A stretch of DNA of 64,000 bases from Planctomycetota bacterium (GTDB lineage Bacteria > Planctomycetota > B15-G4), in contig JBBQUR010000016.1 in assembly GCA_038212275.1 (NCBI GenBank), positions 32,001-96,000 of the forward strand. Direction: 5' to 3'. Position 1 is the first letter of the stretch. The number at the start of each line of letters is the position of its first letter. Shown piece after piece: positions 1 to 64,000 of this stretch. A model generated the notes under the pieces. That model saw nothing but the letters and a program-made list of their open reading frames with translations. It had not been told where the DNA came from and did not search any database. Both the position numbers and the translations under genes were made by a program.

Positions 1-2
1 AC

Positions 3-812
3 TCGGCGGCCTTTGCGGCTCCCTTCGTGCTGCTCGCGATGTTTCCGGGCATGGTCGGCCGGCTGCCGGGGGCGGGCGGCTGGATGATCACGCTCAAGGC
101 GACGCTCGGCTTCATCGAGCTCATCGCGGCGCTGAAGTTCTTCAGCAATGCGGACCTGAGCTGGGACCTGCAGCTCCTGTCGCGGCCCGTGATGCTCATG
201 CTCGGCGTGCTGCTGTCCGCGGCCCTGGCGCTGTACCTCTTCGGCACCTACCGGCTGCCGCACGACGTGCCCGGGCGGCGACGCGTGCTCTCGCTCCGGA
301 CGCTGGCCGCGCTGCTCGCCGTGCTTCTCTGCCTCTATCTCGCGCGGGGACTGCCCGGCCACGAGCTGGACACCTGGACCGAGGCCTACCTGCCCGACCA
401 CGACTATGCGGCGGGTGTCGGCGGCGCGAGCCGGCCCTCGACCGGAGCCGGCGTGAACTGGGTGGAGGACTACCAAGAGGCCCGGAAACTCGCCGCTGCG
501 GAGAATCGGAATCTCTTCATCGACTTCACCGGCATCACCTGCGTCAACTGCCGCAAGGTGCAGAAGGCCATCTTCGACAAGTCGGATTTCGCACCGCTCA
601 TGGACCACGTCGTCCCGACAAAGCTGTACACGGACCGGAAGGGACCGCACGCGGCCGGCGACGCGGCCAACCAGCAGCTCATGGAAACCTTGGGTTCCGT
701 GACGCTGCCGCTCTACATCCTGATGTCCCCCGACGGAAAGGTGCTGAAGCACCGGGGCTATACGGCGGACATCTCGGTGACCGACTTCGCCACTTTCGTG
801 GAGGCCCCATGA
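3..812 (+). CDS. DsbD-family thiol:disulfide interchange protein, 5'-partial
   Basis: Frame open from the window edge; TM helices (RLPGAGGWMITLKATLGFIELIAALKF) then a thioredoxin-like domain FIDFTGITCVNCRKV with CxxC. Confidence 0.85.
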   Translation, partial: SAAFAAPFVLLAMFPGMVGRLPGAGGWMITLKATLGFIELIAALKFFSNADLSWDLQLLSRPVMLMLGVLLSAALALYLFGTYRLPHDVPGRRRVLSLRTLAALLAVLLCLYLARGLPGHELDTWTEAYLPDHDYAAGVGGASRPSTGAGVNWVEDYQEARKLAAAENRNLFIDFTGITCVNCRKVQKAIFDKSDFAPLMDHVVPTKLYTDRKGPHAAGDAANQQLMETLGSVTLPLYILMSPDGKVLKHRGYTADISVTDFATFVEAP

Positions 813-1462
813 GCAGCCCATCCCAGCCCGCCATGCCTGGCCGTGCGGCCCATGAAGGGCCCGAATCGACCTCGGCGCCGGTCAACGGCGGCCCGCTGCT
901 GCGCGTGGTGGACACACCCCGCATCGAGGCTGCCGTGCGCGAGATCCTGCAGGCCGTGGGGGAGGACCCGGACCGCGACGGCCTGCTGGGCACGCCCAAT
1001 CGGGTGGCCCGGATGTACGCCGAGATCCTGTCGGGGAACGAGGTGGACCCGGCGCGGCATCTGGCCGTGACCTTCGCCGAAGACCACCACGAAATGGTGC
1101 TGGTGAAGGACATTCCCTTCGAGTCGCTGTGCGAGCACCACATGATGCCGTTCCACGGCCGCGCGCATGTGGCCTACGTGCCGCAGGGCCGAATCGTCGG
1201 GCTGTCCAAGATTGCCCGCGTGGTGGAGGAGTACGCCCGGCGGCTCCAGGTGCAGGAGCGCCTGACCTCGCAGATCGCGGACCTCATCATGAACACGCTG
1301 GAGGCGCACGGTGTGGGCGTGGTGCTTGAGGCCACCCACACCTGCATGTCGATGCGGGGCATCCGCAAGCCGGGCGCCGTGATGGTGACCTCTGCCCTCC
1401 GCGGCACGTTCCGCAGCTGCCCCGAGACCCGCTCCGAGTTCATGAACATCATCAAGAGCTGA
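809..1462 (+). CDS. folE: GTP cyclohydrolase I
   Basis: GEDPDRDGLLGTPNRVA, SLCEHHMMPF, GLSKIAR, RLQVQERLT, HTCMSMRG; ATGA overlap with the upstream gene. Confidence 0.97.
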   Translation: MSSPSQPAMPGRAAHEGPESTSAPVNGGPLLRVVDTPRIEAAVREILQAVGEDPDRDGLLGTPNRVARMYAEILSGNEVDPARHLAVTFAEDHHEMVLVKDIPFESLCEHHMMPFHGRAHVAYVPQGRIVGLSKIARVVEEYARRLQVQERLTSQIADLIMNTLEAHGVGVVLEATHTCMSMRGIRKPGAVMVTSALRGTFRSCPETRSEFMNIIKS

Positions 1463-1591
1463 GCGACCGCCCGGGCCGGCGCGGGGCTGCCGCCGAGAGC
1501 CCGGAAGAATAATGCCTGCCCCGATGAGTTGCTGGAGACTCCAGCCGAGCTCAAGGTGATGACGCGCCGCGAGGTTGCTCGACGCACTTTC

Positions 1592-1654
1592 GCGAGCCTC
1601 GTTTCAGGCTCTGCGAGCATCGCTTCAGACTCTGCGAGCCTCGTTTCAGACACA
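1592..1654. repeat. 3 x 21-bp imperfect tandem repeat
   Basis: gcgagcctcgtttcaggctct / gcgagcatcgcttcagactct / gcgagcctcgtttcagacaca. Confidence 0.85.
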
Positions 1655-1703
1655 GGGCGGCACCGAAAGGCGCTGACTCTCGTGCATCCCGGCGCCTGGA
1701 GTG

Positions 1704-1739
1704 CCGGCGCCCCGACCGGCGCCCCGACCGGCGCCCCGA
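1704..1739. repeat. 3 x 12-bp perfect tandem repeat (ccggcgccccga)
   Basis: Read directly from the sequence. Confidence 0.9.
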
Positions 1740-1997
1740 TCGGGACCGGGGCCAGCTTCCCGGGACTGGCCGGTTCACCGCGACCAGAAAAACAGTTTGG
1801 GGCGCAACCTAGCCCGATGTCGGAAACCCGCCTATACTCCGCACGCGAAGCCAATTCGCTCCCCAACTGTCCTTGGCAGCTCGACTGGTCCCCGAAACCA
1901 GTCAGGCGACCCCGAACCATGCCAATGGCAGCGCGAAATGGCTTTCCGACGTGTGCGCCCGCTCTCCCTGCGTTCTCTCCCCTCCCGGAGTCCGCTG

Positions 1998-2549
1998 ATG
2001 AAATTCCCTCGTGCGGCACTGGTAGTGGCCGGACTTGCGCTGGTCACGGTTCCGCTTTTCGCAGCGGTGAAAGCGATGACGCTTTCCGAGCTCATGGAGC
2101 TCACCCAGGACACGGCCCTTGTGCACATCGTCGACAAGACGACCTTCACTTCGGACCTTCCGTTCGAGGGCGCCGTCTTCACGCGCCTCACCGTCAAGGG
2201 TGAGTCGCTGCGCACGGGGGACGAGGTCTCCACCCAGATCATCTTCCTGGGAAGCCACGATCCCGCAGACCACTTCGCGAGCAGCGAAATGCCGACGCTG
2301 CAGGACACGCGTGTCGGCGGCGACGCGATCCTGTTCCTGTACAGGGACGCCACGATGCCCGGCACGCCGTTCCGCGTGTCGAGCCACGCCGACGTGTATC
2401 GCGTGGAGCGCGCCTTCGGCACCGACGTCGTGATCGGCAAGGGCGAGGGCGCGGCGTTCACGGAAAACGTGCCGCTCGTCGTGGCGCGTGACCGCGTCCG
2501 CCAGACGGACGTCGCGCAGCGCGCCGCCAAGTCGCAGGCCGGAAAGTAG
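1998..2549 (+). CDS. Small secreted protein (183 aa), matrixin partner copy 1
   Basis: GGAG RBS, ATG 1998, signal peptide MKFPRAALVVAGLALVTVPLFA; paralog of 4559..5110 (KAMTL, FLGSHD, SEMPTxQDTRVGGDA, VVIGKGEG). Confidence 0.85.
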   Translation: MKFPRAALVVAGLALVTVPLFAAVKAMTLSELMELTQDTALVHIVDKTTFTSDLPFEGAVFTRLTVKGESLRTGDEVSTQIIFLGSHDPADHFASSEMPTLQDTRVGGDAILFLYRDATMPGTPFRVSSHADVYRVERAFGTDVVIGKGEGAAFTENVPLVVARDRVRQTDVAQRAAKSQAGK

Positions 2550-2556
2550 GGCTGCC

Positions 2557-4437
2557 ATGAAACTCGACACCCGCAATCTGCTGGCGATCGGTGGCCTTGC
2601 CGCGACGGCGCTCGTGGTGGCTGCCTTCTCGCTCCCGACGAGCACGGCCGCGTTCGCCACGCTCGGCGGCAGCCTCGGCACCGGTCAGCGCGACTTCCGC
2701 GTGTTCAACAACTTCTCCGACTCGACCGCGAACAACAACGTCACGCCGCACGTGAACTTCCCGGGACAGACCGGCGCCGTGATGGCCATCTGGAAGGCCG
2801 AGTCCGAGTGGGCCAGCGAGCCCGTCGGCGGCAACGGACTCGGAGACGGCATCTCCGGCAACCCGATCCTGGGCAGCGGCAACGCGAACTTCGACACGAT
2901 CTTCCAGGGAACGGCGACGTCGGCGGGCAACAGCAACGCCAACATCCACTCGGAGCTGACGGGCAGCGACGGCGGAGTGCTCGCCTTCACGCTGTCGCCG
3001 ATCAGCGATGGCTGGACCATCAAGTACTACTCGACGTGGACCTGGCAGGACGGCCCCGGCTCCGTGAGCTCGGGCATCGACATCCAGGGCGTGGCCTGCC
3101 ACGAGATCGGCCACTCGCTCGGGCTTGACCACTCCAATGCGTCGGGCACGCCGACGATGACGGCTTTCATCAGCGGCACAGGCACGAGCCAGCGTTCGAT
3201 CGAGTCCGACGACATCGCCGGACTCCAGTCGATCTATGGTGTGAAGTCGGCCGGCAAGCCGCACATCTCGTCGATTTCCGGCACCAAGCAGATCGGCCAG
3301 CCGCTCACGATCACCGGCACCAACTTCGCCGCGACCGGCGGCGAGGTCTGGTTCACCAAGTTGAACAGCGACGGCGCTCCCGCAAAAGTGACGAACGTCT
3401 CGTCCACCGGCGGCGGCACGTCGATCACCGTCACGATTCCGAACGGCGTGCAGGACGGAGAGGTGATGGTGAAGAACAACACCGACACCGACTCCAGCCT
3501 CTCGAATGCCTTCCCGATCGACACGAACGCCGCGAGCGGCAATCCGCCCAACGTCTTCAGCATCAGCCCGGGCTTCGGCTTCGCGGGCGGTTTCTCCACA
3601 GTGGCGATCACGGGTGTCGGTTTCACGGGCACCACGAGCGTGAAGTTCAACGACGCGGATGCGCTGGATTTCACCGTGAACAGCGACACGCTGATCACCG
3701 CGACGGCTCCGGGCGGACCGCTGTTCGGCCTTGCCGACGTCACGGTCACCGATGGTGACGGCGCCGCCACGCTGGCTTCGGCCTACTTCTTTACCTTCGA
3801 CCCGCTGGCGTCGATCTCCTCGGTCACGCCGAACTTCGGTCCGACCGCGGGCGGCACGCAGGTCTCGATCACCGGCACCTCCGTGATCGGCGTCACGAGC
3901 GTCACCTTCGGCGGCGTGCCGGGCACGCAGCTCGACGTGGTCAGCTCCACCGAGCTCACCGTGTTCACGCCGGCTGGCGTCGCAGGTCCCGTGGACGTGG
4001 TCGCGATCGCATCCAACCCTGCGACGATCGTCGCCGGCTTCTCGTACATGGATGAAGGCCTGTTCACCGTCTTCGGGACGGGCGTGCCGGGCCTCTCGGC
4101 GACGGCGCCGCAGCTCAACGGTGCGGGCGACCTCACGCCGGGCAGCGGCACGGGCTTCATGCTGTTGACCAGTGGCGCGGCTCCTCTCGCGCCGGCCGCC
4201 CTGTTCGTCAGCCTCGTGCAGGGCAACGTGCCCTTCAAGGGCGGCACGATCTACACCTTCCCGATCCTGCTGGACATCAGCCTGATCACCAGCGCCTCCG
4301 GCACCATCAGCTTGCCCGCCCAGATTCCGGCGGGCACCCCGACGGCAACGAATTTCTTCCTGCAATGCTGGGTGCAGGATGCCGGCGCCGTGCACGGCAT
4401 CGCATCCACGAACGGCCTTCAGGTGACCACGCCTTGA
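2557..4437 (+). CDS. Secreted matrixin (M10/MMP-like) metalloprotease with IPT/TIG repeats and shared C-terminal module, copy 1
   Basis: Signal peptide; HEIGHSLGLDH zinc motif; Met-turn (PTM); DDIAGLQSIYG helix; three IPT/TIG-like repeats (e.g. SVTPNFGPTAGGTQVSITGT). Confidence 0.9.
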   Translation: MKLDTRNLLAIGGLAATALVVAAFSLPTSTAAFATLGGSLGTGQRDFRVFNNFSDSTANNNVTPHVNFPGQTGAVMAIWKAESEWASEPVGGNGLGDGISGNPILGSGNANFDTIFQGTATSAGNSNANIHSELTGSDGGVLAFTLSPISDGWTIKYYSTWTWQDGPGSVSSGIDIQGVACHEIGHSLGLDHSNASGTPTMTAFISGTGTSQRSIESDDIAGLQSIYGVKSAGKPHISSISGTKQIGQPLTITGTNFAATGGEVWFTKLNSDGAPAKVTNVSSTGGGTSITVTIPNGVQDGEVMVKNNTDTDSSLSNAFPIDTNAASGNPPNVFSISPGFGFAGGFSTVAITGVGFTGTTSVKFNDADALDFTVNSDTLITATAPGGPLFGLADVTVTDGDGAATLASAYFFTFDPLASISSVTPNFGPTAGGTQVSITGTSVIGVTSVTFGGVPGTQLDVVSSTELTVFTPAGVAGPVDVVAIASNPATIVAGFSYMDEGLFTVFGTGVPGLSATAPQLNGAGDLTPGSGTGFMLLTSGAAPLAPAALFVSLVQGNVPFKGGTIYTFPILLDISLITSASGTISLPAQIPAGTPTATNFFLQCWVQDAGAVHGIASTNGLQVTTP

Positions 4438-4558
4438 TCGGCCGACTGCGGAATTGCCGAACGGTTGGCGCGTTCGACAAGACCGTGCTCTCCCTCTCCC
4501 CCTCAGTTCCGCCAATCCCGACTTCTCTTCCTCAATTTCGTATCCACGGAGATCATCC

Positions 4559-5110
4559 ATGAAAATTCTCAAGGCCGCGGCCGTGCTGCTTGGCGTAGCG
4601 CTCGTCGCGATTCCCGCAGGTGCCGCCATCAAGGCGATGACCCTGGCGGAGGCGATGGAGATCAACTCCGACGTCCTGCACGGTCGCATCATGTCCAAGA
4701 CGACGGTGAAGACCGACAGGCCGCTCGAGGGCATGGTCTACACGCACATCACCGTGGAGGGCGAGTCGCTCACCACGGGCGAGAAGGTCACCAAGGAGCT
4801 CGTGTTCCTCGGCAGCCACGACACGAAGGACAACTACGGCACGAGCGAGATGCCCACGCAGCAGGACACGCGCGTCGGCGGCGATGCCCTCATCATGTAC
4901 TCGCATGACGAGTCCGGCGCCACGCCGGTGGATCGCGTCTCCGATTTCTCGGCGGTCTATCGCGTCGAGCTCGCCTTCGGCGAGCCCGTCGTCATCGGCA
5001 AGGGCGAGGGCTTCGCCTTCCCCGAGAACGTGAAGCTCGCCGAGGCCCGCACGCGGGTCCTCAAGGCTCACGCTGACATCATGGCTGCCAAGACCAAGGC
5101 CGGAAAGTAA
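4559..5110 (+). CDS. Small secreted protein (183 aa), matrixin partner copy 2
   Basis: GGAG RBS, ATG 4559, signal peptide MKILKAAAVLLGVALVAIPAGA; paralog of 1998..2549. Confidence 0.85.
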   Translation: MKILKAAAVLLGVALVAIPAGAAIKAMTLAEAMEINSDVLHGRIMSKTTVKTDRPLEGMVYTHITVEGESLTTGEKVTKELVFLGSHDTKDNYGTSEMPTQQDTRVGGDALIMYSHDESGATPVDRVSDFSAVYRVELAFGEPVVIGKGEGFAFPENVKLAEARTRVLKAHADIMAAKTKAGK

Positions 5111-5118
5111 AGGAACAC

Positions 5119-6993
5119 ATGAAGACCATCACACAGACTCTTCTCGCAGCTGGCAGCCTCGCTGCAGTGGCCGCAGTGCTTGGCGCGCTGTCGCTCCCCA
5201 CGAGTACGGCGGCTTTCACCGTCATCGGCGGCAGCCTCGGCACCGGCCAGCGCGACTTCCGCGTCTGGAACAATTTCACGGACACGCAGGCGAACAACAA
5301 CACGTCGCCTCACGTGAATTTCCCGGGCCAGACCGGCGCCGTCATGGCGATCTGGAAGGGCGCGGCCGAGTGGGCCAGCCAGCCTGTTGGCGGCACCGGC
5401 ACGGGTGACACGGGCGGCAGCAATCCCGTGATCGGAAGCGGCGGCGCCAACCTGGATCTCAACTTCCAGGGGCTCGCCTCGAGCGCCGGATCCACCAACC
5501 AGAACATCCACTCCGAGCTGTCAGGCAGCAGCGGTGGCGTCCTCGCGTTCACCGAGACGCCCATCAGCGACGGCTGGAGAATCCTCTACTACTCGTCGTG
5601 GACCTGGCAGGACGGTCCCGGCAGCGTGGGCTCGGGCATCGACCTGCAGGGCGTGGCCTGCCACGAGATCGGCCACTCCACGGGACTCGGCCACTCGAAC
5701 ACCGGGGGCGCGACGATGTTCGCATCCATCAGCGGCACGGGTGTCGGTCAGCGCTCGATCGAGGCGGACGACATCGCGGGCGTGCAGTCGATCTACGGTG
5801 TGAAGTCGGCCTCGAAGCCGACGATCACCTCGATTGCCGGCGACAAGAACATCGGCGCCAACCTGATCATCAACGGCACCAACTTCTCCGCGACCGGCGG
5901 CGAGGTCTGGTTCACCAGGACGGCCGCCGACGGCACTCCGGTGAAGGTCACGGGAGTGGCTTCCACGGGCGGCGGCACGCAGATCACGGTCACCATCCCG
6001 TCGGGGGTGATGGACGGCGAGGTCATGGTGAAGACGAGCGGGAGCGGCAACACCAGCCTCTCGAATGCCTTCCCGATCGATCTCGGCGCGCCGGCCGGCG
6101 ATCCGCCGAACGTGAGCTCGATCGTCCCGAACGTGGGTTCGATGGGCGGCTTCACGTCTGTCCAGATCCTCGGGACGGGCTTCACGGGCACGACGGCCGT
6201 GAAGTTCGACGGCGTGGATGCGATCTCGTTCACGGTAGACAGCAACGTCCAGATCTCGGCGGTCACGCCGCCTGGCACGCTGTTCGCCGCGGCGGACGTG
6301 CTCGTCGTCGATGGGGAGGGCAGCTCAACCCTTCCCACGGCGTTCATCTACACGTTCAACCCGCAGATTTCCGTCTCGACGGTGCTTCCGAACAGCGGTG
6401 CGCTCACGGGCGGCACGGAAGTCACGATCAGCGGGACCTCGGTGGTCGGCGCCAACACCGTCACGTTTGACGGCGTGCCCGGCATCAACGTGGAGGTCAT
6501 CAGTGCGACGAGCCTGACGGTCACGACCCCGGCGGGCCTCGCGGGTCCGGCGGACGTGGTCGTCAGCGGGAGCAGCATGTCGACGATCGTCGGCGGCTTC
6601 ACCTACGTCAACTTCGGAACCTTCACGGACGTCGGTCCGGGTTTCGGAAGCATCATCGGAGCACCCAGCATGACCGGCGCAGGCGATCTGACGCCCGGCA
6701 GCGGGACGGGCTTCACGCTGACCACGACGAACACCTTCCCGTTCTCGTTGGCGGCGACGTTCGTGAGCCTCAACCTGAGTGCCGTGCCCTTCAAGGGCGG
6801 CACGTTCTATCCGTTGCCGATCCTGCTCCAGATCGACCTCGTCACGGATTCGTCCGGCACGATCGTCCTGCCGGGGCAGATCCCGGTGGGCGTGCCGTCG
6901 GGCGCGAACGTGTACATGCAGACCCTGGTTTCGGACTTCCTCGCGCCCAAGGGCCTGAGTGGAAGCAATGCGCTGAGGCTCACGACGCCGTGA
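5119..6993 (+). CDS. Secreted matrixin metalloprotease with IPT/TIG repeats and shared C-terminal module, copy 2
   Basis: AAGGA RBS; HEIGHSTGLGH; ATM Met-turn; DDIAGVQSIYG; collinear with 2557..4437. Confidence 0.9.
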   Translation: MKTITQTLLAAGSLAAVAAVLGALSLPTSTAAFTVIGGSLGTGQRDFRVWNNFTDTQANNNTSPHVNFPGQTGAVMAIWKGAAEWASQPVGGTGTGDTGGSNPVIGSGGANLDLNFQGLASSAGSTNQNIHSELSGSSGGVLAFTETPISDGWRILYYSSWTWQDGPGSVGSGIDLQGVACHEIGHSTGLGHSNTGGATMFASISGTGVGQRSIEADDIAGVQSIYGVKSASKPTITSIAGDKNIGANLIINGTNFSATGGEVWFTRTAADGTPVKVTGVASTGGGTQITVTIPSGVMDGEVMVKTSGSGNTSLSNAFPIDLGAPAGDPPNVSSIVPNVGSMGGFTSVQILGTGFTGTTAVKFDGVDAISFTVDSNVQISAVTPPGTLFAAADVLVVDGEGSSTLPTAFIYTFNPQISVSTVLPNSGALTGGTEVTISGTSVVGANTVTFDGVPGINVEVISATSLTVTTPAGLAGPADVVVSGSSMSTIVGGFTYVNFGTFTDVGPGFGSIIGAPSMTGAGDLTPGSGTGFTLTTTNTFPFSLAATFVSLNLSAVPFKGGTFYPLPILLQIDLVTDSSGTIVLPGQIPVGVPSGANVYMQTLVSDFLAPKGLSGSNALRLTTP

Positions 6994-7047
6994 TGGCGTC
7001 GTGATCCGGGAGTCCCGCGCGCCCCGGGCGCGTCGGACTGCCAGTGG

Positions 7048-7085
7048 GCGAGGCCCGTCCTTCCTGAGGGAAGGGCGGGCCTCGC
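7048..7085 (+). terminator. Terminator-like hairpin after the matrixin cluster
   Basis: gcgaggcccgtccttcc-tgag-ggaagggcgggcctcgc: 17-bp stem with one G-U pair and a 4-nt loop; no U-tract. Confidence 0.6.
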
Positions 7086-7285
7086 TCCATGTCGGGGCTC
7101 GTCGCGGCACATGCACGGGGCTACGCACGGGACACGCACGTCGTGCGCCGGACATCGGCGCACGCAGCGCCCGGTGAAGTGCTTGCGCGCCCCTTGCTGC
7201 ACGCACGCAGCAGGCCTGCCGCCTTGCACGGGAAGTGCCAATCCCTATAGTGCCGGCTGCGTCCGGACCCCGCGCGGAGAACTCC

Positions 7286-7681
7286 GTGTTCCTGAGCTAC
7301 CACGCCGTTCTCGTGTTCCTGATCACGGGCATGGCCATGGTGTGTACGCCGATGATTCTCGGCGTGCTCTTCCGCCCGCGGAATCCCTACCCGGCGAAGA
7401 CCATGGCCTACGAATGCGCCGAGGATCCGGTGGGCGACGCCCAGATCCGCTTCGACATGCGCTTCTACTCGGCCGCGCTGATTTTCATCATTTTTGACGT
7501 GGAAATCGCCTTCATGTTCCCTTGGGCGCTTGTCTTCCAAGGCTTCCATGACCGCTGGCTGGCACTCGCGGAAGGGGTGGCGTTCATCGCGATCCTCTTC
7601 CTCGGCCTGGTCTACGTCTGGGTCAAGGGCGACGTGGACTGGGTCAAGACCTTCCGCCACCGTCGACGGGTGCAGGGCTGA
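7286..7681 (+). CDS. nuoA: NADH-quinone oxidoreductase subunit A
   Basis: KTMAYECAEDP, FYSAALIFIIFDVEIAFMFPW; GTG start after GGAGA; TATAGT at 7246. Confidence 0.93.
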   Translation: MFLSYHAVLVFLITGMAMVCTPMILGVLFRPRNPYPAKTMAYECAEDPVGDAQIRFDMRFYSAALIFIIFDVEIAFMFPWALVFQGFHDRWLALAEGVAFIAILFLGLVYVWVKGDVDWVKTFRHRRRVQG

Positions 7682-7684
7682 GCC

Positions 7685-8209
7685 ATGGGCATTCTGAACA
7701 ACGCGCTTCCTGACATCGCACCGGTCCGCGCCGTGGATGCGGCCGTCGGCTGGGGACGCGGCTCGTCGCTGTGGCCGATGACCTTCGGCATCGCGTGCTG
7801 CGCCATCGAGATGATGGCCGTGTACGCGGCCACCTTCGACCTCGATCGCTTCGGAGCCGGCGTGCCGCGCGCAACACCGCGCCAGAGCGACCTCATCATC
7901 GTGCCGGGCACCGTGAACGCCAAGATGGCCGTGCGCGTGCGCCGCCTCTGGGACCAGATGGCCGAGCCGCGCTACGTGATCGCGATGGGAGCGTGCGTGT
8001 GCGGCGGCGGACCTTATGTGAAGTGGGGCTACAACACGGTGAAGGGCGTCCACAAGATCATTCCCGTCGACATCTTCGTGCCCGGCTGCCCGCCGCGCCC
8101 CGAAGCACTGATGGATGGCATCCTCAAACTGCGCGAGAACGTCACGCGCGAGGCGGTCTTCGCGCGCCGTGAAGCCACGGCGCGGATCCTGGACGCCCGC
8201 GGCGGCTGA
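7685..8209 (+). CDS. nuoB: NADH-quinone oxidoreductase subunit B
   Basis: [28 protein letters not shown] (cluster N2 ligands). Confidence 0.97.
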
Positions 8210-8216
8210 TCGCGCA

Positions 8217-8921
8217 ATGAACGAACAACAGCTGCACGCCAAACTGCTGGCCTCCGGCCTGCCCGGGATAGGGGAGCTGGACACGTCCGCGAGGGATCCG
8301 TTCGTCCGCGTGGACGCCGGCTCGATCGTCGCCGTGTTGACCTTCCTGCGCGACGACCACGATTGCCGCATGGAGATGCTGCACAACCTGACCGCCGTGG
8401 AGCGGCCCGACGCGATCGAGCTCGTCTACCACGTGTGTTCGCTGGCGCGTCACCACGCGCTCACCGTGAAACTGAGCTGCCCGCGCCCGGATGGTGGCAA
8501 TCACGACACGTGGATCCCCGAGGTGCCGTCCGTGGCCGGCGTGTACAGCGCCGCCAACTGGCACGAGCGCGAGCAATGGGATCTCCTGGGCGTGCGCTTC
8601 GCGGGCCATCCCGACCACAGGCGCATCCTGCTGCCCGAGGAATGGATCGGCCACCCGCTCCGCAAGGACTACGTCTACCCGACGTGGCACGACGGCATCC
8701 CGCTCGAGCTCGATGCGATCCCGCTGTACGAGCCGGGTGGCGGGCAGGCTGCGGCCGAGGCTGCGGCGGCGTCGGCTGCCGGTGCGGCGGGTGCCGCCGC
8801 CAAAGCTCCGCGCAAGGCGGGTGAGCCGCTGTTCCAGCCGCCGGCGCCGCTGAGCACGCGTCCGCTCGCGCCGGGCGGCAAGACGACGGACACGCCCGCG
8901 TCCGAGCTGGGGTCGCACTGA
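8217..8921 (+). CDS. nuoC: NADH-quinone oxidoreductase subunit C with Ala/Pro-rich tail
   Basis: ANWHEREQWDLLGVRFAGHPDHRRILLPEEWIGHPLRKDY. Confidence 0.95.
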   Translation: MNEQQLHAKLLASGLPGIGELDTSARDPFVRVDAGSIVAVLTFLRDDHDCRMEMLHNLTAVERPDAIELVYHVCSLARHHALTVKLSCPRPDGGNHDTWIPEVPSVAGVYSAANWHEREQWDLLGVRFAGHPDHRRILLPEEWIGHPLRKDYVYPTWHDGIPLELDAIPLYEPGGGQAAAEAAAASAAGAAGAAAKAPRKAGEPLFQPPAPLSTRPLAPGGKTTDTPASELGSH

Positions 8922-10090
8922 TGGAAGCGCTCGAACTCTACGCGGTGGATGACCGCGCCGACGTTTACACCGAGGAGCTCAAGCTCAACCTCGGCCCGCA
9001 GCATCCGTCCACGCACGGCGTGCTGCGCGTGGAGTTGCGCCTGGACGGCGAGATCATCACCGCCGCGCGCTGCGACATCGGCTACCTGCACCGCTGCGCC
9101 GAGAAGATCGGCGAAAACGTCAGCTACCTGCAGTTCACGCCGTACACCGACCGCATGGACTACCTCTCGTCCATGAACAACAACCTGGCGTGGAGCCTCA
9201 CGGTCGAGAAGCTGCTTGGCGTGGAGGCGCCGCCGCGCGCGCAGTGGTTGCGCGTGATCATGGCCGAGCTCAACCGCATCGCGAGCCACCTCATCGCCTT
9301 CGGCACCTACGGCATCGACATGGGCGCGGCGACGCCCTTCTTCTACGCGTTCCGCGAGCGCGAAAGCATCATGGCGCTGCTCGAGCGGCCCTCCGGCGCG
9401 CGCATGCTCTACAACTACATCCGCCCGGGCGGCGTGGCGCACGACATCGACGAACGCTGGCTGCCCGACGTCCTCGCCTTCTGCGACGAGTTCGAGAAGC
9501 GCTGGGCCGAATACAACACGCTGCTCACGACGAACAAGATCTTCATCGAGCGCACGAAGAACATCGGCGTGATCCCGAGGCAGATGGCGCTCGATTACGG
9601 CCTCACCGGCCCGGTGCTGCGAGGCTCCGGCGTGAAGTGGGACCTGCGACGCGACGTCCCCTACCTGAAGCCCTACGACGAGATCGAGTTCGACATCCCG
9701 GTCGGTGAGGGCACGCACGGCACGCTGGGCGACTGCTGGGACCGCTACTGGGTGCGCATGCTCGAGATGATGGAGTCCATCCGCATCATCCGGCAGGCGG
9801 CCGTGCGCGTGCCGACGGGCGACTTCGTCGAGAAGGCGATGCTCAAGATGTACAAGTCGCCGCTCAAGCCGGCGGCAGGCGAGGCCTACATGCGCTGCGA
9901 GAACCCGCGCGGCGAGCTGGGCTTCTACGTCGTGTCGGCCGGCGGCGCCTCGCCGATCCGCTGCCGCGCGCGCGGCCCGAGCTTCTGCAACCTGTCGGTG
10001 CTCGACGCGCTGCTGCCCGGCTGCATGATCGCCGACGGCGTGGCGATCATCGGCTCGCTGGACATCGTGCTCGGCGAGGTGGACCGCTAG
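8921..10090 (+). CDS. nuoD: NADH-quinone oxidoreductase subunit D
   Basis: NLGPQHPSTHGVLR, GYLHR, DRMDY, C-terminal SLDIVLGEVDR; no NiFe-binding CxxC motifs. Confidence 0.97.
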   Translation: MEALELYAVDDRADVYTEELKLNLGPQHPSTHGVLRVELRLDGEIITAARCDIGYLHRCAEKIGENVSYLQFTPYTDRMDYLSSMNNNLAWSLTVEKLLGVEAPPRAQWLRVIMAELNRIASHLIAFGTYGIDMGAATPFFYAFRERESIMALLERPSGARMLYNYIRPGGVAHDIDERWLPDVLAFCDEFEKRWAEYNTLLTTNKIFIERTKNIGVIPRQMALDYGLTGPVLRGSGVKWDLRRDVPYLKPYDEIEFDIPVGEGTHGTLGDCWDRYWVRMLEMMESIRIIRQAAVRVPTGDFVEKAMLKMYKSPLKPAAGEAYMRCENPRGELGFYVVSAGGASPIRCRARGPSFCNLSVLDALLPGCMIADGVAIIGSLDIVLGEVDR

Positions 10091-10093
10091 GCG

Positions 10094-11158
10094 ATGGAGA
10101 CGCTCATCCGCTTCTTCAGCGACCTCTTCCACCTCAGCCCCGACGGCGTCCTGCCGCTCACGCTGGCGTACTCGGTGTGCATCGGCAGCCTGCTGGGCTT
10201 CATCACGGTCTACGCGATGTTCGCGATCTGGATGGAGCGCAAGGTGGCCGCGCACATCCAGATCCGCTACGGACCGATGGAAGTGGGCGGCTGGCACGGC
10301 TGGGCGCAGTCCATCGCGGACGCGGTCAAGCTGCTGTTCAAGGAAGACCTGATTCCGGACGGCGCCAACAAATTCATGTTCTGGATCGCGCCGGCGGTCG
10401 TGTTCTGCGGCGTGTTCTCCGGCTTCATCGCGATTCCGTTCGCGCTCGGCGTCCAGATCGTCGACATCCACCTCGGCCTCTTCTTCATCGTGTGCATCGC
10501 CTCGGTGGAGGTGGTGGGCGTGATCATGGCCGGCTGGGCGAGCAACAGTAAGTACTCGCTCTTCGGGGCCGTGCGCGAGGCGGCGCAGGTCGTGTCCTAC
10601 GAGGTGCCGGCGGCGGTCGCGCTGCTCGTGCCGATCCTCATCGTGGGCAGCTTCCGCCTCGGCGACTTCAACGCGTGGCAGGAAGAGCACGGCTGGCTCG
10701 TGTTCCACAACCCGTTCGTCATCGTCGCGGCGCTGATCTACTTCATCGCGTCGCTGGCGGGCTGCAAGCGTGCGCCCTTCGACCTGCCCGAGGCGGAGTC
10801 GGAACTCGTGTCGGGCTTCCACACCGAGTATTCGGGCATGCGCTTCTCCTTCTTCTTCCTGGAGGAATACGCGTCCATGTTCGTGGCCGCGGCGCTCGTC
10901 GCGACGCTGTTCCTCGGCGGATGGACGCTGCCCTTCGTGAACGTGTCGGCGTGGCCGGTCCCGTTCGGCATCGTGATCCTGCTCGCGAAGATCTTCGCCG
11001 TGATCTTCCTGCAGATGCTGCTGCGCTGGACCCTGCCGCGCCTGCGCATCGACCAGGTGATGGCCATGGGCTACAAGTACCTGCTGCCGTGGGGCATGCT
11101 GTGTGTCGTCGGCACCGCGCTCTTCGAGACCATGGGGTGGAGGTGGCTGCCTCTCTGA
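10094..11158 (+). CDS. nuoH: NADH-quinone oxidoreductase subunit H
   Basis: ERKVAAHIQIRYGP, ADAVKLLFKED, RAPFDLPEAESELVSGFHTEYSG. Confidence 0.97.
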   Translation: METLIRFFSDLFHLSPDGVLPLTLAYSVCIGSLLGFITVYAMFAIWMERKVAAHIQIRYGPMEVGGWHGWAQSIADAVKLLFKEDLIPDGANKFMFWIAPAVVFCGVFSGFIAIPFALGVQIVDIHLGLFFIVCIASVEVVGVIMAGWASNSKYSLFGAVREAAQVVSYEVPAAVALLVPILIVGSFRLGDFNAWQEEHGWLVFHNPFVIVAALIYFIASLAGCKRAPFDLPEAESELVSGFHTEYSGMRFSFFFLEEYASMFVAAALVATLFLGGWTLPFVNVSAWPVPFGIVILLAKIFAVIFLQMLLRWTLPRLRIDQVMAMGYKYLLPWGMLCVVGTALFETMGWRWLPL

Positions 11159-11173
11159 GGGCGCCAGACACGC

Positions 11174-11902
11174 ATGAGCGGCATCCGCGAATACTTCGGC
11201 AACATCAGCGACGCGCTGACCAGCACGGTGAAGGGCATGGGCATCACCATGCAGCACTTCGTGAAGGAGCCGCCGATCACGGTGCAGTTCCCGCACGAGC
11301 GGCTTCCGCTGCCGCCCAGCTACAAGGGCATCCACATCCTCGAGCAGGACAAGTGCATCGACTGCAAGCTCTGCGCGAAGGCCTGCCCGGTGGACTGCAT
11401 CGAGATCGAGGCCGTCCACCACGGCCGGGTGCTCGAGTGGCAGAAGTTCACGATCGACTACAAGAAGTGCATCTTCTGCGAATTCTGCATCCCGCCCTGC
11501 CCCAAGAACTGCATCCACATGACCTCGGAGTTCGAGGTCGCGACCGACGATCCCTCGACGATGATCGAGGACCTGCTCACGTGGACGGGCCTGCGACTCG
11601 AGGACCGCCGCGCGATCGACGCGTCCGAGGCCAAGCGCGCGGGCAAGACCGTGGTCGAGCCGAAGAACGGCGGCCCGGCGCCCGGCAATCCGGCGCCGAG
11701 CGGCACCGAGTTCACTTCGAAGCACGCGGCCGGAAGCTGGGGCGCGCCGGGCGGCGCTCCCCCCAGGCCTGACGCGGCGCCGGGTGCTGCGGGCGCCCCG
11801 AAGCCCGCCGCCGCAACGGCCGCGAGCGGTGGCGCCGACAGCCTTGCCGCGAAGACCGCCGCCATTCGAGCCAAGCTCGCCGCTGCCAAGGGTGCGGGCT
11901 GA
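11174..11902 (+). CDS. nuoI: NADH-quinone oxidoreductase subunit I with long C-terminal extension
   Basis: Two 4Fe-4S motifs, CIDCKLCAKACP and CIFCEFCIPPCP. Confidence 0.95.
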   Translation: MSGIREYFGNISDALTSTVKGMGITMQHFVKEPPITVQFPHERLPLPPSYKGIHILEQDKCIDCKLCAKACPVDCIEIEAVHHGRVLEWQKFTIDYKKCIFCEFCIPPCPKNCIHMTSEFEVATDDPSTMIEDLLTWTGLRLEDRRAIDASEAKRAGKTVVEPKNGGPAPGNPAPSGTEFTSKHAAGSWGAPGGAPPRPDAAPGAAGAPKPAAATAASGGADSLAAKTAAIRAKLAAAKGAG

Positions 11903-12411
11903 TGCTCGACTTCATGTTCTTCGTCTTCGCCGGGCTGGCGGTGGTGGGCGGGCTGCTCGTCGCCTTCCACCGCAACATCGTGCACAGCGCCTTTGCGCTC
12001 GTCGCCGCGTTGTTCGGCGTGGCCGGGCTCTACTGGACGCTGGGCGCGGACTTCCTCGGCGCCACGCAGGTGCTGCTCTACGTCGGCGGCGTCACGGTGC
12101 TGCTGCTGTTCGCGGTCATGCTGACCACGCGCGACAGCACGCGCGTGTCGATCGGGCGCAACATCCTGGTCGCGCCGATCGTGGGCCTGCTCTTCCTCTA
12201 CGTCTGGCAGGCATGCCAGGGCGTCGTTCAGATCGTGAGCGGCACCGGCACGGTGGTGACGGAGGACGTCGCGCCGACGACCGGCACCATCGGCACGATG
12301 TTCCTGCAGCGCGACCAGTACCTGCTGCCCTTCGAGGCGATCTCGGTGCTGCTGCTCATCGTGCTCGTCGGCGCCGTGACACTCGCCCGCCGCGGACAGG
12401 AGGCTCCATGA
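11902..12411 (+). CDS. nuoJ: NADH-quinone oxidoreductase subunit J
   Basis: QVLLYVGGVTVLLLFAVML, YLLPFEAISVLLL. Confidence 0.95.
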   Translation: MLDFMFFVFAGLAVVGGLLVAFHRNIVHSAFALVAALFGVAGLYWTLGADFLGATQVLLYVGGVTVLLLFAVMLTTRDSTRVSIGRNILVAPIVGLLFLYVWQACQGVVQIVSGTGTVVTEDVAPTTGTIGTMFLQRDQYLLPFEAISVLLLIVLVGAVTLARRGQEAP

Positions 12412-12875
12412 CGCTTCTGCTCACGCTGATGGCTCAGGCCTCGGAGGCCGGCGGTCATGCGGCCGCCGCCGGAATGCAGGCGGTCGCGGGCGCTGCCGCG
12501 GCCGGTGCACACGGCGCCGCTGCCGACGGCGCTTCGGCGGGCGCGCAGGCTGTCGTCATCACGGGCCACGCCGGCCAGCTCACCAGCTACATCGCGGTCT
12601 CGTGCGTCCTCTTCGCGCTCGGCATCGCCACGATCCTCACGCGGCGCAACGTGCTGTACGTGCTCATGGGCGTCGAGCTGATCCTGAATGCGGCCAACCT
12701 GAACTTCGTCGCCTTCGCGCGCTTCGGCGGCTACGGCATGGACGGCCAGATGGTGGCGCTCTTCGTGGTGATCCTCGCGGCGGCGGAGGCGGCCATCGCG
12801 CTCGCCATCGTGCTGCGCATCTTCCACGACTTCGGCAGCATCGACATCACGCGCACCGACAGCTTGCGGGACTGA
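12408..12875 (+). CDS. nuoK: NADH-quinone oxidoreductase subunit K with Ala/Gly-rich N-terminal extension
   Basis: RRNVLYVLMGVELILNAANL, AAAEAAIALAI; ATGA overlap with nuoJ. Confidence 0.93.
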   Translation: MTLLLTLMAQASEAGGHAAAAGMQAVAGAAAAGAHGAAADGASAGAQAVVITGHAGQLTSYIAVSCVLFALGIATILTRRNVLYVLMGVELILNAANLNFVAFARFGGYGMDGQMVALFVVILAAAEAAIALAIVLRIFHDFGSIDITRTDSLRD

Positions 12876-12885
12876 TCGGAGAACG

Positions 12886-14988
12886 ATGCAGAACCTCACG
12901 CTCCTCTGGATGTGCCTCGGGATCTTCCTGATCCCGTTCGCCTGCTCCGTCACCCTGATCTTCTTCGGGCGCAAGCTGCCGCGCGGCGGCGACTGGCTGG
13001 CGACGGCCGGGATCGTGAGCTGCGCAGTCATCGCGCTGACGCTGTTCTTCAAGTACATCGTCGGCGTGCACGAAGCGGGCTGGCACTGGGCCTCGGCCGA
13101 GCACGGACTGTCGTGGAACTGGATCACGCTGCTCGACTTCAAGCTGTCGGTCGGTGTCTGGCTCGACAACATGACCATCATCATGCTGACGATGGTCACG
13201 GTGGTGGGAAGCTGCATCTTCTTCTTCAGCCAGGGCTACATGCACGGCGACCGCGACTACCCGCGGTTCTTCGCCTACCTGAGCTACTTCTGCTTCGCGA
13301 TGCTCGGGCTGATCGTCTCGGACAACCTGCTCTTCCTGTTCATCTTCTGGGAGCTCGTCGGTGTCGGGTCCTACCTGCTCATCGGCTTCTTCTACGACCA
13401 GGTCGAGCCGCCGAAGGCCAGCCTCAAGGCCTTCATGGTCAACCGCATCGGCGACGTGCTCTTCCTGCTGGGCATCGTCCTGGCGTGGCAGCTCTTCGGC
13501 ACGCTGAACTACCACGAGCTCTTCGAGCGCCTCGCCGCCGGCCAGTTCGCGGACCAGGCCACGCGAGCCTTCCCCTCGCTGTCCAACCACGCGATCCTCA
13601 CGCTCTCCGGCGTGCTCATCTTCTGCGGCGCGGTCAGCAAGTCCGCGCAGGTGCCGCTGCACACGTGGCTGCCTGACGCGATGGCCGGCCCGACGCCGGT
13701 GTCCGCGCTCATCCACGCGGCGACGATGGTCGCGGCCGGCGTGTTCATGGTCGGGCGCATGTATCCGTACTTCACGCCCGAGGCGCTGGGCGTCATCGCG
13801 ATCGTCGGCTCGATCACCGCGCTTCTGGGCGCGACGATGGGCCTCGTCGCGTGGGACATCAAGAAGGTGCTCGCCTTCTCCACCATGAGCCAGCTCGGCT
13901 ACATGATGCTGGCCCTCGGTGTGGGCGGCTTCGTGGCGGGCCTCTTCCACCTCATCACGCACGCCTTCTTCAAGGCCTGCCTGTTCCTCGGCAGCGGCTC
14001 GGTGATCCACGCCGTGCACACGCAGGACATGCGCGAGATGGGCGGCCTGAAGAAGAAGCTGCCCGTCACGTACTGGACCTTCCTGATCGCCACGCTGGCG
14101 CTGGCCGGCGTGCCGTGCTTCGCGGGGTACTACAGCAAGGACCAGATCGTCGCCAACGCGCTTGCCTGGGGTGTTGAAGATCCGCAGGTGCTGCGCTTCA
14201 TTCCGGTGATCTTCGCCGCCGTCGGCGCATTCATGACCACCTTCTACATGCTGCGGCTGGTCTTCCTGACCTTCCACGGCGCGCCGCGCGACCAGCACAA
14301 GTATGAACACGCGCACGAGTCGCCGCCGGTCATGGCCCTGCCGCTGGTGCTGCTCGCGAGCTTCGCCCTGCTGGGCGGCGGAACGATTCACCCGCTGCCG
14401 CACAGCGAGCACCTCTGGTTCAACACGCTCGTCGTGAAGCCCGAGTCCGCCGCCGAGAAGGGCCTGCACCTGTACGACGACGAGCAGCAGGTCGAGATGG
14501 AGGCGCACCGCGAACATGCGCTGCACCAGTCCCACCTCCCGGCCGTCGGCATCTCGCTGCTTGCCATCCTGGCCGGCTGGCTGCTGGCCCGTGCGATGTA
14601 TCTCAAGCGCAGCGCCGATCCGGCCGCCATGGCAGCGCGCTTCGGCGTGCTCTACGAGGCGGCCGTCCACCGGTACTGGTTCGACGAGATGTATGCGCAG
14701 GGCATCGTCGCCAACCTGCAACGCCTCAACCGTGCGCTGGCGACCTTCGACCGACGCGTCGTGGACGGCGTCGTGAACGCGACGGGCCTGATCGCGCGCG
14801 CCATCGCCTTCGTCTCCGGCCTCTTCGACAAGTACGTCATCGACGGTGCGGTGAACTTCTGGCGCTGGTTCGTGCGCACGCTGTCGGGCGTGTTCCGCCT
14901 GGCGCAGACCGGCAACGCCCGCGATTACCTGACCTGGACCCTGCTGTCCGTGCTGATTCTTGCCATCTACCTGGCGCAAGGTCACTGA
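12886..14988 (+). CDS. nuoL: NADH-quinone oxidoreductase subunit L
   Basis: WELVGVGSYLLIGF, KSAQVPLHTWLPDAMAGPTPVSALIHAATMV, HAFFKA. Confidence 0.97.
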   Translation: MQNLTLLWMCLGIFLIPFACSVTLIFFGRKLPRGGDWLATAGIVSCAVIALTLFFKYIVGVHEAGWHWASAEHGLSWNWITLLDFKLSVGVWLDNMTIIMLTMVTVVGSCIFFFSQGYMHGDRDYPRFFAYLSYFCFAMLGLIVSDNLLFLFIFWELVGVGSYLLIGFFYDQVEPPKASLKAFMVNRIGDVLFLLGIVLAWQLFGTLNYHELFERLAAGQFADQATRAFPSLSNHAILTLSGVLIFCGAVSKSAQVPLHTWLPDAMAGPTPVSALIHAATMVAAGVFMVGRMYPYFTPEALGVIAIVGSITALLGATMGLVAWDIKKVLAFSTMSQLGYMMLALGVGGFVAGLFHLITHAFFKACLFLGSGSVIHAVHTQDMREMGGLKKKLPVTYWTFLIATLALAGVPCFAGYYSKDQIVANALAWGVEDPQVLRFIPVIFAAVGAFMTTFYMLRLVFLTFHGAPRDQHKYEHAHESPPVMALPLVLLASFALLGGGTIHPLPHSEHLWFNTLVVKPESAAEKGLHLYDDEQQVEMEAHREHALHQSHLPAVGISLLAILAGWLLARAMYLKRSADPAAMAARFGVLYEAAVHRYWFDEMYAQGIVANLQRLNRALATFDRRVVDGVVNATGLIARAIAFVSGLFDKYVIDGAVNFWRWFVRTLSGVFRLAQTGNARDYLTWTLLSVLILAIYLAQGH

Positions 14989-14996
14989 GGAATCCC

Positions 14997-16508
14997 ATGT
15001 CCCTGCTCAGCCTCATCACCTTCTTTCCGCTGATCGGTGCGGTGGTCCTGCTGCTCGCACCACGCGCCAGCAAGGACACGCTGCGCACCATCGCGGCCGC
15101 CACGACCATCGTGCCGCTCCTGCTTGCGTCCAAGCTGTGGATGGACTTCGACACGACCACGGCGGCGTACCAGTTCGTGGAGCGCATGCCGTGGATCTCG
15201 TCGCTCGGCATCGAGTACCACCTGGGCATCGACGGCCTGTCGATCCCGCTGCTCTGGCTCTCCACGCTGCTGCTCTTCCTGGGCGTCATCGCCAGCTGGA
15301 AGATCGAGAAGGGCGTCAAGGGCTACATGCTCCTGCTGCTGCTGCTCGAAGTCGGGATCAACGGCGTCTTCTGCTCGCTGGACCTGTTCCTCTTCTACGT
15401 GTTCTGGGAAGTGATGCTCCTGCCGATGTATTTCCTCATCGGCATCTGGGGCGGCCCGCGGCGCGAGTACGCCGCGATCAAGTTCTTCCTCTACACGCTG
15501 GCCGGCTCGGTGCTCATGCTGCTGGGCATCATCGCGCTCTACCTCGCGTGCCGCGACGTGACTGCCACGCCGTTCAGCATCCCGCTGCTCTCCGAGATGA
15601 TCCGCGGCGGCACGCTGACGGGCGCAGGCCTGATCAACGGCGGCATGCTCTTCGGCTGGCCCTTCCTGAAGTGGATCTTCGTCTTCTTCTTCATCGGCTT
15701 CGCGATCAAGGTGCCGGTGCCGCCCTTCCACACGTGGCTGCCCGACGCGCACGTCGAGGCGCCGACCCCCATCTCGATGATCCTCGCCGGCATCCTGCTG
15801 AAGCTCGGCTGCTACGGCATCCTGCGCATCAACCTCGGGATGTTCCCGAACATCGCGCCGGACTTCGCGACCATCGGCGCGGCGCTGGGCGTGTTCGCGA
15901 TCGTGTACGGCGCCTTCGTCGCGATGGCGCAGACCGACTTCAAGCGGCTGGTGGCGTACAGCTCCGTGAGCCACATGGGCTACGTGCTGCTGGGCGCCTC
16001 GGCGTTCACGAGCGCCGGCCTCAACGGCGCAGCGATGCAGATGTTCACGCACGGCACGTCTTCGGCCCTGCTCTTCCTCCTGGTCGGCGTGGCCTACGAG
16101 CGCGCGCACCATCGCGAGATCGAGGGCTTCGGCGGCCTCGCCAGCGTGGCGCCGATCTACACGGGCATCACGACGCTGGGCTTCTTCGCGGCGCTCGGGC
16201 TGCCGGGCATGTCGGGCTTCGTGTCCGAGTTCCTCGTGATCCTCGGTGCCTGGCAGGTCCGGCCCGTCTACGCGGCCGTCGCCGTGATCGGCATCGTGAT
16301 CACCGCGGCCTTCCTGCTCTGGACCCTGCAGCGCGTCTTCCTCGGTCCGCTCAACGAGAAGTACAAGGACTTCCCCGACGTGACGGGTCGCGAGATCTTC
16401 ACGATGGCGCCGCTCGCCTTCCTCTGCGTGCTGCTCGGCGTGCTGCCCTTCCTGCTGCTCGACTGGATGAAGCCGACGATCGACGGCCTGGTCAAGCTCT
16501 TCGCATGA
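14997..16508 (+). CDS. nuoM: NADH-quinone oxidoreductase subunit M
   Basis: FYVFWEVMLLPMY, IKVPVPPFHTWLPDAHVEAP, AYSSVSHMG. Confidence 0.97.
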   Translation: MSLLSLITFFPLIGAVVLLLAPRASKDTLRTIAAATTIVPLLLASKLWMDFDTTTAAYQFVERMPWISSLGIEYHLGIDGLSIPLLWLSTLLLFLGVIASWKIEKGVKGYMLLLLLLEVGINGVFCSLDLFLFYVFWEVMLLPMYFLIGIWGGPRREYAAIKFFLYTLAGSVLMLLGIIALYLACRDVTATPFSIPLLSEMIRGGTLTGAGLINGGMLFGWPFLKWIFVFFFIGFAIKVPVPPFHTWLPDAHVEAPTPISMILAGILLKLGCYGILRINLGMFPNIAPDFATIGAALGVFAIVYGAFVAMAQTDFKRLVAYSSVSHMGYVLLGASAFTSAGLNGAAMQMFTHGTSSALLFLLVGVAYERAHHREIEGFGGLASVAPIYTGITTLGFFAALGLPGMSGFVSEFLVILGAWQVRPVYAAVAVIGIVITAAFLLWTLQRVFLGPLNEKYKDFPDVTGREIFTMAPLAFLCVLLGVLPFLLLDWMKPTIDGLVKLFA

Positions 16509-16521
16509 CCCCCAGATCCCG

Positions 16522-18066
16522 ATGACCCCGATGACCCCGATGAACGCGGAGATGCTCACCGACCTGCGCGCGTTGCGCCCCGAGCTCTGGCTCGTGGCCG
16601 CAATCGTCGCGTCGCTGCTCGTCGACCTCGTCGGCGGAGCGCGCGCGCGCACGCTCGCCGGGCTGACGGCGCTGGCCGGTGCGGGCGGTGCGGTGTGGGC
16701 GCTGCTCGCCGCGCCGGCCAGCTCCTATCCCTACCGCGTCTTCGGCCTGCTCGCGATGGACAGCCACGCGGACTTCTTCCGCCTGCTCATCATCGCGGGC
16801 ACGGGCCTCGTCATCCTGCACGCCATGGTCTTCCGCGGACTGCAGGACAGCTCGCGCGCCGAGTTTTATCCGATGCTTCTGGGCGCCGCGCTCGGCGGCT
16901 GCCTGCTCGTCACCACCGACCACCTGCTCATGCTGGTGCTGGCGATGGAGATGCTGTCGCTGCCCAGCTACCTGCTGGCCGGCTGGCAGAAGAGCGAGCG
17001 CCGCTCCTCGGAGGCCGCGCTGAAGTACCTGGTCTACGGCGCGCTCGCCTCGGCCATCATGATCTTCGGTTTCTCGCTCATGTACGGCATGGCGGGCAGC
17101 CTGTGGATGTCCGACGTCGGGCCCGCAATCGTCAAGGCCTGGGAATTCGGCGGCGAGCTCCAGTGCATCACCGTCGCGCTCTCCGTCGTGATGGTCATGG
17201 CCGGCATCGGCTTCAAGATCGCGGCCTTCCCGTTCCATTTCTGGGCGCCCGACGTCTACGAAGGCGCGCCCACGCCGGTGACCACGCTTCTGGCGGTGGC
17301 CAGCAAGGCGGCCGGCTTCGGCCTGCTCCTGCGCTTCGTGGACGGCGTCTTCCTCGGCTCGAATGCCATGAGCGTGGACTGGGTCTCGCGCTTCTCGTGG
17401 GTCATGGCCGTCCTCGCGGCCGTGACCATGACCTACGGCAACGTGACGGCGGTGCTGCAGCGCAACGTGAAGCGCCTGCTCGCCTACTCGTCCATCAGCC
17501 ACGCCGGCTACCTGCTCATGGGCATCGCGGTGATGACGCACGCGCCCGTGCCGGGCGGCCCGAACGAGGCGCTCGGCAGCGAAGCGCTGAAGTTCTATCT
17601 CGTGACCTACTACCTGGCGACGCTCGGCGCCTTCGCGTGCGTCATGGCGCTGGCCAATCGCTACGGGGCCGAGGACACGGACGACTACAACGGCCTCGGC
17701 TGGTCCTCGCCGTGGATCGCCGGCGCGCTGGTTCTCTTCCTCGCGTCGCTCACCGGCCTGCCCCCGACCGCCGGCTTCACCGGCAAGCTCATGCTGTTCC
17801 GGGCGACGCTCGACAGCGGCATGAGCTGGCTCGCGGTGGTCGCGGCGCTCAACTCCGTCGTGGCGCTCTTCTACTACTTCAAGATCGTGCGCGCGCTCTT
17901 CCTGCGCGGCGATCGCGCCGCTGCGGTCGTCGGTCAGCCGGCCCGCGGCCTTCTGGCGCTGCTCGCAGCCGCCTCGATCCTCCTGCTCGCGGGCGCCACG
18001 CTGTGGTTCGGCATCGGCGGCGGCATCGACGCGCTGAGCGCGTGGGTAGCGAACGCAGCGCTTTGA
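16522..18066 (+). CDS. nuoN: NADH-quinone oxidoreductase subunit N
   Basis: EAALKY, FKIAAFPFHFWAPDVYEGAPTP, KRLLAYSSISHAGY. Start ambiguous (in-frame ATGs at 16522/16531/16540 within a 9-bp repeat). Confidence 0.95.
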   Translation: MTPMTPMNAEMLTDLRALRPELWLVAAIVASLLVDLVGGARARTLAGLTALAGAGGAVWALLAAPASSYPYRVFGLLAMDSHADFFRLLIIAGTGLVILHAMVFRGLQDSSRAEFYPMLLGAALGGCLLVTTDHLLMLVLAMEMLSLPSYLLAGWQKSERRSSEAALKYLVYGALASAIMIFGFSLMYGMAGSLWMSDVGPAIVKAWEFGGELQCITVALSVVMVMAGIGFKIAAFPFHFWAPDVYEGAPTPVTTLLAVASKAAGFGLLLRFVDGVFLGSNAMSVDWVSRFSWVMAVLAAVTMTYGNVTAVLQRNVKRLLAYSSISHAGYLLMGIAVMTHAPVPGGPNEALGSEALKFYLVTYYLATLGAFACVMALANRYGAEDTDDYNGLGWSSPWIAGALVLFLASLTGLPPTAGFTGKLMLFRATLDSGMSWLAVVAALNSVVALFYYFKIVRALFLRGDRAAAVVGQPARGLLALLAAASILLLAGATLWFGIGGGIDALSAWVANAAL

Positions 18067-18118
18067 GCGCACGCCGTCCGCTTCCCGGGACGCACTTCAT
18101 CCGCCGACCGCCGCGCTC

Positions 18119-18223
18119 ATGTCCGGTGCACCCATGTCCGGTGCACTCGTGGCCGACGCACAAGTGTCCGACGCACAAGTGGCCGACGCACAAGTGGCCG
18201 ACGCACAAGTGGCCGAGGCGCCC
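18119..18223. repeat. Seven 15-bp tandem units (2x atgtccggtgcacYc, 4x gtgKccgacgcacaa, 1 degenerate)
   Basis: Read directly; every unit begins with ATG or GTG in frame with the downstream CLC gene. Confidence 0.9.
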
Positions 18224-18244
18224 GGACGCGCCGGACGCCGGACG

Positions 18245-19573
18245 ATGAAGCGGCTGCTGGCGGGCGCGCTCGTCGCCGCGCCGCTGGGGCTGGTCGTGGG
18301 TTCTGCCTGCGCGCTCTTTCTGTGGTCGCTCGATCGCGTGACGACGCTGCGCTGGGAACACCCGTGGCTGCTGTACCTGCTGCCACTCTCGGGTCTTGCG
18401 GTCGGGATGCTCTATCACGCTCTCGGCCGTTCGGTGGAGGCCGGCAACAACCTGCTGATGGACGAGATCCACGAGCCGGGCGCCGGAGTTCCCAAGCGCA
18501 TGGGGCCGCTCGTACTCATCGGCACGCTGCTCACGCACCTGTGCGGCGGCTCGGCGGGGCGCGAGGGCACCGCGGTGCAGATGGGCGGCAGCATCGCGAG
18601 CTTCGTGTCGCGTCATGTCGGCCGCTTCGTCGCGCGATGGCAGCCGGAGGGGAGCGAGCCCTTCGTCGACGCGCGCACGCTGCTCATGGCGGGCATCGCG
18701 GCAGGCTTCGGCGGCGTCTTCGGCACGCCGCTGGCCGGAGCGCTCTTTGCCCTGGAGGTGCCGACGATCGGGCGCATGAGCTACGCCGCCGCGATCCCGT
18801 GTCTCGTCGCCTCGGTCACCGCGGATCTCGCGTGCGCCGCATGGGGCATCGAGCACACGCAGTATCGCGCGCTCATCGGGCCCATCGCGGAAAGCGGCCA
18901 CGGCCTCTCGTGGTGGTTGCTGGGAAAGGTCGCGCTGGCCGGCATCGCGTTCGGCCTCGCGAGCCGGGCGTTCTCCGGGCTGACGCATGCGCTGCAGCGC
19001 GGCTTCGCGGCGACCATCCGCTGGCCGTACGCGCGGCCGGTCGCAGGCGGACTGATCGTCATCGCCCTCGTCCTGCTGCTCGGCACGCGCGACGATCTCG
19101 GCCTTGGCGTGCGCTCGCCGCTGCCCGGTGCGGTGACGATCGAGTCGGCGTTCCGCGAGGGCGGCGCGCATGCGTGGAGCTGGTTCTGGAAGCTGGTCTT
19201 CACCGCCGTGACGCTCGGCTCCGGCTTCAAGGGCGGCGAGGTCACGCCGCTCTTCTACATCGGCTCGACGCTCGGCCAGTCGCTCGCGTTGCTTCTCGCG
19301 GTGCCCGTGGCGCTGCTCGCGGCCGTCGGTTTCGCGGCGGTCTTCGCGGGCGCGACGAACACGCCGCTCGCCTGCACGCTCATGGCCGTGGAACTCTTCG
19401 GTCCCGGAGACGTGGCGTACTTTGCCGTCGGCTGCCTGGTGGCCTACGTGTGCAGCGGCCACACGGGCATCTACGCGTCGCAGCGCATCGCCCGCTCGAA
19501 GTTCGGCAGCGCGGCCGTGCCACCCGGCACCTCGTTGCGCGATGCGGGCACGCGCCCGGGCGGCCGCGCATGA
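18245..19573 (+). CDS. CLC-family fluoride/proton antiporter (CLC-F clade)
   Basis: CLC-F signatures GNNLL, GREGT and GEVTP. Start could be as far upstream as 18119. Confidence 0.88.
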   Translation: MKRLLAGALVAAPLGLVVGSACALFLWSLDRVTTLRWEHPWLLYLLPLSGLAVGMLYHALGRSVEAGNNLLMDEIHEPGAGVPKRMGPLVLIGTLLTHLCGGSAGREGTAVQMGGSIASFVSRHVGRFVARWQPEGSEPFVDARTLLMAGIAAGFGGVFGTPLAGALFALEVPTIGRMSYAAAIPCLVASVTADLACAAWGIEHTQYRALIGPIAESGHGLSWWLLGKVALAGIAFGLASRAFSGLTHALQRGFAATIRWPYARPVAGGLIVIALVLLLGTRDDLGLGVRSPLPGAVTIESAFREGGAHAWSWFWKLVFTAVTLGSGFKGGEVTPLFYIGSTLGQSLALLLAVPVALLAAVGFAAVFAGATNTPLACTLMAVELFGPGDVAYFAVGCLVAYVCSGHTGIYASQRIARSKFGSAAVPPGTSLRDAGTRPGGRA

Positions 19574-19692
19574 GCACACGACACACGACGCGCATGACAT
19601 GACGCTGCCCCGCACGGGCGCCTGGTGCGCCGCGTGCGGGGCAGGTGTCGGGTCCGCGGGGCCGCCGGAGCGGCTGCCGCACCGATCGGCAG

Positions 19693-22683
19693 TTACTGGA
19701 TCGTGATGAGCAGGCCGTTGGTGGCGGCCTTGCCCTTGGCGCCTGCCGGGTCCAGCAGCCAGTGCTGCAGGGTGATCTGCATCCCGATGATGCCCGGCGT
19801 GTTCGGCAGCGCGCCCATGACCACCGTCGTGCCGCCGGGACTCGTGATGAGGCCCGCGGTCGCAAGGACATTGCCCACCAGGAAGGTGCCGCCCAGCGCG
19901 GGAATCGCCACCTGATCCGTGCCGATGAACAGCGTGCCCGGCGCGGCGGGCTTCGCGCCGCTCGTCATGAGTGTCACGGAGCCGCCCGGCGTGGCCGAGC
20001 CGCTGCCCGCAAGCGCGGGAGCGATGCCGCCCTGCCCCGGCGTGCCCGCGCCGTACGGGATGAACTGCCCGCCGCTGACCGGCCCGAGCGACAGAACCTG
20101 GAAGTCGTCGATGTTCCAGCCGCCGTACTCGACACCGCCGTCCGAGATGAGCTCGAACTTCACGGACACCGACGGGTTGTTGTCGGCGATGGCGGAGATG
20201 TCGAAGTCCTGCGCGATCCAGCTCGTGTCGAGCAGGTCCGTGGCCGACGGGTTGGTGAAGACGATGGTGTTGTTCACGTACACCCGCGCCAGATCGAAGA
20301 TGCCCTTCTCCACGTTGAGCCAGCGCCGGAAGCGCAGGCGCGTGCCGGTCTTGCCGCTCAGGTTGAACGTCGGCGAGGTGAGGTTGTTGTTCACGTTGGG
20401 CTGGTAGATGCCATTGAAGCCCGCGAGGCCGAGGTCATTGCCCCACACGCTCGATCCGGAGTACGCCGTCGCCGGGTCGGTGGAGGCTCCGTTCGGGCTG
20501 CCGTGATTCCAGTCGTCCTGCGTCGCGATCTGCTGGTGGACCCAGCTTTCGTCGCTCACCGGCTCGAAGTCGTAGAACTGGTGCACGGTGACCGTGCCGA
20601 CGTCGTAGCTGAGGAAGTCCGTCGGCGCCTTCGCCGGGAAGCTGTTCCCGTTGCTGGCGAGGTCCGTGGCGCGCACGTAGTAGCCCACGACCGCCGGCGA
20701 GACCTGGCCGGGAATCTGGCCGCTCCACGTGTTGCCCGAGACGAAACTCATCGGCACGGACGAGAAGTTCGCGCCGCCGTTGGTGGTGTAGAAGAGCTTC
20801 ACCGCATTCAGCGCGGCGTTCGCTTCGACGACGGTCGCGTTCACCGTCACCGCGCCCTCGCTGTTCACCGGGCTGTTCACCGGCGTGACGCTCACCGTGA
20901 ACAGCGGCAGCGTGAAGCCCGGGAAGCCCTGTTCCTTGAAGGCGGCGTCGATGGTGGTGTAGTTCGGCGTGCCGTTGTTCAGGTTGCCGTCGTTGTCGTC
21001 GAGCATCAGCCAGTGATCCTCGATGATCGACTTGATCTGCGAGTCGTTGAAGGTCTGGAACCACGCCAGCAGATACTGGTTGGCAAGCGCGCTGCCGGCC
21101 GGCGCGCCGAGCGAGGTCTTCAGGTTGCGACGCACCTTCCAGATGGCGCCCATGAGCGGTTCGCCGTCCGCGTGCACCTCGCCGTAGCAGCCGGGATTGC
21201 TGTCGCCGCAGAAGGCGCTGGTGTTGTCGCCCGTGCGGATGTTCGTGCCGAGGCCGAAGAAGTCCTGCGCGACGACGGGATTGTCGGCGATGTACATCGA
21301 CCAGCAGTCCGCGCCGCCTTCGCCGAAGCCGTCGCCGCCGTTGCCCGAGCCGTACAGATCGTTGGCCCAGTGGCCCTCTTCATGCCACACCACCGTCGAG
21401 TACGAAGTGTTGGGGCAGCCGCCGCCCGCGAGGAAGAAGTTGAGCGAGCCTCCATCGTAGAAGGCGTTGCAGGTGTCGGCCTCGTTCACGTTGGAGAGCA
21501 GCTGGAAGTCGAAGGACGTGTCACCCGGATCGAGGCTGCGGACCCAGTCGCGGAAATGTTCGACGCTGATGTGCGCGTTCACCTCGGCCGTCGTCTGCTC
21601 GGACAGGCTCTGGTTCAGCATGAAGTTCTGACTCACGCCCGGGGCCAGGGTCAGCGCCACCGAGGACTCGCCGCCCGCGATGTTGTCGACGCGCGAGTAC
21701 ATGCCGTTGAAGCTCGCCGTCACGAGCTTGGACGTGTTCGTGCCGGCAAAGGTGAAGTTGCCGTTCGCATCGCTCAGCTGGTTGGGCTCGCCGGCTGCGA
21801 CGAGCCGCACGTCCTTGAGATTCTGGAGCACCTCGGGGGCGCCGCCGTCGGGCAGCAGGCCGGCCTGGGCATTGCCCTGCACCTTGCCGACCAGGTCGCC
21901 GTGCACCAGTGACCAGCTGTCGAGCACCGCGGGCGTGCCGCGCGCCGAGACCACGTACTGGCGGATCACCGGCAGTTCGCCGGTCCTCGGGTTGTAGCTG
22001 GCGGCCAGCTTGAACTCGTACGCCGGCATCGCGCGCACCGCGTTCTTGCGGGCGTCGGGCTTGCCGGGGAAGAGCACGTAGCCCGCGGGCTCCACGCTGA
22101 TGGCCGCGACACCCGTGTCGGCGGCGAAGGCGGCCTGCGCGGCCTGCGCCGCCGCGCCCAGGGTCACCGTCGGATCGAGCTTGACCTGCGCGACGTGCGG
22201 CAGGCCCTGGTTGTCCAGGCCGAGCAACCGGCCGTCTGCGGAGAAGAGCAGGTTCACGTAGCCGTGGTGCGTGGGCACGCCGTCAACGACCTGGTGAAAC
22301 TTGACGACGATCTTGTCCGTCCCGCCCGCGCGCGCGAGCGGAAGCTGCTTCACGCGATCGAGCACCAGCGTGTCGGCGTCGTAGCCGAGGGCTGCTGCCA
22401 TCTCGTTCACGAAGCTGCGGCTGGCGACAACGAGCGCCTCGGGCGAGAGCGCGTTGGCCGGCACCAGCGGCAGGTTGCCGCCGAAGATCAGTCGCGGCGC
22501 ATTGGTCTCGTGGGTCCAGCGCACCTGCCACTCGGGACCGTTGTCCGCCTGGAAGCGGCGCATCGTGCTGCCCGGATCGAAACCGGGAAACGTGCTGGCG
22601 TCGGCGGGATCAGCCACCTGCGCGAGCGTTGCGGCGCCCAGGAAGGCAGAGGCGAAGAGTGCGGACAGAATGTGTCTGATCAC
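19693..22683 (-). CDS. Secreted M4/M36-like zinc metallopeptidase with propeptide and shared C-terminal module
   Basis: GTG after GGAG; signal peptide; FTP-like propeptide (VKFHQVVDGVP); CNAFYDG, HEEGH, downstream GEGGAD, EVHADG; jelly-roll-like domain ending GWNIDDF. Confidence 0.85.
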   Translation of the reverse strand: MIRHILSALFASAFLGAATLAQVADPADASTFPGFDPGSTMRRFQADNGPEWQVRWTHETNAPRLIFGGNLPLVPANALSPEALVVASRSFVNEMAAALGYDADTLVLDRVKQLPLARAGGTDKIVVKFHQVVDGVPTHHGYVNLLFSADGRLLGLDNQGLPHVAQVKLDPTVTLGAAAQAAQAAFAADTGVAAISVEPAGYVLFPGKPDARKNAVRAMPAYEFKLAASYNPRTGELPVIRQYVVSARGTPAVLDSWSLVHGDLVGKVQGNAQAGLLPDGGAPEVLQNLKDVRLVAAGEPNQLSDANGNFTFAGTNTSKLVTASFNGMYSRVDNIAGGESSVALTLAPGVSQNFMLNQSLSEQTTAEVNAHISVEHFRDWVRSLDPGDTSFDFQLLSNVNEADTCNAFYDGGSLNFFLAGGGCPNTSYSTVVWHEEGHWANDLYGSGNGGDGFGEGGADCWSMYIADNPVVAQDFFGLGTNIRTGDNTSAFCGDSNPGCYGEVHADGEPLMGAIWKVRRNLKTSLGAPAGSALANQYLLAWFQTFNDSQIKSIIEDHWLMLDDNDGNLNNGTPNYTTIDAAFKEQGFPGFTLPLFTVSVTPVNSPVNSEGAVTVNATVVEANAALNAVKLFYTTNGGANFSSVPMSFVSGNTWSGQIPGQVSPAVVGYYVRATDLASNGNSFPAKAPTDFLSYDVGTVTVHQFYDFEPVSDESWVHQQIATQDDWNHGSPNGASTDPATAYSGSSVWGNDLGLAGFNGIYQPNVNNNLTSPTFNLSGKTGTRLRFRRWLNVEKGIFDLARVYVNNTIVFTNPSATDLLDTSWIAQDFDISAIADNNPSVSVKFELISDGGVEYGGWNIDDFQVLSLGPVSGGQFIPYGAGTPGQGGIAPALAGSGSATPGGSVTLMTSGAKPAAPGTLFIGTDQVAIPALGGTFLVGNVLATAGLITSPGGTTVVMGALPNTPGIIGMQITLQHWLLDPAGAKGKAATNGLLITIQ

Positions 22684-22895
22684 GAACGGGCTCCAGAGTG
22701 GGAGAGACGGCGGAGTGGGGACACCGGGATGGGTCTGGGGCGGTCGCTGGTGGCCAGGCGGCAGCCGCATCGGCGTTCGGGCCGAGGTCGCGGCACTCTA
22801 ATCGCGCGTCGTGGATCCGGCTACCCTCGGTGTCACCGTTGCCTCAGCTTTTTTGAGAAGCCGGGGTCGGCAGCGGGCGCCTTCGCGTCGCGCGC

Positions 22896-23315
22896 TCAGG
22901 GCCGCGAGGCGAGCATGGTCATGGCGGTTCCGAGCGCCGACGTGATGAGCACGAGTCCCACGAAGATCTCCGAGGCGCGGTGGTGGGCGCGACGCGCGTC
23001 CTGGCCGGTGCCGACGTCGCTGGGCCGTGTTCCGCGGGCCAGCCGGATGCCGGTCCACACCACGAAGGGCAGCGCGAGGAAGGTGGCCGCCACGGCGCCC
23101 ATGTGAATCGTGTGCACGACAGACGAGGTGCCGTCGAAGACGAGGCCGCGCCCGAAGGTCTCCGCACGCCAGATGGCAATGGCGAGGCAGCCCAGAAACA
23201 GCGCGACGAAGCGGTAATGCACCGTGCGCCGGTGCGTGACTCCCGACCAGATCACGCCGCCCAGCGCCGCGACGGTGCCCAGCAGCGACAGCACGAGTTG
23301 CCAGGCGAGGCTCAC
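22896..23315 (-). CDS. Small 4-TM membrane protein, His-rich, DUF420-like
   Basis: Four hydrophobic segments with His at helix ends (HRRTVHY, HTIH, AHHR); directly downstream of topA. Confidence 0.6.
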   Translation of the reverse strand: MSLAWQLVLSLLGTVAALGGVIWSGVTHRRTVHYRFVALFLGCLAIAIWRAETFGRGLVFDGTSSVVHTIHMGAVAATFLALPFVVWTGIRLARGTRPSDVGTGQDARRAHHRASEIFVGLVLITSALGTAMTMLASRP

Positions 23316-23337
23316 GCGGTCACGAGCCGTCTGCGTG

Positions 23338-26247
23338 TCACGTCGGCTTCGCCGGCTTGACCGCGGCGGGCGCGCCGACTGGCTTGACCTTCTTGCCGGC
23401 CGGCTTCGAGGCCGCCTTGCGGGTCGTCTTGCGGGCCGTCTTGCCACGCGCGGCCTTCTTGCCTGCGGCCGCGGACGCGCCCTTCGCGCGGCCGGCTTCG
23501 GCCTCATCACCGGCCCCGGCCTCGGCCCCGGGCTCGGCGTCATCGCCGGGCTCATCGTCGTCCGCGCCCCGGGCGCCGACCTTGCCGGCGCGCGCCTTGG
23601 GAACCGGAGGAGCGAGAGCCTGGTCGGGGTGCTCCCTGCAGAGCATCGTGCCGTCGGGCCCGGGCTCGGTCATCGCGGCGCCGCAGAGCTTGCCGGTGCG
23701 CGACTCGTGGAGGCAGGTCGGCAGGTTCAGCGTGCCGCGGCACTTGGGGAAGCCCGGGCAGGCGAGGAACTTGCCGCGCCGGCTGCGCTTCACATTCATG
23801 ATCCGGTTGCAGAGCGGGCAGTGCACGGTGCTTTCCACCGGCCACAGCGGCTCACCGGTCGTGGACACCGAGACGGCGCCCTTGCAGTCCTTGGTCTTGA
23901 AGCCGGTGCAGGCCAGGAAAGGCCGGCCCCAGCGGTTCACCTTGCGCTCCATCGGGCGCCCGCACACCACGCCCGCCTCGTTCTTGGCGCGGCATGTGTG
24001 TTCGGACAGCTCTGCCGCCGCGGCGCGCATGCCGGACAAGGGCACGTTGTTGCTGCAGTCCGGGTAGCGGCTGCAGCCGAGGTAGGCGCCGCCGCGGTTG
24101 AAAAGCACGACCATCGGCGCGCCGCACACCACGCCGGTCTTCTCGTCCGGCTTGCTGCACTTCATGTCCGGCACGACGAGCGGCCGGGCGCGGTAGTGCG
24201 CCATGCCGTCGCGCGCCGCTTCGAGATCCTTCTCGAAGGGCTCGTAGAAGTCGCGCACGACGGTCTGCCAGTCCTGCTTGCCCTCGGCGATCTCGTCGAG
24301 GTCGTTCTCGAACTTGGCGGTGAACTTCGTGTTGACGATGTCGCCGAACTGCGGCTCGAGCAGGTCGGTCGTGACTTCGCCGAGGTGCGTGGCGAAGAAG
24401 GCGTTGCGGCGGCGCTGACGCGGGCCGGCGAAGGCTTCCTCGTCGTCCGTCGCGGCGGTGGGCTCGGCGCCGGCCTCGCCGTCGCTGTCGGCGCGGGCTT
24501 CGCTGGTCGCGCCGTCCGCGCCCGAGTCTTCGCTGCCATCCTCGAGCTTCGTCCTGCCGGGCGAGTCGTCGGCCCCTTCATCGGGCGGCGCGATCACCGC
24601 GCGTTCCGGATGGAGCATCAGCTCGCGCAGCTTCTCCTGGTCGGCTTCTTCGCCGTGGTCCGCGTACTTGCGGTCCACGATCGTGCTGAGAATGGAGGCA
24701 TACGTCGAGGGGCGGCCGATGCCGTGCTCCTCGAGCGACTTCACCAGCGAGGCCTCGGTGAAGCGCCGCGGCGGCGTGGTGAAGTGCTGGCTGGGCACCA
24801 CGCTCTTCGGCGTGAGGACCTGGCCTTCCTTCAGCGCGGGCAGACGTTGTTCCTCCTCGCTGTCGGCGCCGTAGACCTGCGTGAAGCCGGCAAACGTGGT
24901 GACACGGCCGCTGGCCGCGAAGAGCGCGCCGTTGCGCACGAGTTCGAGCGTGGTCACGAGGTACTCCGCCGGCGCCATCTGGCAGGCGATGAAGCGGCGC
25001 CAGATGAGGTCGTAGAGCTTCCACTGCTCCTCGTTGAGCGCGTGGCGGACGGCGTCCGGCGTGCGGAAGGGGTCCGTGGGGCGGATGGCCTCGTGCGCCT
25101 CCTGCGCGCCCTGCTTGCTGCGGAAGCTGTTGGGCTTCTCGGGCAGGAAGCGCTCGCCGAAGCGGCCCCGCACCAGCTCGCGCGCCGCGTCGCGGGCGGT
25201 CTGCGCGATGTTGAAGCTGTCCGTGCGCATGTAGGTGATGAGACCGACGGCGCCTTCACCCGGCAGTTCGATGCCTTCGTACAGCGTCTGCGCGACGCGC
25301 ATCGTGCGCTTGGCCGTGAAGCCGTAGCGCCCGGCCGCGGCCTGCTGCAGCGTGCTGGTCTTGAAGGGCGGCTTTGCCGACACCTTGCGTGGTGTCTGCT
25401 TCAGGCTGCTCAGCGTGAATGGACCGGCCGGCACGCCCGCCGCGGCGACGAGCGCCGCGCCCTGCGGCACCCCGTCGAGCGGCCAGTTCGTCCGCGCTGC
25501 GTCGACGGTCACCGAGCGGTCCGGCAGCACCCTGGCGAGCACTTCGCGGGCGTCGGCCTCGGATTTCAGCTCGCGACCTTTGCCATCCAGTTTGCGGAAC
25601 TCTGCGGTGAAATTGTCCGCCTCATCCGCGCCCGTATTCTCGACGTGGAATTGCGCTGCAAGCCGCCAGTACTCCTCGGGCACGAAGGCGCGGATCTCGC
25701 GCTCGCGGTCCACCACGAGCTTCACGGCGACCGACTGCACGCGGCCGGCGGAGAGCCCGCGGGTCAGCTTCTTCCAGAGCAGCTCGGAGAGCTGGTAGCC
25801 CACGAGACGGTCCAGGATGCGGCGCGCCTTGTAGGCATCCACGAGACTGGCGTTGACCTTGCCGGCGTGGTCGAAGGCCTCCTGGATCGCGCCCTTGGTG
25901 ATCTCGTGGAAGACCACGCGGCGGATGTCCAGGTTCTTCGTCTTGTTGCCGACCAGCAGCTCGACGAGGTGCCAGGCGATGGCCTCTCCTTCGCGGTCCG
26001 GGTCGGTCGCCAGATACAAGGTGTCGGCGCCGACGAGCGCCTTGCGCAGCTCGGTCACGACCTTGGCGCGATCGGCGATCGGCTCCCAGTCCATCTCGAA
26101 GCCCTTTTCGGGGTTCACGTGGAGGCCTGACCGAGGCAGGTCGCGGACGTGCCCCATGCTGGCCTTGACCGTGAAACCGGGCCCGAGAAAGCGCCCGATG
26201 GTCTTCGCCTTGGCTGGCGATTCGACGATAACCAGCGGTTTGGACAA
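23338..26247 (-). CDS. topA: DNA topoisomerase I
   Basis: LVIVESPAKAKTI, ATDPDREGEAIAWH, SAGRVQS, GLITYMRTDS, AHEAIRPT, GIGRPSTYA; Zn ribbons and a Lys-rich tail. Confidence 0.98.
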   Translation of the reverse strand: MSKPLVIVESPAKAKTIGRFLGPGFTVKASMGHVRDLPRSGLHVNPEKGFEMDWEPIADRAKVVTELRKALVGADTLYLATDPDREGEAIAWHLVELLVGNKTKNLDIRRVVFHEITKGAIQEAFDHAGKVNASLVDAYKARRILDRLVGYQLSELLWKKLTRGLSAGRVQSVAVKLVVDREREIRAFVPEEYWRLAAQFHVENTGADEADNFTAEFRKLDGKGRELKSEADAREVLARVLPDRSVTVDAARTNWPLDGVPQGAALVAAAGVPAGPFTLSSLKQTPRKVSAKPPFKTSTLQQAAAGRYGFTAKRTMRVAQTLYEGIELPGEGAVGLITYMRTDSFNIAQTARDAARELVRGRFGERFLPEKPNSFRSKQGAQEAHEAIRPTDPFRTPDAVRHALNEEQWKLYDLIWRRFIACQMAPAEYLVTTLELVRNGALFAASGRVTTFAGFTQVYGADSEEEQRLPALKEGQVLTPKSVVPSQHFTTPPRRFTEASLVKSLEEHGIGRPSTYASILSTIVDRKYADHGEEADQEKLRELMLHPERAVIAPPDEGADDSPGRTKLEDGSEDSGADGATSEARADSDGEAGAEPTAATDDEEAFAGPRQRRRNAFFATHLGEVTTDLLEPQFGDIVNTKFTAKFENDLDEIAEGKQDWQTVVRDFYEPFEKDLEAARDGMAHYRARPLVVPDMKCSKPDEKTGVVCGAPMVVLFNRGGAYLGCSRYPDCSNNVPLSGMRAAAAELSEHTCRAKNEAGVVCGRPMERKVNRWGRPFLACTGFKTKDCKGAVSVSTTGEPLWPVESTVHCPLCNRIMNVKRSRRGKFLACPGFPKCRGTLNLPTCLHESRTGKLCGAAMTEPGPDGTMLCREHPDQALAPPVPKARAGKVGARGADDDEPGDDAEPGAEAGAGDEAEAGRAKGASAAAGKKAARGKTARKTTRKAASKPAGKKVKPVGAPAAVKPAKPT

Positions 26248-26360
26248 GGGTTATGTCATCCGGGCGAGGGCAATGAGCACGACGGGCAGGTCGCTGACAT
26301 AGCGGGGCCTCCCGGGCATAGTCAAGCGAAAGGCGAATTGCACCCCCCTGGGCCACCTCC

Positions 26361-26385
26361 TCGCGGCCTCCTTCGGAGGCCGCGA
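26361..26385. terminator. GC hairpin between the SGNH gene and topA
   Basis: tcgcggcctcc-ttc-ggaggccgcga, 11-bp perfect stem; no canonical U-tract. Confidence 0.4.
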
Positions 26386-26549
26386 AAATCCTTGAGGACG
26401 GCCGCCGATCGGCGGGCCGACCGGCCGACCGGCCGGCAAGCGAAGCGGCCAGACAGGCGGCCAGCGGGTGGAGGCGGGACGATCCGCCCGGAGCACGAAG
26501 CCGCGGTCTCCTCGCCCGGGGCAGCACGCGCGCATCCCGCTCCGCGCCG

Positions 26550-27755
26550 TCAGTGCGCGGGCAGCAGCGGCTCCAGCGCCGCCGCGAGCGCCGCGCCGGC
26601 GATGCGATTGGCGGCCGCATTCAGGTGGTGGTCACGCGGGTTGGAGACCCAGTACTGCGCGAGAAAGTGTTGCCGCTGCTCCTCGGTGACCGGAGCGCCG
26701 CCGCGCCCCTCGTAGTCGGCGATCTGGCGCTCACGCTCTTCGAGAAAGGCCGGGAGCAGGTCCACGTACGGGATGTCGAGCCGCTTGCAGGTCTGCGCGA
26801 GTGCAGCCACGGGCTGCTCGAACAGGTAGGGATCGAGCTGCTCCATCGCCGGCAGGTGCGCGACGAGGAGCGTCTTGCCGTCGGCGCGCACGAGTTCCGC
26901 GAAGCGCTCCACGTCGGCCAGCGCGCGCGCCTGGTTGTCCGGATGGGCGGCATCAAAGGCGCTGCGCACCGCGTCGCTCGACCCGAGGCGCGACACGACG
27001 GCGCGGTACAGCGCCGAGCGCCACAACCAGCCCTTGAGCGCGAAGGGCAGCGGCAGCGGATCGACGTACATGACCGCGAGCGACGCATCCCAGAGAAAGG
27101 TGCCGCGCGCAAAGTCATTGGGAAAGAAGACCAGCACGATGACGTCGACGTCGGCGAGCGCCGCTCGCTGCGTCGCGTAGAACGCCGCCTCCTGCGCGGT
27201 GCCGTAACCGCAGGTGCCGAGGTTCAGCGGAAGGATCGCGCCACCGAGCGCCGTACTCACCTGCGCCGGCAGCGACTCCTCCGCGCGCAGTCCGAGCCCG
27301 TACGTGGTGCTGTCCCCGAGAAACGCGACGGGCGTGCGCGCCGCACGGTCCGCGCCGTCCGCACGGTCTGCGCCGTCCGCGCTGCCCGTCGTCTGCATCA
27401 CGCGCCAGCCGCGCTCGTCGTGGCGATACTCGATGCCGTCGATCACGGTGGCGGCGAGCGGGCGGTTGGTGAACGAGAGCGCGGCGTCCGACACGGAGAC
27501 GAAGAGGTTGGCTGCATTGAACGCCGCCTGATGTTCCGTCGCGGCGCCGCGCGAGAGATCCACGAGGCCTCCGACGCGCACGACGATCTCGAGCGCGACG
27601 AGCAGCAGCGCAAGCAGCAGCAGCGCGAGGCCGATCCGCGAGCGGCGTCGGTTCGTGCGCGGCGTTGGCTCGTGCGGCTCGTGCGGCCCGTGAGGCCCGT
27701 GCGGCGCGTGCGGCGCGGAGGCCGCACCGCCGTCGGGTCGCAGCGCAGCGGACAT
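26550..27755 (-). CDS. Membrane-anchored SGNH/GDSL hydrolase
   Basis: TM helix; FLGDSTTYG, NLGTCGYGT, FFPND, DHHLN. Confidence 0.85.
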   Translation of the reverse strand: MSAALRPDGGAASAPHAPHGPHGPHEPHEPTPRTNRRRSRIGLALLLLALLLVALEIVVRVGGLVDLSRGAATEHQAAFNAANLFVSVSDAALSFTNRPLAATVIDGIEYRHDERGWRVMQTTGSADGADRADGADRAARTPVAFLGDSTTYGLGLRAEESLPAQVSTALGGAILPLNLGTCGYGTAQEAAFYATQRAALADVDVIVLVFFPNDFARGTFLWDASLAVMYVDPLPLPFALKGWLWRSALYRAVVSRLGSSDAVRSAFDAAHPDNQARALADVERFAELVRADGKTLLVAHLPAMEQLDPYLFEQPVAALAQTCKRLDIPYVDLLPAFLEERERQIADYEGRGGAPVTEEQRQHFLAQYWVSNPRDHHLNAAANRIAGAALAAALEPLLPAH

Positions 27756-29236
27756 CAGCGCACGCGCCGCACGATGACCGGCGACACGAAGCGCTCGCTC
27801 GCGAGCAACGTGTCCACGCTGCCCTTGTCCGGATCCACGACGAGCAGCGCGCCCCGGCCGGTGCCGTAGACGCCCTTCTTCGTGCCGTCCTCGCCGAGCG
27901 CGAGCGGGTCGGCGTTTGCGTCGGCCAGCACGAGGCGGCCGTCGGCCAGCACGTCGCCGCCGGCGGGATCGACCATGGCGCGAGGGCGGCCCACCGTCAG
28001 GCTGTCGAGCAGCTTGTGCAGCGAGGCGCCGTGCGCGGTGAAATCCACGCGAAAGAGCGCCCCATCGCCGACGACGCCGCTCTCCGTGCCCTCGTTGGCG
28101 TCGAGCAGGAAAAGCGTGAGCTTCGGGTCGGGCACGTCATCGATCGCGCCGTCGGGCGCCGCCGGAGCGCTGTCGTCCGCGGCATCCACGTCGGCAGCGG
28201 CCTTGTCGCCGGCCTCTGCGCCCTCGTCGCCGCTCTGCGGTTCGTCCTGTTCGCCTGCCTCGCGCGACTCGCTGGATTCGCGTGGCGCGTCCGGTTCGCG
28301 CGGCGCGTCCGGCTCGCGTGGCGCGTCCGGTTCGATCGGGCCGCGCCCGATGCGGATCACGTGTCGCTCGCGGTTGCGGCTGCGTTCGCGATCCCGTTCG
28401 CGCTGCAGCTCGCGCGGATCGCGCCCGTCGCGCTCGATGAGCGCGACGGGCGAGACCGTGACGTCGGGCACGAGCAGCTCGACGAGCGCGCCGTCGCGCA
28501 CTTCGAAGAGCACGCCGGGCGTGGCGGCGCGGCCGTCGGCGAGGTGCATCTGATGCGGGTTGGAGTCGGCGTCCATGACCAGCACGCGGTTGTCGTTCAG
28601 CACGACGAGCGCGCCCGGCGTCACCAGCTCCGGCCCGGCCGCGGCGATGGTCGCCTCGCCCGCCGTGTCGTCGGACGCGATCGGGATCGCGAAGACGCAG
28701 CCGGTGTTCTGCCCGAGGTCCAGCGGGTCGGCGTCGCGGTCCGAGACGTAGAGCATGCGGTCGCGTCGCGAGAAGGCCATCGCCACGAGCTTGCGCGCGC
28801 GCGGGTCGCTCCAGAGCAGCGTGACCGGGCCGCCGGCCCAGTAGGTGCGGAAGATCGCGCCGCGCGCCGGGCCGTCGTCCGGCTGCCACTGCTGATCGAG
28901 GATGAGCACGCACTTGTCGGGCAGCACGAGGACGTCCACCGGCTCGCGCCAGCGGCTGTCCTCCGCGAAGGTGCTCAGCTCGAAGCGGTTGGCGGCGTCG
29001 CCCTCGTCACCCTCCGGGCGGGCGCGGAAGATCACGCCGAGGCGCTCGCCGTCCGGCTGCGCGGGGCCGGCGTCCATGTCCACGATGAGCAGGTCGCCGG
29101 CCCTGGGGTCCGCGGACCCGCCGAGGTCGCCGCACGCCGACGTCAGCCCCGCGAGTGCGACGGCCAGCACCCCGCAGGCCGCGGCGAAGGCACGGCTGCG
29201 CGAGGCCCCGGCGCGTGTGGTCACTTGATGCGGCAT
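27755..29236 (-). CDS. Hypothetical lipoprotein, beta-propeller-like, with low-complexity insertion
   Basis: Lipobox-like LTSAC; recurring blades DxDAxP...GxxFxV. Confidence 0.65.
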   Translation of the reverse strand: MPHQVTTRAGASRSRAFAAACGVLAVALAGLTSACGDLGGSADPRAGDLLIVDMDAGPAQPDGERLGVIFRARPEGDEGDAANRFELSTFAEDSRWREPVDVLVLPDKCVLILDQQWQPDDGPARGAIFRTYWAGGPVTLLWSDPRARKLVAMAFSRRDRMLYVSDRDADPLDLGQNTGCVFAIPIASDDTAGEATIAAAGPELVTPGALVVLNDNRVLVMDADSNPHQMHLADGRAATPGVLFEVRDGALVELLVPDVTVSPVALIERDGRDPRELQRERDRERSRNRERHVIRIGRGPIEPDAPREPDAPREPDAPRESSESREAGEQDEPQSGDEGAEAGDKAAADVDAADDSAPAAPDGAIDDVPDPKLTLFLLDANEGTESGVVGDGALFRVDFTAHGASLHKLLDSLTVGRPRAMVDPAGGDVLADGRLVLADANADPLALGEDGTKKGVYGTGRGALLVVDPDKGSVDTLLASERFVSPVIVRRVR

Positions 29237-29321
29237 GGGAGGTCAATGATATGCTCCGCCGCCCGCGCCCGGCGTGCTCAAACAGGCGTGCGCGGACCTC
29301 CCCCTCGCGACGGACACGACC

Positions 29322-30404
29322 ATGAAAATCACCACCATCGAGCAGGCCGGTTACGAGCGCGTCGCGAAGTGCGAAGACCCTGCCGCGGGCCTCACCGCCT
29401 ACATCGCCGTGCACAACACCACGCTGGGCCCGGCCCTCGGCGGCCTGCGCATGTGGAGTTACGAAAGCGAGAAGGCCGCCATCACGGACGTGCTGCGCCT
29501 CTCGCGCGGCATGACCTTCAAGTCCAGCGTCGCGAAGACGGGCCTGGGCGGCGGCAAGTCGGTGATCGTCGGCAATCCGCGCACCGACAAGACGGCCAAG
29601 CTCTTCGAGGCCATGGGTCGCTTCGTGGACAGCTTCGGCGGCCAGTACATCACGGCCGAGGATGTCGGCGTCGGCATCGAGGACCTGATGCACGTGCGCA
29701 AGACCACCAAGTGGGTGACGGGCCTTTCGCGCGCCGACGGCGGCAGCGGCAACCCGAGCCCCTACACGGCGCTCGGCTGCTTCGAGGGCGTCAAGGCCGC
29801 GGCCATCGAGGCCTGGGGCAGCGACGATCTCAAGGGCAAGGTCGTGGCGATGCAGGGTCCGGGCAACGTGGGCTTCCCGCTCGGCGAGCAGCTCGTGAAG
29901 GCCGGCGCGCGCCTCGTCGTGTGCGACGTGAACCAGGAGAACGTGGACCGCGCGGTCAAGCAGCTCGGCGCGCAGGCCGTCATGCCCAATGACATCTACG
30001 ACGTGCCGTGCGACATCTTCTCGCCCTGCGCGCTCGGCGGCATTCTCAATGACGACACGATCCCGCGCCTGAAGTGCAAGGTCATCGCGGGCGCCGCGAA
30101 CAACCAGCTGCTGGACGAGGTCAAGCACGCGGCGGCCGTCACCGCGCGCGGCCTGGTCTACGCGCCGGACTACGTGATCAACGCCGGCGGCATCATCAAC
30201 GTGTCGCTGGAGCTGGAGCCGGGTGGCTACAACGAGGCCGCCGCGGTGAAGAAGATCCAGAACATCTTCGAGGCGCTGCGCTCCATCTTCGAGACCGCCC
30301 GCAAGCAGAAGATCACGACGCACGCCGCCGCCCAGGCCGTGGCCGAGGCCAACCTCGCCGCCGGCCCCGCGAAGAAGAAGGCTGCAGCTCCCGCGGCGCG
30401 CTGA
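29322..30404 (+). CDS. Leu/Phe/Val dehydrogenase
   Basis: HNTTLGPALGGLRM, RGMTFK, GGGKSVI, YITAEDVG, GAANNQL, APDYVINAGG. Confidence 0.95.
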   Translation: MKITTIEQAGYERVAKCEDPAAGLTAYIAVHNTTLGPALGGLRMWSYESEKAAITDVLRLSRGMTFKSSVAKTGLGGGKSVIVGNPRTDKTAKLFEAMGRFVDSFGGQYITAEDVGVGIEDLMHVRKTTKWVTGLSRADGGSGNPSPYTALGCFEGVKAAAIEAWGSDDLKGKVVAMQGPGNVGFPLGEQLVKAGARLVVCDVNQENVDRAVKQLGAQAVMPNDIYDVPCDIFSPCALGGILNDDTIPRLKCKVIAGAANNQLLDEVKHAAAVTARGLVYAPDYVINAGGIINVSLELEPGGYNEAAAVKKIQNIFEALRSIFETARKQKITTHAAAQAVAEANLAAGPAKKKAAAPAAR

Positions 30405-30461
30405 GGCTGATCCTCCTGCGGCGCGCTTGAAGCGAGGCCTCCGCGGCGCGAGTCTCTGGCG

Positions 30462-32231
30462 ATGTCCGTCGTCCCGCCCGCCGCTTCCGCAGAACACCCG
30501 GCGTCCGGCGGATCCGATGAGCCCTCGAGTGGATCAGGCGCCTCCGGTGCTGCGGGCGCTGCCGAGGCCGCTGGCGCCGCCGGGGCGCCCGTGAAGCACG
30601 CGCCCGCCGACGAGAAACACTTCCTTCACTCCGCGTGGACGGTGTCCGCGCTCACGATGCTGTCGCGCGTGCTGGGGCTCGTGCGCGACCAGATCACGGG
30701 CGCTCTGCTCGGCGCCGGAGCAGTCAACGACGCGCTGATCTGGGCGTGGTCCATCCCGAACATGTTCCGGCGGCTCTTCGGCGAGGGCGCGCTGTCGTCG
30801 GCCTTCGTGCCGATCTACTCGCGCGTGCTCGAGAAAGAGGGCGTGGCGCGCGCGCGCCAGGTCAGCAACCAGGTCATCTCGTCGCTTGCGATCTTCCTCA
30901 CCGTGCTCGCGGCGGCCATGGCGCTGATCACGCTGCTGATGCCGCCGCAATGGCTGGCGGACTGGACCGGCAAGGATCTCGCCAAGGCCGAGCTCATGCT
31001 GCGCTACACGGCGCTGCTCACGCCGTATCTCGCCTTCATCTGCGTCATCGCGCAATTCATGGGCGTGATGAATGCGATGGGCGAGTTCGCCATCCCCGCG
31101 ATCGCATCCGTGATCCTCAACCTGATGTGGGTCGCCGGCGTCATTGCCGCCGCGTGGCTGATGGGCACGACGGCGAGCACGCCCGAAGCGCTCGAGGCGC
31201 TCAACGCGCGACAGGGTTACGTCATCGCCAGCGCGATCCTGATCTCCGGCCTGCTGCAGTTCCTGTGGCACCTGCCGGGACTGAAGCGGCTCGGCGTGGG
31301 CTTCGCCTTCACGCTGCCGCGTCGCACTGCGGAGCTCAAGGCCGTGCTCGCGTCCACGGGACCGATGCTCATCGGCATGGGCGCCGTGCAGCTCAACATC
31401 CTGATCGATCGCGCCGTCGCCGAAGGCTTCCTCTCGGACGGAGCCGTCACGCACCTCTACTACGGCCAGCGGATCATGCAGTTCCCGCAGGGTCTGGTGT
31501 CGGCTGCGCTGGTGTCCGCGGTGTTCCCGGCGCTGGCGCGCATGTCCTTGCGCGGCGACGGGAAGAGCGTCGTGGCCACCACCAGCCTGGCCATCCGCGT
31601 GAACTCGCTTCTCACGCTGCCGGCGGCCATCGGCTTCATCGTGCTGGCCGCGCCGATCGTGGCCCTGCTCTTCGAGCACGGCCACTTCGATGCCTCGGCC
31701 TCCGCGCTGACGGGGCGAGCCCTCATCGGCTTCTCGCTGGGCATCCCGTTCGCCGGCATGAACATGCTGCTGGCCCGCGCCTTCTACGCCCACGGCGACG
31801 TGCGCACGCCGATGCGCATCGGGTTGTTGGCCGTCGCGGTCAACGTCTTGCTCGATTTCGCGCTTGTCGGGCCGTTCGCGGAGCTGGGCCTCGCGCTGGC
31901 AACCTCGGTGGCGACGGCCGTCAATTCGTGGATGCTGCTCACGGCCTTCCGCGCGCGGATGAGGCTGCCGCGCGAGGAGCGCCTGCTCTCGGGCCTGGCT
32001 CCCGCACTCGGTCTCACGGCGCTCATGGGCGTCGTCGTGTGGGGCGTCGACTTCGGTGTCGAGCGCGCGGTGGCTGCGGCGGACTGGCCGGCCGGCGGCC
32101 TGCTCACGCTGGGCGTGCGCTGCGGCGTCGGCATCGGCGCAGGCCTGGCCGTCTACCTCGGCCTCGCCAGCCGCCTCTGCCCGCAGGAATGGAACGAGCT
32201 CTCCCGCCTCTGGCGGCGCCGCCCCGCCTGA
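30462..32231 (+). CDS. murJ: Lipid II flippase MurJ (MviN)
   Basis: SRVLGLVRD, IPNMFRRLFGEGALSSAFVP, LYYGQRIMQFPQG, RAFYAHGDVRTP. Confidence 0.95.
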   Translation: MSVVPPAASAEHPASGGSDEPSSGSGASGAAGAAEAAGAAGAPVKHAPADEKHFLHSAWTVSALTMLSRVLGLVRDQITGALLGAGAVNDALIWAWSIPNMFRRLFGEGALSSAFVPIYSRVLEKEGVARARQVSNQVISSLAIFLTVLAAAMALITLLMPPQWLADWTGKDLAKAELMLRYTALLTPYLAFICVIAQFMGVMNAMGEFAIPAIASVILNLMWVAGVIAAAWLMGTTASTPEALEALNARQGYVIASAILISGLLQFLWHLPGLKRLGVGFAFTLPRRTAELKAVLASTGPMLIGMGAVQLNILIDRAVAEGFLSDGAVTHLYYGQRIMQFPQGLVSAALVSAVFPALARMSLRGDGKSVVATTSLAIRVNSLLTLPAAIGFIVLAAPIVALLFEHGHFDASASALTGRALIGFSLGIPFAGMNMLLARAFYAHGDVRTPMRIGLLAVAVNVLLDFALVGPFAELGLALATSVATAVNSWMLLTAFRARMRLPREERLLSGLAPALGLTALMGVVVWGVDFGVERAVAAADWPAGGLLTLGVRCGVGIGAGLAVYLGLASRLCPQEWNELSRLWRRRPA

Positions 32232-32288
32232 ACACCGCGCGCCGCGCCGCGCGCCTGTCTGCCCACCCGTGTGCCCGCCTGCCTGCGC

Positions 32289-32329
32289 ACTTGTGTGATG
32301 TAGAGGCACTGCCTCAACATCACACAGGT
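32289..32329. other. 41-bp near-perfect palindrome between murJ and the P-II gene
   Basis: Arms tgtgtgatgtagaggca (32292-32308) and tgcctcaacatcacaca (32310-32326), one mismatch; AT-rich relative to flanks. Confidence 0.85.
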
Positions 32330-32439
32330 CGCGAGAGAGGGGGGCGCACGAGCTCTTCGGCTCGCGGTCGGGCGGTGATCGCGACGGATCGGCCTGCTGC
32401 GGCGACCGCCAGCCGACTGGCGCGGCTAAGATGTCGCGC

Positions 32440-32811
32440 ATGACTGCCGAGCCGACCGCCTCCGCCGCTGCTTCCGTCTGCAGGCCGCTGCCGGCCGGCA
32501 CGCGCGCGCGGGTCGTCGCGCTGGTGCGGCCGGTGCGCCTGGACGCCGTGATGGAGGCGCTTGCCGTCCTGGGCGCCGACGCGCCGCGCGACGTGCTCAT
32601 CGAGCAGGTGCGCGGCTACGGCCGCCAGAAGACGCACCTCGACTTCTACGAGGAAGGGCCCTGCGAGGGCGGCTTCGTGCCGAAGGTCCGCCTGCAATTC
32701 ACGGTGGACGCGGCGGGCCTCGACGCGGCGGTGACCGCGCTGCGCACCGGCGCGCGCACCGGCCGCATCGGCGACGGCAAGGTCTTCATCCACGCGGTGG
32801 AGCGCGCATGA
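32440..32811 (+). CDS. P-II family signal transduction protein, atypical
   Basis: VRGYGRQK, FVPKV, RTGRIGDGKVFI; TAAGAT 7 nt before the ATG. Confidence 0.9.
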   Translation: MTAEPTASAAASVCRPLPAGTRARVVALVRPVRLDAVMEALAVLGADAPRDVLIEQVRGYGRQKTHLDFYEEGPCEGGFVPKVRLQFTVDAAGLDAAVTALRTGARTGRIGDGKVFIHAVERA

Positions 32812-33704
32812 CCGCACCCGACGCGACGCCCGACTCCGCGCGCGACGCGACGCGCGATGCGACGCCCGACGCCACTCCCGACATCTGGGAAGAAATCGTC
32901 GCGTGCCGGCGCCGGGGCGAGGCCGCCGCGCTGGCGACCATCGTCTCGACCATCGGCAGCACGCCGGGCAAGGACCCGATGAAGATGCTCGTGCGCGGCG
33001 ACGGCACCTTCGTCGGCAGCGTCGGCGGCGGCTGCCTCGAGGCCGAGGTGTGGGAGCACGCGCGCGCCGTCATGCAGAGCCTGCAGCCGATGACGGTCAC
33101 GTTCACGCTTACGGAGAAGGACTACCCGGACAGCGGTCTCATCTGCGGCGGCTCGCTCAGCATCTTCATCGAGCCGGTGACGCAGCCGTCCGTGCACGTC
33201 TTCGGCGCGGGGCACGTCGGCCTCGCGACGGCGCGCCTCGCGCATGAGGCCGGCTTCCGCGTCACGCTCTACGACGACCGCCCCGACATGCTCGCGCCGG
33301 CGCGCGTCGGCCCGGGCATCGCGTGCGTCGCCGGGGAGTTCGAGGAGACCGCCGCGCATGCACCGCTGGGCGACATGGCGCACGTCCTCGTGGTGACGCG
33401 CGGCCACCACGACGATGAGCGCGTGCTGCGCTGCCTCGCGCGCGGCCGCCGCAACCCGCGCTTCCTCGGCATGATCGGCAGCCGTTCCAAGCGCACGCTC
33501 CTGCTGCGGCGCCTCGGCAGCGAGGGCATCGAGCAGGCCTGGCTCGACCGCATCATCTCGCCCGTCGGCCTGCCGATCGGCGCGCGCACGGCGCCGGAAA
33601 TCGCGGTCTCCATCGTGGCCCAGCTCATCGAGCGCTGCCGCGGCGGCGGGATGGGCAACGAAGCCGCACGCTCCGCCGCACGCGCCCGGCAGGCGTCGCC
33701 TTGA
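32808..33704 (+). CDS. XdhC/CoxI-family molybdoenzyme maturation factor
   Basis: GSTPGK, GSVGGGCLE, GLICGG, FGAGHVG, GMIGSRSK, SPVGLPIGARTAPEIAVSIVAQL. Confidence 0.93.
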   Translation: MTAPDATPDSARDATRDATPDATPDIWEEIVACRRRGEAAALATIVSTIGSTPGKDPMKMLVRGDGTFVGSVGGGCLEAEVWEHARAVMQSLQPMTVTFTLTEKDYPDSGLICGGSLSIFIEPVTQPSVHVFGAGHVGLATARLAHEAGFRVTLYDDRPDMLAPARVGPGIACVAGEFEETAAHAPLGDMAHVLVVTRGHHDDERVLRCLARGRRNPRFLGMIGSRSKRTLLLRRLGSEGIEQAWLDRIISPVGLPIGARTAPEIAVSIVAQLIERCRGGGMGNEAARSAARARQASP

Positions 33705-33834
33705 CCGCTCTCTCGGCGGCCCCGTAACCTTTCCCGTTTCGTCCTCGTACAGAGGAGGGCGGCCTGGAGGCGGTCAACCGCCGCAGGTCTGGCCTGCCAG
33801 TCCGCAACGCTGCGCCCCGACGCCGGAGTGTCCC

Positions 33835-35001
33835 GTGATCCTGAACACCGTGAAGACCGCGATGCTGCCGCTGCGCCCGCTGCTGTTCGTCCTCGCGCTC
33901 ACAATGCTTGCGGGCAGCCTGCGTGCCGACACCATCACGATGTTCGACGGCACGGTGATCGACGGCGTGCGCGTCAAGACCGAGTCCTGGGAGAAGGTCG
34001 AGTACCTCAAGCCCAAGGTGACGACGCTTCAGAGCGCCCAGTCGGCGGACGTGAAGGACGTCGTGTACGGCCAGACGAGCAAGGACTACATCGCGGCCCT
34101 CGCGCTGATCGACGAGGGCAACGTCGTCGACGCCACGCGTTACTTCGAAGCGGTCTTCAGCGACGAGTCGCTGCCGGAGCCGCTGCGCGCGGCGGCCGGT
34201 GCGGAGCGCGCCGATCGCCTCCTGTCGATCGGGCAGCTCGACCTGGCCCTCGATGCCTACGGCCAGCTCCTGACCGCCTTCCCCAACACTCGCCAGCTGC
34301 CGCGCGCGCTGCTGGGCAAGGGCCGCGCGCTGTTCTTCAAGAAGCTCAACGACGAGGCCCGCACGGCCTTCGAGAAGCTGAAGTCGGAAGTGGACGCCAA
34401 GAAGCTCGGCGAGCTGTGGCTCATGCAGGCCGACTACAACCTCCTGCTCCTCGACGAAGTGTCGGGCGGCAAGCCCGAGGAGACCGCGAAGGGCTACGAG
34501 GCCCTGCGCAGCGCGGCGGGCACGCGCTTCCCGCTCATCGCGAGTCAGGCGGAGCTCGGTCTTGCCCGCGCCAACTTCGCCGCCCAGAAGTACGACGCGG
34601 CGCTGCCGCTCTACGAGGACATCATCGACAAGCGGCTGGATTCATCGAAGGACATCGTGGCCGCCGCCTTCAACGGCCGCGGGCAGATCAACTTCGCGGT
34701 GGCCGGAGCGGCGATCGAGCGCTCACAGAAAGCCGGCGCCAAAGGAGACAAGGCCAAGGCCGATTCGGAACACGAGAACGCGATGGAGGCCTACGCCGCC
34801 GCGCGGCTCGACTTCCTGCGAGTCGTCACCAGCTATCCGGACGTGGTCGCGCAGCAGCCCGACGCGATGTATTACGCCGCGCAGTGCTTCATCAACATCG
34901 GCGGACCGGACTCGGACGCCCGCGCCCGGTCGCTGCTCGCCCGCTGCGCGCAGCGGTATCCCGAGACCGCGTCGGGCAAGAAGGCAGCCGCCGCGAAGTG
35001 A
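33835..35001 (+). CDS. Secreted tetratricopeptide-repeat protein
   Basis: Signal peptide ending LRA-DTI; helical TPR-like repeats. Start may be 33862. Confidence 0.75.
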   Translation: MILNTVKTAMLPLRPLLFVLALTMLAGSLRADTITMFDGTVIDGVRVKTESWEKVEYLKPKVTTLQSAQSADVKDVVYGQTSKDYIAALALIDEGNVVDATRYFEAVFSDESLPEPLRAAAGAERADRLLSIGQLDLALDAYGQLLTAFPNTRQLPRALLGKGRALFFKKLNDEARTAFEKLKSEVDAKKLGELWLMQADYNLLLLDEVSGGKPEETAKGYEALRSAAGTRFPLIASQAELGLARANFAAQKYDAALPLYEDIIDKRLDSSKDIVAAAFNGRGQINFAVAGAAIERSQKAGAKGDKAKADSEHENAMEAYAAARLDFLRVVTSYPDVVAQQPDAMYYAAQCFINIGGPDSDARARSLLARCAQRYPETASGKKAAAAK

Positions 35002-35026
35002 CGGCGCGGCCTCCCGCACTGCACCC

Positions 35027-35710
35027 GTGAAGAGCTTCCGCGTCTCGCCGCTGCTGCCGCGCTCGTCGCTCGAGGCCTTCGGCTTCGACTTCTTTCACGG
35101 CCTGTTCCGGCTGGTGCTGCGCACGCTGTACCGCATGAGCCTGGCGGACACGCGCGCGCTGCCGGACGGCGCCGTGATTCTGGCCGCCAATCACCGCTCC
35201 TTCATCGACCCGCTCGTGCTGGGCCAGGCCACCGAGCGCCGCACCACCTTCATGATGAAGGGCAAGTACTACGACCTGCCGGCGCTCAACTGGTTCTTCC
35301 GGATGTCGCGCTGCATCATCGTGGATTCCGAGCGCGATAATCGCTCGACGCTGCGCGCGGCGAAGGAGGTGCTGGAGGCGGGAGGCGTGCTGGGCATCTT
35401 CCCCGAGGGGCACATCTCGGACGACGGCAACCTGCAGGCGGGGCAGGCAGGCGTCGCGTGGCTGGCGCGCCGCACCGGAGCGCCGGTCTATCCCGTGCAC
35501 CTCGGCGGCACGCGCGAGGCGCTGAAGAAGCGCGACAAGCGGATGCACCTGTCGCATGTGACGATGCGAGTGGGTGAGCCGCTCTCCATCGCGGACTACC
35601 CCGACACGCGCGAAGGCGCCGAGGCCTTCACCGTCGCGCTCATGCAGGCGATCCGCGAGCTGGGAGCGCCCCGCGCAAGCCGCGCCGGCTCGCCGCGCAA
35701 CGCCGCCTGA
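35027..35710 (+). CDS. Lysophospholipid acyltransferase (PlsC-like)
   Basis: NHRSFID (HxxxxD) and IFPEG motifs. Confidence 0.9.
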   Translation: MKSFRVSPLLPRSSLEAFGFDFFHGLFRLVLRTLYRMSLADTRALPDGAVILAANHRSFIDPLVLGQATERRTTFMMKGKYYDLPALNWFFRMSRCIIVDSERDNRSTLRAAKEVLEAGGVLGIFPEGHISDDGNLQAGQAGVAWLARRTGAPVYPVHLGGTREALKKRDKRMHLSHVTMRVGEPLSIADYPDTREGAEAFTVALMQAIRELGAPRASRAGSPRNAA

Positions 35711-36210
35711 ATCGGCCGTGCCGTAGCGTGCCGTAGCGCGTGCCGTGCCTTGGTGTGCCGCGGTGCGGTCTGCAGCGGCGACGGCAGCGACGGTTATTTC
35801 CTCGTGTCGGCGCCATCAGGTCTCCACTCCGTGCGGGGTCGGTTCGAGGACGCGGAGCAGGCGATGGCGCAGGGGGCGGCGCGCGTGGACACACGAGTGA
35901 TCGGAGGCGCGTGATGATTTCGCGGGAGGGGGCTGAGGCTGTCGGCGTGACGCCGAGAACAGGCAGCCAGGAAGCTGGTGTATCGCCCAGCGAACTGTCG
36001 GCAGAACGGTGCGGCGCCGCGACCTGCGATCTGCGCGGTGAGCACCCCGGCCATGCCCCCTGCGGCGCGCCCGGCAGTGAGCCCGGCCCTGCGCCTAGCC
36101 TTGCGCCCCGCCCTGCGCCCGGCCTTGCGTCCGGCGATCCGGCCGGCGACGCGCCCGGCGATGCGCCCCGCAGCGCGCCGACCGACGTCACCGGCGATGG
36201 CGTGGGGGGG

Positions 36211-36771
36211 ATGGATGAGCCGGCGTCGCCTTCGGTGCCGCAGGTGCCGGAACGGGAGCTGCAGCGCAGGCTGCTGTGTTTCGCGCGGCGCTTCCTCCGC
36301 GATCGGACGGAGGCCGAGGACGTCATGCAGGAGACGCTCCTGCGGGCCCGGCAAAGCGAAACCCGGCTTCGGACTCCGGAGCGGGCCGAGGCCTGGTTGT
36401 TCCGTATCTGTCGACACGCCGCCATCGACCATCGGCGGGCTCGCAGAGTGCGGGAGCGGGTCTGGCATCCACTGACCGAGGAGCGTGCCGAATGCGCGGC
36501 TGCGGTGCCGGCAGCGCCCGCGGGCCATCCGTCGGCCCGGGTCGTGCGCGTCCTGCGAAGCCTTCCGGCGCATCACCGGGTGCTCATGAGCCTGCATTAC
36601 GAGCGCGGCCTGCCGCAGGGGGCGATCTGCCAGTTGACCGGCCTGTCCACCTCCGCGCTGCGAGTCCGGTTGTTTCGCGCGCGCGGCGCGCTGTCGACGC
36701 GAGGCGGCACGGGCGGCACGGGCGGCTCGAGCGGCCATGGCGTCAAGCGCGAACGACTCGCGGGCCGATAG
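36211..36771 (+). CDS. ECF RNA polymerase sigma factor
   Basis: Region 2 EAEDVMQETLLRA...AWLFRICRHAAID; region 4 SLPAHHR...LRVRLFRAR. Start uncertain (frame open from 35740). Confidence 0.85.
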   Translation: MDEPASPSVPQVPERELQRRLLCFARRFLRDRTEAEDVMQETLLRARQSETRLRTPERAEAWLFRICRHAAIDHRRARRVRERVWHPLTEERAECAAAVPAAPAGHPSARVVRVLRSLPAHHRVLMSLHYERGLPQGAICQLTGLSTSALRVRLFRARGALSTRGGTGGTGGSSGHGVKRERLAGR

Positions 36772-36801
36772 AGAGCCGTCCATGTCAGCGGCCTGTGGGG
36801 C

Positions 36802-38337
36802 GTGCCGTCCGGGCGGCCCCACGTTTCCGGGCACCACCACGCCATGCTCTCCGCCTCCCACGGGGCCAAGCGCGCTCTCGAACTCGTCGCAGCGACGCTT
36901 GCGCTCGTCCTTCAGCTGCCGCTCGTTCCGATCGTGGCGCTGGCCATCGTGGTCGAGTCGCGCGGGCCGGTCTTCGTGCTCCGCCCCGCGGTGGGCGTGC
37001 AGCTTCGGCGGCCGCGCGCGGGCAGGGACGTCTCGGACCACCCGCGTCGCGTGCACGACGTCGGCGGCGCGCTGCTGCGGCTGCCCGAGTACCGGCTCAC
37101 CACGGTGCCGCGCGACGGGCAGCCCGCCCGGCTCACCCGGGTGGGCCGGCTGTTGCGCAGGACGCGACTCGCACAAGGTCCCCGCTTCCTCAGCGTGCTC
37201 CTCGGAGACCTCGCGCTGGTCGGCACGCGACCGCTTTCGCCGCAGTGCGTCGCGGAGCTGCGGGCGCGCGTGCCGGGCTGGGACGCACTGCTCGTCGGCC
37301 TGAAGCCCGGCCTTTTCGGGCCGGCGCAGGCGCAGGGTCGGCTCGGTGGCGGATGGGTCGCCGCGCTGCGTGACCGCGTGCTCTTCGAGGTCGATTACGC
37401 CGAGCGACTGTCGCATGCCACTCGTGTGCGCGACGTGCTGGCGCTCGACCTGTCGGTGGTGCGCGCGTGCTGCGCGCGCGCGCTGAGATCGCGCGTGCCG
37501 CTCGGGCACGAAGTCATCCGGATCGACGCGCCGTCGCAACTGCAGCAGGCGTCCGTGGACGTGCGGGCGCTTCTCCGGCCTGCCGGCAGCGGGCTCGCCG
37601 ATTCCGGCGTGCCGCGCCGCGGGCCGTCGGTGGAGCTGCACCAGCACGGCGCGCGGCTCACGGCCTTCTGGTATCCACCGCGACACCTCTCGCTGCACCG
37701 GTCGCTGCACCGGCCGACTGTCCGCCAGCCGGTGGCGCTGGGTCGGGCGGCTGCCATCGACCTGCTGCACACTGCCGACGAGCCGTTCGAAGCGCGCTGG
37801 GTCGTGCCCGAGGAGCGTCGCGATTGCCAGCTTCTCGTCGTGCACGCGCTGCGTGCAGACGGCGCGACGGCGACGCTGCCCCCCGACGAACTCCACGTGG
37901 ACCTGCCCGGCGGCTTGCACGAAGTGGCGCGCCTCTGCGAGCAATTCCTGCCGCTGTGGGAATCGTTGGGCCGCCGGCGCGGCGATGACGCGCTGCCGAA
38001 CCGCGTGACGCGCCTGATGCTCGCCGGATTCTCGCGCCTCGCGGCGGGCCGGGAGGACGGGCGCATCACGCTCGACGTGCACGTCGCCGGGGACCGCATC
38101 GTGCTGCAGTTCACGGCACAGCTTCCGCTGCCCGGCCTGACCGAGCGGAGTGAGCAGCCGCTGCCGCGCATGGTGCTCGCGCCGTCGCTCGGTGCGGTGC
38201 CCGTGATGGCCGGCATGCCCGCGGCACTGGCCACGCCGGCGCCTCACCGGTCGCAGCCGCAGGCTCACGTGCCGGTCCCGTCACCCGCGCAGACGCAGGC
38301 GCTGAACCCTTCGCGACCGCCCTTCAGGCCGCACTGA
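36802..38337 (+). CDS. Degenerate sugar-transferase (monotopic PGT) domain fused to unknown C-terminal domains
   Basis: KRALEL...ESRGPVF, TRVGRLLRRTRL, GDLALVGTRP, KPGLFGPAQ; the usual DELPQ reads AQGPR. Confidence 0.7.
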   Translation: MPSGRPHVSGHHHAMLSASHGAKRALELVAATLALVLQLPLVPIVALAIVVESRGPVFVLRPAVGVQLRRPRAGRDVSDHPRRVHDVGGALLRLPEYRLTTVPRDGQPARLTRVGRLLRRTRLAQGPRFLSVLLGDLALVGTRPLSPQCVAELRARVPGWDALLVGLKPGLFGPAQAQGRLGGGWVAALRDRVLFEVDYAERLSHATRVRDVLALDLSVVRACCARALRSRVPLGHEVIRIDAPSQLQQASVDVRALLRPAGSGLADSGVPRRGPSVELHQHGARLTAFWYPPRHLSLHRSLHRPTVRQPVALGRAAAIDLLHTADEPFEARWVVPEERRDCQLLVVHALRADGATATLPPDELHVDLPGGLHEVARLCEQFLPLWESLGRRRGDDALPNRVTRLMLAGFSRLAAGREDGRITLDVHVAGDRIVLQFTAQLPLPGLTERSEQPLPRMVLAPSLGAVPVMAGMPAALATPAPHRSQPQAHVPVPSPAQTQALNPSRPPFRPH

Positions 38338-38453
38338 AGCGTCGCGTCGCGTCACGCGCGTGGCGTGGCGCCGTGCGCCTCTCGGTGCGGCCTCGCCGTG
38401 CACCTTGCGGGGGCTTCCCTTCGGCGCGGGCTGGCAGACACAATGCCCGGCCC

Positions 38454-40109
38454 ATGACCCGCCTGCACAGCACCTACGTCCGCGATGAGACCTCGGCCCG
38501 CGCCGCCCGCAAGACCTGGGCGCGCATGCTGGAGAGTTACGACCAGCAGGAAGCGAAGCTGCGCGAGGGCGGCGGCGCCAAGGCCATCGAGCGCCAGCAC
38601 AAGAAGGGGCGGCTCACCGCGCGCGAGCGGATCGCGCTGCTGCTCGACAAGGACACGGAGCTGTTCGAGCTGGGTCTCTTTGCGGCGCACGGCATGTACG
38701 CGGAGTGGGGCGACGTGCCCGCCGCGGGTGTCGTCGCCGGCATCGGCACGGTGGCCGGCCGCCGCTTCATGATCATCGCGAACGACGCCACCGTGAAGGC
38801 GGGCGCGTTCTTCCCGATGACCGCCAAGAAGGTCATCCGCAACCAGCGCATCGCGCTCGACAACCACCTCCCGGTGCTCTACCTCGTGGACAGCGCGGGC
38901 GTCTTCCTCCCGCTTCAGGATGAGGTCTTCCCGGACGAGGACGACTTCGGGCGCGTCTTCCGCCACAACGCCGTGCTCTCCGCGCAGGGCATCAGCCAGA
39001 CGGCCGCCATCATGGGCAGCTGCGTCGCCGGCGGCGCCTATCTGCCCGTCATGTGCGACACGCTGCTCATGACCGAGGGCAGCGGCCTGTATCTCGCGGG
39101 CCCCGCGCTGGTGAAGGCCGCCATCGGGCAGGAAGTGGACAGCGAGACGCTCGGCGGCGTCGGCATGCACAGCGCCGTGTCGGGCACGGTGGACTTCCGC
39201 GAGAAGGACGACGAGGCCGCTATTGCGCGGCTGCGCGCCATCGCGGGGCGCCTCGGGCCTGCAGGCCCCGCGCCGTTCAACCGCATCAAGGCCCGGCCGC
39301 CGCGCCTCGACGCCGAGGAGCTGGCCGGCATCGTCCCGCTGGAGGGCGGCAAGGGCTACGACATGCGCGAGGTCATCGCGCGCCTCGTGGACGACAGCGA
39401 TTTCGACGAATACCGCGCCGAGTACGGCCGCACGCTGGTGACCGGCTTCGCGCGGCTGGGCGGCTGGGCCGTCGGCATCGTCGCCAACCAGCGCATCAAC
39501 TCCATGAGCGCCGAGCACGGCATGGAGTTCGGCAGCGTGATCTACACCGAGAGCGCCGAGAAAGCCGCGCGCTTCATCATGGACTGCAACCAGAACCGGC
39601 TGCCGCTCGTGTTCCTGCACGACGTGTCGGGCTTCATGGTCGGGCGCGACGCGGAGCACAGCGGCATCATCAGGGCGGGCGCCAAGATGGTGAACGCCGT
39701 GGCCAACAGCGTGGTGCCGAAGATCTCCGTGATCGTCGGCGGCAGTTTCGGCGCCGGCCATTACGCGATGTGCGGCCGGGCCTACGACCCGCGCTTCCTC
39801 TTCGCGTGGCCGTCGGCGCGCTACGCCGTGATGAGCGGCGACGCCGCGGCCAAGACGCTGGTGGACATCCGCGTGGCGCAGCTCGAGCGCGACGGTCACC
39901 CCGTCGATCCGGACGGCCGCGAGAAACTGCTGCGCGAGACCAAGGCCCGCTACACCGAGGCGCAGGACCCGCGCTACGGCGCCGCGCGCCTCTGGGTGGA
40001 CGCCATCATCCGCCCGGCCGACACGCGCGCCGCGCTCATCACCGCACTGGACGTCGCCGCGCTGAACCCCGACGTCCCGCCCTTCCGCACCGGCGTGCTG
40101 CAGTGCTGA
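38454..40109 (+). CDS. Acyl-CoA carboxylase beta subunit (methylcrotonyl-CoA carboxylase-like)
   Basis: KGRLTARERI, ANDATVKAG, LVDSAG, GSCVAGGAY, GGSFGAGHYAMCGRAY, ARLWVD. Confidence 0.93.
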   Translation: MTRLHSTYVRDETSARAARKTWARMLESYDQQEAKLREGGGAKAIERQHKKGRLTARERIALLLDKDTELFELGLFAAHGMYAEWGDVPAAGVVAGIGTVAGRRFMIIANDATVKAGAFFPMTAKKVIRNQRIALDNHLPVLYLVDSAGVFLPLQDEVFPDEDDFGRVFRHNAVLSAQGISQTAAIMGSCVAGGAYLPVMCDTLLMTEGSGLYLAGPALVKAAIGQEVDSETLGGVGMHSAVSGTVDFREKDDEAAIARLRAIAGRLGPAGPAPFNRIKARPPRLDAEELAGIVPLEGGKGYDMREVIARLVDDSDFDEYRAEYGRTLVTGFARLGGWAVGIVANQRINSMSAEHGMEFGSVIYTESAEKAARFIMDCNQNRLPLVFLHDVSGFMVGRDAEHSGIIRAGAKMVNAVANSVVPKISVIVGGSFGAGHYAMCGRAYDPRFLFAWPSARYAVMSGDAAAKTLVDIRVAQLERDGHPVDPDGREKLLRETKARYTEAQDPRYGAARLWVDAIIRPADTRAALITALDVAALNPDVPPFRTGVLQC

Positions 40110-40597
40110 GCCCCGTGGCCACCGGCCGCGTCCTGCAGATCAACCTCAGCGACGGCGGCGTGCCCAAGCGCCCGGTGCTCGCAGGCCTCGCCGTGCATGT
40201 CACGCGCGACGGCATCCGCGGCGATCGCCAGCACGACCTGCGCCACCACGGCGGCCCGGACCGCGCCGTGTGCGTGTTCAGCGTGGACGTGATGGCGCGC
40301 CTCGCCGAGGAAGGCCACCCGATTGCGCCCGGCACCTCCGGAGAAAACCTCACGCTGGCGGGCCTCGACTGGGCCCACGTGCGGCCCGGCTGCCGGCTCG
40401 TCTTCGAGCGCGGCGTGGTGCTGGAGGCCACGGCCTTCGCGCCGCCCTGTCGGACCATCGCGGAAAGCTTCCGCGACGGCCAGTTCGAGCGCATCAGCGA
40501 CAAGCGCCACCCGGCCGAGAGCCGCGTCTACTGCCGCGTGCTCACCGAGGGCGAACTGCGCGCGGGCGAGAGCGTCGTGGTGCTGGCCGGCGGCTGA
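40103..40597 (+). CDS. MOSC-domain protein (YiiM-like)
   Basis: GGVPK, HHGGPDRAV, GENLT, PPC, RVLTEGELRAG. Start GTG 40103 or 40115. Confidence 0.88.
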   Translation: MLSPVATGRVLQINLSDGGVPKRPVLAGLAVHVTRDGIRGDRQHDLRHHGGPDRAVCVFSVDVMARLAEEGHPIAPGTSGENLTLAGLDWAHVRPGCRLVFERGVVLEATAFAPPCRTIAESFRDGQFERISDKRHPAESRVYCRVLTEGELRAGESVVVLAGG

Positions 40598-40661
40598 GCC
40601 ATCCGCAGGGGGCGAGTCACTTGATCCGGTAAACTCCGCGGCGCACTCGCGGGGGAATGTC

Positions 40662-40889
40662 ATGCCGGATCGGGGTGGCTGCAGGGCGCACGCGGCGTTG
40701 CTGCTCGTGTTGTCGTGGGTGGCGTGGACGGCATGGACGGCATGGCCGGTGTGCGCGCAGCAGGCCGCGCCGCCGGCACAGGTCGACTCGTGGGACCCGC
40801 AGCTGGATCCGTGGGGTACGGAGGGCGGCCGGATCTACGCCACGTGCATGCTCGCGATGGCTGCCATGGAGGCCGCCCGGCACGACTGA
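40662..40889 (+). CDS. 75-aa mini-ORF: signal peptide plus SWDP...WGxxGGRIY motif; possible gene remnant
   Basis: GGGGGA RBS; hydrophobic leader; SWDPQLDPWGTEGGRIYATCM. Confidence 0.5.
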   Translation: MPDRGGCRAHAALLLVLSWVAWTAWTAWPVCAQQAAPPAQVDSWDPQLDPWGTEGGRIYATCMLAMAAMEAARHD

Positions 40890-40917
40890 TCGCGCCGCAC
40901 GCTAGACTCGTCGCAGC

Positions 40918-41904
40918 ATGAGCCAGTTGAACGACGCGTCCGCCACCGTTGCCGTCTGCGAGACGCTGCGCGACGCGTGGCAGGGGCTGCCACACGTGGT
41001 GCCGACCGCGCAGAAGATCGCGTTCGCGCAGCGGCTGCTCGACCTCGGCTTCACGCGGCTGGACGTCGGCTCCTTCGTCTCGCCGCGGCGCGTGCCGACG
41101 ATGGCGGACACCGAGGCACTGCTCGCCGGACTGCGCGTGCCGGCCGGCGCGCGGCTCACGGCGCTCGTCGCCAGCGAGTCCGGGCTGCAGCGGCTGCTCG
41201 CCGCGCGCTGCGCAAGTGGCTGCGCGACCGCGGGCACCAACGCGGGCACCAACGCGGGCACCGCCGGCGGCGCGACCGTTGGCACGACCAGCGGCGCGAC
41301 CGCAGGCGGCCCCGGCGTGAGCGAGGTCCTGTATCCGTTCTCATTGTCCGAGACCTTCCAGCGCCGCAACACCGAGCGCGGACGCGCCGAGGCCTTCGCG
41401 CTGCTGGAGTCCGTCGTGTCCGGCGCGCACGGCGCGGGCCGCACGGTCTACGCCACCATCTCCATGGCCTTCGGCAACAATGAGGGCGACGCCTTCGATC
41501 CGGTCGAGCTGCGCGAGTGGGTGGCGCGCATGCACGCCGCCGGGGTCGATCGCGTGGGGCTCGCGGACACGACGGCGATGGCCACGCCGCAGAGCATCGC
41601 CGCGATCTACGCGGCGGTCATGCGCGATGCGCGCTGGCCCGTGCCGGGCGCCCACCTGCACGTCTCGGCGCAGAACCAGCGCGTCCTCGTGGACGCGGTG
41701 CTCGACGCCGGCTGCCGCGATCTTGACGCGGCGCTCGGCGGTCTCGGCGGCTGCCAGTTCGCGAAGGGCGCGCTGAGCAACGTGTCCACGCTGCCGCTTG
41801 CACGACATCTCGCGGAGCGCGGGCTGCGGCTCGACCTGCCGGCCGCCGCGCTTGCCGCGCTGCCCGAGCTGGACGCCGCCGCGCAGGCGCTCGCGGCGGG
41901 ATGA
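40918..41904 (+). CDS. Hydroxymethylglutaryl-CoA lyase
   Basis: RDAWQ, SFVSPRRVPTMAD, LADT, AHLH, GLGGCQFA...NVST; Ala/Gly/Thr insertion. Confidence 0.88.
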   Translation: MSQLNDASATVAVCETLRDAWQGLPHVVPTAQKIAFAQRLLDLGFTRLDVGSFVSPRRVPTMADTEALLAGLRVPAGARLTALVASESGLQRLLAARCASGCATAGTNAGTNAGTAGGATVGTTSGATAGGPGVSEVLYPFSLSETFQRRNTERGRAEAFALLESVVSGAHGAGRTVYATISMAFGNNEGDAFDPVELREWVARMHAAGVDRVGLADTTAMATPQSIAAIYAAVMRDARWPVPGAHLHVSAQNQRVLVDAVLDAGCRDLDAALGGLGGCQFAKGALSNVSTLPLARHLAERGLRLDLPAAALAALPELDAAAQALAAG

Positions 41905-43328
41905 GCAGTTCGTCTGGCGACGCTCGCGCGCCGTCGAGTGATCGCGGCAGCGACGGCGGCGGCGACGACGGCGGCGACAGCGGCCGCGCGCGCGTCGGTC
42001 GCTCCGCGTGGGGTGCGTGGGCGCTCCTGGTGGCCGTGGGCATCGCGATCGTTCTCGTGGTGCCTCGCTCGGAGTGGTTCCAGATCAGTTTCCTGCCGGC
42101 GGCGTATGCGGACTCGGACTACGAGCTGCACTGGGCCGCGTCGCAGGCGCTGATCCGCGGACAGGATCCGTACGACCAGGAGACCGTGGCCCCGTTCGGC
42201 GCCGCAACGGGCCGGACGTACACGCCCTTCTGCGCCGCGTTTCCGCTCATGGTGCGCCTGTTCGCGCTGACGGGCGGCAAGGACGTCGAGCACTTCGAGG
42301 AGGGTTATCGCGCGACGCGGGCGATCAACCTCGGGCTGCTGCTGGTGTCGGTGCTTCTGCTCGCGGGAGTTCTCCGGAACGCGACGTGCGGACGCGCCTC
42401 CGTGCACGCTGCCGCGGCGCTTGCGGCTGCGGCGGGCCTGCTCGCGTTCAACGACGGCACGTGGATGGCGCTGCACTACAACCAGCTCAACTTCCTCGCA
42501 CTCGCGGCGGTGTGCGGCGCGCTCTGCGCGGCGCAGCGCGGGCGGCCGGGCGCCGAGGGCGCGTTGCTCGCGGTCGCCGCGCTGGCCAAGACCTCGCCGG
42601 CGCTGCTCATCGTCGTCGCGGCGATGGCGGGGCGCTGGCGCACGGTGCGCGCGGCGGCGCTCACGGCCGTCGCTCTCGGGGCGTTGTCCGTGGCGTGGAA
42701 CGGATGGGCCGCGCACGTCTCGTGGCTGGCCATGGTCGACCGCGAACTCGGATACGTCGCGACGTTGCGCCCGGGCTTCTTCAACAACAGTCTTCACGCG
42801 TGGAATCTGTCGCCCAACGGCGCGTTGTCGCGGGCCGGCAACGTGGCTGGCTGGTCTTCGGCCATCGTGCGCGCCGCCGTGTGGGCCGTCACGGTCACGG
42901 TGCTCGCGACGCTCTGGATCGCCGTGCGCCGCTCCGTGACCGCCGGCCGCAGCCGCGCCGACAGCGGTGATGCCGAGGCCCGTGCGCTCGCGGCGCGCAT
43001 CCTGTTCGCGCAGTACGCGCTGGGCGTGTGCGCGTCGGTGCTCGTGTCGAGCGTGACGTGGAGTCCGCATCTCTCGCTTGCCGTGGTGCCGGCCCTGTGG
43101 TTCGTGCAGATCTCGTGGTCGGGGCCCGCGCCTCACGTGAAGGCCTGGTTGCTGGCCGGCGGGCTGGCCTACGCGATGCTCTGTCTGCCGCTTGGCACCT
43201 TCGGCACGCCATGGGATGTGCGCCGCGACGTCGACCTCAAGCTCGCCGCGTGCGCGCTGCTTTTCCTGGCGACGTGGTTCCTGGCGGCCGACGAGCCGCT
43301 CAACTCTCCGCGCCACGGCGGCCGATGA
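41901..43328 (+). CDS. GT87 (DUF2029)-like polytopic glycosyltransferase
   Basis: Multiple TM helices; QDPY, LHYNQLN, AKTSPAL, WSPH. Confidence 0.75.
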   Translation: MSSSSGDARAPSSDRGSDGGGDDGGDSGRARVGRSAWGAWALLVAVGIAIVLVVPRSEWFQISFLPAAYADSDYELHWAASQALIRGQDPYDQETVAPFGAATGRTYTPFCAAFPLMVRLFALTGGKDVEHFEEGYRATRAINLGLLLVSVLLLAGVLRNATCGRASVHAAAALAAAAGLLAFNDGTWMALHYNQLNFLALAAVCGALCAAQRGRPGAEGALLAVAALAKTSPALLIVVAAMAGRWRTVRAAALTAVALGALSVAWNGWAAHVSWLAMVDRELGYVATLRPGFFNNSLHAWNLSPNGALSRAGNVAGWSSAIVRAAVWAVTVTVLATLWIAVRRSVTAGRSRADSGDAEARALAARILFAQYALGVCASVLVSSVTWSPHLSLAVVPALWFVQISWSGPAPHVKAWLLAGGLAYAMLCLPLGTFGTPWDVRRDVDLKLAACALLFLATWFLAADEPLNSPRHGGR

Positions 43329-43362
43329 CGCGGCATCCGCTCCGCCCGACCCGGAGACCCGC

Positions 43363-43634
43363 ATGATCAGGCGACTCGGCATCGCGCTCACGACGCTGGG
43401 CGGCGTTCGTCGCCTGTGGCCTGCCGCTCCGGCCTGTCCCGTACAGCGACGTGAGCCTGCCTGGCAATCCATCCGGCGTCACGTGGTTGCTGCTGGCGGC
43501 GTTCGTCGCCGGCGTGGCGGATCGCATGCTGCGGAACTCCGCGCGCACGTCGATCCTCGCGGTCGCCGCAGGCTTCGGGCGTGAAGACGCTCGGTCAGCC
43601 CTCGGTGATGCTGCTTCTCGACAGCTCGTTCTGA
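43363..43634 (+). pseudogene. Possible frameshifted membrane-protein remnant
   Basis: GGAG + ATG 43363 (MIRRLGIALTTL); hydrophobic text continues only after frame changes near 43397 and 43578. Confidence 0.3.
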
Positions 43635-43653
43635 CCCGCAGCGCCGGCGCGCG

Positions 43654-44880
43654 TCACCTGCCCTGCCGCTCCGGCGCGGCGGCGTCCAGCTTCGCGAGGC
43701 TTCGGGCGTAGCTCTCGATGCCGGAGCGCGCGCTCAGGCCGTGGAGCAGGATGCTGAGCAGCACGGTCACGACGACGGTGAGGCGGATGACTGGCTCGCC
43801 GGGCTCGGGCGGGCCCTGCTCCAGGAAGACGAGGCCGAGCACGATGGACGCGAGGCCGCGTGGTCCGAACCAGCCCATGAAGAGCACGGTCGCACGCGAG
43901 AGTTTCGTGCCGGCGAGCGCGAGCGCCACGGGCAGCATGCGCACGAGGGTGAGGCTGAGCAGCGCGTAGAGCAGGTGCGGCGCGGCGAAGAGGCGCCAGT
44001 CCCGCGCGACGACCATGCCGAAGCAGAAGAAGACGGCGAGGTTGAGGACCTGGCCCCACTCGTCGGCGAACTCGACGCTGTGCTTGCCGGCCTCCTTGTA
44101 GCGGACCTGCACGACGAGGCCGGCGACGAAGGACGCGATGAACATGCTCGCGCCCACAGGCTTGCACGCGAGCACGCAGGCCAGCGGCAGGGCGACGACG
44201 GCGAGCTGCCGCGCGGAGTCCGCCATCCACCCCCGCCGCGCGGCCGCGGCGAGCAGCCATCCGCCGCAGAGGCCGATGGCGATGCCGATGAGCGCGCCCA
44301 GGCCGAGCTGCTCCCCGACGAAGCGCGCGAGATTGGCCTCGTGCGTGGCGATGCCGCCCGTCGTTGCCAGCGCCATGAAGAAAAGGAGGAAGGGCACGGA
44401 GAGCCCGTCGTTGAGGCCGGCCTCGACGTTGAGCGCACGGCGGATGCGCTCCGGGACACGCGGGCTGTTCACGATGACCTGCCCAAGGCCCGCGTCCGTC
44501 GGCGCGAGGATGGCTGCGAGGATGCCCGCTTCCCAGAACGAGAACTGCGGGAAGACGAGCAGCGCGGCAAGTGCGCCGAGCAGGATCGTCAGCAGCATGC
44601 CCGTGCCGAGCAGGCGCATCGGCAGGCTGTGCCGGATCCGCAGCGCACCGAGGTCCGTACGGCTCGCGTCGGTGAAGAGCAGCAGCACGAGGCCGATCTC
44701 GGCGACGTGAAGGAACACGCCGGCCTGGCCCTCCGCCCATTTCATGTCACCTGTCACGAGGAGCAGCGCGAAGCCCGCCACGGTGAACACGATGGGCGGC
44801 GTGAGCACGCTTCGCTCCAGCCGCCCGGAGACGAGGCTGTGGACGAAGACGAGCGCGAGAAACGCGGCGACGAGACTCAC
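43654..44880 (-). CDS. Cation:proton antiporter (CPA1/NhaP-like)
   Basis: LLLFTDA, LAPTDA, NVEAGLNDG, GWFGPRGLAS. Confidence 0.93.
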   Translation of the reverse strand: MSLVAAFLALVFVHSLVSGRLERSVLTPPIVFTVAGFALLLVTGDMKWAEGQAGVFLHVAEIGLVLLLFTDASRTDLGALRIRHSLPMRLLGTGMLLTILLGALAALLVFPQFSFWEAGILAAILAPTDAGLGQVIVNSPRVPERIRRALNVEAGLNDGLSVPFLLFFMALATTGGIATHEANLARFVGEQLGLGALIGIAIGLCGGWLLAAAARRGWMADSARQLAVVALPLACVLACKPVGASMFIASFVAGLVVQVRYKEAGKHSVEFADEWGQVLNLAVFFCFGMVVARDWRLFAAPHLLYALLSLTLVRMLPVALALAGTKLSRATVLFMGWFGPRGLASIVLGLVFLEQGPPEPGEPVIRLTVVVTVLLSILLHGLSARSGIESYARSLAKLDAAAPERQGR

Positions 44881-45758
44881 TGGCTCTCGATGCCCAGCCT
44901 CATGCTCACAAGCATGCTGAAGGGCTGCGTGTCTTCCTTGTCTGCAGCCTCCGCCTTCATGCTCGTCTTGACGGCCAGGCTTCCGTTGACGAATCCGACC
45001 TTGTCGAGTGCCAGCTGGAGGTTGCCTGATCCGGTGTTTTCAAAGGAGATCAATCGGATCCGCTCGGTCGGCGTGCCGGGCGGGACGAAGACCTGTGCAG
45101 GTGCCTTCAGGGACACCGCAAACGAGACGGAGACCATGTTCCCCTCGATGCCGGTGAGCGTGCAGGTCGAGCGCTGCCGGACGTCCATGCCGTCGAGAAC
45201 AAGGTTTTCCTCGACCTGCCATCGAGCTCCGATGCCGACAGGCTCCTCCGGCAGCGTCCAGGCCGAGGCGACGAGCGACTGGTTCATCCCCCCGAGCGCC
45301 TGCTGCTCAGGCGTCAGCGACTCCTGGTTGATGATCCCCTGCTCCTTGATGACGCCTCGGTGGCTCTCCACGACGAACCAGCCGAGCCCCTCCAACGCCT
45401 TGAGAAAGGCTTGCGCTCCCTCGGAATCCGCCGAGACCTTGCGGACGAAGCTCTCGAAGCGGATGTCGTTCCCGGGCGTGACGTCGACGACCTCGGTGTC
45501 GAACCAGATGCGCGCGGCGTGAGTGGTCGAGTCCGCGGGCGTCGCCTCATCGGAGGACGCGGGCGTCTCGATCTCGAAGGTGAACAAGGTGGATGACTTG
45601 TCGCCGGGCCGGGCTTGCAGCCGGAGCTCGGTGAGCGGGGCTCGGCCCGGGCCGAGGAGAGTGACACTCACGGTGCCCACGCCTGGCGCGGTCGCGGCGG
45701 GGCCGGCGCACCCGAGGCCGACGAGAATCGCGGAGCAGAGCAATGACCTGGGAGACAT
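44877..45758 (-). CDS. Hypothetical lipoprotein (DUF6263-like)
   Basis: AGGAGG RBS; lipobox LGC; LPEEPVGIGARW motif; overlaps the antiporter start. Confidence 0.7.
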   Translation of the reverse strand: MSPRSLLCSAILVGLGCAGPAATAPGVGTVSVTLLGPGRAPLTELRLQARPGDKSSTLFTFEIETPASSDEATPADSTTHAARIWFDTEVVDVTPGNDIRFESFVRKVSADSEGAQAFLKALEGLGWFVVESHRGVIKEQGIINQESLTPEQQALGGMNQSLVASAWTLPEEPVGIGARWQVEENLVLDGMDVRQRSTCTLTGIEGNMVSVSFAVSLKAPAQVFVPPGTPTERIRLISFENTGSGNLQLALDKVGFVNGSLAVKTSMKAEAADKEDTQPFSMLVSMRLGIESQ

Positions 45759-46048
45759 GCATTCCTCCTGAAGCCCGATGGCGTGGGGGCAGCCCGAAGC
45801 GCGTGCCATCGTAGCGCCGCGGCCCCTCGCGAGAGCCGGCGACGGCGGAAGGCGCGATGACCGCGGCCTCTTCCACGCGCTCCCGCACCGGCACCGCCCG
45901 CATTCGCCCGCAGTCACCAGCACCGCCGGCACTGCCCGAAGTCACCGGCAGTCACCAGCACCGCCCTCAGTTGCTGCGCAGCAATCGGAGTGTCATCAGA
46001 CGGCTCGCCCCGGACGGGATACGCTGCCCGCCCCCTAGGAGAGTCCCC

Positions 46049-46987
46049 ATGAGAGCAGCGATCGTCTTCGTGCTGATGGCCGCCAGCGCGGCTGCCCAAT
46101 CGGGCCTGATCCAGAACGCTGCCCAGCTGGAGGCGACGCTCGGTGACAAGCTGCAGCTCGAGGACTTCGAGGGCCTCAGCCTCGCGGGCGGCACCTCGAC
46201 GCCCGCGCCCAATCCGCTGAATGCCGGAACCAAGCCGTCATGGCATCTGCTCTCCGGCGTGAGCTACGACTCGACTCACAACCTCGGCATGTACACCGGC
46301 CAGCTTCTGGGTGACGACAGCAACATCCTCGCCGGCGTCGGCAGCAGCACGAACGACGTCACGATCACGTTCGACGCGCCGCAGCTCGCCGTCGGCTTCT
46401 ACCTCGTGGACATCACGGGCAATCTTGCCTACCACGAGACGATCACCTTCCTGCGCGGCGCGACGGTGGTCGGCACGACCAGCCTCGTGCTGCCCAGCGC
46501 GAGCGAGCACTTCATCGGCTGGCAGGACGCGTCCGGCATCACCTCCGCACGCGTGACCTCCGATGCCTTCGCGATGGTCGACAACGTGATGTGGGGTGTC
46601 GCCGTGGCTCCTGTGGGTGTCTGGTCGAGCCTCGGCTCGGGCCTCGCCGGAGTCAGCGGCGTGCCGGGCCTGACCGGCTCGGGGACGCTCGCCGCGGGGT
46701 CCTCGGGCAGCCTCTCGCTGATAGCAGCGAAGCCGTCGGCGCCGGTGTTGCTGTTCGTGTCGGCATCGAGCAGCCCCGTGCCGTTCAAGGGCGGAACGCT
46801 GGTGGCCTTCCCGTACCTCGTGACGGTGCCGCTGAGCACCAGCGGCAGCGGGGCGCTGCTGCTGCCGTTCACGTGGCCGTCCGGGCTGCCCGCCGCGACG
46901 ACGGTCGTCTTCCAGTACGCCGTCCAGGACGCGGCGGCCGTGAAGGGCGTGGCGCTGAGCAATGCGCTGCAGGCCCTCACGCCGTAG
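46049..46987 (+). CDS. Secreted protein with beta-rich N-domain and shared C-terminal module
   Basis: AGGAG RBS; signal peptide MRAAIVFVLMAASAAA; PFKGGT...QYAVQD...SNAL tail. Confidence 0.85.
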   Translation: MRAAIVFVLMAASAAAQSGLIQNAAQLEATLGDKLQLEDFEGLSLAGGTSTPAPNPLNAGTKPSWHLLSGVSYDSTHNLGMYTGQLLGDDSNILAGVGSSTNDVTITFDAPQLAVGFYLVDITGNLAYHETITFLRGATVVGTTSLVLPSASEHFIGWQDASGITSARVTSDAFAMVDNVMWGVAVAPVGVWSSLGSGLAGVSGVPGLTGSGTLAAGSSGSLSLIAAKPSAPVLLFVSASSSPVPFKGGTLVAFPYLVTVPLSTSGSGALLLPFTWPSGLPAATTVVFQYAVQDAAAVKGVALSNALQALTP

Positions 46988-47037
46988 TCCGCGCGGCGAT
47001 CGTATAACCTGCGCGACCGATCCGGTGCAGCAGCAGC

Positions 47038-47131
47038 AGGAGGGGGCGCGCGCGAGGCGCCCCGTGCCGACCGGACGCAGCATGAGGAGGGGGCGCGCGC
47101 GAGGCGCCCCGTGCCGACCGGACGCAGCATG
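47038..47131. repeat. Perfect 47-bp tandem duplication
   Basis: aggagggggcgcgcgcgaggcgccccgtgccgaccggacgcagcatg at 47038-47084 and 47085-47131. Confidence 0.95.
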
Positions 47132-47154
47132 CCGGACACGTCGGGAGGTCGCGC

Positions 47155-48063
47155 GTGAAGACAATTCAGCATCACTTGTTCCGCGGCGCCGGGAGCATGG
47201 CCCTGGCGTTGCTCGCCGGTTGCGCGAGCAGCAAGGGGCCAGACCTCCTGACGTCCTACCGGCCGCCGGCCGCGGGCGAGTCCCTGCCGCCGCAGTTCTG
47301 GAACGAGGCGGCCTCCGCCGCCGGCGAGTCCGGCTACGAGGCCAGCTACTGGTTCCTTCCCACGTGGATCAGGGGACAGAGCACCGAGGTCGCGCCGAGC
47401 GGTGACAGCGTCTCGTCCAGGGGCGCAACGGTCGTCAACCCGGGCCTGCTCGTCCTGCCGTGGCTGCCGCTCTGGATCTCCGTGGACGAACAGCGCGACG
47501 GGAAGTCCGGCAAGCGCGAGACGAACAGCATGAGCTGGTCACCGCTGCACACGTCCAACGACGACGCGGGCTGGCCTGCCGACGAGCCCGCCATCCGCGC
47601 ATCGGGCTGGCCGCTGCTCTACGGGCGCTTCACTTACGGCACTGCCGCCGACGCGCCGCAGCTCGAGATGAACAACACGCTGTGGACGCTCGGCCCGTCG
47701 TGGGGAACCGCCGACCTGAAGACTGAGGACGGAGCCGTGAAGGGATGGTTCTGCGTGCCGATCTTCGCCGCGGGGCTCGGTTCGCTCGCGTGGTTTTCGG
47801 CGTCGTTCACCACGCCGACCGAGGAAGTCACCGCTCACGGCCCGCTGCAGGGCTGGCTCGGCTACCACTCGGTCGTCGATCACGAGGAGGACGACTTCAG
47901 CCGCGCCGTGGTGGGCGGCGTGCTCTGGTGCGACTGGGCCAACGCCGCCGACCCCGAGCAGGCGACGGACTCGCACCACGGCCCGCTGTGGGGCATGTTC
48001 GGCTGGGGTCGCTCGGACGGCGAGCCCGCGCTCTACCTGCTCTGGATACCGATCAAGGTCTGA
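47155..48063 (+). CDS. Hypothetical Trp/Gly-rich lipoprotein
   Basis: GGAGG RBS, GTG start, lipobox LAGC. Confidence 0.75.
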   Translation: MKTIQHHLFRGAGSMALALLAGCASSKGPDLLTSYRPPAAGESLPPQFWNEAASAAGESGYEASYWFLPTWIRGQSTEVAPSGDSVSSRGATVVNPGLLVLPWLPLWISVDEQRDGKSGKRETNSMSWSPLHTSNDDAGWPADEPAIRASGWPLLYGRFTYGTAADAPQLEMNNTLWTLGPSWGTADLKTEDGAVKGWFCVPIFAAGLGSLAWFSASFTTPTEEVTAHGPLQGWLGYHSVVDHEEDDFSRAVVGGVLWCDWANAADPEQATDSHHGPLWGMFGWGRSDGEPALYLLWIPIKV

Positions 48064-48118
48064 GCGACGTCGGGAGCGTTCGCAGGGCACGCTGCGGAGC
48101 GGCGCCCGGCGTCCGGCC

Positions 48119-49576
48119 TCAGCGCCTTGCCTTGCGCCTGCTCGCGCCGCCGGTCGCGGCCACGCCTTCCACCGGGCGCACGTAGGCCTCGTTGGCGACG
48201 GTGCCTTCGCGCAGGTAGCAGTTCACGCAGATGTTGTGGCACTGCGGCGAATAGACCGAGGCGCGCATCGCGTCGTAGGCCTCGCCGGTCCAGATGGACC
48301 AGAAGTCCGGCGACTTGTCGAGGTGCCCCAGCGCGATGCCGCCGCTGTTGCAGCACGGAAAGATGGAGCCGTCGGCTTCGAAGAAGGCCTGATCCCAGAG
48401 GTAAGGGCAGCGACCGAGGTATGCGGTCGGCGGCAGCTCGGCGGGGCGGGGCGCGGCGCGCTCGACGGTGCCGGTGCCGGCCCAGGCCTCGCCGCTGATC
48501 TCGGCAATGGTGGTGGGCACGCTGCCTGCCTTGCCGACGCCGGCCGGATGCGCGGCGCCCGAAGCTGCACCGGTGTCGACAGGCACGCTGCCGGAGGCCG
48601 CGATGGCCGCCGCGGTGCCGGCCGAGCGCGCCGCGGCCTCGGCGGCCTGCGCGGACTCCATCGTCTCGTGCCCGTCGGGGATGGCGAGGTCGAAGTCCGC
48701 GGGCAGCACGACGACCTGGTTGCGCGAGGCGGCCCGCGCCCGCGCCTCGGCGAAGGCCCGGTTGGCGCGCGCCTTGTGCTGCACCAGCGACTGGTCCTTC
48801 AGCTCGGCCATGAAGACCTGCAGGTGATTCGTGTAGAGGTGGTCCACGCCGAGGTCCTTCGCGAGATCCACCATGGCGGGCAACTCGTCGATGGTGTCGC
48901 GCATGAGGATGTAGCGGATGTTGTATTCGGGCGTCCGCTGGCCGCGCGCGGCGCGCCCCGCGGTGAGCATGCGCACGTTCTCGCAGACCTTGTCGAACTT
49001 GGCCCCGCCGCGCAGGCGCTCGAAGGTGTCCTTGGTGGCGCCATCCATGGAGATGTTCACGCGGCCGACGCCCTGCAGGATGCGGTCCAGCATGCCGGGC
49101 TTGCTGACCAGCATGGCGTTGGTGGTGAACTCGACGAAGACGCCGTGCTCGCGTGCCGCGTCGAGCAGCTCCTGGAAATGCGGGTCGTAGAGCGGCTCGC
49201 CGCTGACCGAGAGGGCAAGCTGGCGCAGGTAGGGGAAGACCTCGGCGACGATGGCCTTCACGTGCTCGGCCTTCATGTGCGGGCGGTTGCTGCCGTCGGG
49301 CTTGGCGTCCCACTGGTTGATGCAGAACTCGCAGCGGATGTTGCAGCGCGAGGTGCCGGCCACGGTGATGAAGCCCGGATACGCGCGAAAGCTGCTGTCG
49401 CCACGGGCCTCGGCGCGCTGAAGCTGCTCGCCGTTCACCTTCTTCAGGCTGGCGAGGAAGGCGGCCCTGCGCTCGGGGCCCATGCGCCGCGCCATCCGTC
49501 CGGGCAAGAGACGCCCTTGTCGGGTGGCCATGAGTGCTGGCCAGGTCGCGCGAAGCAAGGTCTCGGTGAGGCTCAT
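48119..49576 (-). CDS. Radical SAM protein with SPASM/Twitch domain
   Basis: CNIRCEFC, SGEP, TTNA, ISMDG; C-terminal CPYLW...DGSIFPCC...CHNICVNC. Confidence 0.92.
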   Translation of the reverse strand: MSLTETLLRATWPALMATRQGRLLPGRMARRMGPERRAAFLASLKKVNGEQLQRAEARGDSSFRAYPGFITVAGTSRCNIRCEFCINQWDAKPDGSNRPHMKAEHVKAIVAEVFPYLRQLALSVSGEPLYDPHFQELLDAAREHGVFVEFTTNAMLVSKPGMLDRILQGVGRVNISMDGATKDTFERLRGGAKFDKVCENVRMLTAGRAARGQRTPEYNIRYILMRDTIDELPAMVDLAKDLGVDHLYTNHLQVFMAELKDQSLVQHKARANRAFAEARARAASRNQVVVLPADFDLAIPDGHETMESAQAAEAAARSAGTAAAIAASGSVPVDTGAASGAAHPAGVGKAGSVPTTIAEISGEAWAGTGTVERAAPRPAELPPTAYLGRCPYLWDQAFFEADGSIFPCCNSGGIALGHLDKSPDFWSIWTGEAYDAMRASVYSPQCHNICVNCYLREGTVANEAYVRPVEGVAATGGASRRKARR

Positions 49577-49843
49577 GAAGGGCCGCTATACTATCCGATC
49601 CATTTTTGAGCCCGGCTTTGCCGACAGCAGAACAGCGGACTTGTCGGCGGTTGAAGGCCCCGAGCTTTTGTCCCGCACCTCGACCGCACCTCGACCGGAC
49701 CTGAAGATCAGCACCTCGATCAGCACCGGGTTCAGCACCCGGCCTGCACTTCCGACCGCGATCCCGCACGACTTCCCGATCCCGACCACGCCGCGTCTGC
49801 CCCTGACCGCTTTCCACCCGACCCGCGCCGAGCGCCCGCACCG

Positions 49844-51967
49844 ATGAAAATCCTCCTCGTCTACCCGCCCGACCGGACGCTGCCGACCATTCCCTTCAGC
49901 AGCCTCGCGGTGCTCCAGGGCTGCCTGCGGGCCAAGGGTCACGAGACGGTGGTGCGCGACATGAACGTCGAGGTCTTCGCGCACCTCGTGAAGCGCGACA
50001 AGCTCGCCCACTATGCCGACATCGTGGGCGGCTGGTTCTCGGAGCTGGACGGCAAGCCCGAGCTGACCGAGGCCGAGTACGACCGCTACCGCTTCCTGGC
50101 GCCCCTGGCCGCCGTGCCGCGCGAGGTGCTGCTGCGCGCCGAGGAAAGCCTCCACGTGATGAAGGACCGGAAGCGCTTCTACGAGCACGCCACCTTCAAT
50201 CGCGCCTTCGACGACCTCGCGGCGATGATCCGCTTCCTGTACGCGGCCAGCCCGATGTACGACGTCGAGTCCGCGGACTTCGTCACGAAGAACGTGGACG
50301 CGCTGCTGGCCTTCGGCGGCGACCCGGTGCAGGAGGCCTACGACGCGCTGCTCGACACCGTGGTGGCCGAGAAGCCCGACGTGGTCGCGATCACGATGCC
50401 GTTCAGCTTCCAGTTCTTCGAGGGGCTGCGCTTCGCGCACCTCTTCCGCAAGCGCCTGCCGAACGTGCCCATCGTCATCGGCGGCTGCACGGTCAACGAC
50501 TACAAGACCTCGCTCTTCAACGAGCCGCGCCTCTTCGACGTCATCGACTACGCCATGCCGGGCGAGGGCGAGGACGCGATCTGCGAGCTCATGGAGATGA
50601 TCGAGGGCAAGCGGCCCATCGAGCAGGTGAGCAACCTCGTCTGGCGCGACGCTGCGGGCGCGATCCGCTTCTCCACGATGCCGCCGAGCTACCCCGACCT
50701 CGACAAGGTGGCGCCGCCGGACTTCACCGGCGTACCCTTCGAGGGCTACCTCGTGCCGGATGGCATCGCCAACCTGCAGACCTCGCGCGGCTGCTACTAC
50801 GGCAAGTGCACCTTCTGCGGCGACTCCTTCCGCCGCAACTTCCGCATGCGCAAGCCCGAGCTCGTCTACCAGGACATCAAGGGCATCCACGAGCAGAGCG
50901 GCGTGAAATACTTCCTCTTCTGGGACAGCCTCGCGCCGCCCAAGACGCTGCGCACCGTCGCGGAAGGCATCATCCGCGACAAGCTGCCCGTCATGTGGTT
51001 CGCCGAGACCAAGTTCGAGAAGCCCTACGTGAATGCGGATCTCGTCGCGACGCTGAAGCGCGGCGGCGGCTCCTTCCTGCAGTTCGGCTTCGAGTCGGGC
51101 AGCCAGCGCGTGCTGGACCTCATCGACAAGGGCAACGACCTCAACCGCGTGGACCAGATCCTGCAGAACATGCACGACGTGGGCCTCAAGGCAGGCGTGA
51201 GCTGGTTCATCGGCTTCCCGGGCGAGACGCCGGAGGAGGCGCGCACCACCTTCGACTTCGTGAACTCGCGCCGCGACCGCATCGCGATCTCGGTGTATGC
51301 CGGCACCTTCATGCTGGGCGCGGACACGCTCGTCTTCGCCAACCCCGAGCGCTACGGCATCGACATCGTGCGCAGCGAGTCCGGCGGCTGGGACTACAAG
51401 CACACCGACGGCAGCCCGCGCTACGACCGGCAGCCGCTGGACGATGCCTTCCGCGCGCGCAGCGACCTGCCGCTGCTCTGCCACGGCGCCTACCTGATGT
51501 ACGCCTGCAACAAGGTGGAGGACCTGGAGAAGGTCACCGGCCTCGGCCGCTTCGGGCCGATCGCGCGCGAGATGATCGACGACCACTCGGCGGTGCTGCG
51601 CGGCAACGACGCGCTGCTCGTGCGCCGCTTCGGCTACGACGGCACGAAGCCGTGGACGCCGGGCGCAGCGTCGGTGAAGCGCGCCGAGGTGGACGTCGCC
51701 TACCTGCTCAAGAACGGGCAGACCTATCCGCTCGACGAAGACGACAAGCGCCTCATCGCGCTGGTCGACGGCCGCCGCACGCTGGGCGACATCCTCGGCG
51801 AGGCGTGCAAGGCCGGCGCCGCCGGTCCCGCGCTCGACGCCGCCCACGCGAAGCAGCGCGTCGCACGGCTCATCGACCGCGGCATCGTGCTGGCCCCGCG
51901 CGACTCCGCCGAGGCCCCGCCCGCCGCCACCAAGCCGGCCGGTACGCCGAGCACCGCCGCGGCCTGA
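49844..51967 (+). CDS. Cobalamin-binding radical SAM protein with C-terminal PqqD/RRE-like winged helix
   Basis: MKILLVYPP, SLAVLQGCL, IVIGG, GEGE; TSRGCYYGKCTFC; GFESGSQRVL; GFPGET; tail LIALVDGRRTLGDI...RLIDRGIV. Confidence 0.9.
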   Translation: MKILLVYPPDRTLPTIPFSSLAVLQGCLRAKGHETVVRDMNVEVFAHLVKRDKLAHYADIVGGWFSELDGKPELTEAEYDRYRFLAPLAAVPREVLLRAEESLHVMKDRKRFYEHATFNRAFDDLAAMIRFLYAASPMYDVESADFVTKNVDALLAFGGDPVQEAYDALLDTVVAEKPDVVAITMPFSFQFFEGLRFAHLFRKRLPNVPIVIGGCTVNDYKTSLFNEPRLFDVIDYAMPGEGEDAICELMEMIEGKRPIEQVSNLVWRDAAGAIRFSTMPPSYPDLDKVAPPDFTGVPFEGYLVPDGIANLQTSRGCYYGKCTFCGDSFRRNFRMRKPELVYQDIKGIHEQSGVKYFLFWDSLAPPKTLRTVAEGIIRDKLPVMWFAETKFEKPYVNADLVATLKRGGGSFLQFGFESGSQRVLDLIDKGNDLNRVDQILQNMHDVGLKAGVSWFIGFPGETPEEARTTFDFVNSRRDRIAISVYAGTFMLGADTLVFANPERYGIDIVRSESGGWDYKHTDGSPRYDRQPLDDAFRARSDLPLLCHGAYLMYACNKVEDLEKVTGLGRFGPIAREMIDDHSAVLRGNDALLVRRFGYDGTKPWTPGAASVKRAEVDVAYLLKNGQTYPLDEDDKRLIALVDGRRTLGDILGEACKAGAAGPALDAAHAKQRVARLIDRGIVLAPRDSAEAPPAATKPAGTPSTAAA

Positions 51968-52030
51968 GTGCCGCCGGCCGCCGCGCCGCCGACCGCCGAA
52001 TTGCCGCGCCCGCGCCGCCGCGCCGGAAGC

Positions 52031-52645
52031 TCAGTCGCTCACGCCCTCGGCGACCTTGCGCGCCCACTCGGGCACCTCGTCGAGGTAACGGTTCACGGCG
52101 GCGCGCTTGCTCAGGAAGTAGCGCACGACGAGGCCCTGCACGACCAGCGAGGTCACGAGAAGCGTGGGGTAGATGATGCGCTGGAAGGCCTCGGCATCGC
52201 GCCGCGCGCTGTCGCCGAGGGAACCGAGGCCCGACAGCTGGCTCGAGAACTCCTCGCTGAGCGCCGGCATCACGAGCCATGCGTACAAGAAGTACGAACA
52301 CATCACGGCCAGCCCCGCCAGCTCCGACTTCGCGACACGCAGCGGCGCCTGCGGGTGCGCGACGCGCAACTGACGCGCCGCGCCGCGCTCGAAGAGGCCG
52401 ACGGCCAGCAGCGCGACACCCAGGGTCAGGTTGACCACGTCCATGCCCAGGCCGCCTGCGAGCAGGCTCAACGCCCCGCCGATCGTGTAGAGCGTGCCAT
52501 CGAAATTCGCGACGCGGGCGGCGCGGGCCAGCGGCTTCAGCAGCCGCGCGGCGTCGACGAGCGCCTGCTGCTCCTGCGGCGTGAGCCCGGCGGATGCCGC
52601 GCTGCGCGGGGGCTGCTGGAACGGCGCGGACTGCGGCTCGGTCAC
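52031..52645 (-). CDS. Hypothetical membrane protein (about 4 TM)
   Basis: Hydrophobic segments; TAGTGT 6 nt before the GTG. Confidence 0.7.
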   Translation of the reverse strand: MTEPQSAPFQQPPRSAASAGLTPQEQQALVDAARLLKPLARAARVANFDGTLYTIGGALSLLAGGLGMDVVNLTLGVALLAVGLFERGAARQLRVAHPQAPLRVAKSELAGLAVMCSYFLYAWLVMPALSEEFSSQLSGLGSLGDSARRDAEAFQRIIYPTLLVTSLVVQGLVVRYFLSKRAAVNRYLDEVPEWARKVAEGVSD

Positions 52646-52687
52646 GCGCGCACACTACCACGCAGGGCCGCGGCTACGATGGCAGCG

Positions 52688-53884
52688 ATGCCTGCCGCGC
52701 ATGATTCCCCGCACGAGCACCCGAGCCGCGAGCCCTCTGCATCGCGCGGAGCGTTGTACGCCGCGCCCGACCTCGACGCGGACTTTCTGCTCGCCGTCAC
52801 GCGCACGCTGCACGAGGACATCCGCGCGCGCGTCTCCGAGTTGCTGCACCGCGCGCGCCGTGAGGGGCGGCCCGAGCTGGCCAGCGGCGTCGGCGCCCAG
52901 GGCGCAGGCGACATCGGCTACGCCATCGACGACGCGGCCGAGCGGGCGCTGCACGCCTTCGGCGAGCGAGTCGGCGCGCGCCACCCGCTGACGCTCATCG
53001 CCGAGGGCCCCGGCGTGCGCCAGCACGGCATCGCGCCCGCCGCGCCGCCCGCCACGATGCATGGCGCGGCGCACGCCACGATGCCCGCCACGACGCACGG
53101 CGCGATGCACGGCGGCCCGTCCGCCGCGCCGCCGCTCCGCGCACTCATCGACCCGGTGGACGGCACGCGTTCGCTCATGCACGACATGCGTTCGGCATGG
53201 GCGCTCACCGGGATCGCGCCGGATCGCGGTCCGGCCACGCGCCTCTCGGACATCGAGCTCGCCGTGCAGACCGAGCTGCCCACGACGTCTGCCGGCGCCT
53301 ACCACGTACTGTGGGCGCGGCGCGGTCAGGGCGCATGGATCGCGCGGCACGACGTCGCCACCGGACGCGAGCTGGAACGCGCACCGCTGCGCGCGCGACC
53401 CGAAGACGCCATCGAGAACGGCTACCTCTGCTTCACGCGCTTCCTCGCCGTGGAGCGCCCGCTCGTCGCGGCGCTCGAGCAGCGCTTCCTGGAGCGCATC
53501 ATCGCGGCCCACGCGCTCTCGCCGCGCCTGCTCTACGACGATCAGTATCTGTGCAGCGCGGGCCAGCTCTTCCTCACCGTGACGGGCCGCTACCGCATGC
53601 TCGCGGACCTGCGCGGCTGGCTGCACCGCACGCGCGGCATCCCCAATTTCACGGCCAAGCCCTACGACCTCGCCGCGCTGCTGATCTGCCGCGAGGCCGG
53701 CGTGCCCGTGCTCGACGAGCACTTCGCGCCCCTCGACGCGCCGCTGGACACCGAGACGAAGCTCTCGGTGATCGCCTTCGCGAATGAGGCCCTGCGCGCC
53801 CGGCTGGAGCCCCACCTGCGGGCGGCGATGGCGGCGATGGGGGCGTCGCACCCGCCGGGCCGGGAGCCGGAAGAAAAGCCTTAA
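52688..53884 (+). CDS. Inositol monophosphatase / FIG-superfamily phosphatase
   Basis: IDDAAE, IAEG, LIDPVDGT, KPYDLAA. Confidence 0.85.
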   Translation: MPAAHDSPHEHPSREPSASRGALYAAPDLDADFLLAVTRTLHEDIRARVSELLHRARREGRPELASGVGAQGAGDIGYAIDDAAERALHAFGERVGARHPLTLIAEGPGVRQHGIAPAAPPATMHGAAHATMPATTHGAMHGGPSAAPPLRALIDPVDGTRSLMHDMRSAWALTGIAPDRGPATRLSDIELAVQTELPTTSAGAYHVLWARRGQGAWIARHDVATGRELERAPLRARPEDAIENGYLCFTRFLAVERPLVAALEQRFLERIIAAHALSPRLLYDDQYLCSAGQLFLTVTGRYRMLADLRGWLHRTRGIPNFTAKPYDLAALLICREAGVPVLDEHFAPLDAPLDTETKLSVIAFANEALRARLEPHLRAAMAAMGASHPPGREPEEKP

Positions 53885-53938
53885 CAAGCTCCCGCCCCCG
53901 GCGTTGAGAGGCCCGAGTTCCTTCCACGGGGTTCGCCC

Positions 53939-54574
53939 ATGACAGCGATGTCCGACGTGCCCGACCCGGCTGACAGGCTGCCAGCAGACGTGCTGCGCGC
54001 CGCCGTCGCGCAGTTCGAGGCGCCGCTGCTGCGCTACGCCACGCGCCTGACCGGCCAGGCCGAGGTCGCACGCGACGTGGTGCAGGACTGCTTCCTGCGC
54101 CTGTGCGCGCAGCCGCGCGCCGCGGTCGAGACGCACCTCGCGGAATGGCTCTTCACCGTCTGCCGCAACCGCGCGACGGACCACCACCGCAAGGAGGGCC
54201 GCATGCAACAGCCAGCCATCAGCGCGTCGAGTCCCGGCGCGGACGTCCTGTCCGAGTCGGGGACGCACGCCTTCACCGGCGCGTCCGCGAGTTCCGGCAC
54301 CGACGCGGACCCGCACGCGGTCATCGAGCGCAGGGAATCAGTCGCGCGCGCACTGGCGCTGCTCGGCACGCTGCCGCGCAACCAGCAGGAGGTCATCCGC
54401 CTGAAGTTCCAGGAGGGCCTCTCCTACAAGGAAATCTCGGGCATCACGCAGCTCACGGTCAGCCACGTGGGCGTCCTGATTCACTTCGGGCTGAAGTCGT
54501 TGCGCGCACGGATGGATCTCGTGCCGCGCCTGGTGCCGGCGCCCATCGCTGCCGGCCACAAGGAGCACCCATGA
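53939..54574 (+). CDS. ECF RNA polymerase sigma factor
   Basis: ARDVVQDCFLRL, WLFTVCRNRATD, LPRNQQEVIRLKFQEGLSYKEI. Confidence 0.93.
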   Translation: MTAMSDVPDPADRLPADVLRAAVAQFEAPLLRYATRLTGQAEVARDVVQDCFLRLCAQPRAAVETHLAEWLFTVCRNRATDHHRKEGRMQQPAISASSPGADVLSESGTHAFTGASASSGTDADPHAVIERRESVARALALLGTLPRNQQEVIRLKFQEGLSYKEISGITQLTVSHVGVLIHFGLKSLRARMDLVPRLVPAPIAAGHKEHP

Positions 54575-57183
54575 ACAACCAGCACAAGCCTTCGAAGCCG
54601 CAGGCCGAGGCGCAGCCGCTCGAAGCGCGTGACCTCGCCGAGGCGCGCCTCACCGCATACGCCCTGGGAGAACTGGAAGGAGCGGAGCACGCTGCCGACC
54701 GCGCGGTCGTCGTGGCGCTGCTGGAGAGCGATCCGGCCGCCGCGCGCTCGGTGGCGGAGATCCGCGAGCTGGCCGTCGTGCTCACGACGGACCTCGTGGC
54801 GGAAGCGGCCCAGGCCGCGCCCGCTGCCGGCCTCACCGCCGAGCAACGCCGTGCGATCGAGGCCGCGCTGCCGCGCGAAACCTCAGCCGGCGCGACGCCC
54901 ACTGCTTTCGCCGCGCCCGCCGGCGCCACGCGCGGCTTTCCTCGCTGGCTGCGCTTCGTGCCCGCGCTGGCAGCCGCCGCACTCATCGCAGTGCTCGTGT
55001 GGCGGCATCCCCTGGCACCTGGTGAGGCCAGCTCCGGAGCGAACAAGGACCTCGGTCCCGTGGCCGCCAACGAGAGGAAGCGGCCAGCCGACACGGCTGA
55101 GACGGCTCGCGATGCTCTGAGCGCTCTCGGCTACCTCGGCTCGCCACGGGCGAGCGGAAGCAGCAGGACCGACGGCGCCGCGTCACCCGTCAGTTCGGCC
55201 CCGGCAGGCGCCCTGCTCGCACGCGAAGGTGCGACGGCGAAGCGCGCGGGAAGCGACTCGGAGACCATCATTGAGGAGCCGTCGAGTGATGATGACCTCG
55301 GCGGCTTGACGAGTGCGGACATCCAGTTGCTCAGTGCTCTCGGCTACGACGGCGGCCTCTCGGGAGGCGGATCCTCTGCAGGTCAGCAGGTCGCGGTGGT
55401 GGATGCCTCGACCAGCGCGCTGGCGTTCGGCGCGGCGGGCGCGGCGGCGGCTGCCGCTCCGGCGCCCCCGTCTTCGGCTTCGCCATTCACTTACGACCTC
55501 TTCGGGTCTCCGCGTGGCAATGCCGACTCCGACTCCATGGACACGGACGAGGTCGACGAAGGCGAGGCGCCGCTGAACGCGTTGCGCCACGGTCTCGACG
55601 ACCGCAACCGCGATCACGGCTACCGCTACTTCCGCACGGCGCCGGGCGGCGAGGGGTATCAGCCCATCGTCGAGAGCGGCTTCCAGTCGCCGCTCGTCGC
55701 GCCGCGCTCCACCTTCTCCGTGGACGTGGACACGGCGAGCTACGCGAACGTGCGCCGCTTCCTCAACGCGGGGCAGCTCCCGCCTGCGGATGCCGTGCGC
55801 CTCGAGGAGCTGATCAACTACTTCCACTACGAGTACCCGCAGCCGGACGGCGAACACCCGTTCTCGGTGAGCGCGGAGGTCACGAGCTGCCCGTGGGCGG
55901 AGAGTCACCGCCTCGTGCGCCTCGGGCTGCAGGGCCGCACCGTGCCGCAGGCCGAGCGCGCGCCAAGCAACCTCGTCTTCCTGGTGGACGTGTCGGGCTC
56001 GATGGACAGCCCCGACAAGCTGCCTCTCGTGCAGGCCTCGCTGCGGCTGCTGGTCGGCAAGCTGGATGCGCGCGATCGCATCGCGCTGGTCACCTACGCC
56101 GGCAATGCGGGCCTCGTGCTCGACTCCACGAGCTGCGAGCAGAAGCAGGTCGTGCTCGATGCGCTGGACCGCTTGAAGGCCGGCGGCTCCACCGCGGGCG
56201 GCGCGGGCATCGCGCTGGCCTACCAGGTCGCGTCGCAGCACTTCATCAAGGGCGGCACGAACCGCGTCATCCTCGCGACGGACGGCGACTTCAACGTCGG
56301 CGCGACCTCGCGCGAGGCGCTGCAGTCGCTCATCGAGACGGCCGCGAAGAGCGGCGTGTTCCTCACGGTGCTCGGCTACGGCACCGGCAATCTGCAGGAC
56401 GGCACGGCCGAACTGCTCGCGGACAAGGGCAACGGCAACTACGCCTACATCGATTCGCTGGGCGAGGCGCAGAAGGTGCTCGTGCAACAGATGGGCGGCA
56501 CCCTCATCACCATCGCCAAGGACGTGAAGCTGCAGGTCGAGTTCAACCCGGGGCGCGTCGCCGCCTACCGGCTGCTCGGCTACGAGAATCGCGCGCTGGC
56601 GACACGCGACTTCAACGATGACGGGAAGGACGCTGGCGAGATCGGCTCCGGCCACAGCGTGACCGCGCTGTACGAGGTCATCCCGGTGGGGGCCGCCGAC
56701 GCGCCGGCGCCGGACGCGCTGCGCTACCAGAGCGAAGCCGAGGTGCCCGCCGCCGCCGCGCCTGTGCTCAACGACAGCCCGGAACTGCTCTACGTCGCGC
56801 TGCGCTACAAGCAGCCCGCCGCAGACTCCAGCGTGCTGCTTGGCCAGCCGGTGATCGACGGCGGCGAGCGACTCGGCGACACCGACCGCCGCGCCGCCGC
56901 GGACGCTGGCGACACCGGCACCGGCGCGGCCGGCGCAGAAGGTGCGACCGGCGCGGATCATGGTCCGCGCTCCGCCCAGGCCGTCGCCGACCTGCACTTC
57001 GTCGCCGCCGTCGCGGAGTTCGGCATGCTTCTGCGCCACAGCGGCAACGCCGGTAGCGCGACGTGGGAGAGCGTGCGCGCGCTGGCGGAAGCCGGCCGCG
57101 GCGCGGACCGCGACGGCTACCGCGCGGAATTCCTCCGCCTCGTCGGCATCGCGCAGAGCCTGCAGTCTCCGTCTCCCCGCTGA
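54571..57183 (+). CDS. YfbK-type vWA protein with N-terminal anti-sigma-like segment and TM helix
   Basis: RLTAYALGEL, TM helix, STFSVDVDTASY, MIDAS DVSGSM, ATDGDFNVG, TIAKDVKLQVEFNP, DFNDDGKDAGEIG; ATGA overlap with the sigma gene. Confidence 0.92.
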   Translation: MNNQHKPSKPQAEAQPLEARDLAEARLTAYALGELEGAEHAADRAVVVALLESDPAAARSVAEIRELAVVLTTDLVAEAAQAAPAAGLTAEQRRAIEAALPRETSAGATPTAFAAPAGATRGFPRWLRFVPALAAAALIAVLVWRHPLAPGEASSGANKDLGPVAANERKRPADTAETARDALSALGYLGSPRASGSSRTDGAASPVSSAPAGALLAREGATAKRAGSDSETIIEEPSSDDDLGGLTSADIQLLSALGYDGGLSGGGSSAGQQVAVVDASTSALAFGAAGAAAAAAPAPPSSASPFTYDLFGSPRGNADSDSMDTDEVDEGEAPLNALRHGLDDRNRDHGYRYFRTAPGGEGYQPIVESGFQSPLVAPRSTFSVDVDTASYANVRRFLNAGQLPPADAVRLEELINYFHYEYPQPDGEHPFSVSAEVTSCPWAESHRLVRLGLQGRTVPQAERAPSNLVFLVDVSGSMDSPDKLPLVQASLRLLVGKLDARDRIALVTYAGNAGLVLDSTSCEQKQVVLDALDRLKAGGSTAGGAGIALAYQVASQHFIKGGTNRVILATDGDFNVGATSREALQSLIETAAKSGVFLTVLGYGTGNLQDGTAELLADKGNGNYAYIDSLGEAQKVLVQQMGGTLITIAKDVKLQVEFNPGRVAAYRLLGYENRALATRDFNDDGKDAGEIGSGHSVTALYEVIPVGAADAPAPDALRYQSEAEVPAAAAPVLNDSPELLYVALRYKQPAADSSVLLGQPVIDGGERLGDTDRRAAADAGDTGTGAAGAEGATGADHGPRSAQAVADLHFVAAVAEFGMLLRHSGNAGSATWESVRALAEAGRGADRDGYRAEFLRLVGIAQSLQSPSPR

Positions 57184-57213
57184 CCGGCTTCGGCACGCCC
57201 GACGGCCGCGCCG

Positions 57214-57336
57214 TCGACCCGGCAAGCGAGGCGCGCTAAGGTGGCGCCCGCGAACGGGCGACTCGGAGGCTGCGGGCGATGGAAGCGGCGGGCAGGCGAC
57301 TCGGGCTGCTGCTTGGCGCGGGGGCGCTGATCGTCG
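57214..57336. repeat. 123-bp perfect direct repeat, copy 1
   Basis: Identical to 60314-60436 (offset 3100); covers the upstream region, RBS and first 19 codons. Confidence 0.93.
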
Positions 57337-60290
57337 GTTTGCTCCTCTGGTTGCTGATGCGCGGTGATGCGGTGCAGCGCGACGATGCGCCGATTGCGGT
57401 GCTGAAGGGCGACCGTGCGGACGTTGCCGCCACGTCGCCGGCAGTGCCGGCTCCCCGCGCACCAAGCGGCACACCGGAGTCGCTCGTTGTGGCTGCGCCG
57501 CACGCACCCTCGGATGAGCCTGCCGACGCCGCGGCCGACGCCTTGCCCGGCGCGGCAGCGCTGTTCACCGGCCGCGTCGTGGACGAGCGCGGCGCGCCGA
57601 TCGCGGACGCGATCGTGTGGCACGTGCCGACGCGCACGCTGCGTCGCCCGCTCGGCTTCGTGACGGGACGCTCGGGCATCGACCTCGCGTGGGAGCTGCT
57701 GCCGCAGACCTCCACCGACGCCGAGGGCCGGTTCTCGTTCACGTCGCGCGAACTCGCGCGCGACCCGGAGGCATCGCCGGATCCCGCACGCGAGGGATAT
57801 CTGCATGGCGTCTACGGCGGTGACCTCCCCGGGCTCGTGGTGCGCCATCCCGCCTTCGCGATCGTCGTGCATCCCTGCGCGTCGTTTCGTTCTGCCGCCT
57901 ACGACGCGGGTGACATCGTGCTGTCGCCGGGCGGCGAGCTGACCGGGCGCCTGCTGTCCACGGAAGGTGGTGTCGTGGTCGAGGCGAGCGTCGGCCCCTC
58001 CCGCACGGGCTTCGCGGACACGCTGCCCCGATACGGAGACTTCTACGTCGCGCGCCACTTCCTGCAGGTGCTCTCCGGCGCGGACGGCCGGTTTCTCGTC
58101 GGGAGTTTGTGGCCTGGACAAGTGGAGCTTGAAGTTCAGCACGGCGACTTCGTGCCGCTGACGGACCGCGCCACGAGCACGGCCGGCGAGGTCTTTGATC
58201 TCGGCGATCTCGAACTCGAGCCGGCACGCCACATCCGCGGCATCGTTCTCGACGTGGAGGGACAGCCCCTGCGCGGCGCCCTGCTGCTGGCGCGCGGCTC
58301 CGCGCAGCGCATGGAGGCGATATTCGGCGGGGCCGACCCGCTGCAGCAGGAGATCGGCAGCAGTTCGAACAACCCCGGCAAGCACGAAGTCCGCCTGACG
58401 GCCGACGCGGACGGCGCCTTCGATCTCGGCACGCTCAACCAGACCTACTACGACGTCTTCGCGGATCTGCCCGGGCACGAGGCGACCTGCGCGCGCGACG
58501 TGCAGGCGGGCACGGACGACGTCGTGCTGCGCCTCGCTCGCGAGGCGACACTGCTGCTCAGCGTCGTCGCTGCCTCCGATCGCGCACCGCTCGCCGGCGC
58601 GACCGCGCGCGCTTGGCGCCTCAGCGACGTCAAGAGCATCTTCGGCGGGAGCTTGGGCAGCGAGATCCAGGTGGTTGCGGGTCGCGAGGCCGCGGCGGCG
58701 GCCGGATTGCCCGGCGACGGCGTCGGCCTGCTCCTCGTGCAGCGCGCCGGTGACGATGGCACGGATGTCGTGGTGTCCGCACCTGGCCACGCGACGACGG
58801 GCTTCGCGCTGCCAGGCGTGCGCCCGGGCCAGCGGCTCGAGCGCACGCTGGACCTCGCGCGCGAAGCGGTGCTTGAAGGTCGCGTGCAGAACGCCGCGCA
58901 CGAGCCCATCGCCGGCGCGAGCGTCACGCTGTCACGGCCCGCGGACGCGGGCCTCGAACTTCCCGCGCGCACCGCCACCTCGGATGCGGAGGGCCGCTTC
59001 CGCCTGGATGCGTTGCTGCCCGGCACGTGGTCGCTTTGGGCGGGCGCAAAGGACTACCTGGAAGCGCGTCCGACTCCGCTGACGGTGACCGACGCCGCGG
59101 AGCAGCCGGAGGCCGTCATCACGCTGCTGCGCGGCGCTGCGCTGAAGGGGCTGCTGCTCGATGCCGACGGCGCGCCCGCGGCGGACGTGACCCTCGAGCT
59201 CACGATCACGAGCGGCGACTGGGCAGGCAGGCAGGTTCAGGCGACCAGCAGCAGCAGCGGCCGCTTCTCGTGGGAGGGACTCCCGCCGGGCCCCGTGATC
59301 GTTCGCGCATGGCCGGGGGTTGAGGCTGACCTCACGCTCGTCGCCGGCGAGACGGCGGAGGTCACGCTCGCGCTGCGCCACCAGCCCGCGATCCGCGGTC
59401 GCGTGACACGCGGCGGGCAGCCCGTCGGCATGGCAAAGGTCGTGGCGGTGCTTGTGAAGGCAGCGCCGTCGCCGCCCACGGCGCCCTCGTTCTTCCACAG
59501 CGGCGACGGGAGCAGGCATGCCGGCACGACGGCCACCGGCGAGTACGAGCTGTCGACCACGACGCACGGCAGCTTTTTCGTGCAGGCGCAGGCCGGCAGG
59601 ACACGGAGCCGGGCGGTCATGGTGACTGCAGATTGGGATCGCGAGGCGTTCGCGGATCTCGACTTCGGAAGCGCGCGGATCGCGGGCCTCGTCACGGACG
59701 CGCGCACGGCGCAGCCCATCGCCGGCGCCGAACTCGGCTTGCACGATCGGGCGATCGACGCGGAGGGCGCACTCGCGGGTTTCAAGCGCGGCGCAGAGCT
59801 TGATCAGACCGCCACGACGGACGCGGAGGGCCGCTTCGCCTTCGAGCAACTGCAGCCCGGCGCCTTCGTCGTGAAAGTGCGCGCCACGGGTTACGCGGAC
59901 GCGTCGCACGAGGTGCAGCTCGCCGCGGACGACACGCTGACTCTCGATGGCGCTGCGTCCGCGGGCCTCGTCTTCGCGCTGGAGCCAGGAGTCCGCCTCA
60001 AGGGCACGCTGCGCATGGCCAGCGGCAAGCTGCTGTACCCGGACCTCTGCATCGGCCTGGAAACGGCCGGCCACCCCGCGCAGAAGAATTACATGCAGCT
60101 CAGCGCCGCAGCGCCTTCAGTGAAGTGGACCTGGTCGATGCCCCTCGCTCCCGGCCCCTGCACCTTGAAGGTCTGGCGTGCCATCTCGACATCCGTCGGT
60201 GATCTCGCCGAGAAGGACGTGCTCGTCACCGCGTCCGCGTCGCTCGTCGCCGGCGAGACGCGTGTGGTGGACCTCGTCATCTTCGACTGA
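57279..60290 (+). CDS. Membrane-anchored carboxypeptidase-regulatory-like repeat protein
   Basis: N-terminal TM; repeated GRVVDERGAPIADA...TDAEGRF...LxPG modules. Confidence 0.88.
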   Translation: MEAAGRRLGLLLGAGALIVGLLLWLLMRGDAVQRDDAPIAVLKGDRADVAATSPAVPAPRAPSGTPESLVVAAPHAPSDEPADAAADALPGAAALFTGRVVDERGAPIADAIVWHVPTRTLRRPLGFVTGRSGIDLAWELLPQTSTDAEGRFSFTSRELARDPEASPDPAREGYLHGVYGGDLPGLVVRHPAFAIVVHPCASFRSAAYDAGDIVLSPGGELTGRLLSTEGGVVVEASVGPSRTGFADTLPRYGDFYVARHFLQVLSGADGRFLVGSLWPGQVELEVQHGDFVPLTDRATSTAGEVFDLGDLELEPARHIRGIVLDVEGQPLRGALLLARGSAQRMEAIFGGADPLQQEIGSSSNNPGKHEVRLTADADGAFDLGTLNQTYYDVFADLPGHEATCARDVQAGTDDVVLRLAREATLLLSVVAASDRAPLAGATARAWRLSDVKSIFGGSLGSEIQVVAGREAAAAAGLPGDGVGLLLVQRAGDDGTDVVVSAPGHATTGFALPGVRPGQRLERTLDLAREAVLEGRVQNAAHEPIAGASVTLSRPADAGLELPARTATSDAEGRFRLDALLPGTWSLWAGAKDYLEARPTPLTVTDAAEQPEAVITLLRGAALKGLLLDADGAPAADVTLELTITSGDWAGRQVQATSSSSGRFSWEGLPPGPVIVRAWPGVEADLTLVAGETAEVTLALRHQPAIRGRVTRGGQPVGMAKVVAVLVKAAPSPPTAPSFFHSGDGSRHAGTTATGEYELSTTTHGSFFVQAQAGRTRSRAVMVTADWDREAFADLDFGSARIAGLVTDARTAQPIAGAELGLHDRAIDAEGALAGFKRGAELDQTATTDAEGRFAFEQLQPGAFVVKVRATGYADASHEVQLAADDTLTLDGAASAGLVFALEPGVRLKGTLRMASGKLLYPDLCIGLETAGHPAQKNYMQLSAAAPSVKWTWSMPLAPGPCTLKVWRAISTSVGDLAEKDVLVTASASLVAGETRVVDLVIFD

Positions 60291-60313
60291 GCCACGCCGA
60301 TGTGCGCCGACCA

Positions 60314-60436
60314 TCGACCCGGCAAGCGAGGCGCGCTAAGGTGGCGCCCGCGAACGGGCGACTCGGAGGCTGCGGGCGATGGAAGCGGCGGGCAGGCGAC
60401 TCGGGCTGCTGCTTGGCGCGGGGGCGCTGATCGTCG
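60314..60436. repeat. 123-bp perfect direct repeat, copy 2
   Basis: Identical to 57214-57336. Confidence 0.93.
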
Positions 60437-60933
60437 CCGCCGCCGCGCAGGCCGCGCTGCCCGGCGTCGAGGCGCTGTTCACCGGGCGCGTCGTGGACGA
60501 GCGCGGCGCGCCGGTCGCCGGCGCCGTCATCACCCACGTGCCGGCCTGCAAGCTGCGCAAGGAACTGGGCCTCATCACCGAGCTGTTCAAGGGCACGCTG
60601 GCCTGGGACAAGCTGCTGCAGGTCCTGCACGGGGATTTCGTGCCGGCTTGCTTCAAGACCAGCACGCGCGTCGGCGAGACGACCGACGCGGGCGATGTGA
60701 CTCTGGCACGCGGCGACGGTATTCGCGGCGTCGTGCTGGACAGCGGGGGCCGGCCGGTCGCGGGCACCGATATCCTGGTGCGCGCTTCGGGCCTCGGCGT
60801 CGGCAGCGGCGTCGATGGCTCCGTCCTCATGGAGCTGAAGATGAGCGTCCGTCCGCGCGGCCTCCGCGAGGTGCGCACGCGCACCGGAGCTGCCGGCGAG
60901 AAGAAGGTCTTGGAGCTTGTCATCGATGCCTAG
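60379..60933 (+). CDS. Internally deleted miniature paralog of 57279..60290 (184 aa; possibly a pseudogene)
   Basis: Same start, collinear fragments and an equivalent C-terminus (AGEKKVLELVIDA versus AGETRVVDLVIFD). Confidence 0.65.
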   Translation: MEAAGRRLGLLLGAGALIVAAAAQAALPGVEALFTGRVVDERGAPVAGAVITHVPACKLRKELGLITELFKGTLAWDKLLQVLHGDFVPACFKTSTRVGETTDAGDVTLARGDGIRGVVLDSGGRPVAGTDILVRASGLGVGSGVDGSVLMELKMSVRPRGLREVRTRTGAAGEKKVLELVIDA

Positions 60934-63900
60934 GCGCAGGGCACACGCCGCACACGTGCGCTGGCCCGTGGTCCTCGCGACGGTCGCGGCGGGAGCCGTG
61001 CTGCTCGCGCTCGTGCTCGTGCTGATGCAGGCAGAGCGTGAAGCCGAGGCGCCGGCGACCGCGGTGCTCGCGGCGCCGCGCGCGGCATTGGTCGACCGCG
61101 GTCTCGTCGCGAGCGGCGGGGCTGCGAACGGCGCGGCCGCGACGCAACCGCTCCCGGCAACGCCTGAGCTGAACGCGGACGGCACGCCCGTCGCGGAGGG
61201 CGCCCCGGTCGCTGCCGCCGTCGCGTCGGACGGCACCGTCGAGGCCGCGTTCACCGGGCGCGTCGTCAACGATGCCGGCCAGCCTGTCGCCGGCGCGTTC
61301 GTGCGGCACGTGCCGGTCAGCCAGCTGCGCGACACGCTGGAGCTTGTCGCCGACAAGCGCACGGGTGAGCTGCGCTGGGAGCAGTTCGCGAGCACGACCA
61401 CGGATGCCGAGGGGCGCTTCACGCTGCCGACGCGCGAGCTGCCGCGCGAGTTGCCGGAAGCCGTCGAGGGCGAGGCCGGCGAGGCCGGCGAGGACGGCGC
61501 CGCCGCGGGCGAGTCCGAAGAGGCGCAGGTCATGCGGATGCTCCGCGGCACCGTGTTCACCTCGCACGGGTCGATCCGGCAGGCGTCCGGCCTCGGCTAC
61601 TTCGGCAGCCAGAATTCGTGGAACTTCGGCGGGAGCTCCGACGAGGGGGACGGCGCGCTCCCCGAAGCGCCCGTGCTCGTGGTGTCGCACGCGGGCTACG
61701 CGCTGGCCGCGCTGACGTGCAAGGACTTCCGTCGCGGCGAGTGCGCGGTGGGGGACGTCACGCTGCGGCCCGGCGCGGTGCTGGTCGGTCGCGTCACGGA
61801 TCCCGACGGGCGCGTCGTGCCGGGCGCGCGCGTCGGCCCGCCGCACGACGGCTGGGTGAGCACCGACACCGGGCATTGGGAACTGCTGCGCCAGTTGCTT
61901 CGCGCCGAGTCCGGCACGGACGGGCGCTTCCACCTGGAAGGCCTGTGGGCCGCGCAGTACGGCATCGAGGTCAGCCATCCCGACTTCGTGCCGACGCAGG
62001 AAAATCCGGAGTTGCCCGAAGGCGGCACGGCCGATCTCGGCGACGTGCGTCTGCAGCCGGGCCGCACGATCCGCGGTCGCGTGCTCGACGTGGACGGCAA
62101 GCCGCGCGGCGGCGCGGAGGTCATGGCGCGCCCGGCCTTCCTCAGCCCGGAAAACCCGGGCCTCGACACGCTGCTGCACGAGGCGAAGAGCGATTTGTCC
62201 AACCGCGGCTCGCATGAGGTGCACACGACGTCCGCCGCCGACGGCACGTTCCTGCTGAGCACGTTGAACCACGACTCCTACTCCGTGTTCGCGGACGCAC
62301 CGGATCGAGACCCGGCCTGCGAGCGCGACGTGCGCGCGGGCACGCAGGGCCTGCAGCTCCGGCTCTCCACGGCGGCCTCGCTGCTGCTCACCGTGGTGGA
62401 CGGCGCGACCGGCGCGCCGCTGCGCGACGTGGAGGCCAGTGCGATCCGTCGTTCGCGCCACGATGGCGGCGGCCCGACGCAACTCGACCCGATGCTCGAT
62501 GTGCTCGTCGGCGCCGACGCGCTGGAAGAAGTGCGCGCGCGCCGCGAGGCCTCCGGCATCGCAGCGGATCCGCCCACGGTGCCAGAGCCCGGTGCCGCGC
62601 CTGTCGCCGATGCCGCCCATGCCGCCGATGCCGCCGATGCCGCCGATGCGGGCGCCGGCCTGATCCTGGTGAAGCGCGCCGGCGCGTTGCGCACCGACGT
62701 CATCGTCTCCGCGCCGGGGCACGCGACGCGCGGCTTCGTGCAGCCCGGCGTGCCGGCCGGCGAACAGCTCGAGCGCACGCTGAAGCTGTGGACCGAGTCG
62801 GTCATCGCCGGCCGCGTGCTCGATGCGGTCGGCCAGCCCATCGTCGGCGCGCAGGTCTCCGCCAGGCCGCCGGAGGACCTGCGCGTGCCGCTGGAGGGGC
62901 GCTTGGAAACCACGGGCGCGGACGGCAGCTTCCGCATCGGCTCGCTGGTCAACGGCGAGTGGCGTGTCTCCGCATTCAAGCGGGGCTTTCTCGCTGCCGA
63001 TGAGCGTCCGGTCTTCGTGCGCCGCGAGCAGGTGCGCGAGGGTGTGGACATCGTGCTTCAGGCGAGCGCGGTGCTCACCGGCCTCGTGCTCGACCCGGAC
63101 GGCGCGCCGGCCGTCGAGGTCTACGTGAACGTGAGCCAGGGCGAGGGCGATGACCAGATCGCGCAGGGCTGCCAGACCAATGCGCAGGGCCGCTTCCGCA
63201 TCGACACGCTGCTCCCCGGCGCCGCGAAAGTGCAGTGCTGGCCGGCGCTGCCGGTGACGCTTGCGCTCTCGTGCGCGCAACCGATCGACATCGTGCTGCG
63301 CCTGCGCGCGCGACCGAGCATCACCGGACGCGTCCTGGCCTCGGGCCAGCCCGTGCCCGGGGCGTCGGTCTGGGCGCGCGGCCAGAGCCGGGGCAGCACC
63401 CGCATCGAAGCGTCGGAGACCGGCACGTTCGAGCTGGATCTCTGGGATGCGGGCGAGTGGGTCGTGTTCGCGATGCCCGCCCCGCCCGCGCGTTCGGCAG
63501 CCACGCAGCCGGTGCTCGTCACCGTGGACTGGAACGGGCGCACGCAGGTGGACCTCGTGTTCAGCGGCGTCACCGTGTCCGGGCGGATCGTCGATGCGAT
63601 CAGCGGCCAGCCCGTGCCGGGAGCCTCCGCGGTGCTCACGGATCGCGTCGTTCCGAAGGGCAGCGCAGCTCCGTCCGTGCCGCAGTGGAAGCGGCGGCCG
63701 TCCGCTACGGCGATTGCCGACGCGGAAGGCCGCTTCCGCATCGAGTGGGCGCAACCCGGCGAGTGTTCGCTGACGGCGCGCGGTCCGCACAGCCGGATGG
63801 TCGAGCCGCTCGCGTTGACCGTCGGAACCGAGCCGCTGGCGGACCTCGAATTGGCGCTGCCGCAGGGTCAGGTGTTGCGCGGCACGCTGCACACCGCGAG

Positions 63901-64000
63901 CGGCGAACCGCTTCCGCCGGAGCTGCAGCTCTGTCTGGTGGCGGACGGAAGCGATAAGGCCTGGTACCTCGACTTCGATGAGGACGGAAACTGGGAGTGC
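60926..64000 (+). CDS. Carboxypeptidase-regulatory-like repeat protein, 3'-partial
   Basis: Not in the ORF track because it has no stop in the window. MPRRRAHAAHVRWPVVLATVAAGAVLLALVLVLM, then FTGRVVNDAGQPVAGA...TTDAEGRF; collinear with 57279..60290. Confidence 0.88.
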   Translation, partial: MPRRRAHAAHVRWPVVLATVAAGAVLLALVLVLMQAEREAEAPATAVLAAPRAALVDRGLVASGGAANGAAATQPLPATPELNADGTPVAEGAPVAAAVASDGTVEAAFTGRVVNDAGQPVAGAFVRHVPVSQLRDTLELVADKRTGELRWEQFASTTTDAEGRFTLPTRELPRELPEAVEGEAGEAGEDGAAAGESEEAQVMRMLRGTVFTSHGSIRQASGLGYFGSQNSWNFGGSSDEGDGALPEAPVLVVSHAGYALAALTCKDFRRGECAVGDVTLRPGAVLVGRVTDPDGRVVPGARVGPPHDGWVSTDTGHWELLRQLLRAESGTDGRFHLEGLWAAQYGIEVSHPDFVPTQENPELPEGGTADLGDVRLQPGRTIRGRVLDVDGKPRGGAEVMARPAFLSPENPGLDTLLHEAKSDLSNRGSHEVHTTSAADGTFLLSTLNHDSYSVFADAPDRDPACERDVRAGTQGLQLRLSTAASLLLTVVDGATGAPLRDVEASAIRRSRHDGGGPTQLDPMLDVLVGADALEEVRARREASGIAADPPTVPEPGAAPVADAAHAADAADAADAGAGLILVKRAGALRTDVIVSAPGHATRGFVQPGVPAGEQLERTLKLWTESVIAGRVLDAVGQPIVGAQVSARPPEDLRVPLEGRLETTGADGSFRIGSLVNGEWRVSAFKRGFLAADERPVFVRREQVREGVDIVLQASAVLTGLVLDPDGAPAVEVYVNVSQGEGDDQIAQGCQTNAQGRFRIDTLLPGAAKVQCWPALPVTLALSCAQPIDIVLRLRARPSITGRVLASGQPVPGASVWARGQSRGSTRIEASETGTFELDLWDAGEWVVFAMPAPPARSAATQPVLVTVDWNGRTQVDLVFSGVTVSGRIVDAISGQPVPGASAVLTDRVVPKGSAAPSVPQWKRRPSATAIADAEGRFRIEWAQPGECSLTARGPHSRMVEPLALTVGTEPLADLELALPQGQVLRGTLHTASGEPLPPELQLCLVADGSDKAWYLDFDEDGNWEC

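Follow-up and report, generated by a model that had tools for sequence, protein, structure and literature searches.

Across the phylum Planctomycetota, the built-in prodomain that normally keeps MMP-like enzymes latent appears to be replaced by a separately encoded, disulfide-free protein with a predicted TIMP/NTR fold. In the window (the whole stretch of DNA analysed, 64,000 nucleotides of a Planctomycetota contig), this arrangement is found twice, as consecutive gene pairs that each encode a small partner protein followed by a matrixin devoid of propeptide. The partner is probably a co-translated, TIMP-fold latency factor or inhibitor of the adjoining matrixin, a reading in which binding and inhibition are deduced from the predicted fold, the gene linkage and the architecture of the enzyme.

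A tandem duplication of partner and matrixin genes

Four genes on the forward strand make up the tandem module, with the partner upstream in both pairs and gaps of 7 nt (pair 1) and 8 nt (pair 2) between partner and matrixin, as already described in the first-pass annotation. Their features are as follows.

1998-2549, + strand: partner 1 (P0001), 183 aa, leader ca. residues 1-22 (translation, AlphaFold, family alignment)
2541..2559, + strand: junction 1, ...GGA AAG TAG, 7 nt, ATG (DNA letters)
2557-4437, + strand: matrixin 1 (P0002), 626 aa (translation, Pfam, profile matches, model secondary structure)
3100..3132, + strand: zinc-binding motif of matrixin 1, HEIGHSLGLDH, residues 182-192 (read in the translation)
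4559-5110, + strand: partner 2 (P0003), 183 aa, paralogue of partner 1
5102..5121, + strand: junction 2, ...GGA AAG TAA AGGAACAC ATG, with AAGGA immediately 5' of the matrixin start
5119-6993, + strand: matrixin 2 (P0004), 624 aa, architecture as matrixin 1
5662..5694, + strand: zinc-binding motif of matrixin 2, HEIGHSTGLGH, residues 182-192 (translation)

Residue 182 of matrixin 1 is counted from the ATG at 2557 and corresponds to position 205 in the ORF from 2488. The two partners share 97 of 183 residues (53%, E 2e-64) and the two matrixins 381 of 602 (63%, E 0.0), levels of identity that exclude chance, and the two gene pairs are a true tandem duplication. At junction 1, the purine-rich GGAAAG formed by the last two sense codons of the partner gene (Gly-Lys) may serve as ribosome-binding site for the matrixin, and the AAGGA of junction 2 is a putative site of the same kind.

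Sequence and predicted fold of the partner family

Both window partners are free of Cys, start with a hydrophobic N-terminal leader and have in common the motifs [VI]KAMTL, FLGSHD, and SEMPT[LQ]QDTRVGGDA; these features, which the first-pass annotation had listed, can be read directly in the two translations. Signal-peptide cleavage sites were placed by eye and by family alignment, the latter favouring cleavage of the partner after position 22, a conserved Ala, one residue earlier than the site previously implied, and mature partner 1 is a Cys-free protein of ca. 160 aa. Neither P0001 nor P0003 matched Pfam (at E up to 1) or NCBIfam, none of 56 family members matched the TIMP, NTR and NtA profiles (PF00965, PF01759, PF03146) even at E up to 1, and no PDB chain was matched by the partner sequence. 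By these searches, the partner family is unannotated.

The AlphaFold model of partner 1 (pLDDT 87.2, pTM 0.79) predicts an NTR/TIMP-like OB barrel, with a short N-terminal helix and a long C-terminal helix. When the model was searched against 48,161 chains, the three best fold matches were all NTR modules, namely the agrin NtA domain (Z 9.9, 112 residues aligned, 2.9 A), the PCOLCE NTR domain (Z 9.8), and N-TIMP-3 as present in its complex with TACE (Z 8.9). NTR modules also occupied the best 13 rows of a second fold comparison, TIMP-1 (Z 9.1-8.3) and TIMP-2 (Z 8.2) among them. Overall, NTR/TIMP matches to this predicted model ranged from Z 9.9 to 8.2 over 109-126 aligned residues, just 1-2 above generic OB proteins such as Stn1 and RPA32 (Z 7.7-8.0), the OB fold being a common one. 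A plain Foldseek search of the model returned nothing at E 0.001 or better. Language-model searches gave a lead in the same direction, the nearest named ESM-Atlas clusters being TIMP (0.92), agrin NtA (0.87), and nematode NTR/TIMP (0.85), with the TIMP family carried by 19% of the bacterial cluster of that name. Together, the ranking of NTR modules and the ESM-Atlas lead favour the OB/TIMP-like fold that had been suspected from the sequence pattern, and the partner is predicted to adopt an NTR/N-TIMP-like OB fold.

In nearly all TIMP rows, residue 25 of the partner model is aligned with TIMP residue 4, which places the predicted mature N-terminus (residue 23) at about TIMP residue 2. Among 157 aligned family members, 97 have no Cys after the leader, and 15 have one at aligned positions 21-26. 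In 14 of the latter the Cys is at position 23, preceded by a typical lipobox in 13 (read by eye), and 20 of the 157 have a Gln at this position. A Cys or Gln at position 23 would block the free alpha-amino group, which argues against strict TIMP-type chelation of the zinc by the N-terminus, a mechanism that appears doubtful for the family as a whole. Conservation is seen in the mature N-terminal segment [IV]xxxxL and, to a high degree, in the connector between strands 3 and 4 (G85, S96, P99, D/E103, R105, G107). The earlier suggestion that GSHD might act as a His/Asp zinc switch is not supported, since the motif is not conserved family-wide: only its Gly is invariant in the 157 members, with His found in 65 and Asp in 55.

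Propeptide-less matrixins and their linkage to partner genes

Matrixin 1 is composed of a leader (residues 1-32), a catalytic domain (ca. 33-232), three Ig-like IPT/TIG domains (ca. 236-498, recognized by Pfam as three stretches, TIG 79 bits), and a C-terminal beta-sandwich (ca. 502-626) with no family assigned. Both matrixins matched PF00413 with 50.6 bits (cut-off 24), over residues 138-228 and profile positions 70-159 only, and profile matches of matrixin 1 included chains of MMP-8, MMP-13, MMP-1, MMP-7, MMP-12, and karilysin (E 3.5e-13 to 1e-10). In both sequences, ...PTSTAA is followed by F, the zinc-binding motif HEIGHS[LT]GL[DG]H, a Met-turn (TM/ATM), and DDIAG[LV]QSIYG. An alignment of 53 matrixins showed E183, H186, G189, H192, M201, D218, and D219 to be invariant and H182 to be conserved in at least 90%; with regard to the structural zinc and calcium sites of animal MMPs, a single invariant His (H131) occurs between strands 3 and 5.

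The lack of a propeptide, noticed in the initial reading of the sequence, is borne out at several levels. The PRCGxPD cysteine switch is absent from both window matrixins, and in the AlphaFold model of P0002 (pLDDT 89.6) the leader helix spans residues 2-24 and the first catalytic strand starts at residue 46, only 13 residues past F33, leaving no room for a prodomain. Nor was a long N-terminal extension found in any partner-linked matrixin: counted from where the leader hydrophobic core ends, HExxH lay at a distance of 125-164 residues in 57 of 60 linked rows, the three others consisting of one with 106, for which the heuristic chose an internal stretch, and two without value. Among 18 partner-less M10 genes of the same phylum, this distance reached 171-662 residues in nine, several with Cys-containing extensions; eight of the 18 have short N-termini, so that the need for a partner does not follow from propeptide absence alone.

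Linkage was counted for 57 distinct partner sequences from loci fetched by partner similarity, a partner being considered as linked when the next same-strand ORF contained HExxHxx[GNCAS]xx[HD]. Rather than occurring mostly without matrixins, 55 of these partners were found directly before a zincin gene and one was fused to a matrixin, the last one (G384) preceding a TPR protein. The association persists at deep partner divergence, down to about 25% identity, and is kept despite changes in the C-terminal domains of the protease (TIG; He_PIG + FG-GAP; CarboxypepD_reg; CARDB + TIG), indicating that linkage is to the catalytic domain. Over the 55 pairs, partners had a mean pairwise identity of 26% and catalytic domains one of 40%, the partner being the less conserved in 94% of comparisons. 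The matrixin start was at most 19 nt from the partner stop, or overlapped it, in 52 of the 55 pairs, and a possible start codon overlapping the partner stop by 4 nt was present in 29.

The fused form is rare (one of 401 genomes searched) and is represented by P0344, a 384-aa protein with a leader, a partner-like domain, a Gly-rich linker, and a matrixin domain; bacterial matrixins with a fused N-terminal domain of this type had been evoked in the first-pass annotation. The partner family gave a match in 133 of 401 sampled Planctomycetota genomes, and all named or locatable members belong to this phylum. In one further protein of 354 aa, P0268, the partner domain is located at the C-terminus and the N-terminal part is unrelated.

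Matrixins without their own partner were also encountered. The genome from which the window derives encodes a third matrixin of this propeptide-less type, and no partner gene lies beside it, which argues against a strictly obligatory one-to-one pairing. In all, the members of the propeptide-less subfamily encountered without a partner of their own are G000:C9, which adjoins a GDSL lipase gene, G146:C9, the second matrixin of locus L006, and one in L056.

Proposed role of the partner and related systems

Each module would thus constitute a two-gene operon. The product of the first gene would be small, free of disulfides, exported by Sec and of NTR/N-TIMP-like OB fold, that of the second a Sec-exported MMP-like zinc endopeptidase with an aromatic mature N-terminus, beginning at the catalytic domain with no prodomain. 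Through the tight or overlapping junctions, synthesis of the partner would precede that of the protease and be coupled to it. In the periplasm, the partner would then most likely bind to the catalytic domain, maintaining the protease latent until export or release, as a prodomain supplied in trans, i.e., a cognate inhibitor. A TIMP-like predicted fold and a position before a prodomain-less enzyme both suggest that the partner is probably the enzyme's own inhibitor. Contacts would likely involve the barrel edge formed by the N-terminal segment [IV]xxxxL and the strand 3-4 connector, which is topologically the edge used by N-TIMP.

Linkage, coupling and fusion data would also fit with a non-inhibitory escort, which would attach to the nascent catalytic domain, once in the periplasm, and assist its folding or its access to a secretion system with the active site left free, and prodomains of other protease families do act as foldases. 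However, MMP catalytic domains fold without their prodomain, orphan matrixins of the same subfamily exist without a partner, and the matched fold is an inhibitor or binding module and no known chaperone; an escort seems unlikely. About as improbable is a partner serving as a substrate or cargo matured by the protease, or as a subunit targeting it to a substrate. Such a role would be in line with the faster evolution of the partner and with the nature of agrin NtA and PCOLCE NTR, binding modules and not inhibitors, which head its list of fold matches. It is a live alternative because, in the Listeria pair considered below, Mtz cuts Tim, which is then released and exerts its own effects, inhibition not being demonstrated in that report (PMC8235301). 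Yet it leaves the uniform absence of a prodomain in partner-linked proteases unexplained, and the partner-first gene order and N-terminal place in the fusion resemble those of a prodomain. A function unrelated to the protease, with an operon that is merely common, might be read from the partner of G384 and from P0268, where the domain is behind an unrelated N-terminal part, but is very hard to reconcile with 55 linked and one fused of 57 partners, to ca. 25% identity and across protease architectures.

Among published systems, potempin A/karilysin and Listeria Mtz-Tim come nearest to the present pairs. A short propeptide is part of karilysin, whereas the window matrixins have none. In Tannerella forsythia, the gene of the OB-fold potempin A (PotA) directly precedes that of the MMP-like karilysin and is co-transcribed with it, PotA being a specific inhibitor of karilysin (PMC9890683), a small OB-fold gene directly upstream of an M10 peptidase gene being also the arrangement described here. 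PotA is a 98-residue outer-membrane lipoprotein whose inhibitory loops connect strands 4 and 5, in a 'bilobal' mechanism (PMC9890683), whereas the window partner has ca. 160 residues, no Cys or lipobox, and extra NTR-type N- and C-terminal helices. PotA was not among the 50 fold matches listed, which is compatible with some similarity. The Listeria monocytogenes Mtz-Tim pair combines a secreted metzincin with an adjacent small protein, TIMP-like by fold prediction, and its conservation extends to numerous Firmicutes, a plain signal peptide being present in some (PMC8235301). In contrast to the present pairs, the protease gene comes first, phage-derived elements are involved, and the phylum is another one (PMC8235301).

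Comparison with the TIMP/NTR group (N-domains of TIMP-1 to -4, agrin NtA, PCOLCE NTR, complement C345C) reveals several common points: these are the best structural matches of the partner model, TIMPs and partners alike are secreted and associated with a protease of the MMP type, and the predicted start of the mature partner is about at the TIMP N-terminus position in the model alignment. TIMPs are characterized by Cys1-x-Cys3 and conserved disulfides (PMC9409782). They are described as metazoan proteins. Unlike TIMPs (PF00965, MEROPS I35), the window partners have no Cys, no profile match, and no sequence similarity to them, and part of the partner family has a blocked N-terminus. Inhibitors of the AprI/Inh type (Pseudomonas, Serratia, Erwinia) are comparable as periplasmic inhibitors co-encoded with a secreted M10-clan metzincin. 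They are eight-stranded barrels, distinct from the OB/NTR fold, and act through an N-terminal segment; none was among the fold matches listed for the partner model. These inhibitors are mentioned in the Listeria report (PMC8235301).

That the Cys-free family and the animal NTR/TIMP module are true homologues, though very remote ones, is a speculative and rather improbable proposition. If so, the pair of an MMP and a TIMP-fold inhibitor was already a bacterial operon, and both genes could have passed jointly to early animals, or in the opposite direction. For MMP genes alone, a transfer between animals and microbes has been suggested, and a term search of the text available for that paper found no TIMP (PMC12587646). 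Confirmed inhibition would add to potempin A a second class of bacterial MMP inhibitors, with a different structure, offer a Cys-free TIMP-like scaffold that is easily produced and engineered, and provide material on whether the pairing of MMP and TIMP had a single origin or several. With tandem pairs and an orphan protease in one genome, the bacterium studied here lends itself naturally to tests of inhibitor specificity.

Two partner-matrixin pairs and the architecture of their proteases

The module consists of four genes organized head to tail, all on the + strand, in which each small secreted protein (the partner) is encoded just 5' of an MMP-like protease of the matrixin family (M10, PF00413), with gaps of 7 and 8 nt between partner and matrixin. 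The genes, as delineated by translation and, for the proteases, by a PF00413 match, are as follows.

1998-2549, + strand: partner 1 (P0001, 183 aa)
2557-4437, + strand: matrixin 1 (P0002, 626 aa)
4559-5110, + strand: partner 2 (P0003, 183 aa)
5119-6993, + strand: matrixin 2 (P0004, 624 aa)

The two partners share 53% identity (E 2e-64) and the two matrixins 63%. All the motifs quoted in the first-pass annotation, which had described a duplicated module, were found as written in the translations of the four genes, confirming that observation. The flanking genes, which encode a thioredoxin-like protein and GTP cyclohydrolase I on the 5' side and NADH dehydrogenase subunits on the 3' side, are unrelated to the module. 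Scanning positions 1400-7400 for promoters and terminators yielded nothing above shuffled expectation. The 535-nt region upstream of partner 1 (1463-1997) contains two short tandem arrays.

1592-1651: tandem array, 2.9 copies of a 21-nt unit, upstream of partner 1
1704-1743: tandem array, 3.3 copies of a 12-nt unit, upstream of partner 1

In the family alignments, almost all partner proteins end with a Lys, often as Gly-Lys. At the ends of the window partners (2541-2549 and 5102-5110), the last two sense codons, GGA AAG, give a purine-rich run just 5' of the matrixin start, so that the C-terminal residues may be conserved for ribosome binding on the mRNA and not for a role in the protein.

The window matrixins matched PF00413 at 50.6 bits (cut-off 24), over residues 138-228 only, and Pfam further identified three IPT/TIG stretches. 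A profile of 53 matrixin relatives matched the solved chains of MMP-8, MMP-13, MMP-1, MMP-7, MMP-12 and karilysin (E 3.5e-13 to 1e-10), and residues Q44, R45, D46, R48, N51 and N52 are invariant among these 53 close relatives. The AlphaFold model of P0002 (pLDDT 89.6) comprises the following elements.

Residues 2-24: leader helix
Residues 26-29: low-confidence stretch
Residues 46-50: first strand of the catalytic domain
Residues 73-83: helix A, followed by four more strands
Residues 176-187: zinc helix
Residues 217-227: helix C

The predicted mature N-terminal residue, Phe33, lies just 13 residues ahead of strand 1, and the window matrixin is thus modelled as an enzyme devoid of a prodomain. 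The spacing between the mature N-terminus and strand 1 is probably comparable in activated MMP-8. At the other end of both matrixins, the last 125 residues or so (window positions 4060-4434 and 6622-6990) are modelled as a beta-sandwich located after the TIG domains, with a pLDDT above 90; this region has no Pfam match, and FKGG and a terminal Pro are among the motifs conserved in it. It may serve, for instance, in sorting, anchoring or substrate binding. Foldseek searches with the full-length matrixin model were discarded, because hits to Ig-domain proteins crowded out any view of the catalytic domain.

A partner family with a predicted OB-like fold

No match to P0001 or P0003 was found in Pfam or NCBIfam. 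A word-indexed search with the partner returned 131 proteins with E-values up to 0.001, and the 120 best of these are 177-200 aa long and have no Pfam domain; the few named organisms among the relatives listed are all Planctomycetota. Profile searches with HMMER across 1.84 billion representatives identified only 104 matching clusters, nearly all of 170-200 aa; for 54 clusters the E-value was no higher than 1e-10. No longer fused relative of P0001 was found among proteins of 322-2000 aa, which is weak evidence. When genome contigs were queried, a single partner protein retrieved nothing and the partner alignment retrieved eight loci. Across 401 sampled Planctomycetota genomes, the family profile matched 133 and PF00413 matched 223.

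Residue conservation was tallied in an alignment of 157 distinct partners. Ala occupies position 22 in 137 of them and Leu position 29 in 148, and 144 have Ile or Val at position 24. Several residues are tolerated at position 23 (A 85, Q 20, S 15, C 14). This pattern fits signal-peptidase cleavage after position 22, and the Cys variants fit a lipobox with Cys at +1. About one in ten partners (e.g., those of loci L020, L023, L028, L039 and L040) have such a lipobox, their mature chain starting at its Cys, and are for this reason predicted to be lipoproteins, like the potempins of Tannerella (see below); in another 20 of the 157 the mature chain would start with Gln. Conservation peaks in the connector that joins strands 3 and 4, where G85 is present in all 157 members, S96 in 125, P99 in 153, an Asp or Glu at 103 in 126, R105 in 111 and G107 in 151; further conserved features are a GxGxG loop (147-151) and N157. 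The GSHD motif, initially proposed as a possible His/Asp zinc switch, is not a family feature: His87 occurs in 65 and Asp88 in 55 of the 157 members, and the proposal was abandoned because of this poor conservation. A partner-like domain need not have a free N-terminus, as illustrated by its C-terminal position (residues 214-351) in P0268, a 354-aa protein whose N-terminal part is secreted, unrelated and without Pfam match.

The AlphaFold model of the partner, based on 48 relatives (pLDDT 87.2, pTM 0.79), displays a leader helix, a short extended segment and a helix at 29-35, a beta barrel (strands 38-52, 59-70, 76-84, 109-116, 133-139 and 142-145), and a long C-terminal helix at 160-181. Foldseek comparison of this model with the PDB gave no match within E 0.001, and PriB came closest at 3e-3. 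An exhaustive VIA-align search against 48,161 chains ranked NTR-type modules first; in such searches, models that lack a true match often reach top scores of 7-8.

Matches of the partner model in the exhaustive VIA-align search (48,161 chains)
Agrin NtA: Z 9.9, 112 residues aligned, 2.9 A
PCOLCE NTR: Z 9.8
N-TIMP-3: Z 8.9
Generic OB proteins (Stn1, RPA32): Z 8.0-7.7
Complement C345C: Z 7.8-7.2
TIMP-1: Z 7.2

Upon re-alignment of the top 999 Foldseek chains, the first 13 rows were all NTR modules, including TIMP-1 (Z 9.1-8.3) and TIMP-2 (8.2). The model provides a moderate signal for an NTR/TIMP fold: the margin is 1-2 Z, but the family is consistent and nearly the whole domain is covered. The nearest annotated clusters retrieved by language-model look-up, to be taken as a lead only, were TIMP (0.92), NtA (0.87) and NTR (0.85). 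Searches of Pfam and PDB sequences revealed no sequence-level similarity to the TIMP, NtA or NTR families, the partner profile producing a single chance-level row against PDB sequences (E 1.7). Convergence on an OB scaffold, rather than homology with TIMP, NTR or NtA, is for that reason fully possible. Complex prediction with the mature partner (24-183) and the catalytic domain (33-240), each entered as an alignment, scored 0.81, 0.77 and 0.78, with one unrelated-protein control at 0.61, a difference below the required margin, so that this prediction speaks neither for nor against binding.

Genomic linkage and the missing propeptide

In eight public MAG loci, all partner copies are directly followed by a matrixin, and the tandem duplication of the pair is also found in three loci (L004, L005 and L010). 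Likewise, a matrixin catalytic domain lies directly downstream in 29 of the 30 loci obtained from the phylum search. Surroundings were further retrieved for 20 weaker, more distant partner matches and for the one locus of the phylum search that had no matrixin, representing 21 partner ORFs: 18 downstream ORFs matched the matrixin profile, two more were PF00413 proteins, one case was a single 384-aa ORF with both domains (P0344) and another, in genome G384, had a TPR protein downstream. Over all fetched loci, the 57 distinct partner sequences comprise 55 linked, one fused and one unlinked. The linked proteases have C-terminal parts as diverse as TIG, He_PIG with FG-GAP, CarboxypepD_reg, or CARDB with TIG; since they differ in everything else, the association of the partner is with the catalytic domain. 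In 52 of the 55 pairs, partner and matrixin genes overlap or lie no more than 19 nt apart; in 29 pairs a possible start overlaps the partner stop by 4 nt, some of which may start at a nearby downstream ATG.

The fused form was found in one of the 401 genomes (G026) by the phylum-wide search, and a separate search for further fused forms covered that genome only. P0344 (L054:4039-5193; G026:C193) is a single ORF encoding a leader, a partner-like domain, a Gly-rich linker and a matrixin domain, in which the third zinc ligand position is an Asp (HExxHxxxxxD). The partner of G384 (L060:3995-4546; G384:C39, the same place as L032) is a clear family member (E 2e-48) with no matrixin after it, the downstream gene encoding a 957-aa TPR-repeat protein.

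N-terminal spacing, defined as the distance from the end of the hydrophobic core of the leader to the zinc-binding HExxH motif, was surveyed in 60 partner-linked rows corresponding to 55 distinct pairs. It was 125-164 residues in 57 of them, two rows had no value, and one gave a spacing of 106 because the heuristic picked an internal stretch; no partner-linked matrixin has a long N-terminal extension. By eye, the small-x-small cleavage motif is followed by an aromatic residue (F, Y or W) in nearly all these rows. For comparison, 20 M10 loci located away from known partner matches were sampled, of which 18 were retained, one (L076) having a partner and another having no motif-fitting ORF. From leader to HExxH, nine of these 18 partner-less genes have 171-662 residues, several with Cys-containing segments, eight have 133-160 residues, and one was not scorable. 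Those with a short N-terminus comprise members of a lipoprotein-type subfamily, one minimal enzyme of 233 aa and two orphans that belong to the partner-linked subfamily. The association thus runs in one direction: a partner-linked matrixin has no propeptide, yet a matrixin without propeptide does not always have a partner.

The genome of the window contains three PF00413 genes and exactly two partner copies. The third matrixin (G000:C9:178757-179020; L078, gene 2386-3801, minus strand) belongs to the propeptide-less subfamily and is about 450 aa long, with a smaller number of Ig-like domains. It lacks a partner gene, and the gene upstream of it encodes a GDSL-like lipase. Extra matrixin genes without a partner gene of their own also occur in tandem beside a partner-matrixin pair at L006:4595-5680 and L056:4967-6508.

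Candidate roles of the partner and relation to known systems

The best-supported reading, which we regard as somewhat better than an even bet, is that the partner would act as a co-translated latency factor or inhibitor, restraining a matrixin whose activity would otherwise set in immediately upon folding after Sec export. The first-pass annotation had similarly proposed a trans-acting inhibitor, prodomain or chaperone; the predicted fold, the linkage, the absence of propeptide and the fused form support it in part, its GSHD switch had to be given up, and both inhibition and cognate specificity between the two window pairs are putative. A role as escort or foldase would fit the linkage equally well, as would a function as substrate, effector or targeting factor, but the uniform absence of a prodomain is less well explained by either of these than by an inhibitor, and we consider both improbable, to a similar degree. 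That partner and protease are merely co-located appears highly improbable. Mean identity is 26% for the partner and 40% for the protease, with the partner lower in 94% of comparisons; this faster divergence is compatible with an inhibitor tracking its target and does not constitute specific evidence for it.

As to how such an inhibitor might operate, the N-terminal segment and the strand C-D connector of TIMPs form a wedge that enters the MMP cleft. In the partner, too, it is the N-terminal segment and the connector that are conserved, and together they would form the probable contact surface. Strict alpha-amino chelation is unlikely as a general mechanism, since variants with a lipidated Cys or a Gln exist. 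Alternatively, the zinc might be engaged by an acidic connector residue, a mode known from aspartate-switch latency and from potempin A (PotA).

Potempins are small inhibitors of Tannerella encoded just upstream of their target peptidases. One of them, PotA, is a lipoprotein with an OB fold and inhibits both human MMP-12 and the MMP-like karilysin through its loops, in a bilobal mechanism; TIMPs, according to the PotA authors, also use an OB scaffold but act via their N-terminus (PMC9890683). In Listeria, the Mtz-Tim pair associates a secreted metzincin with an adjacent TIMP-like lipoprotein, which was identified by Phyre2 and is cleaved by Mtz; the authors report that they came across no previous record of TIMP-like proteins in bacteria (PMC8235301). 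TIMPs are presented as metazoan in reviews (including PMC9409782). In the literature searched, no description was found of the partner family or of any Planctomycetota matrixin partner. A co-encoded OB-fold partner of a bacterial MMP-like peptidase is of an already known kind; what is new in this family is a phylum-wide, disulfide-free version of it.

What the first reader, a model, noticed from the sequence alone, without database searches (positions are those of the whole stretch)
4051..46987. A ~125-aa C-terminal module shared by four secreted proteins of three unrelated types: candidate sorting or surface-anchoring domain
Seen: the same module ends both matrixins (4051-4437, 6610-6993), the M4/M36-like peptidase (19693-20073, minus strand) and the 46049 protein (46613-46987). 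Consensus: GxGxxG...P.L.G.G...(P/A)G...L...P...(L/T)F...PFKGGT (PALGGT in one)...T...G...P...Q...D...G...(S/T)N(G/A)L, then 4-5 residues and stop. All four have signal peptides, and the module is always terminal with no TM helix. Known: shared terminal domains mark cargo in T9SS, dockerin, SLH and PEP-CTERM systems; this module resembles none of those as I recall them. Inference: a lineage-specific export tag or envelope-attachment domain.
Basis: partly seen in the sequence, partly recalled or inferred. Interest (0 to 1): 0.78.

Follow-up and report, generated by a model that had tools for sequence, protein, structure and literature searches.

The report
Unnamed C-terminal surface-anchor domain, Planctomycetota
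Four exported proteins in this window, and about 120 in the whole genome, end in the same undescribed 125-residue beta-sandwich domain, which sits where related proteins in other planctomycetes carry known cell-surface anchor signals, so it is most likely a new kind of surface-sorting or anchoring tag.

Summary
All four window proteins end in one ~125-aa domain (38-53% identical). An HMM of it finds 114-120 genes in this 4.65-Mb, 70% GC Planctomycetota genome. In 108 of 114 the domain ends within 5 residues of the stop, and 81 of 114 end in Pro.

It folds confidently (pLDDT 96.1) as a generic FN3/macroglobulin-like beta-sandwich. It has no Pfam, NCBIfam or PDB match.

New here: relatives of three cargo types, including the window's 46049 protein, carry PEP-CTERM, GC-type or type-I dockerin, or MYXO/JDVT-CTERM-like tails at the same junction. 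Eight of 114 cargoes are NCBIfam "choice-of-anchor" proteins.

No machinery was found. PorV, PorU and exosortase were not found in this genome. Four candidate leads did not track the domain.

The domain occurs in 59 of 301 sampled Planctomycetota genomes and 15,011 protein clusters. This scan had already flagged the same domain on other DNA at least nine times. Function remains untested.

The parts
2557..4437 (+). Protein A: signal peptide, matrixin (M10) catalytic domain, three IPT/TIG domains, C-terminal domain (CTD)
   Evidence: ORF. Pfam Peptidase_M10 2.7e-13 and TIG 2.8e-22 in 3 stretches. More than 100 orthologues of ~620-630 aa.
4042..4434 (+). CTD of protein A (ends ...STNGLQVTTP, then TGA)
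   Evidence: Alignments A1 and A2. AF2 model with pLDDT 96.1. Stop codon.
5119..6993 (+). Protein B: paralogue of A (72% identical in the catalytic part, 59% in TIG, 52% in the CTD)
6598..6990 (+). CTD of protein B
19693..22770 (-). Protein C: signal peptide (likely GTG start at 22683), HExxH metallopeptidase of unassigned family, MAM-like domain, CTD
   Evidence: ORF. Pfam gives only InhA-like_MAM at 3.6e-5, below cut-off. No PDB sequence match.
19696..20091 (-). CTD of protein C (variant PALGGT, ends ...TNGLLITIQ)
46049..46987 (+). Protein D: signal peptide, CBM-like beta-jelly-roll passenger (residues ~25-187), CTD
46595..46984 (+). CTD of protein D

Best explanation
The module is an autonomous, Sec-exported beta-sandwich domain of about 125 residues. 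A large clade of Planctomycetota uses it as its main C-terminal 'anchor choice'. It tags extracytoplasmic proteins (proteases, phosphoesterases, a sulfatase, lectin-like modules, FG-GAP propellers, a MtrC-like cytochrome) for the cell envelope or surface. Shown: the family, its fold class, its strict terminal position, its cargo range, its clade distribution, and the fact that homologous passengers elsewhere carry known anchor signals at the same junction. Inferred mechanism: after signal-peptide cleavage the folded, almost uncharged CTD docks non-covalently to an unidentified outer-membrane or surface receptor (protein or glycan). This would be dockerin-like rather than lipid- or sortase-mediated. 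Docking would hold the passenger at the surface and might also hand it to an outer-membrane exit route. I give about 0.6 to the broad claim (surface sorting/anchoring tag) and about 0.35 to the specific docking mechanism.
For: (1) Real domain: AF2 pLDDT 96.1, pTM 0.88, all-beta.
(2) Tag-like deployment. It occurs in 114 ORFs, or 120 of about 3,241 crude gene calls, one copy each. 108 of 114 end within 5 residues of the stop. The last residue is Pro in 81 of 114, and 'SN' lies 9 residues from the end in 78 of 114. 147 of 150 database representatives are terminal, and 130 of those 147 end in Pro.
(3) Unrelated extracytoplasmic cargo. 30 of 114 are FG-GAP proteins and 6 are peptidases. Others are phytase-like, phosphoesterase, sulfatase, DUF642, Laminin_B, Kelch, GSDH, beta-helix and MtrC/MtrF-like proteins. 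45 of 114 have no Pfam family.
(4) Tag swapping, protein D's passenger. Of 17 homologues, 6 carry this CTD. 6 carry PEP-CTERM-type tails (3 reach the TIGR02595 cut-off). 4 carry GC-type dockerin (3 reach the NF041540 cut-off). 1 carries something else. All join within about 10 residues after a conserved ...DNVxWG motif.
(5) Tag swapping, DUF642 (choice-of-anchor C). Of 9 ORFs from other genomes, 7 come from CTD-negative, exosortase-positive genomes and end in PEP-CTERM. One ends in GC-type dockerin.
(6) Tag swapping, M10-TIG proteases. In 11 loci from CTD-negative genomes, 5 end in dockerin-like repeats (3 with Pfam Dockerin_1 hits, 1 of them over cut-off). 3 end in Gly-run/Cys/TM/Arg tails (MYXO-CTERM 19.4 bits against cut-off 20; JDVT-CTERM 20.4 against 27). 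3 have no recognised tag.
(7) 8 of 114 passengers hit NCBIfam choice-of-anchor C, J, L or Q, 7 of them above cut-off. A passage read in bioRxiv 10.1101/2023.03.06.531300 says this name marks surface proteins that use alternative anchors.
(8) For docking rather than a pure export signal. There are bona fide N-terminal or internal copies (L076, L028, L143, L144). There is also a conserved fusion to the periplasmic end of a polytopic GT-C enzyme through a Gly-Ala linker; 6 of 6 homologues keep the CTD.
(9) The surface is strongly charge-depleted: DEKR 7.0% against 15.6% in passengers and 22.2% in the rest of the proteome; Arg 0.8% against 9.2%.
Against: There are no experimental or proteomic data, so localisation is inferred from cargo type and analogy only. 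No receptor or machinery was found. Neighbours of CTD genes are enriched only in Ser/Thr kinases and ECF sigma factors. The GT-C fusion is in 3 of 301 genomes. Strong matrixin orthologues are in 28 of 59 CTD-positive genomes only. Exosortase is as common in CTD-positive genomes (25 of 59) as in CTD-negative ones (108 of 242), so the two systems are not complementary. Secretin counts barely differ. The fold is generic, which says nothing about function. The strict terminal position and conserved terminal Pro fit a T9SS-like export signal at least as well as a docking module. My signal-peptide heuristic scores 95 of 120 CTD genes but also 1,444 of 3,121 other genes, so it is weak evidence. Several tag assignments are below curated cut-offs or made by eye.
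Confidence: 0.6

Rival explanations
1. T9SS-like export signal. The CTD is recognised in the periplasm by a dedicated, still unknown outer-membrane translocon unrelated to SprA (possibly one of the many secretins). It is needed for crossing the outer membrane and is then cleaved, or used for covalent attachment.
Against: No T9SS components were found: PorV and PorU. SprA searches are uninformative because controls were silent. There is no sequence match to Por_Secre_tail models. N-terminal and internal copies, and the fusion to an inner-membrane GT-C enzyme, cannot be exported as such. Secretin numbers do not track the domain: a mean of 6.5 in CTD-positive against 5.2 in CTD-negative genomes (my hand sum).
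Confidence: 0.25
2. Ligand-binding or adhesion module. The CTD is a lectin- or CBM-like or matrix-binding domain that binds an external substrate (polysaccharide, mineral, other cells) and not the cell's own envelope.
Against: CBMs occur at variable positions and in tandem, whereas this domain is single-copy and terminal in about 96% of cases. The cargo includes a multihaem cytochrome, proteases and a membrane glycosyltransferase, which share no substrate. Protein D and the DUF642 proteins already carry a CBM-like passenger, and their homologues replace the CTD with anchors, not with CBMs.
Confidence: 0.1
3. Passive structural domain: a folding aid, protease-resistant cap or spacer that spread by 3'-end shuffling and has no sorting role.
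For: The fold is generic and no partner was found.
Against: Conservation of specific polar residues (Q in 100%, D in 95%) and of the exact C-terminal end over 15,011 clusters. Strong charge depletion. Systematic replacement by bona fide anchors in homologues.
Confidence: 0.05

Closest known systems
T9SS C-terminal domain (type A Por_Secre_tail, PF18962/TIGR04183; accessions recalled) of Bacteroidota
   Same: A single folded beta-sandwich at the extreme C-terminus of many unrelated Sec-exported proteins; about a hundred or more cargoes per genome; cargo rich in proteases, hydrolases and adhesin-like repeats.
   Different: No sequence match to the family models. It is larger (~125 aa, ~11 strands). 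PorV and PorU were not found in the genome. It occurs in another phylum. It has occasional N-terminal or internal copies and a fusion to an inner-membrane enzyme.
Dockerin domains (type I PF00404; GC-type dockerin NF041540)
   Same: A folded, non-membrane C-terminal module. It occupies exactly the same junction in homologues of protein D, of DUF642 proteins and of M10-TIG proteases. Docking is the mechanism I favour.
   Different: An unrelated fold and sequence: dockerins are short duplicated Ca-binding helical repeats (recalled), whereas this is an all-beta sandwich. No cohesin-like receptor was identified.
PEP-CTERM/exosortase and MYXO-CTERM/JDVT-CTERM tripartite signals
   Same: They are alternative C-terminal tags on homologous passengers. 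Cargo families named 'choice-of-anchor' occur with them and with this CTD.
   Different: Those are ~25-35-residue motif/TM-helix/basic tails processed by membrane sortases (recalled). The CTD has no TM helix and the genome has no exosortase hit. The two systems co-exist in 25 of 59 CTD-positive genomes.
Macroglobulin (MG) / FN3 / Ig-like beta-sandwich domains (A2ML1 7q5z, C3, TEP1 2pn5, CD109 8s3o)

Membership tests
T9SS CTD type A/B | Sequence match to the Por_Secre_tail / TIGR04183 / TIGR04131 models | tested here: not met
   No such family is listed for the 4 window proteins at E<=0.1. None is listed for the 114 genome copies at E<=1e-4 (Pfam) or 1e-6 (NCBIfam).
T9SS CTD type A/B | The genome encodes the T9SS core (SprA/Sov, PorV, PorU, and others) | tested here: not met
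   PorV NF033710 and PorU NF033707 were not found in a 91%-complete genome. The SprA searches (TIGR04189, PF14349) are inconclusive because no control genome rang.
T9SS CTD type A/B | Single C-terminal beta-sandwich on Sec-exported cargo | tested here: met
PEP-CTERM / exosortase | PEP motif, TM helix, basic tail; exosortase gene present | tested here: not met
   No TM helix in the tails (sequence). No TIGR02595 hit on the CTD proteins. PF09721 was not found in the genome.
Dockerin (PF00404, NF041540) | Duplicated Ca-binding repeat matching the models | tested here: not met
   No hit in any CTD protein. The model is all-beta.
Known Pfam Ig-like / CBM / SLH families | Match to any curated model over the tail | tested here: not met
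   No family has its best stretch in the tail. The nearest ESM Atlas clusters are unnamed and have no common Pfam family.
Intramolecular isopeptide/ester-bond adhesin domains | Coupled conservation of the bond-forming residues (Lys with Asn/Asp) | tested here: not met
   K59 and N117 do not co-vary in 276 sequences (215/31/23/7, Fisher p 0.15). Foldseek hits to such domains have E 1.5e-2 or worse.
NCBIfam 'choice-of-anchor' cargo (passenger, not tail) | Passenger matches a choice-of-anchor model and is followed by a C-terminal anchor | tested here: met
   8 of 114 ORFs hit, 7 of them above cut-off. Type C: L060, L062, L069 (L006 is below cut-off). Type L: L041. Type J: L059. Type Q: L096, L107.

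The most novel reading that the evidence does not exclude
The CTD is the address label of an undiscovered outer-membrane sorting pathway, with its own receptor or translocon unrelated to T9SS, sortases or exosortases. This pathway would handle roughly a hundred or more substrates per genome in a large, mostly uncultured clade of Planctomycetota.
Probability: 0.3. Interest if true: 0.85.

Novelty: new variant of a known kind. Interest (0 to 1): 0.6.

Why it matters
If the reading holds, about 3-4% of the genes of a whole planctomycete clade carry an address label that no database names. These include its proteases, phosphatases, lectin-like proteins and a surface cytochrome. The family spans 15,011 protein clusters at 50% identity. 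An HMM of this domain would define the surface proteome of these uncultured bacteria from sequence alone. It would improve annotation, since the proteins are now called 'hypothetical' or 'IPT/TIG domain-containing'. It also points to an unknown receptor or export route in a phylum whose envelope biology is still debated. The three-way interchange with PEP-CTERM and dockerin tails gives a concrete, testable equivalence.

Tried and rejected
(1) The search for related loci with alignments A2 and A1 failed because no stretch was conserved enough. A single tail found only two named Planctomycetota MAG loci.

(2) Lys-Asn isopeptide cross-link idea: no covariation.

(3) MD-2/GM2-activator-like lipid-binding cup, suggested by weak Foldseek rows (E 5e-3 to 3e-2, TM 0.3-0.4): none of these is among the 50 best rows of either VIA-align run. 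Dropped.

(4) GT-C-CTD fusion as core machinery: the fusion is conserved in 6 of 6 homologues. The enzyme part was found in only 3 of 301 genomes and in 0 of 7 of the same family. It is accessory.

(5) Matrixin-TIG-CTD as a PorU-like processing protease: strong orthologues (E<=1e-30) are in 28 of 59 CTD-positive and 0 of 242 CTD-negative genomes. It is clade cargo, not universal.

(6) Complementarity with exosortase: none, 25 of 59 against 108 of 242.

Not discriminating.

(8) Gene neighbourhood of the 120 CTD genes: only Ser/Thr kinases (17 of 35 paralogues adjacent) and ECF sigma factors (8 of 15 and 3 of 6) are enriched. That points to regulation, not machinery.

(9) SprA searches had no positive control.

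(11) The signal-peptide heuristics (93 of 114; 95 of 120) have a 46% background on other genes. They are not used as strong evidence. No SignalP was on hand.

(12) Profile-profile comparison of the divergent M10-TIG tails (A3) with A2 gave probability 53% and E 1.4e-4 over 52 columns. This is suggestive only.

(13) Literature: four full-text searches found no paper on this domain in their listings.
Full report
WHAT IS THERE. The window lies on contig C16 of a 4.65-Mb, 40-contig assembly with 70% G+C, scored 91% complete. Related loci and homologues are labelled Planctomycetota MAGs.
- A (2557-4437) and B (5119-6993) are paralogous matrixin (M10) proteases with three IPT/TIG domains.
- C (19693-22770, minus strand, probable GTG start at 22683) is an HExxH metallopeptidase. 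I could not assign its family: Pfam gives only a sub-threshold InhA-like MAM hit and there is no PDB sequence match. 'M4/M36-like' is therefore not supported.
- D (46049-46987) has no Pfam or NCBIfam family.

The last ~130 residues of all four align with 26 invariant columns and 38-53% identity. Each gene stops 4-5 residues after the (S/T)N(G/A)L motif. Between A and B the tail is the least conserved part: 52% identity, against 72% in the catalytic part and 59% in the TIG region. Recent copying of the tail does not explain the likeness.

HOW COMMON. An HMM built from the four tails was run over all 38,109 stop-to-stop ORFs of at least 60 aa in the genome. It finds 114 ORFs with a significant domain, one copy each. 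108 end within 5 residues of the stop, 3 within 6-15, and 3 further away. A profile of the 114 tails (A2) was run on my crude GC3-based gene calls, about 3,241 genes covering 90% of the DNA. It finds 120 genes, about 3.7%.

Five of these are not C-terminal:
- one copy directly after the signal peptide of a metallo-beta-lactamase-fold protein (L076);
- one internal copy (L028);
- two N-terminal copies in 1,297- and 1,741-residue Kelch/TIG/GSDH proteins (L143, L144);
- one partial copy.

In A2 one Gln is invariant and several Gly, Pro and Asp are near-invariant. The last residue is Pro in 81 of 114, and 'SN' lies exactly 9 residues from the end in 78 of 114. A subgroup ends instead in ...TQGLxLEIG.

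The same profile was run against 1.84 billion cluster representatives. It finds 15,011 at E<=1e-3, 7,252 at E<=1e-10 and 1,746 at E<=1e-30. Of the best 150, 147 end within 3 residues of the protein's end, and 130 of those 147 end in Pro.

In an even sample of 301 Planctomycetota genomes, 59 carry the domain (G000 included). The pattern is almost all-or-none by family: 7/7, 6/6, 2/2, 7/7 and 5/5 in some families, against 0/15, 0/15, 0/10 and 0/10 in others.

WHAT THE DOMAIN IS. With A2 as alignment, AlphaFold2 gives a very confident all-beta model: pLDDT 96.1, pTM 0.88, about 11 strands.
- Sequence search of the PDB finds nothing (best E 0.26).
- Foldseek finds nothing at E<=1e-3.
- Pfam and NCBIfam place no family on the tail in any of the 114 ORFs.
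- The nearest ESM Atlas clusters are unnamed Planctomycetota fragments.

The domain is strikingly poor in charged residues. D+E+K+R is 7.0%, against 15.6% in the passengers and 22.2% in the rest of the proteome. Arg is 0.8% against 9.2%.

CARGO. Passengers are diverse and of extracytoplasmic types:
- 30 of 114 ORFs have FG-GAP/VCBS repeats;
- six are peptidases (three M10, protein C, one reprolysin-like, one subtilase);
- others are phytase-like, phosphoesterase, sulfatase, DUF642, Laminin_B, Kelch, WD40, GSDH, beta-helix, DUF7948/SBBP and NHL proteins;
- one is a MtrC/MtrF-like multihaem cytochrome whose signal peptide has no lipobox cysteine;
- 45 of 114 have no Pfam family.

Signal-peptide-like N-termini are plain in the four window proteins and in most others by eye. 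My heuristics are poorly specific, because 46% of other genes also score. I do not lean on the counts of 93 of 114 and 95 of 120.

THE NEW ARGUMENT: THE DOMAIN SITS WHERE KNOWN ANCHORS SIT. Three independent cargo families show the same replacement.

(i) Protein D's passenger has 17 homologues at 38-100% identity.
- Six end in this CTD.
- Six end in PEP-CTERM-type tails (...VPEPS, hydrophobic helix, Arg/Lys). Three reach the TIGR02595 cut-off.
- Four end in GC-type dockerin. Three reach the NF041540 cut-off.
- One has another Cys-rich tail.
All tails begin within about 10 residues after the conserved ...DNVxWG end of the passenger.

(ii) The DUF642 passengers of four CTD proteins are NCBIfam 'choice-of-anchor C'. 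The DUF642 part of L069 matches in 6 of the 301 genomes. Nine ORFs were read from the five other genomes.
- Seven come from CTD-negative genomes that have exosortase, and they end in PEP-CTERM. Six reach the cut-off and one was judged by eye.
- One ends in GC-type dockerin.
- One, from a CTD-positive genome, has another long tail.

(iii) M10-TIG proteases. Strong orthologues of A and B (E<=1e-30) occur in 28 genomes, all CTD-positive. Weaker homologues were read in 11 loci from CTD-negative genomes.
- Five end in dockerin-like repeats. Three have Pfam Dockerin_1 hits, one of them above cut-off; two were judged by eye.
- Three end in a Gly run, Cys, hydrophobic helix and Arg tail. MYXO-CTERM scores 19.4 bits against a cut-off of 20. 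JDVT-CTERM scores 20.4 and 17.4 against 27. The third was judged by eye.
- Three have no recognisable tag.

In addition, 8 of the 114 CTD ORFs carry NCBIfam choice-of-anchor C, J, L or Q domains, 7 of them above cut-off. A passage I read in bioRxiv 10.1101/2023.03.06.531300 explains the name. It refers to surface proteins anchored by one of several alternative C-terminal devices: LPXTG, PEP-CTERM or T9SS. The simplest reading is that this CTD is a further anchor choice.

WHAT IT IS NOT, AND WHAT I COULD NOT FIND. The genome shows no PorV, PorU or exosortase. The SprA searches had no working control. I then looked for machinery.
- Neighbours of CTD genes are enriched only in Ser/Thr kinases and ECF sigma factors. 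This suggests regulated expression.
- The GT-C (PMT_2) enzyme fused to a CTD, noted earlier by this scan, keeps the fusion in 6 of 6 homologues. It occurs in only 3 of 301 genomes and in none of 7 family members. It is an accessory case, not the machine.
- The conserved matrixins are absent, at the strong level, from 31 of 59 CTD-positive genomes.
- Exosortase is neither complementary to nor correlated with the domain: 25 of 59 against 108 of 242.
- Secretins are numerous here (8 matches), but they are numerous throughout the phylum (298 of 301; means of 6.5 and 5.2 by my hand sum).
- A Lys-Asn cross-link idea failed a covariation test. A lipid-binding-cup idea did not survive the second structural look.
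- The complex predictor was not available.

MECHANISM. Shown: an autonomous, confidently folded, nearly uncharged beta-sandwich. It is single-copy and almost always at the very C-terminus of exported proteins. It is interchangeable in evolution with PEP-CTERM, dockerin and MYXO-CTERM-like tails.

Inferred: it sorts or holds proteins at the cell surface. Between 'docking module' and 'export signal' I lean to docking, for three reasons.
- Real copies exist at N-terminal and internal positions.
- A copy is tethered by a Gly-Ala linker to an inner-membrane enzyme that cannot be exported.
- Two of the three replacing devices that are folded domains are dockerins.

The fixed distance to the free C-terminus and the conserved final Pro argue the other way. 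The two roles may be combined, as in the T9SS (recalled). I put about 0.6 on the broad tag reading, about 0.35 on non-covalent docking, and 0.25 on a T9SS-like cleaved signal.

NOVELTY. I found no description in print. Four full-text searches gave nothing relevant in their listings. Source annotations call these proteins hypothetical, 'IPT/TIG domain-containing' or 'matrixin family metalloprotease'. It is a new family that appears to work like known C-terminal sorting or anchoring devices, so I class it as a new variant of a known kind.

This scan had already flagged the same domain on another contig of this genome and in at least eight other genomes. Those notes reached 'unnamed tag, machinery unknown'.

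Noticed in passing
window 1998-2549 and 4556-5110 (+): Each matrixin gene is preceded by a small exported protein (183 and 184 aa, 53% identical to each other). Neither has a Pfam family. The pair 'small protein + matrixin-TIG-CTD' is thus a tandem duplicate. The small protein could be an inhibitor or chaperone of the protease.
   Followed up: partly
genome-wide; e.g. L129-L134, L137, L138: Genes within 3 positions of CTD genes are enriched in Ser/Thr protein kinases (17 of 35 paralogues) and ECF sigma factors (8 of 15 and 3 of 6). This suggests many CTD proteins are under local kinase / ECF sigma-factor control.
   Followed up: partly
L101 (G000:C25:40935-43475, -): A MtrC/MtrF-like multihaem cytochrome with a Big_9 domain ends in the CTD. 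Its signal peptide has no lipobox cysteine. The CTD may replace the lipid anchor that Shewanella MtrC uses (the Shewanella fact is recalled).
   Followed up: partly
L087 (G000:C20:72769-75138, +): A polytopic GT-C (PMT_2) glycosyltransferase carries the CTD on a ~40-residue Gly-Ala linker. All 6 homologues found keep the CTD. The enzyme was found in only 3 of 301 phylum genomes.
   Followed up: yes
L076, L028, L143, L144: Rare non-terminal copies. One lies directly after the signal peptide of a metallo-beta-lactamase-fold protein. One is internal, before a further ~165-aa domain. Two are N-terminal in Kelch/TIG/GSDH proteins of 1,741 and 1,297 aa that lie close together on contig C4.
   Followed up: partly
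L163-L166, L168 (alignment A3); L149-L151: In other families, all from genomes with a domain match, the M10-TIG proteases end in different ~110-120-aa tails with no database match. A3 resembles the CTD's C-terminal half only weakly (hhalign probability 53%, E 1.4e-4). The superfamily may be wider than the HMM sees.
   Followed up: partly
genome-wide (L176-L183): There are eight secretin-domain matches in a 4.65-Mb genome. High secretin numbers are general in the phylum (298 of 301 genomes, about 5.4 matches per genome).
   Followed up: partly
CTD copies such as L054, L070, L072, L080, L092, L093: A CTD subtype ends in ...TQGLxLEIG instead of ...SN(A/G)LxxxTP. Several of its carriers share an N-terminal ...AQGGGF(H/N)AGE... 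passenger.
   Followed up: no
P0037, P0236: Two CTD-bearing homologues carry NCBI labels outside the phylum ('Myxococcales bacterium', 'Pseudohongiellaceae bacterium' MAGs). This may be mis-binning or real spread beyond Planctomycetota. It was not examined.
   Followed up: no
window 7235-18066 (+), 23338-26247 (-): Ordinary housekeeping context. ORFs whose translations look like NADH dehydrogenase (nuo) subunits, and a 969-aa ORF that looks like topoisomerase I, lie between the CTD genes. These identifications are by eye; no family search was run on them. The four CTD genes are scattered and do not form an island.
   Followed up: no
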